A program made the translations under genes and the position numbers. A stretch of 64,000 nucleotides of DNA. Source: Lama guanicoe (Eukaryota). Shown one piece after another: positions 1-64,000 of the stretch; position 1 is the first letter of the stretch; every line of letters begins with the position of its first letter. Location: the NCBI GenBank assembly GCA_013239625.1, contig MU055785.1:7130001-7194000 (forward strand), in the 5' to 3' direction. The notes beneath the pieces are model-generated. The model was not told where the DNA came from. It searched no databases and saw only the letters and a list, made by a program, of their open reading frames with translations.

Positions 1-249
1 GAAAGATGACTGCAGTGCTCTGTTTCTTGACCTGGGTAGAGTGATTAGACATCTAACGCCTTTATTCATTTGATTGTACTTGTATTTTTTTTTAATCAAT
101 CTCTGCTGGGTGGCAGTTAATGAGAATTTGTATTTTTGTGTTTCTCTCTCTCTCTTTCGGTCTGTTTGTCTTGAGAATTCAGATATCTCCTGGGAGCTCC
201 ATTATTGTTGTCTTTCATGCCATTACAAATTTAAATCACTCAAAAATTG

Positions 250-272
250 GTGTGTGTGTGTGTGTGTGTGTG
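250..272. repeat. (GT)n microsatellite
   Basis: Uninterrupted gt run. Confidence 0.95.
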
Positions 273-612
273 TCTGTGTATGTATGTTCACGACTCCTGA
301 AAAACAGCCCTATAAAATTAGGAGCTGATGGACTATTAGATATTATGCTGTGTTTATTTTGGACCCATAATTAAAGTAGTAAAACCAAAGCTGTCAGTTC
401 CTTTTGTCTTTGTGTACATAAGTGAAAAAAGCATTTCACAAAAGAGTGGTCTCATTACGATATACTATATCTGCAGAAAGACCTCTTCCTCACAACTCCA
501 CTATAGGAAATTAATGGAGTGTAATAAATTTGTAGATAAAGATTCATATGGCTGCCAAAGGGACTTTTGAATTTACCAGAATGTTTTAGTTCAGAAGTAG
601 GTGACTTGGGGT

Positions 613-790
613 GGGGAGGGTCTATAGCTCATTGGTAGAGTGTGTGCTTAGCATGCTCAAACCTGAGTTCAATCCCCAGTACCTCCATTAAAATCAGTAA
701 ACAAAAACCTAATTACCTCTCCCTCCAAAGAAAAATCATACACACAAAACAAAAAACAAGTCTATAAAATAAATTAGTTTTAAAAACGGG
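613..790 (+). mobile_element. tRNA-derived SINE (camelid Vic-1-like)
   Basis: ggggaggg..tatagctcattggtagag..gttcaatccccagtacctcca followed by an A-rich tail with aaacctaattacctc. Confidence 0.75.
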
Positions 791-2645
791 AGATGAATTC
801 ATAAAAGCAGATTGCTTAACAAAATGAGAATTAATCACCCAGGTTAATGCTCTATTTTTAATGGCTATAGGAGAAGAAGAAAAAACCCTTTGTTTCTGCT
901 GAATCTCCTACCATCAATATACAGCTATCCATGTACAAGCTAAGATACATTCTTTAGATGATAGATCATTCTACCTGACACCTCAGAATCTGAAAATCCC
1001 CATACAAATTCCTAGTATAGATCATGAAGTAACAAATCCTCAGGAAAACAAATATAATTATTCTGTAAAATAATAGCATATCTAAGTTGGTTTTGCTTAC
1101 AAAACTATTTAGAATGATGGTTGAATATTCACAAAGTGTCTTTATATTAAGATCCTTTTCAGGACTATGTAGTGTTGACCTACGTTCAGAAAAATTTGTC
1201 CTCCTTCCTACTAGGACATGATTAGATAAATCAATACATCTAATTTATAAGTAAATTTGTATTCATGTCAGAAATCTCAATTAGGTATTGCTAATCTCAC
1301 GATTAAGAATCAGACACCAAAGGACAAATAGTGCATGACTCCACCTATAAGAGGTACCTAGAGTAGCCAAATTCATAGAGACAGAAAATATAACAGACAT
1401 TATCATGGCCAGGGGGAGGATAGAAAGAGGAGTTTCTGTTTGGGATGATAAAAAAAAAATTCTGGAAATAGATAGTGGTGATATTTATACAACATTGTGA
1501 ATGCAATTAATGCCACTAAATTGTACACTTAAAATGACAAAACAAATTAACAAAAAAAACCAAAGTCTCATCTTGTTCCCAGAATGGCATTAAATTAACT
1601 ACTTCAAAAGATTGAAAATAAACATCAGTTTGTTGATAAATAAAAAACAAACCAAAACCCAAACCCAAAAAACAAAAAAATCAAGGACAACTCTTCTGAT
1701 GTGGAAATGATTCTTACAAAGTCTCTCTTGGAAACTGTTACTGTTGCAAAGCTTTTGAAAGCCCAGCACTGCAGACAGTCAAAAGAACACTTTTTTTGGT
1801 AGGTCACAAGCATGAATAAACTTGGGCATTTCTGAAATCAGTGATATCCGCTTACAGGTAAGATTTGGCAGATAGAACCCAGAGATGCTAACTTACATGT
1901 TCCTTGGTCCCTGACCCCAGCAGATGAATTGGTAAGAACCATGAAATACTTTTGAACCATGAAGGTAAATGACAACTCCTAGGACGTTATGAAGTCTGCA
2001 GCCAAAAATGAACTAGTAACCTTTTTAACATCAGAGGACTCTAGTTTTGTTTAACATGCATAATATAAACTCTTTGTGTCCTTGTGTATTGATTAACACA
2101 TCTTGTAACACCTAGCTAAATAAAACTCACATAAAAGAAAACGTCAAATTAATAATAGTGAATCAAAAAACTGTTTCACAAAACCATATGTAGTCAAATT
2201 CTTGTCTTAGAAGCAAAGATTTGAACAAAGGAAGAGCTATAGAAGTAAAACTGGTGTGTTGTTCTGTGGACATTAGCATAAATGTGCATATTATATGTAC
2301 CCTTAGTCAAACAAACAAGCAAAGCACCCCATCATTTTGTTGAGTTCTCGTTTTCCAAATCCAGCAGAACCTAGGGTCGTTTGCTGTTATGTGCCTGACC
2401 AAAGAAACCAATTTCATTCTTGGCTTTGGTGATGCTAATTTTTGAAGATACATCACAACCTTGGTTGAGGCGATAATCATGTGAGGAAACTGCTGTTTTT
2501 CTATCATGAACGTACTAACTGTAAACTAACTTTGGTAATTTTCTGATTTTTATCTTTAAATACTTTTTTTTTCTTTTTTAATCAAGCCAGTCTTTCTAAA
2601 ATCCAACTCATCATTTTTTAAAATAAGAAAGCGTCTCTTTTCTTT

Positions 2646-2678
<33 letters not shown>

Positions 2679-3246
2679 TCTGTTTCTGAGTCTTCCTTTC
2701 ACAAGTCCAGATGACTCTGTCCATCTGGGTATTTTGAAATACACTTGGCAGACACTATGCAGATCTCAAATATAAAAATCTAAAAAGAAGCTGTTGTCTG
2801 AATGTGCTCACTCAGTAAGGGTCAGGAGACAGGATGCTACTCCAATCATTTGGAAGGGGGAATAGGTGCAGGATGGACTTAAATGAATCTTTCCTCTTGT
2901 TAGTTCTGACTCAGCTGAGATTAATATCCAGAGAACCCAGAGAAGCTAACATTAGCCAGCACTGGACTGTAGCCAGACCATTACAAGGACTGTTTGTTGA
3001 AATACTGTATGCTCCTTATTTTTCTCCTTCCTTCTCTGTTTCTGTCTCCTCTCCCTCTTCTTATCCTCCTTCATTTCCATCTTCTTCCCATATTTCACTG
3101 AACATTTCAAATGACTAGCATTCTCTCCCACCCCACCTCCATCGCCCCTGGGTGCTGTTTGCTGAGATGACAGACATCACTCCTGCCTTTTCTTACCCTC
3201 CCTCCTCCATCTTCCCCTCCTGCCCTCATCCTAGTAGCCGCCTCAC

Positions 3247-3422
3247 CTCCAGGTACCAGTGTTTTACCAGCCGCAGGAGGCTCTTTAGCTTTGCTGGCCG
3301 GTGTTTGATGAAGATTTTCTGCAGCTCACTGAAGGATGGGGAGAAATTTCCAGGGACATTGCAGGCCTTAATCAGACTCACATAGACCTCTGGCGGGGGC
3401 TGATATTTGGGATGACAAGGCT
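3247..3422 (-). CDS. OASL: OASL coding exon 3
   Basis: Acceptor ctcctcag|AG, OAS signature [22 protein letters not shown], donor GAG|gtgagg. Confidence 0.92.
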
Positions 3423-6400
3423 CTGAGGAGAGAGGAGGCAAAAGGGAGAGAGTAAGGGCTTAGGAAGCCCCAGGTTGATGAGTTAGCTGGTGGGGGAGAG
3501 CCTAATTCACTGGAGTCTCTCTCCAGGGGAGCCTGGGACCACATAGCCTAAGAGACTAAAGGTTTCCCTTCTCGATTGTCCTTTTAGGGAGAATCAAAAG
3601 TGGGTTTTCTATTCGTCAGGCAACTCAAGGACTGTCCTCTTTTCTTGCTGTGCCCAACACCCTCAGTTTCCCTTAATGTTTGTTTTGGATCGCGCTCTCT
3701 CAGTGATTTGGAACCTCCAGCATCACAGGGGAGAACCAGTTCCAGATAAGAGAGCTGGGCTGGGAGATAGCCCATGTGCTCAAAGGTGGGCAGGTGTCAC
3801 TACCGCTAACGGCTCCCGCTCCCTCAGCCAACGGCTGCGAAGCTGGTGGGCGGAACATTCCGACATCCCACGTGGGACACGGTCGGTTGAGCGGTGCTCC
3901 GTACTTTGACCGCAGTTCTCCAGGGCCACAAGCCCAGGGGCTGACCACGCTGACTTTTTCGGTGTGCACCTTACAATGTTCCTTCCCTGCCGTCTCACTG
4001 CCTGACTCCGCTGACAGCGTTGGCTGGGCCTGCTTAGCCTCAGACCCGGGTCTCAGGGTCGGCTTGCGGGAGAGCCCGGGCCGTGCCCCGCCCCCTTGCC
4101 CCGGGAACGCTCCGGGAGCAGCCGGGGCTGCGCTTACTCCTTTCCCTCCCTGGGTCTCACCTCCTCTCCAAGCATATATTTAAGTGCATGATTCTTTGAT
4201 ACCTCTGTTTCCCAAGTTGAGCCACGGGACAGCCACAGTTGGGTCAGTCCCAGGCACTGCGGGGGGCACAGCGCCCAGCGCAGGACATGGGCTGAACGCG
4301 TGAATGCGGGTGTCTGCACGTGGCCATGACCGGGAGCTGAGGGAGCTGAGGGTCCTGCAGGGAGGGCGGGAATGTGAGTCGGGTGGGTTCCCCTCCGCTT
4401 ACTCAGCGCCCCGAAGGCAGGCACGAGGGTGACGGTGATGGGCTCTCCAGTCTCCCTGGTCTGCACGGTGAAGGAGACAACTTCACAGGGGTTTCCCCGG
4501 ACCAGCCTGAGGTCCTGGAGCTGGAGGGCCAGCAGGTCCTGGCAATACAGCAGCTTTTCATAAATCAGGTTCAGAATGCGCTGGTGGTGCTTGGCCTCCT
4601 CCTGGAAGCTGCGGAAACAGCTCAGGAACACCACCAGCTCCACCTCCGTGGTGTTTCTGAGCACGGTGCCATTCCCGAAGGAGCCCACCTGCGGAACAAA
4701 GAGTCCCATCACCCCAAGGCCTCTACCTGGACCAGGCAATCCCTGAGGCTCTCTACCCGGACGAATTATCCTGTTTAATGCCCACCACCGCCCTCAGGGA
4801 TGGGTGGTTACTGCTAACATCCCTCTTCAAAGAGGAGAAAACAAGAGATCTCTAGAGGACAAGCAGCTTGTCCAGGGTCACACAGGGGTGGTCTGAACCC
4901 AAGTAGGCTGACTCCACAGCCTACATTTTCCTCTTTTGAGGGGGGCAGTAAGTAGGTTTATTTATTTTTTTTAAATTGAGGTACTGGGGATTGAACCTAG
5001 GACCAATCTACTACTGAGCTATACTCTCCCCTCCCCTGCTTTTAAAAAAGAAAATTGAATTGAAATCAGTCAGCTTACAATGTTGTGTTAATTTCTGGTG
5101 TACAGCATAATGATTCATTTATACATATATATTCCTTTTCATATTCTTTTTCATTATAGGCCATTACAAGGTATTAAATATAGTTCCCTGTGCTATACAG
5201 TAGGGCCTTGTTGTTCATCTATGTTTATATATAGTAGTTAGTATCTACAAATCCTGAACTCCCAGTCTATCTCTTCCCACTCCCTTTCCCCTCTGGGAAC
5301 CAAGAATTTGATCCTATGTCTTTGAGTCTGTCTCTGTTTTGTAAATACGTTCATCTTTTTCTTTCTTTTTTTTAAGATTCCAAATATAAATGATATCATA
5401 TGGTATTTTTCTTTCTGTTTCTGACTTACCACAGCCAGGTTTCTTATTCCCTACCCTGCTCTGCTTCTGAGACTCCACCTTATTTGAGGAGTGATCCCTT
5501 TCTGAGCGAACAGACTTGTCTACTCCACAGAGTGGTTTGAGGATCCTGGGGTGTGGGAAGTGAGGGGTCTGAGCAATTTTATGACATTAAATAGCGGGGC
5601 CACAGGATTGCCTGATGGATAACAGCCATGGGCTGGGGAATGGGGCAGCCCGATTTTGACCTCACCTCTGGCACCTGTTTCTCAGCTGTGGGATCCTTCT
5701 GTAACGTGAAATGATGGAGTGTGAGTCACCAGGTTATTGGGAGGATTAGAAAAGATCGTGGTGCCCAGCCCTCAGAAAGTCAGCAATACATCTCTCTTCC
5801 TGCTCTTCATCTTGCTGACTTAGATCAGCTCTTCTGCTGCCTGGGATTCAACTTTCCCATCTGAACAGAAGGAGCCTGAGCTGGATGATTTTTTAAGGGA
5901 TCCTTTTCATGCTCTGAGATTCTAGACTTGCTCTCCAAACCTGTTTCCTCTAATATACAAAGCCCTCCAACTCTCTGTCCTTCTCTCTTTCTCACTCCAG
6001 GTCGGGAGGTGAAATTTTCCAGGGATACATCAGACCTCAGGTCGGCTTCCTCTGCTGGTGGGTGGAGTTGATCCTAACCCAGCTGTCAGCAGCTGAGCCC
6101 TCACTGTCTGGCACTACTGAAAGCCCTTTATACATCCGATATCTTTTACCCTCATCCCCACTGATTGAGGTGGGGGAACTAGTATCATTATCCTCCTGGT
6201 ACAGATAAGAAAAGGGAGGAAGTTGGGGGTTAACCATCTTGCCATGGACTCATAGCCAGGACTCATAGCCACGGTCAGATAGAGGGTCAGAGCACACGGT
6301 GTGGTTTCTCTACTTCTTTCTTCCCTGTGACACAAGCCTACGTGCCAGACCCCGCTTCTGTGAAGGAGGAGTCTGCCATCTTTTTTTTTCCCTCTTCGTT

Positions 6401-9233
6401 TTCCATTTTCTTTCTCCAATTGCATCCAGACTCAGGGTTTCCACCCTATGTGAGAGGGCCGGGGACGGCACCCTGTGTGTGGATGAAGGGCACATCCCCC
6501 TTGAAGGCTGTTCCTAGGCTGCCCTCCTTGCCTTTCCCTGTACTAAGATACAGGCAGAGAGAGAAGGGTATTCTAGCATAGGCTTCATGAGTTGCTTCAG
6601 TTAGAATCTAAACTATTTAAAGACAAGCACGCACTCATGTGGACCAGCACAGCTCACCAGATTTTCAGGGGTTGAGGGGAGGGTTTAGAGCCCAAATAAA
6701 ATGTTAACTTCTCATTGACCATTGCTTTTTGGGTGTCTCTATTACCGATTGGTTTCAAGGATGAAGAAATGGCTGTGGTCTGCAGTCAGGATCTGAGGGA
6801 TGGGTAAATACCACTTCCTGCCTTCAAACCTCATATTGTTTGAGGTATCCTCTCATCCCCAGACATCCCCCACTCCAACCCCATTATTCTCAGGGTTTTC
6901 ATGGGGGTGGTCTGGGAGGGTCTACATGAGTCACACTGATGTCCCAGGCCCAGAAGAAAGTTCGAACAAGAACTTATATCGATGTTTTTGTTTTTGAGCA
7001 TTGACTAATCTTGTAGCCTGCATCACCCCATTTACTTGATGAGAGACAGATGATGAAGGTGATGACAGTGTCACCCCAATTACAGATGAGAAGACTAAGG
7101 GTTTGAGAGAAAAGATCGTAAATCTAAGGTCACACAGCTGTAAGAGAAGATGCCAAGAGTCAAACCCACTTCTGATGTCAAAATGTATGGTTTCTCACTT
7201 AAATTGTATGGCTTCAGGATCCAGGTGCTAAGGATAAGAGTAAAGAAGTGATTTGGCCCTGAAGCTTCAAGGCAGAACTAGAGCATTGAGCTGGGAATCA
7301 GGAGTCCTAATGAGAGTCTTGCCTTTGTCCCCAGCTCGCTGTGTGAACTTGGGAAGTCGCTCACCCTCTCTGTGCCTCTGTTTCCTTAGTGTTTACATGC
7401 AGGATTGGCCAAGATAGTCTGTCTCCAGGGCCTTTTGTGTTGGGAAACTGGAGCTGGTGATTGAATTAAGAATATGTTGGTGGGAGGGTATAGCTAGTGT
7501 GTGTGCTTAGCATGCACAAGGTCCTGGGGTCAATCCCCGGTACCTTCATTAAAATAGAGAAATAATTAATCAGTAAAGAAACCTAATTACTGCATCCCCC
7601 CCAAAAAGGGGGGAAAAACCCCAAAAGAATATGTAGATTATGACCTGATGAATGAGGGGGCACAAGCCACCCACACAGTGTGGGCAGGTAGCTCCCTTAG
7701 CATCCAAACTCCCTCTGTGGGGAAATGAAACCTACCCAGTTGTTTGGATGGAAGGCCCAGTTTCAATACACCCATACAAGGAAAGTAGTCGTAAGATTGA
7801 TTACTTACAGATCCCAAAGGTCAGGGGACACAAGTGAGCCAGGGAAAGAGCAGTCCTCCGTCCCAGCCAGAAATGAGCCACAGAGCAGGGTAGAAGCACC
7901 TGTTACTTATAAGGTGGTTGGGGTGGAGGTTACCAGCTTTTCACAAGCTTAACTCTAAAGTGGTTATTTTAAAAAGTGCCCCAGGAAAGGCAAAGCAGGA
8001 ACTTGCGGGGGCATCCTAAACTCAAGCCCTTATCTAAGTGTCCAGATTCTGGGTATGAGTTGGGTCATCATACTGTAAAATGCGAGGAAAGCAAAATTAT
8101 TTTCCTTAAAAGTTGTTTTTCTCATCACACCTTTCTAATTGTTTGACCCTCTTGAATTATGATCCTAGCTAGGGGAGGTGACATGAAGCAGCTGGAGGAA
8201 GGACTTGGGGGAAAAAAATCTCCATGGAGGCAGCCTGGAGTGGAGTAAGATAGATCTTGGTTCAAATCCTAGCTTCACCACTAATTGTGTGACCTTGGGC
8301 AAGTTAACTTACCTCTCTGAGCTTTCAGTAAAGAAAAACTTTTCATTATCAAAAAATTTAAACATAGAAAAATAGAAAGCAAATACAATGAACACTTATA
8401 GCGCCAAACAGTCAGATTCAACAAGTCTAAATTTTTTGCTACACTTGTTTCAACGAAGCCACTTTAAAGTAAATACAGACACTAAGGAACTTAGTCCCTA
8501 AATACTTTAGCATTTGGGTCCAACAAAGAGAACATTTCCCCCCATAACCACAAAACTACTACACCTTAAAAAAATTCCCTTATATATGTTATCTAATATT
8601 CAGGCCATATTGAAATTTCCCAGCTGTCCTCAAATTATATTTCACAGATGGTCCATTCACACTAAGATCCAATCAGAGACCTTGCATTGCATTTGGTTGT
8701 TACGAACCTTGTCGTCACTGAGTTTCCATTTTGCTCTTCTGTAAAATGGGGAAAGAGTAATACATACCACACAGGGTACGCAAATTAGAGATAATACATG
8801 TTAAGGGGCTAGGCTAGTGCATCCAAAAAAGTGAACTATTATCATTGGCTTCCTTACTGGACTCATTCTGCTCAAGGCAGCAGTGCATTGGGGTGCCGGC
8901 AGCTAGGTGGAAGGTCTTGAGATGTCAGTGGCATGGGCTAGGGATAATGAGGCAAGAGGTCTGCCAGCATCCTCAGGGACGTGGACCCTCATGCTCGGTT
9001 GTGCGTGGCCCAGGGATGGAGGGCACCAGTCTCACCTTGATCACCTTCTGCACCCGCACCTCCTTGTCCAGGCTGCTCTTCCTCTGGAAGCAGTTCTTTC
9101 TCAGGGAATGCCCCACAGTCCTCACAACCTCCAGCACCTCCTTTTTCCACTCCTGACTGGGGTGCAGGCAGTGATGCACGAAGGCAGTCAGCTTGGAAGC
9201 AGGGGTGTCAAACAGCTCCTGTGGCAGTGCCAT
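3247..9233 (-). CDS. OASL: 2'-5'-oligoadenylate synthetase-like protein, exons 1-3 (gene continues beyond window start)
   Basis: Exons 9233-9036 ([15 protein letters not shown]...VQKVIK), 4688-4403 ([25 protein letters not shown]...[13 protein letters not shown]) and 3422-3247 ([20 protein letters not shown]...[15 protein letters not shown]). All are GT-AG with compatible phases and are strongly similar to human OASL. The catalytic Asp triad is replaced by E-x-E/T, as in inactive OASL. Confidence 0.93.
4403..4688 (-). CDS. OASL: OASL coding exon 2
   Basis: Acceptor ccgcag|GTGGGCTCCTTCGGG, donor CTGA|gtaagc, 286 nt. Confidence 0.92.
7482..7625 (+). mobile_element. tRNA-derived SINE (camelid Vic-1-like)
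   Basis: gggagggtatagct..gcttagcatgcacaaggtcctggg..caatcccc. Confidence 0.75.
9036..9233 (-). CDS. OASL: OASL coding exon 1
   Basis: ATG at 9233, 198 nt, donor AAG|gtgaga. Confidence 0.92.
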
Positions 9234-9513
9234 CTCTGTCCTGAGGGTACCAGTGTTGGAGATATATAGCCACACACCTACGCAGCTCGTGGCACACACC
9301 CTCTTCTTTAAGGGGGCTCCTCTTCAGCTGACCTCCGGCACCCTGTGGAATAAAGGACCAGAGTGCAGAGGACACCAGGGTGTCTGGCTGACCTGGGGCA
9401 CCTCTTTTTGGAGAGCGTCCACTGCAGCAGGGGCACTGAAGGACACCGAGTTTAGCCTGGAAGGTCTGGGGCCACCTTAACAGGAGTGGCTTTCGCTCAG
9501 CCTTTCCACTGAA

Positions 9514-9565
9514 GGTTTCATTTCTAAAGTTTTAGTTTCCTTTTTATGATTTGGAAACTGAAACT
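9514..9565. promoter_or_regulatory. ISRE/IRF element cluster of the OASL promoter
   Basis: Consensus ISRE GGAAACTGAAACT at 9553-9565, plus GGTTTCATTTCT (9514-9525) and AGTTTTAGTTTCC (9528-9540), about 300 bp upstream of the ATG. Confidence 0.8.
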
Positions 9566-12500
9566 GGCTTGAGTTTGGCCCCGGATGAGGCAACTTCCCC
9601 AGCAGATGGGAGCTGGATGGTATCCGCAATCCAATCGCCCCACCTTGTCATACGATACAGGTCCCAAAGAGGAAGGACTTGCTCAAGGCTGGGCTGAACA
9701 GTGGGAATTCTAGGGTCACACAAAACGAGCTCTGGAATTCCAGTCTGCCTTTTACCAGACTCTTAAATTCTTTGATCCTTACATAATTAATCCTTAAAAT
9801 AGGTTTAATAATAATAATCCTTATCCGAAAGGTTGCTGTGCAGATTATGCATGAGAACAGTTAGCAGAGAAAGTGTTAAGTAAGTGCAAGTATTATTATT
9901 CAGTCAATAAACATCTATTGAGTGCCCCCTGGGTGCCAGACACGATGCTAAGAAGACAAAAGAAGACGTGGTTCCTATCCCAAAGGGCTCCCAGAGCAGC
10001 CAAGAGACTCTGAGAATCCAGTGTCACCTGTGCTAGGTAGAAAAAAAGGCACAGAGACCTGGTGGAAATTCAGGCAGAAGAGTTTCCTTTGGGTCACCTG
10101 TGGTGTTAGTGGACACCTGCTTAAGATGAGTCTTAAAAGACTGGGGATGCAGCCAGGAGGCAGAGGGCACAGCAGAGGATAAGGCTGAGAAGGGTGTGGC
10201 CCAGGACTCAGCTGTCAGATCTGTCTTGGGGGAGGGGAAGGAGTGGGGAGGTGAGAGATCTACCTGGACTGGCCATTCACTCCTGAATCTGGGAGTGCTA
10301 TTCACTCATTCATTCCCAGCACTTCCTCTAGCAGCAGAAGTGTAGAGAATCCTTTCAAGAAGTTTCATGAAAGGGAGGACAAAGACAGGGCGTGAGCTAG
10401 AGGAAGAGATAGGTTTATTGTTTTGAACACTATTTTGAAAAAAAACAAAGCTCAATCATGACACGTTTCAATTTGTTTTCAAACCGGCTAACCCCAGATG
10501 GAAAGAATCATCTTTTTAATGACAAATTCTGTAAGTCCCCCTGTTTCCTGTGTTTGGTCCTTAAATAGTCCCATATTATAAGAGTTTGAAGAGTAGTAGC
10601 AATTTCACAAATGTAGGTCAACAATAAAGTGAGACTCTAAACATTTGCCATGTGTTTATAATGACAAATAATGAAATTCAAGGCAATATAAAAGTTATTC
10701 CAACAATAAACATTCAGACCTTACATATTGGTTAAATTTTTTTAAGCATAATTGATTTACAATATTATATTGGTTTCAGGTGTCCAACTTAGTGATTCAA
10801 TATTTTTATAGGTTATACTCGATTTAAAGTTATTAAAATATATTGGCTGTAATCCCTGTGCTGTACAATATATCTTTGTAGCTTATTTATTTTATACACA
10901 GTACCTCTTAATCCCTTATGCCTATCTTGCCCCTCCCCCTTCCTTTCCCCACTGGTAACTACCACCTTGTTCAAGAGACCTCACATATTAATTTGGATTC
11001 ATCTTCATGAAATCTCTGGGAGTTCAGCAGCTTTCAAGATTTAAAAAGGGATCATGGAGTCGGCTGTATGCTGGCTTTATGGTTTGTCAAAATGCCACCC
11101 AGCTGAGTACATTTCTATGGGAGTGGCAGAAGAGCTAGTTGGTAGGGAGGGTGTGGACTAGGTTTTGGCAAGGAGGGAAATAAAGATGAGTGTTATCTGA
11201 GTGTGGGTTCTTCCAAATGCAGAGTCTGAGACAAGGATTTATATGAGACTTGTTTTGGGAAATGATCCCGTTGGACAGGGCTGGGGAATTGAGAAGGAGG
11301 GAAAAACCAATCCAAGAAATATTATGAAATTGATTACTACTGTGGGCAGCTGAGGTTTGATCCCACTGGGGACCCTCTGAGGAGCCAAGCAGAATGTGCC
11401 TCAAAATTATACACCAGAGAGGTGGAAGAGCAGTGGAAGAGGGGAGTATGCACTCACTGGTTCCTGTCTTTCCATTGGTCAAGGCTTGCCCCCTGGGGTG
11501 TTAACTCCCTGGAACATCCATGTCTGCTGTGCATCCTGATGGCTGAGTGGATGCCAACAGAGGCTCCTCTGGAGCAGCGGAGAATGCCCCGTAGAGAGCA
11601 GGGTCATTTTCTATGCTAAGTGGAGAGAGATTATCCAAGAAATTTTAAACAAGCTTCTCAAATTTTTCCCATTCCTGTATGCACCCCTCTGCAATGCTGA
11701 CTTTGCAGTTCCTTTCTTCACGAGGTAGAGCCTATTTCTCCATCCCTTGAAGCAGGGCTTGGGAACGTGACTTGTTTTGACCAGTGAGACATCAGCAAAC
11801 ATGATGCAAGAAGAGGCTTATTTTGGGGCTTGCCCTTTCTCTTGCTACTTATACAACCCAGTAACCATTGAACCAGCCCACATTAGCCTGTTGGATAATG
11901 AAGAACAAGTAGTTAAGGCATTCCTGTTTTTCCAGTTGATATTGAGCCAATTGCCAGACATGTTAGTGAGGATGTTGTAGACCTTCAGCTTCGGGGGAGC
12001 CAGCTCAGAGCAGAAAAACTGCTTGGCTGATCCACAGAACCACAAGCAAATTAATGGGTTTTGGGGGATGGTTTGTTAGGTGGCATAAACTAACTGACAC
12101 AACTTTTGGCATCATCTGGATTCTGAGAATCACCTGTGCCTGACATTAGCTACCCCTAGACTCTTATGGGCCATTACAGTCTACTTATTTTTGCTTAGAC
12201 TAATTGGAATTGGGTCTCTACCACTTGCAACAAAAGGGGTCTTTGCTGATCCAAAACTGAATGGACTACATGGACAAATGGGCAGGAAAGATGAAGACAT
12301 CAACTAATGAGTGACTTGTAGCCTTGATCGTGGGGTCTAGGCTGGTTAGAAAAGGAATTAAATCCATGGTGGAGAGGAAATGGAAGGGTGGGTAGTTCAA
12401 GGTCCTTCCTTCTCGAAACACTAGGGTTTCCTTCTCTGACTCTCTTCTTGGAACTGGGTCAAATTCATGGGTTGACTCCTGATCTCCCTCAGCAATGTTG

Positions 12501-14458
12501 AACCCATGTTACCTCATATCAGCCCGTTTCCTTCCAGGCACCCAGAGGTCCGCAGAGCTCTGAACACTCCCCCATTGAAAGGTACGAAAACTAGGGAGCC
12601 CGTTACCTGCTCATCTTCATCATTCATCTTGTATTCAGACAAGATGTAGCTCTGTTGGACTTGTGGCTCTTAGGAGCCTTCTCCATGAAGGAAAGCCATA
12701 CCCAGTCTTAAAGCTTACTCAGGGGACAGGAGCTTTCACCCAAATTCTGCCAAATGCCTAATATCACAACATTTTTTTCCATCCTCTTTGCCAGATGTAA
12801 AGCAGGAGGGAGATAGCTCATGGGGACTCTGGACCCAACAGACAAATGAAGGTTGTCGAGGTTGAACATGCAAATTCATGCATGAAATACAAGTGAATGC
12901 CATTGTCATAACTTAGTCACATGGTCACAGGGGAGATTGGGAAATGTAGTCTTCAGACTCTGGCGATGTGCCTACCTAAAAACTCTGCTGCTGTGGAAGA
13001 AGAGGAGAAAAGAATGTGGGGAGGGAGGAGAGCAGTTGCTACTACAAAATCCATTCTCTGTTTTTGCCATTTTGGCCCCAGACCAGAGAGGATACAGCTC
13101 TAGAGAAATCCCTCTTCCTCTACCCTGGGATATGAAAGGTGAGCTTGGAGAGGGCAGGGGAAGGAGCCAATAACAGCTCCTTCCACCTGTAAAAAGTGGC
13201 GATAATAAGAATACCTACATCCTAGGGCTATAATGATGCTCCAATGAAATGACGGCTGAAAAGTACTCAGTTAATGCCCAGTACATAGTGAATGTTCAAT
13301 AAATGTGAGCTGTTATTACAGTAGGGGAGATGAACCTCAAATCAGAATTGCTAATGATATGAGTATGAATAGCAAAAATCACAGGGTACACCATCCACCA
13401 GACGTGGCTAGAAATCTGAGTGTCCTTCCATTTCCTTGATTATTCCAGCGGATGTAACTTACACACGATGAAGTGCACAGACTTGAAGTGTAGTGGATAC
13501 TGTTATGCGCCACCCAGATCCCCGCTTCAGGACTGAGACATTCACCTCCTCGGCTGGCGGGAGTGTTGCTGCTGACAACGCTCACTTGGGTCCCTGCTTG
13601 AGCATCACCCTCAGTTAAAGGGAGGCTGCTTTGTCCATGGTGATACCCTTTTTCCTGGGGCTGCTTGCATGTAATGACTGACTGGCATTAGGGGTTTAGA
13701 GGTCTGGTCCCTTGCTTCAGCTGAGCACAACTCAGAACGGCCATCACACAGCTCCAGTGCTCCTGTGGGTTGGCTGAAGTCTTTGCTGTGACTGTAACAC
13801 ACTTCAGCTTTTCTTTCTGCTCAGTCCCGTTTCTTTCACATCTTTTCCAGGTGTTGCTCCTGAGAATTACCCTCTAGTAAACTTCCTGTACGTACGTGTT
13901 CATCTCAGAATCTGTTTCTCTGGGAACTCGATCTAAGACACCTGGATGTATGGCTGGGTAGAGTTTATGCATTTGCATATGCCCCTGTAGCCACCACTCA
14001 GATCAAGATAAGAAACCACTTCTAGTATCTCAGCAGGGGCCCTTCAACTGCGTGCTTATCAGTAACCCGCTACTGAGAACGGAGAGACAGCTTTGATTTC
14101 CCTCTTTCCCTCCTGTCCCACATTCTAACCATCAGCCATAGGCCTTGAATTCATCTACTTCTTTTCACCTCCCAGCCTCCCCTGGCCCAACTCATTATCA
14201 CCTCCCCCTGGACAACGCAATAAGCTTCTAAAGTGAGATTCCATTCGTTTCCCTGCCTTGAAACCCAATCGGTCAGTTTCAGACCATGTCAAGCTCTTTC
14301 CTCTCTCCAGGGAACGCACATTGGCAGATTTTTTTAAGCAGGTGAGGGTTATGTTCATATTTATGCTTCAGAAAGAGCACAGTAGCCTGGGGAGAAAGGG
14401 GTGGGCAGGGGGACAGGACCATGGAAGTCTACATCACGAGCAGCCCGACTGTAGGCAC

Positions 14459-14768
14459 TCATGGGGACTTGTGGCCTCTCTTAACAAGTGTGATGGTGTC
14501 ACAATCCTTGAGGTGCAGGTCTGAGAGGCTATTTTGATGGCACAGTTTATCCTCCACATAAGGTCCTCCAGCCTCTTCAGTGTTCTTTTCCAAGTCACAG
14601 CTGGAGTCATCAGGGCCCATGCCATAAGGCTTGCTCTGGTGGCTGGAGTCCATCATGAAGGCCTGGATCTCGGGAGGGAATGTCTGCAGCACCCGGACAC
14701 TCACTTTAGAGAAGACCCTGTATCTGCCAGGGTCCACCAGCTGCTGAGCAGTGCTGCTCCCCTCCAGG
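14459..14768 (-). pseudogene. OASL2P: OASL2-like pseudogene remnant: terminal ubiquitin-like exon
   Basis: Frameshifted translation PGGEQ.LLSSWWTLA.YRVFSKVSVRVLQTFPPEIQAF...PYGMGPD...IE/TEEAGGP...LKDCDTITLVK matches the tandem UBL tail of OASL/Oasl2. It lies upstream of OASL in the same orientation, its 5' part is replaced by L1-derived sequence, and no other OASL2 exons are seen. Confidence 0.75.
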
Positions 14769-14989
14769 CAGGAGGGGAAGGAGAGACAGTGCTGCCCACT
14801 GAGGGCACATGTCCTCTTGTTTTCGTCATTTTGCCTTTCCCAGAATGTCATATAGTTGGAATCATTCAGTGTGCAGTCTTTTCAGACTGGCTTCTTTCAA
14901 TTAGCAATAGGCATTTAAGCTTCCTCCATGTTTTTTCATCACCACCAGCTTCATCCATCACCACCAGCTTCATCCATTACCACCCATAG

Positions 14990-16350
14990 TTACAAATTAC
15001 TATTATTTTTCTTGTGATGAGAGCTTTTAAGATCTACTCTCTTTGAAACTTTCAAATACACAACACAGTATTGTAAACTATAGTCACCACGCTGAACAGT
15101 ACACCCCCAGGACTTATTTAGCTTATAACTAGAAGTTTGTACCGTTTGACCACTTCCAGCTACTTCAACCACTTCCCACCTCTGGCAACCACTGATCTGT
15201 TCTATGTATCTATGAGGTTGTTTTCTTTTCCTTTTTTAAGGTTGTACATATAAGCTATTTCATACACTATTTTTCTTTCTCCGTTTGACTTAATGCACTT
15301 AGCATAATGCCCTCGAGGATCGATCGGTGTTGTCACAAATGGCAGGATTTCCTCCTTTTTATGTGGTGAATAAAATTCCATCGTGTATATATACACCACC
15401 TCTCCTTTATCTGTTCATGTGTTGATGGACACTAAGTTGTTTCCATGTCTTGATTTGCCCACTTTAAAATCAGATTTTTTTTTTTTTTGCTGTTGATTTG
15501 TATGAGTTCCTTGTAGATTTGGGATATTCACCTCTTACCGTATACACGATTTGCAAATATTTTTTCCCTTTCCTAGGTTGCTTTTTCATTTTGTTGATTG
15601 TTTAGCTCGCTCTCCAGAAGCTTTTCAGTTTGACAGAGTAACATTGCTTTTTGTTTTTATTGCTTGTGCTTTTGGTGTCATATCCAAAAAACTATCACCA
15701 AGACCAAAGTTAAGGAGCTTTTTCTTTACACTCTCTTCTAGGAGTTTTCCAGTTTCAGGGCTTACATTTAAGTCTTCAAACCATGGCAAGTTAATTTTTA
15801 AAAAAAATTTTTGGTGGAGGCAATTTATTTGCTTATTTTTAGAGGAGGTGCTGGGGATTGAACCCACGACCTTGTGCATGCTAAGCATGTGCTCTACCAC
15901 TTGAGCTATACCCTCCCCCTTAAGACAATTTTTATAGGTGGTGTTAGATAGTGGTCCAGTTTCATTCTTTGGCATGTGGCTGTCCAGTCTTCCCAGCATC
16001 ATTTACTGAAAAGACTGTCTTTTCTCTGTTGAGTATTCTCAGAGATCCCTTGTCAATTAGTTGCACCTGTGTGGGTTTATTTCTGGGCTGTTAATTCTGT
16101 CCCATTGGTGTCTGTGTCAGTATTCATGCCAGTACCATACTATTTTGATTACTGTAACTTTCCAGTATAGTTTGAAATCAGGAAAGCAATGCCTCCAGCT
16201 TTGTTCTCAGGATTGCTGTGGCTATTCGAAATCTACTGCAGTTCTGTACAAATTTGGGGATTGTTTTTTCTGCTTATGTAAAAAAAAAATGCCATTGGAA
16301 TTTTGATAGGGATTGCACTGAATCTGCAGACTGCTTGGGTAGTATGGACA
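14990..16350 (-). mobile_element. LINE-1 3' fragments, interrupted by a SINE
   Basis: Minus-strand translations resemble the L1 ORF2 C-terminus (KEEILPFVTT; EDLNVSPETGKLLEESV..KLLNFGLGDSFLDMTPKAQAIK) and L1 3'UTR. Confidence 0.8.
15815..15920 (-). mobile_element. tRNA-derived SINE (camelid Vic-1-like), nested in L1
   Basis: Reverse complement ggggagggtatagctcaagtggtagagcacatgcttagcatgcacaagg..gttcaatcccc. Confidence 0.8.
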
Positions 16351-16779
16351 TGTACTTGCTGGGTAAGATGTATGTATACATGATTTGCCTAAGACTTATT
16401 GAAAGCAACAAAAAGTCAAACTGCTACGTTAGAAAACAGTAAACATGTGGAATGTGGGCTCCTGGTGTACAGTCGGGATGGTCCAGCCTCCTCCAGGTCA
16501 GAGAGGTGGGTGAGAAACAGCAATTCCAACAGACCAGGATGATCCTCCCTGCTTACCCCTCCCCCTGGGCCCACATTATCCTGGGCTGCATCTTTTAAAG
16601 CCCAAACACACTTTTAATGTCCACGTGTTAGTCCTTCTAGCCATCAGCTATGCTTCTCTCCACACCCCATGAGCCGGGTCACAGGAGACTGTAAACACGT
16701 CTGGTTTCCCGTGTCACCACTCATACAAGCCAGTGCTTTTTCACATTTGATCGACAGACTGCAGACTGAGAATTATGCA

Positions 16780-19700
16780 AAAGAACAAGAACAAAACTTT
16801 ATTATAAGTTATAAAGGCGACACGAGGGTCGTGGGGGGAAAATGGGGAGAGGGGAGGAGTCAGCTGTAGGCAACAGGGGTGTCCCCCCGCTCTAGGACCC
16901 GAGGGGACAGGACAAGGGCCTTTGTCCTGAGCACTCTGACCACTGGGATGAGACAACAGCCTCAAATCAAGCATCTTTGGGAACAAGATCGTAGGCAGGG
17001 AGCGGGCACAGAATGCTGTACAGAGGGTGCCCAGGCTGCCCCAGGATTACCGAGGTTAGGACTAGACTTGTGCTTCACATCCAAATGGGGCCTACACAAG
17101 GTCCAGCCTGGAAGGAGGATGGACACTGATGCCTCTCCCCAGAGTTAACAGTTCAGGCCATCACTCGCCTCTTCGACCCCAAGGGAGTGGATCCCAAGCT
17201 GGAGGAAACTGACTTGGTTGGCCGCTCAGCAGTTTTGTGTCCAACCAAGGCCTGGACGGGTGATGAGGGGGCCCTCACAGCAAGACTGCTCCTTGCTGGG
17301 CCCGCTGAGGAGGCAGGGCTGCTGGCAGAGGCCAGGACAGACACGCCCCTAAGGGCAGCCTTGCTGGGGGTGGTGCCGTCCCTCGGCTGGCAGTAAAGGG
17401 GCTCTGCCTGGGTGCGCCCCCGGGCATGTGACTTAAGATGGGGGCAGTGGGGCCTCCACATCCAGGCTGGTTCTTAGTGCTGGGTCCTGTGGGCAGCATG
17501 GGGGTGCTCTGGCGAGGAGGGCCCTGGGCGCTCAGGCCCACGCTTCCCCTGCAGCAGTGTGTGGTGCTCGGGTTCCCCTTTGCTCCTCCTGTAATGCTGA
17601 GAGCTGCAAAGGGGCAGCTCAGATCTAGGTCGGCCACTTGGCTCCTGAAGCCTTTAGATGCTGCCGAGACCTCGAACCTGAAGGGGGCTGGGCTTGAGAT
17701 GGCAGATGTTGAGCAGTGCCCGCAAGTGTGGGGTCCAGCCCTGGTCACAGTGCTGGGCACGTAGGTGGCAGCTGCAGAGCCGGGGGGAATACAGTCGAGG
17801 TGGCAGCAAAGATCGGTTGGGTGCTGGCGCGGGTGCCCACAGAGGAGTTTGTGGGTGATGGAGCATCAGAAGATGCTTGAGGGGGGGCAAGGGTAGCGGA
17901 CCTGGAGCAGAGAATGCGTCCCAGGTTGGGGCTGGAGCTGGCCATTTTCCGTACTGGGGACAGCTGTCACAGGCAGTGGCTCTGCGCTGCTGCCCATCAG
18001 GGGCTGCAAAGATGGGCTCGGCAGAGGCTCCAGGGGTAACAGGAAGTCTCAAAGGTGGGCTGGGTTCGTATAACATGAGCGCAAACAGGCAGGCAGTGAG
18101 GGTGACTAAGGCTATACCATCACTGGGGGTGTCTGCAGGGACTGCATAGATGGGAAGGTGCTCCCACTGGAGATAGGGGGAGCCCCCAAAACAAGAGGTT
18201 GGGAGGGTGGAGTGGTGTCCATTGGGGTGACCTCAGTGTTCAGAGCGGTGGTGACTAAGTCCATGCTACCACTGGGGGATGTCTGCAGGGTCTGCATAGA
18301 TGGGAAGATGCTCCCATCAGAGATAGGGAGAGCCCCCAAGAGGAGATGCTGGGAGGGTGGGGTATTGTCCATGGGGGTGACCTCAGTGTCCAGAGCGGTG
18401 GTGACTAAGTCCATGCTATCACTGCGGGCGTCTGCAGAGCCTGCATAGATGGGAAGATGCTTCCACTAGAGGCAGGGGGAGCCCTCAAGAGGAGAGATGC
18501 TGGGAGTGTGGAGTGGTGTCCATGGGTGTGACCTCAGTGTGTGGAGCTGGCGGAGGAGCCAGGTCTGCAGAGGTACTGGTCCAGGGGCTGGAACTGACAG
18601 CAGAGGTGATCAGCAGGCTGGTGGGGGGAGGGGCACTAGGGTTGGTGATGGCGGGGACTCTGTGAGGCGAGGACAGGAGAGTCTATACACATGGGTGAGG
18701 GGGACTCCGTTCTGGAGGTGCTGGGGGCTGCAGGGAAGGCAGATATGGCACCGACTGCAGCGGGGACAGTGGCCTTGGGTGGTAAAGGGCCTCCTCCTGC
18801 CCCCTTCTTAGGAGGCTCCCAGATGGGCTTCAACTTGAAGCGGAGGAGGGAAGCCTAGCAGCAGCGGGAGCAAGCCAGTCAGCAGCTGCCAGGCCTGGGG
18901 CAGAGGGGGAGCAGAGCCCGAGGGGCCTGGGGGCCCAACAGACAGGTCAGCCCTGTCTGACACCAGGTCAACAAGGCGAGTGGGGCTGAGGGCTGTGAGT
19001 GTGAAGAGGTGCCTGGAAGGGGCTGTGACAGGGAGAGGAGGAGGCCTGGTGAGCTGTGCTTCCTCTCAGACAAAGGATGCACCGAGGTGGCCCCTCCAGC
19101 AGATGCCCGGATGTTCACTGGGGCTGGGGGGGGGTCCTGCCTCCCCCTGCATCCCTCTAGCGGTGGATTCCTGCTGGGGGCTGGAGGGACAGCGGGCAGA
19201 GGAGCAGCCTCTGAGGCAGGCAGGAGGAAGGAACAGGAAGGTTGTGCGGTGCTGGTGCCGCAGCCCCAAATGGCCTGGGTCTCACCCCGCAGCATAGCTG
19301 TTGATGTGCTGGAATGCTGGCTTCCTTCTCCAAGTCTAGGTCTTCAGCGGTGACTCAGAAACCCAGTTCAGAGGGTAGGGGCAGCCTCAGGGGCTCCTCT
19401 TGCCTGTGTGGCAACAGGAATCCTGCGTCTTCAGGGCCTGGGCCCATCAGATGTGAGTGAGCAGTTCTTTCAGGCTCTTTTCTGCCCTCTTGTTCCATGT
19501 GCATCCTAGTCAGGCTGGTTCTTCTGCTGGGAAACCACCTGAGCTGCAGAGGGAGGCTGAGGGCTCTCCTCTCTTCTTTTCTTTGAGGACTTTGGGGGCA
19601 ACCAGGTGTGTGCAGGACCCCTCTTCCTCTGCACTGGCGGGAAGCCTCGGGTGGAACTGTATGAGCCCCTGATGGCATTTCTTTGGCAGAGGAGTTCATA

Positions 19701-20394
19701 GAGGAGGTCTGGGATTTCTTGTTGGATCTGTCTTCTAAGCTCTTGGTGTGGAGGTTTCTCTGTAGAGACCCAGGACTTGACATGTGAAGCAAGAGAGGCC
19801 TCTTGGACCCACAGGTGCCTCATTTCAGGTTGTTCACCCCTAGTGCCATGTGGGCTCCTCTGATCCTCCTTCCTCTCTGATTGCCGGGTCTTTCTCCTGC
19901 TTGGCCATCCCTTTCCTGCTCTTACCAAGGGCCCTCCATATCATCTCCGCGCACGAGTCCCGGGCACACCTGGGTGATGTGGGCAGCTTAGGGGTGAGTA
20001 GCTGTTCCTGCACAGCACAGACAGTAACTGTGCCCACTGAAGTCACTGAGCTGCAGGACATCATGGAGGTCTGAGCACATAGCACCGCCTTCCTCTGATG
20101 GCCTCGCCTGCAGATGGAGCTAAGTATGCCCAGAAAGGAGCGCAGGGTCTGCGAGATCATCGAATGTGGTCTCAGAGATGCTATGACCAAGCGTGGATGC
20201 AAAGTCACTGGATACTTATAGGCTGGCCTGCAAGTGGCTAGCAGCTCATGGACAGCTGGGTGACCTGGACAAGCCGGGGGAAATCGGCGAGCAGGGGGAG
20301 CGGGCTAGAGGCAGCCGAGCCCTCCTGGCAGGTGCTGGCCCCCCGGTGCCCCGGGCAGGGCCGAGGGGCAAGATCTGCCCAAGTAACTGCCTAT
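16780..20394 (-). pseudogene. Intronless POM121-like (POM121L-type) retro-pseudogene
   Basis: Broken ORFs give POM121 motifs: (I)GSYLGRS (ATG>ATA at 20394), PGSLQRNLHTKSLEDRSNKKSQTSSMNS, RNAIRGSYSSTRGF, LLPHRQEEPLRLPLPSELGF, KPIWEPPK, PAPFRF. Several frameshifts and stops, last stop near 17153, AATAAA at 16803-16798. Confidence 0.85.
18102..18540. repeat. About 3 tandem copies of a 150-bp (50-codon) unit inside the POM121-like sequence
   Basis: gtgactaag recurs at 18102, 18251 and 18401; the translation repeats MDLVTTAL(D/N)TEVTPMD(N/T)TPPSQ. Confidence 0.9.
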
Positions 20395-20530
20395 AGAGCA
20401 CTTGGATAAGGTCAGTCCTTGGATAGAGAATTGGGCTCTGAGCTCTGCCCTTTAGCTGCCAACTTTGTCAAAGGCCAAGCACACTGGCCTGTTGCCGGGA
20501 CGCAGCTCTGTAACCTGTGAGCATAGAATG

Positions 20531-20800
20531 TGCGCTTGTGCACAGGGCCCACGCGGGACGGCGCATGCGCAGAAGACACGGTAGGGGGTGGGGGGTGGCC
20601 CAGGGCTGTATACGTGGGGATGTGCCCACAGCCCACCCCGCCCACCCTTCCCCCAACCCTTTGGCGCTTCCGAGTCTCCTGCAGTCCGTGAATTAGAGGC
20701 TTTTGCCTTGAGGACGATGAGCGTCTACCCTGGCAGGGCCCCAGAGCTGTCTGGGAACTAACTGTACAGGACGCCCCCCCACCCCGCCCCGCCCCCCGGC
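20531..20800. promoter_or_regulatory. CpG-rich promoter-like region with NRF1 motif(s) and a GC box upstream of the POM121-like retrocopy
   Basis: GCGCATGCGCA at 20561-20571, TGCGCTTGTGCA at 20531-20542, CCCCGCCCCGCCCC near 20783. Confidence 0.5.
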
Positions 20801-21883
20801 AGAGCGGGAATTGCTGGGGAGCAGGGTACCTGGCTCAGCGGCCGCTGCAGAAGGTAGCAGCTTTGGCATCAGCGCCTGTCCATCCTCTCGCCCTTTCCCT
20901 GGGTGCCATCGGAGGGGAACGCCGCTCAGAAGTGCCCATGCCACCGAGATCCTGCTAGGGTGGCAACTGAAGTGGCGGCTGGGGTAGCCTGGGAGGGACA
21001 TATATACTATATATATTTCCCAGTGTCTGTGGGAGAGCAGGAGCCTAACTTTGATGGGTACTAAATAGCACAGAGAGATGTCTTCATCACCAAGAAAAAC
21101 CATTGCAAACTCGGGCATAACTCAATGTGCTGGACACACTCCATAGATCAACCTCACCTCAGCACTGAAAACTCCCCTGCCTTTTGTTTCAGGGAAGCTG
21201 AGCTCAGACTGAGTCCTGGCCTTTTCCCCTTATTGCAATAGCCTTAGATATCATCTTCCTTGTCTGTTTAAACTTTCTTGGGTGCAATTTTTGCTTTGAT
21301 GAAAGTAAAGGGTAGAAGACTTACAGCAATATAGACTTTCTTACCCTTTGGCCTTTATGTTATAGTAGCCATGTGTAATATATCAACATGAACTGAACTT
21401 CACCTTCTGAGACTGGGGTATCACTTTTTAATTCAAATGTCACATATATAATAAAAGAATTGCAGAGGAGAAAAATAGGCTATCTCATTTATCCAGATGG
21501 TACTTCTGGTGCTTTGTTCCTTTCCTCCTGAAGCTCTGATTTTAGAAACTCTTGTGTCACTTGACTTCAACCTGAAGAAGTTCCTTTCTCATCATTTTGT
21601 ATTGAGTTACCCGATAATGAACTTTTTTGTTTCACCTTCACCAGACTTGGCTTTATTTTCACGTTTGTTTTGCCGTCAATTTTGGAGGAGATCTTTGCTA
21701 CATTAGTGTCCTGGGTTACTAGTTCTTTTCTTTCAGTTGTTGAAAGACCTTATTCCCGCTTCTGTTTTCAGGTGAGAAATCACAGGTCTTGAAACTGACA
21801 TTCTTTTATGTATAACTGACTGCTTTCAAGATTTTTCTTTACCTTTGATTTTTTTCGCAAGTCAATTAAAATGTGTCATGTTC

Positions 21884-22010
21884 AGGGGGAGGGTAGAGCT
21901 CAGTGGTAGAGTGCATTCTTAGCATACACATGGACCTGGGTTCAATCCCAAGTACCTCTGTCAAAAATAAAGAAACCTAACCACCCCCATCAAACAAACA
22001 AAGAAAAAAG
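21884..22010 (+). mobile_element. tRNA-derived SINE (camelid Vic-1-like)
   Basis: ggggagggtagagctcagtggtagag..gggttcaatccc. Confidence 0.75.
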
Positions 22011-23278
22011 ACCCCAGCAGATTGTCGCTGACATCCATCCATCTATCTACACACACGCATGCACACACACACAAGAAGTGTCAGGTTGAAGGCTTTCTAA
22101 TTCTGTTGGAAATGAATGCCAACATTGGACACTCCTCAGGTTGTCAGAAATCCTGAGGTTGTCACTGGATCTCTCTAGCCAGTGGAAAGTGAAAATAATT
22201 GAGCAGGTAGACAGAATGCATGGCCCAATCAGAGCAGGCGCCCATATATTCCTTTTGCATTTAAGTTGGTTTATCTCTGCTCTTTCCACAGTCAATAAAA
22301 TCTTTCCACAGAAATTTTTCCTGAACTCCCAATTCAGGATTCAATAAATGACCCATCTTAATCCATATCCTGTCTCATGGTAGTTCACTTATTAACAAAT
22401 TTTGAATGAGGAAAATAAGCAACCTAAGACAAATGGGCAGTATAATTTTGAAGTACTTAGCTTTTTTCCCATCTGTATTGCCCACATCCTATCCCAAGTC
22501 AGTTAGACACACATTAGTATTATATTTCCTCCCTAGAAATCTAAGGAAAATGGCAAGATTGTGTTACATATCTTGAGGAAATCAACATTAGAAATAGGTG
22601 GTTTGCCTACAACAGAGATTCAACTTGAGGCTTCATTATGACAAAAAGTTCTTGAACTTGGGCCAGGGTTAAGAGGAGGTGGGAAATGTAACCGAACAGG
22701 ACCCTATGGGGGCTTCCTGGGACAAACTCCACCCCACCAGGGCTTCTGCCTGCTTGTTCGAAAAAAAAAAAACTTTAGCCTCCCAGGCCCTCCCCAAATT
22801 TCAAAGAATAAATTTAATACATTTAATCAGAAGAGAAGGGGACACTGGGTGGAGGTTCTTACCTGGCAATTTCAGCATCCTTGGGTTCACCTAGAAGACG
22901 AGCTCTCAGCTAAGGCTTCAAATCTGTGATCTTGGAAATCAACATCCTCCGCTGCCAACTGAGCCTGATGCAGTTCTTCCAAGAAATCTCAGAGCATAGA
23001 GGACCCCCCATGAGGGTCCTTCTGCGGTAAACTGATGCAGTGAAGACAGCAGATGTGTCCGTGTTTCACGTACCTGGGTGTGTGGTCTTTTCTGTTTGCC
23101 AACCAGGACTGAGTCGCCAAATTAGCTAACCAGGTGTCCACAATTCAATTCTGACACTAACTACCTACAGCTGGAGTCAGACCCCACAGGTTTAAGGGTT
23201 CAGTTCTACAAGACTGCCTCCACCTTCAGATGCCAGTCACAAATGGGGTATTCAAGCTACTCACTACCTACCTGACCC

Positions 23279-23444
23279 NNNNNNNNNNNNNNNNNNNNNN
23301 NNNNNNNNNNNNNNNNNNNNNNNNNNNNNNNNNNNNNNNNNNNNNNNNNNNNNNNNNNNNNNNNNNNNNNNNNNNNNNNNNNNNNNNNNNNNNNNNNNNN
23401 NNNNNNNNNNNNNNNNNNNNNNNNNNNNNNNNNNNNNNNNNNNN
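23279..23444. other. Assembly gap (N run)
   Basis: Run of N, flanked on both sides by LTR-like repeat sequence. Confidence 1.
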
Positions 23445-24242
23445 TGGAGAGTTTCCAGCCCAGAACAACAATGTATCCGTCAAACTAGAAGATTCCCTGA
23501 ATCTCTTTCAAGAGTTTTTATAGCCCAGTCTTCAGGCCTCTCCCCTCACAGATGGCCAATGTTCTAGATCCTTGAACCAACTGCATCTTTGATCTCTCTG
23601 GTGACCAGCCCCATCCTGATGCAATCTCAACACCCTCCCCCATCACCTTATTAGCATCATAAACACAGGTGCAGTCCCAAGGAATTCAGGAAATTCCAAG
23701 GGCCTTTAGGAGCCCCGTGCCAGGAACCAGGGATGAAGAAGAAATGTATTGTTTATTATGCCACAAAGGGCTTCTCAAAAGAGGCAAGGCAGAAAGGACT
23801 TCCCCTTGTGTCTTCCAAGGTGGCTTCTCGAAGGAATAGTAGCTGGATAGGTTAATGAGATCAGTTGCAATTTAAATGTTATTGTTTCCTGAAAGCCTTT
23901 CATCCTTAACATGGAAATAGTTCACATGTCCTCATTTAATGTCATTTCTAGTTTTAAGCAATGAGCACACAAAATAAAGGGTACACAGTCCAAACCTAGG
24001 GAGATTTGAAATGTGCGATTTGGAATCAAAGTCTAGAATCATCTCTGGGCTTTGAGCTGAGGTGGAAGGAGAGTAGCCAAACTTAACAGCGTCTCCAGCT
24101 CCACCTGCAGCTCCTGCCTGGCTGGGACATGACCCCGGAGCAGAGTTGAGTTCAAGGGGTAAAAGAAGGGGGCACAACTTTCCATCTTCTACATGAGCGC
24201 TCACCAAAAATTATATCATGCCAGGTGTTTTGTGGAAAAATG

Positions 24243-24769
24243 TGTTACAGCTCAGTTGTGACAGCAACCTGGATCCGGGAAAGAGACCAAGCAGCACTTA
24301 AGAGGGTTGGAGAACTCAGGTTTATTTCACCAGGGGGCCCAGAGCAGTGGACACTTCTAGCTCTGGATCCCGTCAGTAGGGTTACACAGGCCTTTTATAG
24401 GCTGCCAGTTTTACACTTTGCAACATCATATGCAAATAAAGTATAACAGAAGTTGACCAACCAGGAACAAGCTTTGTAGAAGTAGCCCAATCAGGAGTGA
24501 GCTCCATGCAAATGAAGTACTACAAATGGACCAATCAGAAGTGAGAGTAATAACCAATTAGGAGTGAGAGTAATAACCAATCAGGAGTGAAGGAAATAAC
24601 TAATCAGAAGTGAGCTCAGGGAACCAATAGAATTCTAGGTTTAAGTTAGCCGTTTTAGAGGCAAAAAGTGAGGTAAAGTCTCTGGGCCAGGGAACCAGAC
24701 GGTGCTGGGAGGAGAGCAGCGGCCCTGCCTGTGGGTCCTGCTGGTATTTTTACGGGGCTTCCTGCCTCA
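24243..24769 (-). mobile_element. Solo ERV LTR with tandem CCAAT boxes
   Basis: TG...CA ends on the minus strand, repeated ccaatcaggagtgag units, TATA (cctataaaa) and AATAAA; homologous to 39486-40044. Confidence 0.75.
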
Positions 24770-27213
24770 GGTGCACATGTAATTTTGAATATTCTAATAA
24801 ACAGACCAGGAAAATGAAAAATGAAATGGTTGAAGTGAATGCAAATTTTTTTTTAATTCAATAGAGGCAAAAATGTTATAATTTCTACATGTGGTCACAT
24901 TTCAAGGGCTCCACAGCCACACGGAGCTAGTTGCTGCCATGTTGGGTAGCACAGACATAGATCATGTCCATCACAGAAATTTATACTGGACAGTCTGTTC
25001 AGAATATATATCCCAGGCTACTTTCATTTATGAAAATGATGAAATAATCCACTCCTTCAGGGTGGGTATTGAAAATCACATCTAGGCATAGTTCTCCTAA
25101 ACACAGTGTCTGACAAAGTTTGCATACATATTGCCAGATATAGGGTTGGTACTCAGTAATGGGTTAATTTTTTTTTTTAATGGAGGTACTGGGGATTGAC
25201 CCAGGACTTCATGCATGCTAAGCACTCGCTATACCACTGAGCTATACTCTCCCCACCCCAGTAATTTTTTAAAAACTTTTTTTTTTTGAGTTATAGTCAT
25301 TTTACAATGTTGTGTCAAATTCCAGTATAGAGCACAATTTTCAGTTATACATGAACATACATATATTCATTGTCACATTCTTTTTTGCTGTGAGCTACCA
25401 CAAGATCTTGTATATATTTCCCTGTGCTATACAGTATAATCTTGTTTATCTAACCACCATTTCTTAATGTTGGCATTTTGCGTGTTCCGTTGACTTTCTT
25501 TTGGTCATTTCAAGTTTGGAAATATTCACAAACACACAAGAGTAGTGAGAATCATGGGCTTTACTTCTGAGATAGGAAATCACAAATAATTCATATATAA
25601 TCATAATACTTTCCCCTTCTCGATGGTATACCATGACTCATATCAATTTCCTTGGTTTTCTTCTTTGTATGATGTACAATCAAGTTTGCTCCTTTCAACT
25701 TCATAATTTTTTAAAACTCAGCACTTGTTTATTCTCTCAATTTTTAAAAGTTCATCCCGTGGTAAAACCTCTGGGGAAAAAAGCTCAAAAAAGAAAAATA
25801 AAAAGAAGACAATGTGTTTTAAAGGTAAACTCATCTTTAGAAAAAAATCAGTTTTGTTCCTTTAAATAGGCATCAGAGAAGACCATAAATAGAAATGAAT
25901 TGGCCAAAATGGATACTTTCTAAATCAGAAAACCTTGGCATTGATATGTCTGAAAGTGTTGACTTGAAAAAAATAGATATTCCTCCAGCAAAGATGGGTT
26001 TATTTGGGATCAGCAGAGAAGTGCAGTTTAGGGTCTGGAACCATGGTGAGGCACGTGCAAATGCCCTAAGTGTGAGAGAAGGAGACCGATTTTATAGAGA
26101 GGACAAGGAAGTGGGGAGTTCATGGCTCGTTGCCTGAGTCCTTGCCAGCAAAGAAGAGGAGTCTTTCTTCTTATTGGGCTCTGCTCTGGTCACAGGGCAT
26201 GAGAACACCCGCTCTGGTCTCTCAACTCTATTTAATTGAGGTTTCTATTAATTTGTTACAAAAGCATCATGGTCAGGATTTGAAAGCAAGCCTCATCTTC
26301 TGCAGGTGTCCCCGATGAATGAAACCATGAACAAAGGAACATAGGGTACATCTGTCTGGGTCATAAATAAGTGTGAGTGGGTAAATACCACCCACTTAGT
26401 CAATGGATACAATTATGTTATTAATTCAGAATTTATTTTTCAGCTTAAAACAATAGCCATTTACCATCACATAGTTCTGTAAGTCAGAAGTCCCTTCTGG
26501 CTAACTGGGTTTCTTACTCAGGTCAGGGAGTGTGAGGCTGTTCGAGTTCTTCAACTGTTAAGGAGATGTCACCTGGAGAACCAGGAGAGTGCAGGGAGGC
26601 AGAAAACCAGGAGAAAATAGACAGCAAATCAGACTGATTTCAAGTGATTAAATTCAATTATATGTCAAGCCAACAGTAGTTGTTCATTGTTTACTATTGA
26701 CTTGATATCCCTTGCAGTTCATAACCAAGATCACGGCCACACACTCAGTTCTCTGCTAAGTTCATAGATGATTCTAAACCACCACCACCAACAAAATAGT
26801 GACAGATTATTTAAGGAATATTTATAAATTGTCCTGGGAGAGCAACATAAAGCAATGCTTTGTCCTGGGACAAAAGAAAAGATTCCTAGAGGAAGGAATA
26901 GTTAGTTGATTGGGGCGTTGGGGGTGGTCAAGTCGCACTGGCCATGTCATTCAGGGGTAAATGTTCCCAGGGAGAAGGAAGGCTGAACGTTTACTTGTGG
27001 ATTTAATCCGCTGTCATTTTGTAAACAATCCTGTCGGGAGCATGTAGTCAGGATATCCCTGGTTATCAAGAGACAGAGACATATACAGAAGTGAGCAGCT
27101 GCAGGGTCAAACGGGTCCTTGTCTTCTGGTGGGCGTTTCATAAAGTAGCATCTAGGAAGCAGGGAGCCTGGATCAGAACGGGGAGGAGCGACGTCCTTTC
27201 ATATACTTTGACA

Positions 27214-27231
27214 TAGCGCCACCTAGAGGGC
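27214..27231 (-). promoter_or_regulatory. CTCF motif
   Basis: Reverse complement GCCCTCTAGGTGGCGCTA is a near-consensus CTCF core. Confidence 0.6.
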
Positions 27232-28008
27232 GGCTGTGAGATGGCCTTGACGTACTTGTATTATCTCTGCAATGAAACGTTGTTAAGTCTGTCTGCAACA
27301 GTCAAGAACTAAAACCTGTCCAGGCTTTTTATATTGGAAGAAAAGAAGCCAAAATATGTGAGAACAGATTTAACAACAACAGCAGCAAACTCTCAAATTT
27401 CATTGAGGATTCATTATTAATAAGGCTATTTTTTAAATGTACAGTTTATGAACGTTCGTTATGACCTTCCCATATTTTGAATCTCAAAAACATTGAAAAT
27501 AAGCGTCATGATTTTTGATTCACCTACATTTTTATATTTCCCTGGGCAGTAACATATTAATTCATAATAGCCCCAATTTGGGAATGACCCAAATATCCAT
27601 CAGCAGTAGAATGCATCAGTGTGCAGTGTGTTACTGCAGTGAAATACTACAAACAATGACCTACCACCATGTGCCACAACCCAGACAAGTCCCTCCGGCA
27701 TACTATTGAGCAAAAGATGGTGGACACAAAGTATGTACAGTATGATTCCACTGATAGCAGGTTTGAAAACAAGCAAAGCTAATTTGTGGTGACAGACAGG
27801 ACAGTGGTTCATCTGCGGGGAGTGTGGACTGGGAGTGGGCAGCTTGCTGGGGTCCCGGAAATGTGTCCTATTTTGATCTGGGTGTGGCTTAAAAGGCTAT
27901 AAAAATGCACTGAGCTGTATTCTTAAGATCATGGTCCTTTACCTGATGTAAATGATGTCAGTAAAAGGGGAAGGGATGATGGCAACAGACAGGCAAACTG
28001 AAATTTCC

Positions 28009-31000
28009 CTGTTGATACCAGTACTTTACGGAGAGGATCAAATCCTACAGTTTTCTGGGATGGTTGTTAAAAAACTTCTCCTGGAGTTTGGTGAAGCAGA
28101 CTGAGAACTCACCAGGGCTGGCTTTTGTCATATCCAAGGATCTTTTGAGCCCTCAAGAGAAACACAACTTTTGGTGTTCCTGGAACCTGGCCTCAGTGAG
28201 CCCACAAGGAAGGTCGGATGTGGTTTGATAGCACACATCCTCTGCTTAATCTGTAAGAGGTCTGGTGTATCTGCATGAAAGGTGAGGGCTTGCTCATTCT
28301 GCTGGATAATAAAACAAAGTCTAAAGTAACTGTTGTGGAAAAAAACAAGTAAATAAAATGACTGTTGAGAAGGTGGCATGGTTGCTGCCAAAAGACGTGC
28401 TGAATGGCACCAAATGGAGTGACGAGAAACACAGAAACGAAAAAGGGGAGTTCCAAAAGAGTAGGGAAAGAATGGTTACTTTAAAAATGGTGTTGGCAAG
28501 AAAGAGAAAGAAAAATACCGTATGAGATCACTCATATGTGGAATTAAAAAAAACATAAATACAAAACAGAAACAGACTCAGACATAGAATACAAACTTGT
28601 GGTTGTCAAGGGGATGGGGGGGTGGGAAGGGACAGACTGGGATTTCAAAATGTAGAATAGATAAACAAGATTATACTGTATAGCACAGGGAAATATATAC
28701 AAGATCTTATGGTAGCTCACAGAGAAAAAAATGTGACAATGAATATATATATGTTCATGTGTAACTGAAAAATTGTGCTGTACACTGGAATTTGACACAT
28801 TGTAAAATGGCTGTAACTCAATTAAAAAAGTTTTAAAAAGTGGTGTTGGCAAAACAGATTGACGGACATACAAAACAAAGTATGGTTATCGGTGTGGGGA
28901 AAGGGCTGGGAGGGATAAATCAGAGCTTGGGGATTAACAGACACACACACACTATAAATAAAATAGATGAACAAGGACCTACTGTAGAGCACAGAGAACT
29001 GTATTTAATTTCTTGTAATAACATATGATGGAAATGAATCTGAAAAGAAAAAAATTTATGTATGTACATGTATCACTGAATCTCTTTATGGTACACCTGA
29101 AACTAACATTGTAAATCAATAACACTTCAATAAAAATTTTTTAAAAATTAAAAAAACGGTGTTGGCACCATTGGCATACACCCGGAAGAAGATGAAGTTT
29201 GTGTCTCACATACAGTATAGGTTGCTGTTCAGCCTATCCAGTGAATGTTTGAGATCAGAGAGTCAAGGGTACAGGCAGGTGAGGTGAAGGCAGAGCACTG
29301 GAGGCCGGGGATGGAGGCCAGTGGGCAGGGTCACTCCCTGCAGAGCTGGACCACCTGAGATAAGGGTGATACAAGGCAGTGGTTCTCAAACTGGGTGCCT
29401 AGCAGAATCCTGCTGCACAGCTAATGTGGAACACAAGCCCAGGAGCCGCCTGTGTCAGTGAGCCTGGGCCTCTGGGTTGCAGATTAGCTCTGCAGGAGAT
29501 CTGACCCCCAAGTGGGAGAGAGCACAGGGCCTCTGTTTTTCTTACTAAGTTCCCCAGGAGATTCTGATATCCACTGACTTTTGAGGACCACTGATGTGGG
29601 AATGCAAAAACAAATAAAATAGGATGGCAATAGATTCCAGAATTTTATCACAGGATTAGCTCTCTCACTCACGGAGCCCTACTGTTCACACAACCAGGAG
29701 ACAGCAGCCAGAGAATTTATTCTTTCCGTTCGCCTCGACAGGTATTTATTGACTTCCTACCAGTAGCCAGGCACAGTTCTGGGCACTTGGCGTGCAGGGC
29801 GAGTGAGGGAAAGAACATTATCTCCTCTTGAGGGCTTACTCTATGCCAGGCACAGTTTAAGCCCTTCGTGTTCAGTGAAATATGTGGGCCTCGTGAAACT
29901 CTTGCGTGGTTAGTGCAATGAGCTGCTCATTTACAGATTTACAAATTAAACTCAAACACCAAGAAGTCAAGTAAATGGGGGTGTCCTGCTTTGGGTCAAA
30001 GACCCTGGGGAGAGAGCAGTGGTGGCCCGCGGCAGTGGAACGAGACGTAGAGTTAAAGGAAGTTGGTGTGGAGAATAGGCCAGATTAGTTAGGCTAATAT
30101 TTAGCAAAAAAAAAAGAGTAATTTAAAAATTCCCTAGTAGGTTGCTTTTCTCAGAAAGTGTCCATTATTGTTTCCTTCTAAAAAAGGACTGTTTGGAATG
30201 TGCAGCTCTTCCGCCATCTGCTGGCAGCTTCTGGTTACTACACGTGAGGAAGAGCGGCTCATTCTTATAATGATGTAGTGAGCCCAGCAGAGGGCGCTCT
30301 GGTCTGGCTCCTAACCACTCTGCAGGGAACCAGAGGGAGAGAACACAGGATTTCTGAGTCACACTGTGTCTCTTCACCTTGACTTCAGCCCTTGTTTGAG
30401 GCAGGCACATACTCTCAACCCTAATTGTCCTAAAGTCTCGGCTAAGTAACTGTTTCTAATCTGATCTTTCTAGCCCCTTAAGACTGTTTTTTGGCCGCAG
30501 GAAGCACCCTTGTCAGCAACGGAGAAGTGGACGTGAGACTGGACCCTTTGGAGTCACAGGGCACCCCAGCAGGCGGCAGCGTTTCTCAACTCAAGCAAAA
30601 GCCCCCAGTGTCAACACGGTCGTAAAGCTGAGTGGCAGGTGTTCATCTGTCCACCCAAAGACCAGAATCGGGGTGCACAGCAGCACTTTTCATGTGAGCC
30701 CCAAGCTGCGTGCAGCTCGAACAGCCGTCCACAATAGAATGGACACGTGTGGTGTCCCCACACACTGGGCACACGACAACAATGGATGATAAACCACAGC
30801 TGCGCACGACATCAGACATTCCACCAACAAATGGGTTGAAACATCCACACGCTAAAGCCGTACAGGGCATGACTTGTTTTATAAAGGCGGACCTACCTGT
30901 CTAGTTTACCCAGGGCAGTCTCAGTTTTAGCACCCAGAAGCCCGTGACCCAGGAAACCCTTCAGTCCTGGGCGGACCTGGATGGTTGGTCACCTTGTATG

Positions 31001-32243
31001 TACACAAAGTTTAAAAACAGGCAAAACAGATCTATGCTGTTAGAAGTCAGGAGAGTGTTTGCCTAGGGTTAAGGGCAGTGACTAGATAGGGGCTCTTGGG
31101 TGGGGGCTGGGAATGTTTTATTTCTCCATCTGGATGTAGGTTACATGCGCATGTTGTTTGTGGCAATCCATCAGGCTGTACCCTTAGATCTGCACCCTTT
31201 TTGTGTGTACTATTATAATCAGAAAAAAGTTAACAATATTGAGAGGTAGGATTGCGTGGTGGTTAGGGTGCATGCTCCCAAGCAGATTACCTGAGCTTAA
31301 AATCCAAGGTCAGGTGCCAGCTATTAAATAACTTCCTAGGGCCTCAGTTTCCTCTTCTGGGACAAGGCAGGTGGCACCAAGTGTCCAGGTATCTTTACTG
31401 CTAGGACTAGTGGGAGTGTTTCAGGGCTGAGGCCAGAAAGCACTCAGACTGCAGAGCAGGGGACTCAGTACCAGAGACCATGGGGCTTGGCGTGGGCATC
31501 CATAATCCCCTCCGCACCCCAGGGTCCTGACAGCTTCCCAGAGCCTTCCCTTACTAAAAGATGCAGAATCATCAGCCTCAGCCCTGGGATTTGTGCCCAG
31601 AACACCAAACATTTCTAACTGATGAGAGCCCCCCACCTGCTTACTGTTGAGAAATCGCAGAGCATCCTTGGGTAGTTTTACTGACGTTTTATGGCCTCAA
31701 TTTACTCCTTTGTAAAATGGGAACAATAAAAAACCGTAGTAGCAATCACAGTTAATTTGATTGCACTAAATATGTACCAAACGCTGTGCAAGAAGCCTCG
31801 TAACACTTTGTGATGAGTAGTATTCCTCTCCCATTTTATGGATTTGGACACTGAGGCACAGAGAGGTTAAGCAACCTGCCCCAGGTCACACAGTAGTAAA
31901 GGGCAGAACTCCCCAGGCTGTACCCCTAAACACTACACCAGATCCCAGCATCTCACTAGAGCGTGGGGAAGAGAAGGTGATGGATGTCTTGTGGGCCCGG
32001 AGCCTGGCACTCAGTAGGTGCTCAGCACCAAGTCGCCCTGACTTCTGGATCTCAGAAGCCCAGATCCCAGCTCTCTACTCACTTTGGCCTTGGCTACCAC
32101 CAGGGGGAGCGGCTCGGACAGCTGGCATCCACGGTCTGGTCGATTTGTCCCTGACAGTCTTCCTAGGGCCTCAGCTTGTTCTGGATGAACTCGCGCAGCT
32201 TCTGAGCAGGCAGTGAGCAGAGCTGGGACTCCCACTTTCCCGT
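28009..32243 (-). pseudogene. OAS2: OAS2 pseudogene, exons 1-3 only
   Basis: Exon 1, 32243-32083: GCC-ACG-G (ATG>ACG) then GKWESQLCSLPAQKLREFIQNKLRP*EDCQGQIDQTVD, plus a frameshifting deletion. Exon 2 start, 30508-30470: GASCGQKTVLRG*. Exon 3, 28149-28009: LKRSLDMTKASPGEFSVCFTKLQEKFFNNHPRKL*DLILSVKYWYQQ, with donor GT>GG. These match human OAS2 domain 1. Confidence 0.9.
28510..29155 (+). mobile_element. Two LINE-1 3'-end fragments
   Basis: Typical artiodactyl L1 3'UTR (tatagcacagggaaatatatacaagatc..., actgtagagcacagagaact...) with A-rich tails. Confidence 0.7.
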
Positions 32244-32329
32244 GGCTCTGGCTGGCTGCTGAGCGGACAGCTAACAGCCAGGCTGGGGCCGGAGGGAGAA
32301 GAGAAGGAGAAACTCCTGTGCCAGGAGCC

Positions 32330-32343
32330 GGAAAACAGAAACT
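32330..32343. promoter_or_regulatory. Residual ISRE-like element of the OAS2 promoter
   Basis: GGAAAACAGAAACT about 90 bp upstream of the dead start codon. Confidence 0.5.
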
Positions 32344-35300
32344 CCCCCAGGAGGAAAGGAACTTCACAGCCTTCCCTGCGGACTCCCTCCTTCCAGCGTC
32401 TTGCCCGCCCCCCGCAGCTGTGGGTGTTTCTGCTGCTCTGAAGGAATCCCGATGGTTAATAATGCAGCTTTTGGAGCTGGATTATGAGGGCTTGCTCCAT
32501 GCTAGAGCTGTGTCTTTGTGTGCCTTGATCTCCCTATCTGTAAAGTGGGGATCGCAACAGTGCCTCTCGTGGGCTTACTGCAAGGATTAAATACTTGCAA
32601 AGTGCTTAGAACAGGACCCAGCCCATGGCTAGGGCTCTGTGAGTGTTTGTTAAGCAAACATTTTACAGGGGTCTGGAGGTCATCTTTTTTTTTTTTTTTA
32701 AATTGAAGTGTAACAACATTGTGTTGATTTCAGGTGGTGAAATTGAATGAAGCACTGACATACGCTGTAACATGGATGAACCTTGAAAACCTAATGCTAA
32801 GTGACAGACGCCGGGCACAAAGGGTCACACATTGTATGATTCACGTCTATGAAATGTCTGTAATGGAGACAGAAAGCAGATTAGTGGTTGGCGGGGATTA
32901 GGGGAAAGGGGTTGGAGGGAAGAGGGAGTGAGTGACTGCTACTGGGTTTCAGGTTTCTTCCGGGAGGCGATGAAAATGTTCTGGACTTTGTACCATGAAT
33001 GTATCTTATGATACGGCTCACCGTGTGAATACAATGAATACAAACCTCGTGACTATATTCAAACCACTGAATGGGACCCTTTAAAAGGTGAAATTTATAG
33101 CATGTGACTTACATTTCAATAAGAATTTTATAAAAATGAAAAAATCAAAGTGTAACTTTTAAAATGCCAACACTTCCTCTGGAGTTCTGCATCTCTGGGG
33201 ATTCAGTTCTGGACTCAGTTACTTCTCTCTGCCTTCTGGCTGCAGAGGATGGGGGCCTCTTCACAGGCCACCAAGGGGGCACCTCTGACGCTCATGCCTG
33301 GATTTCAATTGCTGATTGATCAGGTTTAGCTTTAAAAAAATTTTCCCCTGGGTCACAGCACTAGCCACTGCTGTGAGAAGGGTGGAGCCAGGCAGGCAAC
33401 AGGCAAGTGGGTCTGCCCCTGAATTTCGGGCGCTGGCCAAGGTGGCTCGTTCTGAGAGCTGTGTCCTCTGAACTGCAGCTGACTGTCCAGTAGCCACAGG
33501 GGTATGGCTGCCAGTTCTCCGTCACTAATTTATACACGTAGGGCAATCCCAACAAACATTCTGTTTTTTAAAAACTTCAAACACATCATTTTAATGTCTA
33601 TCTGTAAGCATTAAGAATTTATTTTCCTTTTTGAAGTTTTGTTAGGTAGAATTAATACAGATTGACTGCACGTATACATTATATTGCATGTGAAATAATT
33701 TTTTTAAAATTTTTATTGAAGTGTAGTTGATATACAACATTATGTAAGTTACAGGTATACAGTATAGTGATTCACAATTTTAAAGGTTATATTCCATTTA
33801 TAGTTATAAAATACTTGCTATACTCCCTGTGTTGCACAATATATCCCGGTAGCTTATTTTATACCTAATAGCTTGTACCTCTTAATCCCCTACCCTTATA
33901 TTGGCCCCTCTCCCTTCTCCCCTCTCCCCAGTGGTGACTAGTTTGTTCTCCATAGCTGTGACAAGGAATTTTTTTTTAAAGAAGAAACATGAGAAAGGAA
34001 AATCAGTTTACAGTGGCACCTCTCACACACAATTACGTACTAAAACCTGATGAGGCTGTAACAGGTAAATCCCTGTGAGGCCAGCACAGAACTAGGCAGC
34101 AGGTGGCCTCAGCGTGGAGGCGTAAAGCTACGTGGCCGTCCCCGGCTGCTGCCATCTTCATGGTGGCCTGTCCCTTCCCGTTTTGGCCGCGTCTGCTTCC
34201 CCGCTGCCCCTCCAGCCAGGTGATCAGAATCTGCACCTTTGAGCTCTTTGCCAGGCCAGGCCCACGCCAGAGTCCCTCTCCTCCTCCCTAGCTCACTCAA
34301 AAACTCATTCGTCCTCTGTCCCATCAGGTCAGGAATCCAGTGTTTACTCTGCCTCTGAGTACATGTCAGGTGACAAAGCTAACAAAGGCTTCCTGAAATC
34401 CACCTTAACTGAAAGGATAGATGTGGTCAGATGGTGAGTTTCAGAGGTCGTGCTGAAGTCGCAGGAGAGATGGTAGACTGTCAGTGTGTACACCCAGTTT
34501 ATATTTTGAGTAGTGAGTGCTACATCACGGGAGGCATTCAAGTACAGGAAGAAGACTGGATGTTGTAGAGGGAATGCAAGCCAGGTGACTTCAGACATAA
34601 AACCGTGACTTTCCTGCTCACCCCATTAGTCACAGTCATCTTCCAGATTCACAGGTCACTTTAGAAATCTTCCATTTGAGATGGTAGGCCGCACACACAC
34701 TCAAGAGCCTACTGAAATGATAGCAAAGGTGTGTTACAAGTACCATGTGACTCAACAGGTTTGAGATTGAGGAAGCGAGCCACCAAGGGGCCAGAACACA
34801 TTCGATGAGTTTTTAAGAAAGTGGAAAGCAGAAGGTTCAAGAACTGGATCACGATGGTGGACTGATCATCGGCACGGGTCCTCAACTCTCACCCAAGACC
34901 TCTGGAAAGAACAGGAAAGAGATGAAGACAATTAACAGTGCTGCTGGCTCCTACGTCGAAGTACCTTGGGTGAACTGGAGACTGAAGCCACGGAGGGAGA
35001 TATGGGATTGGATAAAGGGGTTGGATCTGGGACTGGATCCAGCCCAAAACACAGGAAGTAGAGGGTCCCTGTGCAGGGTGGGAAGGGCTCTGAGGAGCTG
35101 CAGGGAGGTGCCCTGACATCTCGCAGACGCAGGTGAAGGGTGGGCAGGGATGGGGTTTGTGTGAGGATGAGGGGGTATCTGGGAACACGCACCCAGGACT
35201 TCAGAGGTGGCAGTACATGAAAACCCAGCCTCTGTTGAGCTGCGGGGAGCTCAGCACGAAGCTAAGCACACTGGGATTCCTCCTGCAACCCTGGATTTCC

Positions 35301-36308
35301 ACTGAATATGCATTTTCCCCTCTTTGACAGCCTACCAGCTAGTCCTAATCTCCTTCTACAACTCCACTCTTATCTCCTTTAGCTAAATGTCTGCTCAGCC
35401 CAGTTTCCTTTCCTCAGCAGGAAGCTGCCCAGACTGGCGTTTTACCTCTGGAGAATCAGAAACTCAGGACTTCAGTTTTTAGGTTTCAATTTTTATATAA
35501 GCATTTCCGTTGTCCCTTACACACTTGCTCCTCTGTTTCCAAGTCTCAGGAATTTGGACTTGAACCAGCAGCTCCCAATACCAGCACCCCAGAGCTTTCT
35601 AGAACCCGGTCCTGCCGACTTTGCACATGTTATCAGAGCTCAGCGGAAGTACTCATTAACCTTTTTTTTTTTTGCAGGAAAAATTGCTTCATTGTTTCTT
35701 GCAGTCATATAAGTGGTATAAATTTTCAGCAAAAAATTAATAAAACCAGAAAATTCAGAAAAGTATACAGGTCAGCCCATCTCGATTTGGTCCAGCTATG
35801 TTTCAAGTGCCCAACAGCCTTATGTGGGTAGTGACCACTGTATCCCACAGGGCAGCTGAGTCAGTGAATACACAGCACACACATACAACATGCAGATGTA
35901 CGTCTTGGCTCTGTGCCTTGTCGTTAATTAACCCCACTGAATGGCATTTGCTATTATTTCTATTGTTATGGACTATAAATTAGACCCTAACCCTCCCACC
36001 AGGTACACAGAAGAAAGTCAAGGCTGAGATTCCATTCTTTGGCCAAAGCCTCTCCTGTTGTCTCTCTGAGAATATTGTCAGAGGACAGGCTCCGGTGGGG
36101 AGGGGGCCTTGGGGAAAGACTACCTTCAAAAGAAGACAGCGGAGAACAGCGGGAAGGGTGGGGGCCAGGAGACCTGGATTTGTGGTCCCAGGTCTGACAC
36201 CAACTCACTGCCCTCCACAGATCAAGGACCACCCCCAACTCCACCCCTAGAAATGACGGGGCTGGCCCAGGTGGCTCTGGAGAACTTGCCTTTAAAATCC
36301 TCCAGTGT

Positions 36309-46515
<10,207 letters not shown>

Positions 46516-46596
46516 CACGATGCTCCTTGCAGGAGAGCGGGCTGGCAAAGCCTCTTAGCCTCCGTCTCTCCTGCTGCCGGGGACTGGGCTGCTGCT

Positions 46597-46660
46597 AGTT
46601 TCGTTTCCTTGGAAGGGAGGAGCTCTGCCCTGAGTCTGGGCTGCTCTTAGTTTCGCTTCC
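46597..46660. promoter_or_regulatory. Tandem ISREs of the OAS1-B promoter
   Basis: AGTTTCGTTTCC (46597-46608) and AGTTTCGCTTCC (46649-46660) within a duplicated ~52-bp module. Confidence 0.8.
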
Positions 46661-48039
46661 TTGGAAGAGCTCTGCCCTGAGTCTCTGACTTCTAGCAAAT
46701 CAAACACTCCTTTGACCGCAAACCATGTTTGGCCCCCAGCTGCTTCCTCTACTCTCCCGGACTTATTCTCTGCCTTCAACAGGCAGCCTGGAATGTCTGG
46801 TCTTTCTCCAGACTGTCCTCTGAAAATGTACTTTTTAACTCAAGTTCATGCTTCATCCAAGAGAAGTCATGAATGAAGACAGACTTCTGCTTTCCTTTCC
46901 TTTCTTTTTGTTGCTGACACAACTATTTTACAGTTTCCTATGAGCTTTACAGCATCAGTAGTGTGTACTGCAAACAGACTCAGAGTCAGAAAAATCAGGA
47001 ACTATAAAACCCATCCATGATGTAAACCTTAAGGGCTACAATATAAATATTTTGGTGTAGATCTTTCTGGATATTTTTCTAGGTTCATGCACACATACAT
47101 AGAAACACAGTCTCTCTCTTTTTTTTTTAATGGCATCATCATGTACTTTTTGCTTTTTCGATAAATAGACTTTATTTCTAAAGCAGTTTTAGGTTGACGG
47201 AAAAATTTGAAACTGCCCTGGGCTGTGCAGCTTTCAACACGAGTGTAATTGGGTGTGCCTCAGTGTCCTGATCTGTAAAGGGGGCAGACTTTTCTTTCTC
47301 AAGCCCACAAGTGCTTTTGAGGACAATCTTAAAGAAGAGACGCAATAGGGGCTTTGAAAGGTACCAAATGCTGGGCAAATATAAAGGGCAAACCTGACTC
47401 TATCAAATCTTTGTTGGATCTTAAACTGGTTAAAGGCCTCCTGGTCCCTTTTTTCCCAATGAGCAGCGAAGCTTCTGGCTGCTGCCACTCTGCTGCTTCT
47501 GGAGGGTTGGGTGGATGGGAAAAGGGGTGGTGGGGAGAAGTATTTAGGAAAAGCAACTTGCGTGTGGCTGGGATGTAAGGGGTTAGGGACATTTAAGAGG
47601 CAGGAGCCCATGAGCTCATGTTCTCTAATGAAACAGTGTGAGAAAATCAAAGCCAATTACTAGAAATCAGACTCATCCCTGACGTGTGTTCTTTTGTTAA
47701 GTAAATCCTCACTTGACAGAATCTGGAGCAAAGTTCAGACCGGCCTGACTTTAGCCGTGACCTTAAGGGAGGTTTGCTTTCTATTATCAGGAGAGGCCTT
47801 TGGGAAGGGGAAACAGGAGGAAGGATCACGCAGGCTGGAGAGATCACGAATGCACACTGTTTGCCAGGAGGAAGACAGTGATGGTAATTATTCATAGTGA
47901 TACTGCTGGGTGTTGTTACAGCGCTTCCAATGCAGCAAACCCCACAGACGTGCGCTTCTCAGACCCCCAGGTGCAGGGGACAGATCAATGCTCCCCCGTT
48001 GCTAGAAAGAGAAAGTTGACACACTTTGTCCTAAGGCAG

Positions 48040-48330
48040 CCAAGTAAGCCTGGCTGGGTTCTCTAAGAAACGTCTTGCGCCCAAATTGTGCCAATTTGCT
48101 GTTCACCGTCGCTTGCATGGTTGAATCATTCTTGTCCCAGGAGAGATACTATGCTCTCTTCTCTACTTTGAAGGGACACCTTGTTTCGGTAAGACTCTCA
48201 AACTGTGGGAGACGTCTGCTCAGCAGAATGAATAGAGAGAGAGAAAGAAGCCCTGATACCCACGTGGCTGGGAGCCCTCACCCAGGGCATGGGAGGCGGG
48301 TAGCACATCACACTGCGCCCCCTGGTGGAG
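48040..48330 (-). pseudogene. Remnant of a third OAS1-like copy (3' end of exon 2 plus start of intron 2)
   Basis: 48330-48282 reads LHQGAQCDVLPASHALG|gtgag (compare [17 protein letters not shown]|gtgag); 48040-48281 aligns by eye with intron 2 at about 44965-45222. Confidence 0.75.
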
Positions 48331-51300
48331 CCGAGGGCCCAGGCATCTCAGACAACACATCTCAGAGGCCTCCACCCTCATCTCTGTTGCCTCAACCTTA
48401 GTTCTTTTCAGTTCCCTTTCCTCAGTGGGAAGTTGCCCAGAATGGGGTCTGGTCCCTGGGGAATCAGGAGTTGATGACTCGGGTGCTTGAGTTTCATACC
48501 AGCATTCCCGTCATCCCTTACACATATGCTCCTCTGTTTCCAAACCTTCTGAAATTGTCCTTGAACCAGCAGCTCCAAACTGCGGCACCCTAGAGCTTTC
48601 CAGGACGTAGGTCTGCGAGCTTTGCACACACTGTCAGACCTCAGCTGACAAAGGCTTATCAAAAAAGGCTTTGAAAGAAAGTTGCTTTATTGTTTCTTGT
48701 GTTAATGCAAGTAATATAAATCCACAGCAACAAGTTAATAAAACCAGAAAATTCAGAGAAGTATAAAGATCACTCATAAAGCTACAATCAAATACACTTA
48801 CTGAAAACATTTAGTCTTCCTGAGACCAACCATTACAAAATGAAATGAAAGAAAACATACTAAGTACACGAACAAGAAAAAAATGTCTAGGAGTAATATG
48901 ACAAAACACATAGAAGAGCAATGCAGCGATAAACTAGAAAACTTAGTTACAGGCATGAAAGAAGAGTAAAAGCAATGGAAAGAAGCTCCAAGTTTATGGA
49001 TTGGGATTCTCAATATTACATCGACGCCATGTTTCCTGGACTAACTTATGGAATTCTAATCAAATGCCTCCTGTATTTGGGTGACGTTAATGTAGAAATA
49101 GTATATTAGTATTATATAAACAGAGAATGATGTTAGTATAATATTAACATAGAAATAAAAAGAGCCATGAGAAGACATTGATTTTTGATAAAAAGAGAAC
49201 AGAGTTTTCTACAAGAAATTAAGAATACCAGGCTAGAGTAATTAGTCAAGGTTCTATAAACTCAAGGATACCAAAATTCACCAATGGATGAGAACATAGT
49301 CCAGAAACAGACTCACAACTAGGCAGTCTCTGGACAGATGTCACAGGTGGCCTCGCAGAGTGGTGGGGTCAGGATGGTCCCTTCAACAAATGCTGCTGGG
49401 ATATCTGGGCATCCAGGTAGAAGTGGTGCTGGGTCCCTACCTCACACCGTATAAAATGAGATGCATTTTGTGGCCTGTGTTTTATTTGTGTCGTATTTGT
49501 ATAATCTCTGCCAAATCTAATGTCATGAACTTTCTGTCTGTTTTCTTCTAGGAGTGTTACAGTTTCAACTCTTATGCTTAAGACTTTATCCATTCTGAGC
49601 TGATATTTGTGTATGTTATAGGAAACAGGTCCAATTTTATTCTTTTGTGTGTGGCATTCCAGTTTTCCTAGCTTGACTGTCAGAGAGACTGTCCTTCCCC
49701 CTTTGTGTATTCTTGACAAACTCACCAAAGATTAGTTGACTGTGTATGCAAAGCACTGGTAATAAAACAAAAATAGACAAGTAGAACTACATCCAACTAA
49801 AAAAGTTCCTACACAGGAAATTAAAAAAAAAAAACAAACACCCAATGAAGTAGAAAAGCAGCCAATGCAAAGGGAGAACATATTTTCAAACCATATATCC
49901 AGTAAGGGGTTGATTCGCAAAATAATAAGGAGCTTGGGAACCTGATAGCAAAAAAGCAAAATCTTGATGAATAATCGGCTAAAGTCTTGAAAAGTTACTT
50001 CTCCAAAGAAGGTTTGCAGATGCCAGTAGGCATATGAAAAAGATGCTCAGCATTACTGAGGGAAATGGAAATCCAGATCATAGGGGATCACTTTTACCTG
50101 TGAGCATAGCTACTAGATACATATGTGTGTGTGTTGATATAGACCCATGTGTGGGTGAGGATGCGGAGGAACTGGAACTCTGTCCACTGTCGGTGGGAAT
50201 GCAAAACGGTGCAGCTACTCTGGGAACAGAATGGGAGTCCCCCCCTCCCAGATTAAAAATAGTACCACCACATGATCTATGTGGCTTTTCAATTAAGCAT
50301 TTGAGTATTTACTCATTCAGTTAATGGACTAATGACTGTAGCATCGTTTATAATGATAACACACTCTCAGAAAACAACGCAAGTGGATCACTCAGATTGT
50401 AATATACAGTCCGGCCTCACGTGTGATTCCAATATTTTCCTCTCAGCGTGGAGGGATAGCTGTGATAAATGGGGACCAGGCATGTAACACAACCCCACAG
50501 GGAGCAGAATCCCATTTTTAGAAAAACTCCACAGAGACAGGGAAATAGGCAGAGTCAGAGAAAAGCCTGGAGAGTCAAGTCCCAAACTGTAACAGGTGGG
50601 AGGGAGAGACTACAGGACTCTTAGTCTTTTTTTTTCTCAGTGACACTTATTGTGTTGACGTTAAAGACAATATCTCAATATGACCCTCACAGATTTGTAG
50701 AAGCAGGAGACAGCCTGCCACGCAGGGCCACGTGGGAAGCACCAGGGTCTTTCATGAGGCAGACGGATCTGGAAGGAGGCACAGCCAAGAGCTTTTATGG
50801 GGACCTTTCCCGGGGCCAGGCCAGGCCAGGCAGGGAAGGCAGTCTTTGGCTGGGCCTGTGTGACTCAGCTATGTGGGCTCTGGAGAGTGGGGGTCTTCCT
50901 CAGGTGTCTGGTCCTGGGGTGAGCGGGGCAGGTGGCACAGTGGCCCAGAGTGGCTCTGAGTCTGGGCTGTGGGTCAGATTGGAATTGCTGAACAGGTGTC
51001 CCTAGGAAAGGCAAGCTCTCTGGGGAGCTGGGTGCTGTGTCTAGGAAGTAAGGGGCCCCAGGAGGGCGGTCTGTCCAGGATCAGCAAGGCCCCAGGTGCC
51101 AAAGCGTCAGAAAATACAAAAAGAGAAAGGCTTGATGAGGACAGCAGGACCGCCCAGGAGGAGCTGTGAGGTTGGAGACGGGGCGGAGAGAGGCGGAGGT
51201 GGTGGCCTCTTCTAGGAGCCGCCTGGTCGCAGTGACATTGACTGAGAAGAGGTGATGAACTGAGATGACCAGGGTGGGCCTCAGTCCTTTATCACAGCCT

Positions 51301-52355
51301 GGATTTGCGGAACAGCCCACAGCTACCTTGACGGTGGCGGCAGAAGGGCTTGGGTCGGTCTGGGTAACTCCAAGAAGCAGATGCCGGTGGAGAGTTAAAT
51401 GTCGGGGATTTTGACAGGGAGAAACGCCCACGTGAGAGATACTGGGCAGGGCTCTGGGAGAGGCTGGGAAAGCTGACAGCCCCGATCCAGTCTGACTCTG
51501 GGTGAAGGAAAGATGGAAGGACTGTGGTTTGCAGTCTCGAGAAGATCCCGCGAGGCCAGTGGGGCGCCCTGGGGCCAAGGTCACTCATCAGAGGGCCTGT
51601 GTCTTGCAGGGAGGGGGCTGCCTTCGTATCCCTGCCACCCCCGGTCACTGGCTGGGAGCTGCCGGTAGGCAGTAAACGTGCAGGCGGATCTGAGAGGGAG
51701 CAGCTGGGGCCCTCAGCTGATTACACTCCCTCTAGTTGGGGCTCTGCTGGATCCCTTCTCATGGTCACCAGAGAGGGAAGCATAGAAATTCCACGACTGA
51801 AGATTCATGAAGACCACACTACGGCGATTAGGAGCATGAGCTTCAGAGTGAGAAGGACCAGGGTTCAAGTTGAGGCTCTTGTCTCTCACTAGCCAGGAGA
51901 TCCTGAGCGAGTGCCCACATGTCAATTTCTTATTATGAGAATAAGAACAAAACCCATCTCCCAGAGGTGCTGGAGGACTCAAAGGAGGAACAGTGAGATG
52001 GACAAGCCAAGGACTGTTCTCCAGCCACCCCGGTGCTAAGAACGTGCTTGGTTCTTGGCTGGGTACTTATGGGAGTTTTTAAAGGATAGGCTTGTAAATG
52101 GGATGCTGTTTTTTTCGTACGGAGACAGTGTGACAGAGTGACAATGTGAACTGGTAAGCCCATTGTCTAATCCAGTGATTCACCTTCTAGGGCAGAACAT
52201 CATATCAGGCAAACCAAAGGTGTAATGTGACATTTTCTAGTAACTCCTTTAAAAGAGTAGAAAGACACAGGAGAAATTGACTTTAACACAAAGTTTCTCG
52301 AAGTTGTTACTATAACGCACGATCAGTATCAGCTCACATTAAAAATCAGGAGGAC

Positions 52356-52512
52356 TCACTGCACTTTCCAGGCGCTGACAGGAGACCCATTCCATTCCCT
52401 AAAGCATGGATACCCCAGGCAGACTGCCGCCTCTTGGGCCAGTAGCTGCCAGCTGCTTGGGTCTCTACCAGCCACGTTTCCAGTAGGGTCAGCCGGGTCC
52501 AGAATCACAGGC
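52356..52512 (-). CDS. OAS1: OAS1 copy A exon 5 (probable last coding exon)
   Basis: [51 protein letters not shown]. Confidence 0.85.
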
Positions 52513-55056
52513 CTGAAGAGTAACAGTTAGAGAGGGCCAAGTGAGGTCTTGGGGTGTCTCTGGGAGGCCAGAGATCCAGGCAGAGCAAAGACCCAACCTT
52601 GCGCAGGCTGGGACCCAGGCAGCAGGAGGGGCCCCGCAGGGCTTGGCTCCCAGGGCTGTGTCCCGAGTGCCTGCCCTATGCTGGGTATTGATCACAAGGA
52701 GAAAGAGCTTTTCTTTTGAGTCTTCATGGACCTGGGTTTGACTCTCACCTCTGCCCTTTCTTAGTGCTGTGACCTCGGGCAGTTAACTTGAATCTCTCAT
52801 CCTCAGTGTCCTCATTCGTGAAATGGGGAGATGTAAGCAACCTGCCTCAAAGGTGGTCATAGGAGGAGCTAGACGAGCATGCGAAATGCTCAGCACAGTG
52901 ACTGGAACGTAACAGAAGGTCAATACCTCTCAGTGTTAATAACCCACATTTTACTCTTCTGTTACAGTGTGTTAGTCTTACAGCAAGCTCGTACTTCTCC
53001 AAACCTCAGTCATCTGTAAAATGGTTAGCATGGTGCCTGCCTCGCAGGGATCAAGGTGATTATTTAAATCAGATGGTAGGAGTCACGTGCCCAGCACAGT
53101 GATTAGTAATTGATGATGACCAATAAATGGGGAGCCCTCCCACTCCCTGCATTTCCAAGGTGCCACCGCTGTGGGCAGGGGTTCATTTATGTGGGGGGCT
53201 CAGCCATGCGGGGACACAGTACCTGGGTTTCCCGAGCTGCTTCTTCAGGTAATTTCCAATAATAGGGGTTTCAAAGCTGTAATACTTTTCCCAGTAGATA
53301 CAAAGGTCCTGATGCTTCCGGACTAATTCCAAGACTGTCCGAAATCCCTGAGCCATGTTGAATTCTGGGCTCCGGCTTCCTCGCTCCCATGCGTAGACTG
53401 TCAGGAGCTCCAGGGCATACTGCGGGGGCAGTGCCTGTTTCTTCCCATTCCTGCTCTTACACTGAGAAGGGGAAAAAAAAATTAGAAAAATGTGTTTGTT
53501 CAGCATTTTTAAAAGAAGAATTAATGCCTGTTTTTCTCCAACTATTTCACAAAACTGAGGATTAAGAAATGATTCCAAACTCATTCTATGAGGAGAACAT
53601 TACCCTGATACCAAAACCAAAGGTACTACAAAAAAAGAAAATTATCAGCCTGATGATCATAGATGTAAAAACCCTCCACAAAACATTAGCAAAGCAAATT
53701 TAACAATATGTTGAAAGATCATACACCGTCACGAAGTTGGATTGATTCCAGAGATTCATGGATGGTTCAATATCCACGGATCAATCAATGTGATATATTG
53801 CATTAACAAAACCAAGGGTAAAAATCATATGATTGTCTCTACAGATATAGGAAAAATAGTTGAGAAAATTCAACATCCACTTCTAGTACAAAAATCTCAA
53901 CAAGATGGCTATAGAGGAAGCATAGCTCAACACAGTATACGCCATATATGACCAACCCATAGCTAACATCATACTCAATGGTAAATAGCTAAAAGCGTTT
54001 CCTTTAAGATCAAGAACAAGACAGATATAACCACTCTCCCCATACTTATTCCAAAGAGTATTAGACATGCTACCATAGCAATCAGACATAGATACACAAA
54101 ATGCATCCAAATTTAAAAGGAAGTATTTGAACTATTGCTATTTGCAGATGACTAGAGACTATACGTAGAAAACCCTAAAGAGCCACCAAAAATCTTTTAG
54201 AATGACACACTGAATACAGGAATATTACAGGATACAAAAAAATATACAGAAACCTATTGCATTTCTATACATGAATGACAAACTATCAGCAAGAGAAATC
54301 TGAAAACAATCTCATTTACAGTTGCATCAAAATGAATCAAAAAAAAGAACCCGAGGAGTAAATTGAACCACAGAAGTGAAAGGCCTGCACTCTGAAGTGT
54401 TTAAGACGTTAATGAGAGAAACTGAGGAAGATACAAATAAATGGAAAGGTGCACCAGACTCTTGGGTTCCAGGAATTAATACAGTTAAGACGTGCATAGC
54501 GCCCCAAACAATCTACACAGGGGTCACCATGGTATGTGGTTTACTGCTGCCGTAGCATGTTACTTTTTGCAAGTGAGAAAACAGGAAGCACAAGCGGTGA
54601 AGTCACTTGCCTAAACTGAGACAGCTAGGAAGTTGGCAGAAGGATGTGGGCGTGGGGTGGGGTTTCCATTCAATTTATTGAACAATTACTTCCTGAGGAC
54701 CTATTATGTGCCAGGCACCCTTGTAGGTTCTGAGGAAACAGCAGTGAATAAAATATCCAAATTCCTTCTTTTATGGACATTTTTTTTTTTTTGTGGGGGA
54801 CAGACAATAAAGAAACAAGCTCATGCAAAGGCCCTGAGGCTGAAGCAGAACTTCCCTTTTGGAGAAACAATAAGGGGGATGGCACAGTGTCGGGGAATGG
54901 TGAAGGGGCAGAGATGGGGGTTCAGAGAGGTCAAAGGCAGATCCTGTGGGCCTTCCAAGTGACTTGGGCCAGGGTGGCAGTGATAGAGGTGGTGACAGTT
55001 GGTGACAGTGGATGTATTTTAGATACAGGACGAAGTCATTTGTTGACTGGTTGGAT

Positions 55057-55094
<38 letters not shown>

Positions 55095-58000
55095 TAAGAC
55101 ATACCCATGGGTTTTGTCCAGAGGAACTGGAAACATGGGGTTGTCATTTCCTGATACAGGATGACCAGGAGGAATGAGATACCTGGACACACCCATCCCT
55201 GTCCCAGGCCCTACCCTTCTCCCTTCCTTTTACCCTCCTCCACACAACCTCAGCCCCTCTGCCTTCCTGTCCCTTCTGTCCTCTCCCTCCTTGACCACTG
55301 TCCTCTCCCATCCTTCCTTTTTCCCTCCACTCCATTCCTCTCTGTCCATCTCCTTCCTACCTCCGAATCCTTTCCCTTTCCTCTCCTCCTTCCCCTCCTC
55401 CTCACCTTTCCCCTCCCCTCCCTTCTTCCGCTTCCCCCTGCCTCATCCCTGCTGCCTCCCAACACCTGTCCCTCCCCTCCCCTCCCTCCTGCTCCTGTCC
55501 TCACTCTTGTCCTGCTCTCTGTCCTCCTCCTCCTCTCTCCCTGTCTGGATAGGGCGGCCGTACCTCCTGGTACCAGTGCTTCACCAGGCGGATGAGGCTC
55601 TTCAGCTTGGTTGGACGGTCCCTCAGGAAGGCTCGCTGCAGCTCTGTGAAGCAGGGGGAGAACTCGCCCTCTTTCCCCAGGGACTCACACTCTTTAATGA
55701 GCTGAATGTAGACTTTAGGGTCGGGTCTGTAGCCTCTGGTCAACTGACCTGTTGGGAATGAATCCATAATGTGAAGATGTCAGCTTTGCTTGGAGGATCT
55801 TTCAGCCACCCCGGGGAGACAAGTTCACAGGCCCCGGGGTGCAGGGGAAAGGTCAGCAGGCCCAGAGCCAGGAGGCCTGAGGTCGACCCCCAGTCCTCCC
55901 TTCTCCCATCCCCATTGCTGTCACACTGACTGAGCCACCATCCTTCCTCACCTGGACACAGCAGAGATGGCAGCAGCCTCCTTTCTGGGTCTTCCACAGC
56001 CCATTCTCTTCCCAGCCCCCACAGAGGCCTCTCAAACTCTGATCATTCCACTTCTTGCTTCCCAGGTCATCTGAATACAATCCCAAGTCCTCACAGTAGC
56101 CTAGAGGTTTGGTGTGATCTGTCTCCTGCCACCTCCCGCCTCACCTCCTGTCTTCACCCCTTTGCCACTTACTCCTCTGGTTATTTCACGTTCTCAAATA
56201 TACCAAGTTCACTTCTGTCTCAGGGCCTTGCACTTGCTGTTTCCTCATCCTGGAACCCCTAGATCTTCCCATGGTTGGCTTCTTCTCATCCCTCAGGCCT
56301 TGGGTCAGATGTCTCTTTCCTTGTCACCCCATCTAAAAAAGTCGTCCAAGCCCCCACTGCTCTCTGTTGGATCCCTATGTTTAGCTTTCGTCACAGCAAG
56401 TTATCACTTATGGTGTTTACATTATTATTAGGCTCCAGGAGAAAGTTTCCTTGTCTGTCTCAATCATGGCCATAGAACGATGCCTCGCACATTGACTGCA
56501 CTTACTGGAAATTGAGTCTCAGACATGGATTACTTCCTGTCCAAATGTTCCTGCACATTATCTATCGATTCCAACCTTCAGCATATGTTTGATGAGGTTT
56601 TCTCATGTTTTGGATAAAATATGAAATTAACATATTGAGTTTACATCAGATCTAGGCTGCCTGATTCTTTTGGATTTATCTGTTCTTTTTTTAAATTGAA
56701 GTATAGTTTATTTACAATGTTGTGTTAGTTTCAGGTGTATAGCAGATTCAGTTATATATAAATATTCAATATTACAAGATATTGAATATGGTTCCCCGTG
56801 CTATTCAGTAAATCCTTGTTAGTCATCTGTTTTATATGCAGTAGGCTGCATCTGTTGCTGCCTCAGTTTTAGAAGATAAGATTCACACACTTTGCCATAA
56901 GTAGAACTAGTGAGCCTGGCAGGGTTTCTATAAGAAATGTCTCGCCCCAAACTGTACCAATTTGTTGTTTAATGTCGCTGTGGTGGCTGAGAAGGACCCT
57001 AGTCATTCTTGCCCTGGGACAGATGCTAAGATCTCCCCCACCATGCTGCAGGGATGCCCTGTTTCAACAGACTCTTGAACGGAGGCAGATTTCTGCTCAG
57101 AAACATGAAAAGAGGGAGAAGGAAGCCCCGACACAGGACAAAAGCTGAAACCCCTTATGGCCGGGAACACTCACCCAGGGCATCAAAGGCGGGCAGTACA
57201 TCGAACTCCACCCACTGGTCCAGCTGGGGGGATGTTAGCACAAAGCTGAGAGCTCGGGGATTCGCCCATTGCGAATTGTGGATCTCAAATTTCACTTTAA
57301 ATCGTTTCTCTCTGTGACAGGCTTCCAGCTGTCTCCTAATTTCCAAGATGAATTCTCCTCGGTGCAGAAGCTGCTCCTCAAAGCTTTTGAGATTGGTGAG
57401 GAAGACGACGAGGTCAGCATCTGACCGGCCTCTGAGGGTGGTGCCTTTGCCTGAGGAGCCTCCCTAAAACAGGTGATGAGAACGAGGACTAACATTTATT
57501 ACCGAGAAGAGCCTCCCTATGTAAAATGCTGAGAACAATCACTAACAGTTTTGAGTGCTAGCCACTGTTCTGAGGGCACTACCAGTCTTAACTCCTAGAA
57601 TGCTCACAGGGACTCTGTGATTTACCTACTATTACTCTTTGTTCCCATTTTACAGGTGGGAAAACAGATGCGGAGAGAGATTGTGTGTCAGCCCAACCAC
57701 ACAGCTAGTGGGTGGCAGAGATGCAATTCGCAAACTGGTTGCCTTTTTCGAGGGTCTGTGTTCTGTACCCCCTGTCCTTTTGATCCCATATTATTAATAC
57801 TATAGACTGGCCCATGCTGGGTGGGTGACATGCTATATTTTACTTAATCTGCAAGCCCTGTAAGCTACTGGGAATTGTGGCTGAGGAAACTGAGGCACAG
57901 AGAGGTTAAGTGAGTTGCTCGAGTTTTCACAGCCAGTAGGTGCTATCTGCTTCCAAAACTTTCAACAGCTCGGGACTCTGCAGAAATGGTGAGTCCCCAG

Positions 58001-58467
58001 CCTGGCCATTGATCAGCAGATGGTTGGCAGAGCCGGGCTTCGGGTTTCCTATGTCGGAAATGGACGGGACATAGGTGGTTGACAAGCTTCACCTGGGCAG
58101 TTGGTAAACACTTACAGGTGGAGGACCTCCCCCCAGGAGCTGTCTTCACGAGCTGTGGTTACATCTCTGGCCCAGATAAATCAGAAACCTCAGCCCCGGA
58201 GAACTCAACCTTTTGCTCTCTCTGTCTGTCTCTATGGAAATGCCTACTGGTTCAGCCACCTTGTCCCCGGCCGGGCAGTCCCGGGCTCACCTTCACCACT
58301 TTGGACACCCGCACAGGGTGTGCGGCCCCTCGGAAGCACCTCTCCTTCAGGAAAGAGCAGATGATGTCGACGGCTTCTCTGACCTGGGTGCGGAAAGGGC
58401 TGTCTGGCAGGAGGTTGTCTTCGATGAACTTGTCCAGTTGATTGGCTCGGGTATCTCTGAGCGCCAT
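52356..58467 (-). CDS. OAS1: 2'-5'-oligoadenylate synthetase 1, copy A (predicted 348 aa, no CaaX)
   Basis: Exons 58467-58291, 57463-57175, 55748-55564, 53461-53223 and 52512-52356, in frame with catalytic motifs intact. Exon 5 ends ...SAWKVQ followed directly by TGA (CAG-TGAGT in place of CAG|GTGAGT). Confidence 0.88.
53223..53461 (-). CDS. OAS1: OAS1 copy A exon 4
   Basis: [34 protein letters not shown]...QLGKPR, 239 nt. Confidence 0.92.
53520..54520 (+). mobile_element. LINE-1 ORF2 (RT region) fragment in OAS1-A intron 3
   Basis: Degenerate L1 ORF2 ([35 protein letters not shown]; tttgcagatgac = FADD motif). Confidence 0.85.
55059..55090. repeat. (GT)n microsatellite
   Basis: Uninterrupted gt run. 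Confidence 0.95.
55564..55748 (-). CDS. OAS1: OAS1 copy A exon 3
   Basis: Same translation as copy B exon 3. Confidence 0.92.
57175..57463 (-). CDS. OAS1: OAS1 copy A exon 2
   Basis: GGSSGKGT...DADL...[16 protein letters not shown]. Confidence 0.92.
58291..58467 (-). CDS. OAS1: OAS1 copy A exon 1
   Basis: Same translation as copy B exon 1. Confidence 0.92.
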
Positions 58468-58563
58468 CACGATGCTCCTTGCAGGAGAGCCAGCGCAGGC
58501 AGAGCGGGCTGGCAAAGCCTCTTAGCCTCCGTCTCTCCTGCTGCCGGGGACTGGGCTGCTGCT

Positions 58564-58575
58564 AGTTTTGTTTCC
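58564..58575. promoter_or_regulatory. Single degenerate ISRE of the OAS1-A promoter
   Basis: AGTTTTGTTTCC, a C>T change relative to AGTTTCGTTTCC in copy B. Confidence 0.65.
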
Positions 58576-59594
58576 TTGGAAGGGAGGAGCCAAACCCTTG
58601 TTCTCTGCCTTTTAGCCAGTCAACCACCCCTTTGATCTTGATGTGTGTCTCCCAGCTTCTCCCTCAGTTTTCTGAGACTTTGCCTTTAACCAGCAGCTAG
58701 AATATCTGGCCTTTCTCGGAGTGTTCTAACAATTTTGCTTTTTAACCAAGATTAGTACCTCATCGAAAAGAAATCAAGTAAAAACATCTTTTGGTTTCCT
58801 TTGTCTTTTTTGTTGTCTAAAAAATTGTTTTATAGTCTCCGATGATCTTTACAGCTGTGCATGCATATCCCAAGCCAAAAATATCAGAAAAATCAGGAAG
58901 CTTAAAGACCACTCATGACCCTACAACCTAAACCTAAAACCTCGGCGACTATAAGTATAAACATTTTGGTGTAGATGTTTTCAGATATTATTCCTAGGTT
59001 ATCACACACACACACACACACAAACTCTTACAGTGTGTCTCATTTTAAAATGAGATTGTGCTATGCATTTCCCCCTTTTGATCACAGACTGTATTTCCTG
59101 ATGCAGTTTTGGGTTTATGGAAAGATGGAATTGTGGTACAGAGTTCATTCATGTCCCCTCTCATTCCATCCATAATTTCCGCTATTACTAATGTTGGTGT
59201 GGTACATTCACTGCAAGATGAGTTGATAGTGATATGTTATTAGTAATTAAAGTCCATAGTTTACACTAGGGTTCAGTCTGTTTTGGACATTTTATGGGAC
59301 TGCCAAATCGTAACATCTCATCTCCACTAATTATGAAATCACTGCAGAATATTCTCATCTCTTGCTCCACCTGGTCATCCCTCTCTGAGTTTAGTTTTTC
59401 TCTTCTCATGTATGCATTCAGTGCTAAAAATATTCCTTTAAGCACTGTTTTCCCTGAGTGTGAAAAATTTAATTGGTGATTTTTTTTTCCTTTTCCGTGA
59501 GTGCAAAATATTTTTTCAGTGTCCCTTGAGACTTTTGGATCCATGTGTTAGTTAGAAGCGTGTTATTTAATCTCCAAGGATTTTGGAATTTTCA

Positions 59595-59740
59595 GGGGGA
59601 GGGTGGTATAGCTCAGTGGTACAGTGCATGCTTAGTATGCACAGAGTCCTGGGTTCAATTCCCAGTGCTTCCATTAAAATAAATAAAAACCTAATTACCT
59701 CCCCCCAGAAGAATACAAAATAAACATAATTAAAAAAAGA
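59595..59740 (+). mobile_element. tRNA-derived SINE (camelid Vic-1-like)
   Basis: ggggagggtggtatagctcagtggtacag..gttcaattccc; flanked by a duplicated gattttggaatttt. Confidence 0.8.
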
Positions 59741-62574
59741 TTTTGGAATTTTCCAGGTATCTTTTTAAAAAATTGATTTTTTGTTTAATTCCATTGTGGT
59801 AGACAGCAAAAATTGTGTGCTATCTGTTGTTTTTGCCTTTGTTAATGTGTGTTTTCTGGCCCAGAATATGCTCTATGTTGGTGAACATAGTTCCCATGTG
59901 GACTTGAGGAGAATGTGTATTTAGCTCTTGTTGGGTGAAATAGTCTATCAGTGTCCAACTGGCTCTCTTTCTGAATCACCCTTGTCTTAACCAGCTTGTC
60001 AGTTAACTGACACTCACACTCCTTCTGTATAACATATTGACGTATGCCTGAGGCATTTGGAACCATGAAGGGGGGGGTGTCCGTTTATGTGACACTGTGC
60101 ATACAGTTGGATTATAAGTATATCCAAGCTTCTGTTTGCTCTCAAATGTCTTTTGGGCAATTGTACTTGTTAATGAAATATATACTTCCAACAAAATATG
60201 TGTGAACAAATCCCACATGAGTGTGAAAGAGATCTGTCCTTAGAAAAACCACACTGAATTCTTTGGAAAGATGTGATCAAGGCAAGTTCCATGAAACATT
60301 GCATAGAATTAGGTATGTGTGAGACAACTGGAAAAGATTGAGGGCATCATTGGGAAAATGCCGAATCATGCCCTCATGCCTTTGCAGGTGGTTCTAACTT
60401 CTTGCTCCCGTTACAGAAACAGGGACAGGAAATTATAGGCGGCTCATTCTTGTGTGTTTTATGCAAGACAGAGAATGCAGGACTCCAGTCAGGGGGCCCT
60501 CAGCAGAGAGGTCTAGGTCTTCTTTGATCAACTGGGAAATGAAAGTTTGTGTTTGGGCCCTGTCAGCCAAGTTAGAGAATCATGGTGCTCGGACATCCTG
60601 CCTACAGAGCTGAAGGCCCACGGGAGGAAGGGACTTTCTCAAAGGCACACAGCAAGTTTGGGCCAGAGCCAAGCAAAATCTACCTGTTATGTGTACGCAC
60701 AGCACTTTGTGTTTCCATGGTGTGTGGATTATTAATTAACCCCATCAGGCCCATGCAGATCTGACTGAGCGGAGGCGGGGCCAGCCCAGCAGATGTCAGA
60801 GCCCTGAGGGTTTAGTCCACTTGGCTGTGTGCACTACTTTCAAGGACCCACCAGCCCCTTGACCTTCCCCCTTCCCAGCCTCACCTTTGTCAGCCCCTAG
60901 GCGAGACCAGACCTTGGCCACTTGGTGTCATCTCTTTGAAGTATTTATTATTGTTCCCATTTTCTAGATGAGGAAACTGAGACTCAGGAAGGTTAGATTC
61001 CTCAGAAGTGACGGTCAGGATTTGAATATTGCACTGAGTGGATTAAAAAGCTGGTGTGTTTTTCTGGTCAAGTGCTTTCTACCACACCAGGTTGCCTCTT
61101 GCAACGTGTTTGATTTCCATGGGACAAAATAATAATAATAATAATTAGCCAAGTCAGGTGGACCGATATTTATGAAGTTTTCCCTTGTGTGTATTCATCT
61201 CAGCCTGTTCAGCGTGTCCCCACGCCTAGGGAAGGAGATCAACCACTGTAGAGATGGAAATTAGGCTTCTTGTCGGCCGCCCATGACTGACTGGTGGTAG
61301 CTGCTGTGTGCAGAATGCTGTGTTGAGAAGGATGCAGATGTTGCTAGTGGGTTCGGTGGGAAAGCTGCCACGCTGATTAGTTATCTGCCATGAACACAGG
61401 GAGAGTGGGGCGACGTGTCTCTTGCCAGTCTCGAGAGGCCTGCGTGTTTCTAATCAGCGCCTCTCCTCACTTGGTGGCAGCCAGCTGAATTGCAGGAAAA
61501 AAGGTTGGACTTCTAGAGCAGCGGTTTGCATAGTCATGATGGAGGTGTGAAGCAGAAGCCAACACTCAGGAAATAGTTTTAAATATACCTCTCGTCCCCA
61601 GGGTGCAACACAATCCAAAGGAGGCAGGGTGGTGGTGCAGGGGGCAGAGAGACATGGGTAGTTTGAAAAAAAAAATCTCCCTAGGTGACTCCCATATGTC
61701 AACTTCTGCCCCCAACATTGAGAACCACCCTTCTTGGGGTGAGAAAAGGAGATTGTCTCAAACTTGGCATGGAAGAGCAACTTCCACTGGATGGAATTGT
61801 CAGCTCCTTCTGAGAAGTAACCAAACTTCTCGAGGAATTGCTTAAGCACTTTTGGCTTAAGCCAAAAATCTCACTTGTAGTGAGATTTGGAATCCTTCTG
61901 GGAAGTCAGTTAACCTACTCAGCTCACCTTCAGGAGAATCTCAAGCAAGGGGCCATCTGTGAAAAGACTCACTGCAGGATGGAAAGTTGGAACGAGCTAG
62001 AGTACAAAGGAGGTGTTTGATGATCGCTTTCTTATTATCAAAGCGTTAAGAGCACTATATGGGGTCCAACGATCCAGCTCCTTTCCTGGCATTGCTGCCA
62101 TGAGACGTTGGATGTGTCATCACCTTCTTTGGGCTTTGGGTCATTTCTCTGTCAGGTAAGTGTGTTGATTGAACTAGTCCATGGCTCAACGCTATGGTCT
62201 CTTTCAGCCCTGAAATTATCTGATTCCACAGCCACTAGGGACTTTTAGGGCAAAGCGGACTTTCACCCCAAGGCTGGAGTAGAGGGGAGGAGGTGAGGAT
62301 GCCGCCTTCTGATTGGGTGGACACCAGCCAAAACCATTCTTCCAGGAGGATGTGAGGTCAGCCAAATTGGCTTGAGCCGCCCTGCCCAAGATGAAACCCA
62401 CCAGAAAGCAAACTTCACAGGGGCAGGGACCACATCTGCCTTGTTCACCACCGTATCCCCAGTGGCTAGAACACAGTAGACGCCCATTAAATACTGACTA
62501 TCCAAGGAACGTCATGTATCCTAGGTGGGGAGAAAGAACTGCCAGAAAGCAGAAAGGAAAAACCCAGGACACCC

Positions 62575-64000
62575 GTTTTCCTGGATATTGCTACTTTATT
62601 GTTGCCTACATCATCACAAAGAACGGTGATGGGTGGTTCTGCATGCACCAGAGGGCAGGGAGGTGCTTACACGCGCCTGGAAGAGCATGTGCCCGGACTG
62701 GGGGCACCGTGAGCTAGCTGCATGCTGATTCCAGCGCCAATACCAGCGCTAGGCCTGGGTGACACAGCCAGCATGCTTTCTCCTACAGGCAACCATGAAA
62801 AGGAGGTGGGCTGAGAGTGGGCACCAAGGGGGCCACTGGGAAGAGAGAGGGTCAGTAGGGAAGATGGCAGCCAGGAAGCCATTGGCCATCTCGGAGAAGG
62901 TGGAAATACTAAGTACTCTGTGTCTAGAAAATGGTTATTCAAGGCGAGAAATCAGTGACTTCCCATGACTTGTCAAGGGAGCTAGGGGTGGAGGGCACTG
63001 AAATGGAAGGTTACAAGGTGTGTGGCTGGAGAAAGTGAGAGTTTCAGTGTCTGTCTGACGGCTTCTATAGATAATGATGGGATGTTGGACAGAGGGAGGT
63101 GATTTTCATGGGGTAAGACTTCCTGGAAATCCAGAGAAATCAAGCCATTCTCACAGGGCACTGAAGACTGACCCCAAAACTTACAACATTTGTCCCCGTT
63201 GCCTTTTCCTCCTTTAAAACATTTTTTATTTTGGAAGAAAGACTGAAGAATCCATGATGGGACAAAGCCTTTGGTGTCGGGATCTGTCACTCTGTAAAGT
63301 TTTAGATCCATGATGGGGATCTATACTCCCAACACAATGAAGTCGGTGCAAGAGAAGGAGAGAGAGGAGGGGGGGAGAGGGAGAGAGGGAGGGAGAGAGA
63401 GAGAGAGGGAGGGAGAGAGAGAGGGAGTGTCTCAGGGGCAGGGGGTGTCATTGATTCATTTAACTCAGAGCAAAGGAAAGAGAAAGGCTGGGGGCTTTGG
63501 GGAGGCCCCCTGCAACCCAGAACTCTGGTTTAAACACCTTGTGCACCCACGTGGGGAGGCCAGGGGCTGAGAAAGCCCCTCTCTGGGGCGTCTACACAGC
63601 TTGCAGGATGCTACCGTGCACCTGGGGCAGTGCCAGCAGCTGGCCTGAGACCCGCGAGGACACCAGCTCTGCCAACAGGAAAGGTGGGTGGTTACAGAAG
63701 CGCGGACCCATGTGGGAGTTCGGGTTCTGTTAGTTCCTAGGAGTTTGCTGGTTAGGCTGGTGAGGGGAGGCGAGGAGGTGAGGCTGTGTTAAGATACACT
63801 TTTTTGCTTTTGCTATTTTATCTCCTTAGGGAGGGAGAAAAGAGAAGGGGAGAGAGGTGAGAGGAGAGCAGAGAAGTGGGGGAAAAGAGGGCGAGTTCAG
63901 TGTGGTGCAGGGGCAGGGACTGGGAACGGGGAGGAGGAGGAGAGCGAAGGAGGGCTGGTGGAGGATGGGAGCTGTCTTCTGCTAGGAAGCAAACAGAAGA
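62575..64000 (-). other. Probable 3' UTR and poly(A) end of the upstream neighbour (RPH3A by conserved synteny)
   Basis: AATAAA on the minus strand at 62600-62595 followed by a U/GU-rich tract, in repeat-poor unique sequence. RPH3A lies immediately 5' of OAS1, co-oriented, in mammals. No coding exon was seen, so the identity is inferred only. Confidence 0.4.

Follow-up and report, generated by a model that had tools for sequence, protein, structure and literature searches.

We describe here a junction between the OAS cluster and the OASL locus of the guanaco, Lama guanicoe, and consider it likely that a rearrangement in the camelid lineage cut OAS2 in intron 3 and put OAS1, OAS1 and the 5' part of OAS2 in front of OASL2 and OASL, probably through one large inversion. 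The analyzed window comprises 64,000 nucleotides of contig MU055785.1 (assembly GCA_013239625.1, forward-strand positions 7,130,001 to 7,194,000), and all coordinates given below count from its first base. The minus strand carries every OAS-family piece in the window, as determined by tblastn with named reference proteins and by profile HMMs, with spliced genes resolved in exon-by-exon searches against the references. Read along this strand, the order is OAS1, OAS1, a broken OAS2, a spacer, a broken OASL2, and OASL. Both this order and the common orientation had been read correctly in a first-pass annotation of the same DNA, and its spacing of about 19 kb between OAS2 and OASL was accurate as well, with the start of OASL exon 1 at 9233 lying 18.8 kb from position 28009 in OAS2.

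In human, 12q24 carries OAS1, OAS3, and OAS2 on its plus strand and, about 8 Mb away, OASL on its minus strand. The guanaco keeps the internal orders of the human OAS1-OAS3-OAS2 (12q24.13) and OASL(-OASL2) (12q24.31) loci, with a possible trace of OAS3. Yet whereas the human loci are, by established knowledge, megabases apart and on opposite strands, those of the guanaco are separated by 19 kb and share one orientation. The OAS and OASL loci are adjacent in this orientation across an assembly gap of 166 N (23279..23444), the ancestral state being given by established knowledge and PMC9964502.

The OAS side of the window starts with two OAS1 copies on the minus strand, both mapped by tblastn. 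Copy A (48223..58467) ends in a terminal exon (48223-48510) that matches the alpaca model in the supplement of PMC9964502, and copy B (36312..46515) has six exons and contains a second assembly gap (41915-42042) in its intron 2. Between OAS1 and the OAS2 remnant lies a degenerate, OAS exon-4-like piece (33391..33549, minus strand), whose top match is domain II of OAS3 (Sapajus OAS3 residues 654-702, 47%, E 2.8e-5) and which is possibly an OAS3 leftover.

The next gene remnant is called OAS2 because it specifically matches OAS2 domain I, to which its exons 1 and 3 fit better than to OAS1, OAS3, or OASL. Exon 1 (32079..32243, minus strand) aligns to residues 2-42 of pig OAS2 (66%, E 2e-11), and OAS2 proteins are its sole matches below E 1e-4. 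Its start codon has changed from ATG to ACG, a TAG stop occupies 32163-5, and the frame shifts near 32118. Exon 3 (28009..28149, minus strand) aligns to residues 164-222 of pig OAS2 (E 2e-21) with 89% identity over 46 aligned residues, scoring 90 bits with pig OAS2 as compared to at most 47 bits with OAS1 or OAS3; it contains a TAG stop (28045-7) and a splice donor altered from GT to GG. Of exon 2 there is a stub of 16 codons with the P-loop motif (30464..30511, minus strand), the remainder of the exon being lost; 11 of its 16 residues equal rhino OAS2 (E 0.004, with 4 kb searched), it is a mere trace under the OAS2 profile, and it has a TAG stop at 30470-2. The earlier description of this gene as retaining exons 1-3 therefore holds for exons 1 and 3, while exon 2 is reduced to the stub. 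A sensitive OAS2 profile, which picks up every OAS1 and OASL exon, found no OAS2 exon 4 or later in the whole window, as had been suspected at first pass. Because exons 4-11 are absent and the remnant has accumulated three stops, a lost ATG, one frameshift, and a dead donor, it is a truncated pseudogene and no gene. No camelid OAS2 was among the 120 best matches; OAS2 proteins of pig, peccary, whale, hippo, and ruminants exist.

Coding similarity to OAS2 extends from 32243 down to 28009, a position in continuous sequence and 4,565 bases from the gap at 23279-23444, in line with the truncation about 4.5 kb before the nearest gap that had been proposed. The proposed end of all OAS2 homology at 28009 applies to the coding part, but similarity in intron 3 runs on to at least 27558. 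The start of this intron (27558..28008, minus strand) resembles the same intron in other mammals, and read-through frames of other species that include OAS2 exon 3 align on to 27558 (P0140), 27830 (P0143), and 27825 (P0129). OAS2-side similarity ends somewhere between 27558 and the gap. The break in intron 3 of OAS2 that was first suggested from the letters alone is thus supported by at least 450 bases of intron-3 resemblance past exon 3 and by the lack of any later exon in the window.

On the other side of the spacer, an exon at about 14459..14926 (minus strand) with two ubiquitin-like domains, located by tblastn, represents the last exon of an OASL2 pseudogene. In tblastn searches, 17 eutherian OASL2 proteins matched it with 33-50% identity (most 41-50%), the best being dog OASL2 (50%, E 8e-35), as compared to just 20-30% for OASL proteins. 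We assign it to OASL2 because of its tree placement within the eutherian OASL2 clade (support 96/97), where its terminal branch is long (1.08 vs. a median of 0.21). Three in-frame stops close to its 5' end (14915-7, 14897-9, and 14882-4) disable the exon, and the native stop is kept. An OASL2 profile HMM that detects all OAS1 and OASL exons found nothing of OASL2 exons 1-5 at 14.9-28.0 kb, and OASL2 is thus truncated in continuous sequence as well, 8.4 kb from the gap. The OASL2 pseudogene of the first-pass annotation is confirmed in its identity, with the restriction that the last exon alone is present and exons 1-5 are absent. A chimeric gene of OAS2 exons 1-3 and OASL2 exons 4-6 was considered and rejected, as OASL2 exons 4 and 5 are absent.

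OASL itself follows on the minus strand. Exon 1 (9033..9233, ATG at 9231-9233) has an open frame with 83.6% identity to residues 1-67 of Camelus OASL (P0021), exon 2 (4401..4697) has canonical splice sites and 91.9% identity to residues 64-162, and exon 3 (3238..3402) has acceptor AG and donor GT and 94.5% identity to residues 169-223; among solved structures, exon 3 fits human OASL best (4xq7, E 1.8e-26). With open frames and canonical splice sites, exons 1-3 look intact, and exons 4-6 with the ubiquitin-like domains would lie beyond window position 1. About 320 bases upstream of exon 1, the plus strand has an exact consensus match to an interferon-response element, GAAACTGAAACT (9554..9565), and a similar second element occurs at 9516. 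As OASL has kept an interferon-response element of its own, the join need not have altered its regulation.

The junction or junctions between the OAS side and the OASL side must lie within 14927..27557, a bracket of 12.6 kb whose limits are the last OAS2 intron-3 similarity (27558) and the last exon of OASL2 (14926). OAS2 and OASL2 profile HMMs found no OAS-family exon in this interval. The spacer between the two remnants is 13 kb long and includes the 166-N gap, and self-comparison of the gap flanks revealed no common or tandem repeat linking both sides. For the Pfam scans the reading frame 20696-21121 was left aside, and in the later profile and self-comparison searches 21019-21058 was masked. 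The most prominent spacer content is an intronless, frameshifted, and GC-rich (55-66%) block of the POM121 family (16400..21000, minus strand), in which PF15229 (POM121) reaches 31.7 and 40.3 bits (cut-off 27), in two frames at 19358-19940, and a 150-base repeat is present in three copies (18125-18573). No target-site duplication was found that would identify the block as a retrocopy. Beside the gap lies a weak RFPL/TRIM-like fragment (22913..23081, minus strand), a decayed RING finger (23007-23081; PF15227, E 4.1e-5, 24 bits, cut-off 30) followed by the RFPL defining motif (22913-22987; PF11002, E 0.008, 16.6 bits, cut-off 27); the two matches adjoin in their natural order, and both are below their cut-offs. 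Searches of the protein atlas and of solved structures returned nothing for the POM121-like and RING pieces. The RING fragment was rejected as part of DTX1, as its cysteines are spaced as in the TRIM C3HC4 type and the RFPL motif follows, and Pfam detected no WWE or Deltex domain in the 104 stop-free spacer stretches scanned. A RING reading frame at 26950-27198 and other cysteine-rich frames were discarded. As support from independent samples, 19 runs (9 studies, 4 coded organisms) contain 81-87% of the sampled words of 23445-29444. The length of the spacer (13 kb) and its POM121- and RFPL-like pieces speak against a simple two-break inversion, which does not predict such pieces unless they were upstream of OASL2 before or were inserted later.

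The best mechanism for the arrangement is probably a large inversion that had one of its breaks in OAS2 intron 3. The rearrangement would have cut OAS2 inside intron 3 and set the block of OAS1, OAS1, and the 5' part of OAS2 head-to-tail before the last exon of OASL2, presumably defunct by then, and an intact OASL. A single inversion within the chromosome arm, presumably spanning the segment that corresponds to human OAS2 to OASL, could achieve this, and OAS2 may have been inactivated through the rearrangement itself. Order and common orientation fit one end of such an inversion, and to this extent the one-inversion proposal of the first-pass annotation stands. Its second breakpoint, placed 5' of OASL and OASL2, is not supported as stated. 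Since the last exon of OASL2 is the only one present, the OASL-side break fell within the OASL2 pseudogene or else upstream of it, in which case exons 1-5 were deleted in a separate event. If it was inside OASL2, the reciprocal end would be expected to carry OASL2 exons 1-5 in line with OAS2 exons 4-11.

The alternative that fares best is a real rearrangement of a more complex kind, with at least three breaks, a transposition, or a duplication, that left third-party RFPL- and POM121-like DNA between the remnants. The 4.6-kb POM121-family block and the fragment with RING and RDM similarity to RFPL are its main support, as neither would be expected near OAS2 or OASL on the human map, and it also draws on the loss of OASL2 exons 1-5 and on the lack of a target-site duplication by which the POM121 block could be recognized as a simple insertion of a retrocopy. 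Yet both fragments could have long resided upstream of OASL2 or have been inserted later, the RFPL matches stay under the Pfam cut-offs, and the published gene order requires just one inversion, so that we regard this scenario as unlikely. In a similar vein, it is doubtful that the event was something other than a clean two-break inversion, either with its OASL-side break in the old OASL2 pseudogene or with capture of a foreign RFPL/POM121-like segment. Either variant, if true, would indicate that the region beside OASL2 is fragile and has been re-used as a breakpoint in evolution.

Distinctly less probable is an inversion whose OAS-side break fell downstream of OAS2, followed by separate deletion of OAS2 exons 4-11 and likewise of OASL2 exons 1-5. 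That OAS2 exon 2 is mostly deleted means that local deletions did happen here, and the data of the window fit a break or a later deletion alike. However, this course of events requires extra steps, the intron-3 similarity continues smoothly beyond exon 3, and the OAS2 remnant is without excess amino-acid divergence, which fits a relatively recent inactivation. A misassembly that glued distant OAS and OASL scaffolds at 23279-23444 is highly improbable: the gap does sit exactly within the junction interval, but three separate camelid assemblies are reported with OAS1 and OASL in tandem (PMC9964502), both OAS2 and OASL2 are truncated in continuous sequence, 4.5 and 8.4 kb away from the gap, and chance order and orientation would have to imitate the product of an inversion.

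The join of OAS1 to OASL and the resulting supercluster were already published in 2023, and what is new here are the leftover gene fragments. MERS coronavirus has its reservoir in camelids, and OAS proteins sense viral RNA at the front line. The origin of the camelid repertoire of OAS1 and OASL only is hence of interest for comparative immunology. Based on assemblies of Camelus bactrianus, C. dromedarius, and Vicugna pacos, Eckhart & Sipos (2023, Vaccines 11:419, PMC9964502) reported that camelids are without OAS2, OAS3, and OASL2 and have OAS1 and OASL in tandem, and as the cause they invoked a "recombination" in the ancestor of camelids, through which OAS2 was probably removed. Their text does not refer to remnants, pseudogene exons, an inversion, DTX1, or a breakpoint. 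The camelid locus they describe reflects the same event as the one analyzed here, but at gene level, whereas the guanaco window adds its physical scar, i.e., the surviving OAS2 exon 1-3 remnant with its disabling lesions, the last exon of OASL2, the contents of the spacer, and the 12.6-kb bracket around the junction. With these details, the inversion model can be put to a direct test in other genomes, and the biological picture stays as it was. Other Cetartiodactyla have likewise lost multi-domain OAS genes in a lineage-specific way, with loss of OAS3 in artiodactyls and OAS2 and OAS3 pseudogenes in toothed whales (PMC9854896). Those losses are reported as point-mutation pseudogenes or absences, however, whereas in guanaco OAS2 the truncation is physical and lies at a rearrangement junction.

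The two remnants differ in how far they have diverged. Against outgroups, 27.6 of 87 sites differ in the OAS2 remnant, within the range of intact orthologues (24.6-31.8). The OASL2 exon shows 47-75% difference, as compared to 27-39% for most intact OASL2 proteins and up to 46% for the fast-evolving OASL2 of mole and shrew; no cetartiodactyl OASL2 was found among the approximately 60 OASL2 clusters listed. Stop codons are about equally dense in both, with three per about 120 codons in the OAS2 remnant and three per about 155 in the OASL2 remnant. Given this similar density, it is amino-acid divergence alone that hints at an inactivation of OASL2 before OAS2 was cut.

The OAS-OASL locus of the guanaco is real and interesting, but its description at the level of genes has already been published. 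Bactrian camel, dromedary and alpaca were reported to be without OAS2, OAS3 and OASL2 and to carry OAS1 and OASL in an "unusual tandem arrangement", which was ascribed to recombination in the camelid ancestor, with OAS2 probably lost at that time (Eckhart & Sipos, Vaccines 2023, PMC9964502). The core finding is thus known. The text of that paper mentions no remnants, pseudogene exons, inversion or breakpoint, and the base-level anatomy of the camelid OAS-OASL junction appears to be new detail.

Reference proteins were collected by searching a conserved third-exon profile against protein cluster representatives and naming the key matches; named OASL2 and OAS2 proteins were added from two word-index searches. 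Spliced genes were compared with these references exon by exon rather than as joined models. OAS-family sequence in the 64 kb window, which contains two gaps (23279-23444 and 41915-42042), lies entirely on the minus strand, and the co-oriented order OAS1, OAS1, OAS2 remnant, OASL2 remnant and OASL given in the first-pass annotation is borne out.

The same annotation had OAS2 surviving as exons 1-3, which holds for exon 1 (32079-32243, minus strand; 66% identity to pig OAS2 residues 2-42) and exon 3 (28009-28149, minus strand; 89% identity to pig OAS2 over 46 residues), while exon 2 is reduced to a stub of its first 16 codons (30464-30511, minus strand). By its sequence, exon 3 clearly belongs to OAS2 domain I. 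This OAS2 remnant is a truncated pseudogene: its start codon has changed from ATG to ACG, exon 1 is frameshifted near 32118, TAG stops occur at 32163-5, 30470-2 and 28045-7, and the exon 3 donor reads GG instead of GT. A profile of ten OAS2 proteins, which detects every OAS1 and OASL exon, found no OAS2 exon after exon 3 in the whole window, confirming the reported absence of exon 4 or later. OAS2 homology does not end at 28009 as first proposed: similarity to read-through frames of other mammals' contigs carrying OAS2 exon 3 persists into intron 3 as far as 27558, so that the OAS2 side extends at least 450 bases further. Between OAS1 copy B and the OAS2 remnant lies a degenerate OAS exon-4-like piece (33391-33549, minus strand; best match OAS3 domain II, 47%, E 2.8e-5), a possible relic of the OAS3 that artiodactyls have lost, in the ancestral order OAS1-OAS3-OAS2.

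On the other side, OASL exons 1 (9033-9233), 2 (4401-4697) and 3 (3238-3402), all on the minus strand, have open frames and canonical splice sites, and an interferon-response element is located at 9554. Exons 4-6 fall beyond the window, and intactness refers to exons 1-3. These three share 84-95% identity with Camelus OASL (P0021), differing at 22 of 221 residues, with exon 1 just 84% identical. That is a large difference for two camelid tribes, and suggests that OASL evolves rapidly. About 5 kb upstream of OASL, 14459-14926 (minus strand) encodes both ubiquitin-like domains of the last OASL2 exon. It shows 33-50% identity (most 41-50%) to 17 eutherian OASL2 proteins, with E down to 8e-35, and only 20-30% to OASL proteins, and nests within the OASL2 clade (96/97 support) on a long branch (1.08 versus a median of 0.21). 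Three in-frame stops lie near its 5' end; the native stop is kept. An OASL2 profile found none of exons 1-5 between 14.9 and 28.0 kb. The proposed OASL2 pseudogene is therefore a single-exon remnant.

The interval that must bear the junction, 14927-27557, includes the gap at 23279-23444, across which the assembly might have been wrongly joined. This is unlikely, as the tandem is reported in three separate assemblies (PMC9964502), OAS2 and OASL2 are each truncated within continuous sequence, one on either side of the gap, and the OAS2-side flank is found in many independent samples (23445-29444 recurs nearly word for word in 19 runs drawn from 9 studies and covering 4 coded organisms).

Human OAS and OASL loci lie megabases apart on opposite strands. 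Since a deletion could not give them a shared orientation, a single large inversion is the simplest model, and is plausible, if unproven, from the sequence. One break would fall inside OAS2 intron 3. The other, previously placed 5' of OASL/OASL2, needs revising because only the last OASL2 exon is present; it would lie within the OASL2 pseudogene or, if exons 1-5 were lost in a separate deletion, upstream of it.

The two remnants may differ in age. The OAS2 remnant differs from non-cetartiodactyl outgroups at 27.6 of 87 sites, compared with 24.6-31.8 for intact pig, whale, hippo and ruminant OAS2, and shows no excess amino-acid change. For the OASL2 exon, the share of sites that differ from outgroups is 75% in its first ubiquitin-like domain and 47% in its second, against 27-39% in most intact OASL2 proteins and up to 46% in mole and shrew. 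No cetartiodactyl is among the approximately 60 OASL2 clusters listed. OAS2, among the matches listed, is found in every major cetartiodactyl group apart from camelids. Together, these patterns suggest an earlier inactivation of OASL2, perhaps predating the divergence of camelids, followed by the cutting of OAS2. Because the two remnants have similar densities of stop codons, the support for this order of events is moderate.

Between the remnants sits a GC-rich (55-66%), intronless, frameshifted POM121-family block (~16400-21000, minus strand), with Pfam PF15229 (POM121) above cut-off in two frames of the ~16.4-21.0 kb block and a 150-base triple repeat at 18125-18573. Insertion hallmarks were looked for around it and none were found; candidate origins are a retrocopy, an old OASL2 neighbour or captured DNA. 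Directly adjoining the gap is a weak RFPL/TRIM-like fragment (22913-23081, minus strand), in which a decayed TRIM-type RING finger and the RFPL defining motif both score under Pfam cut-offs, yet are adjacent and in natural order. These two pieces may be old OASL2 neighbours, later insertions or DNA captured in the rearrangement. A domain scan of the spacer, covering 104 stop-free stretches, found no WWE or Deltex domain, hence no sign of DTX1. A pair of inverted 187-base repeats (25267-25452 and 28658-28839, 90% identical), which probably represent the 3' ends of LINEs, flanks OAS2 exon 3 together with the initial 2.5 kb of spacer sequence.

Both OAS1 copies, A (58467-48223) and B (46515-36312), were mapped with reference proteins on the minus strand, and an alpaca OAS1-like protein from the supplement of a paper is a near match to the window's OAS1 exons. 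Together with the divergence of the OASL exons from Camelus and the recurrence of 23445-29444 across samples, this places the DNA in a New World camelid (alpaca, llama or a close relative) rather than a camel. Each copy is followed by an OAS exon-2-like fragment (48253-48339 and 35219-35338, minus strand; also 48409-48772 and 35401-35774); the two fragments are paralogues within the tandem duplication, at an offset of ~13.0 kb, and the one after copy A serves as a terminal exon in the alpaca gene model. In camel annotations, two Camelus 'OAS1' proteins, P0211 (756 residues) and P0212 (785 residues), are two-domain models resembling read-through fusions of the two tandem copies; residues 348-384 of P0212 map to 46533-46643, immediately 5' of the first exon of copy B. 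Gene-family surveys could mistake such models for OAS2 or OAS3.
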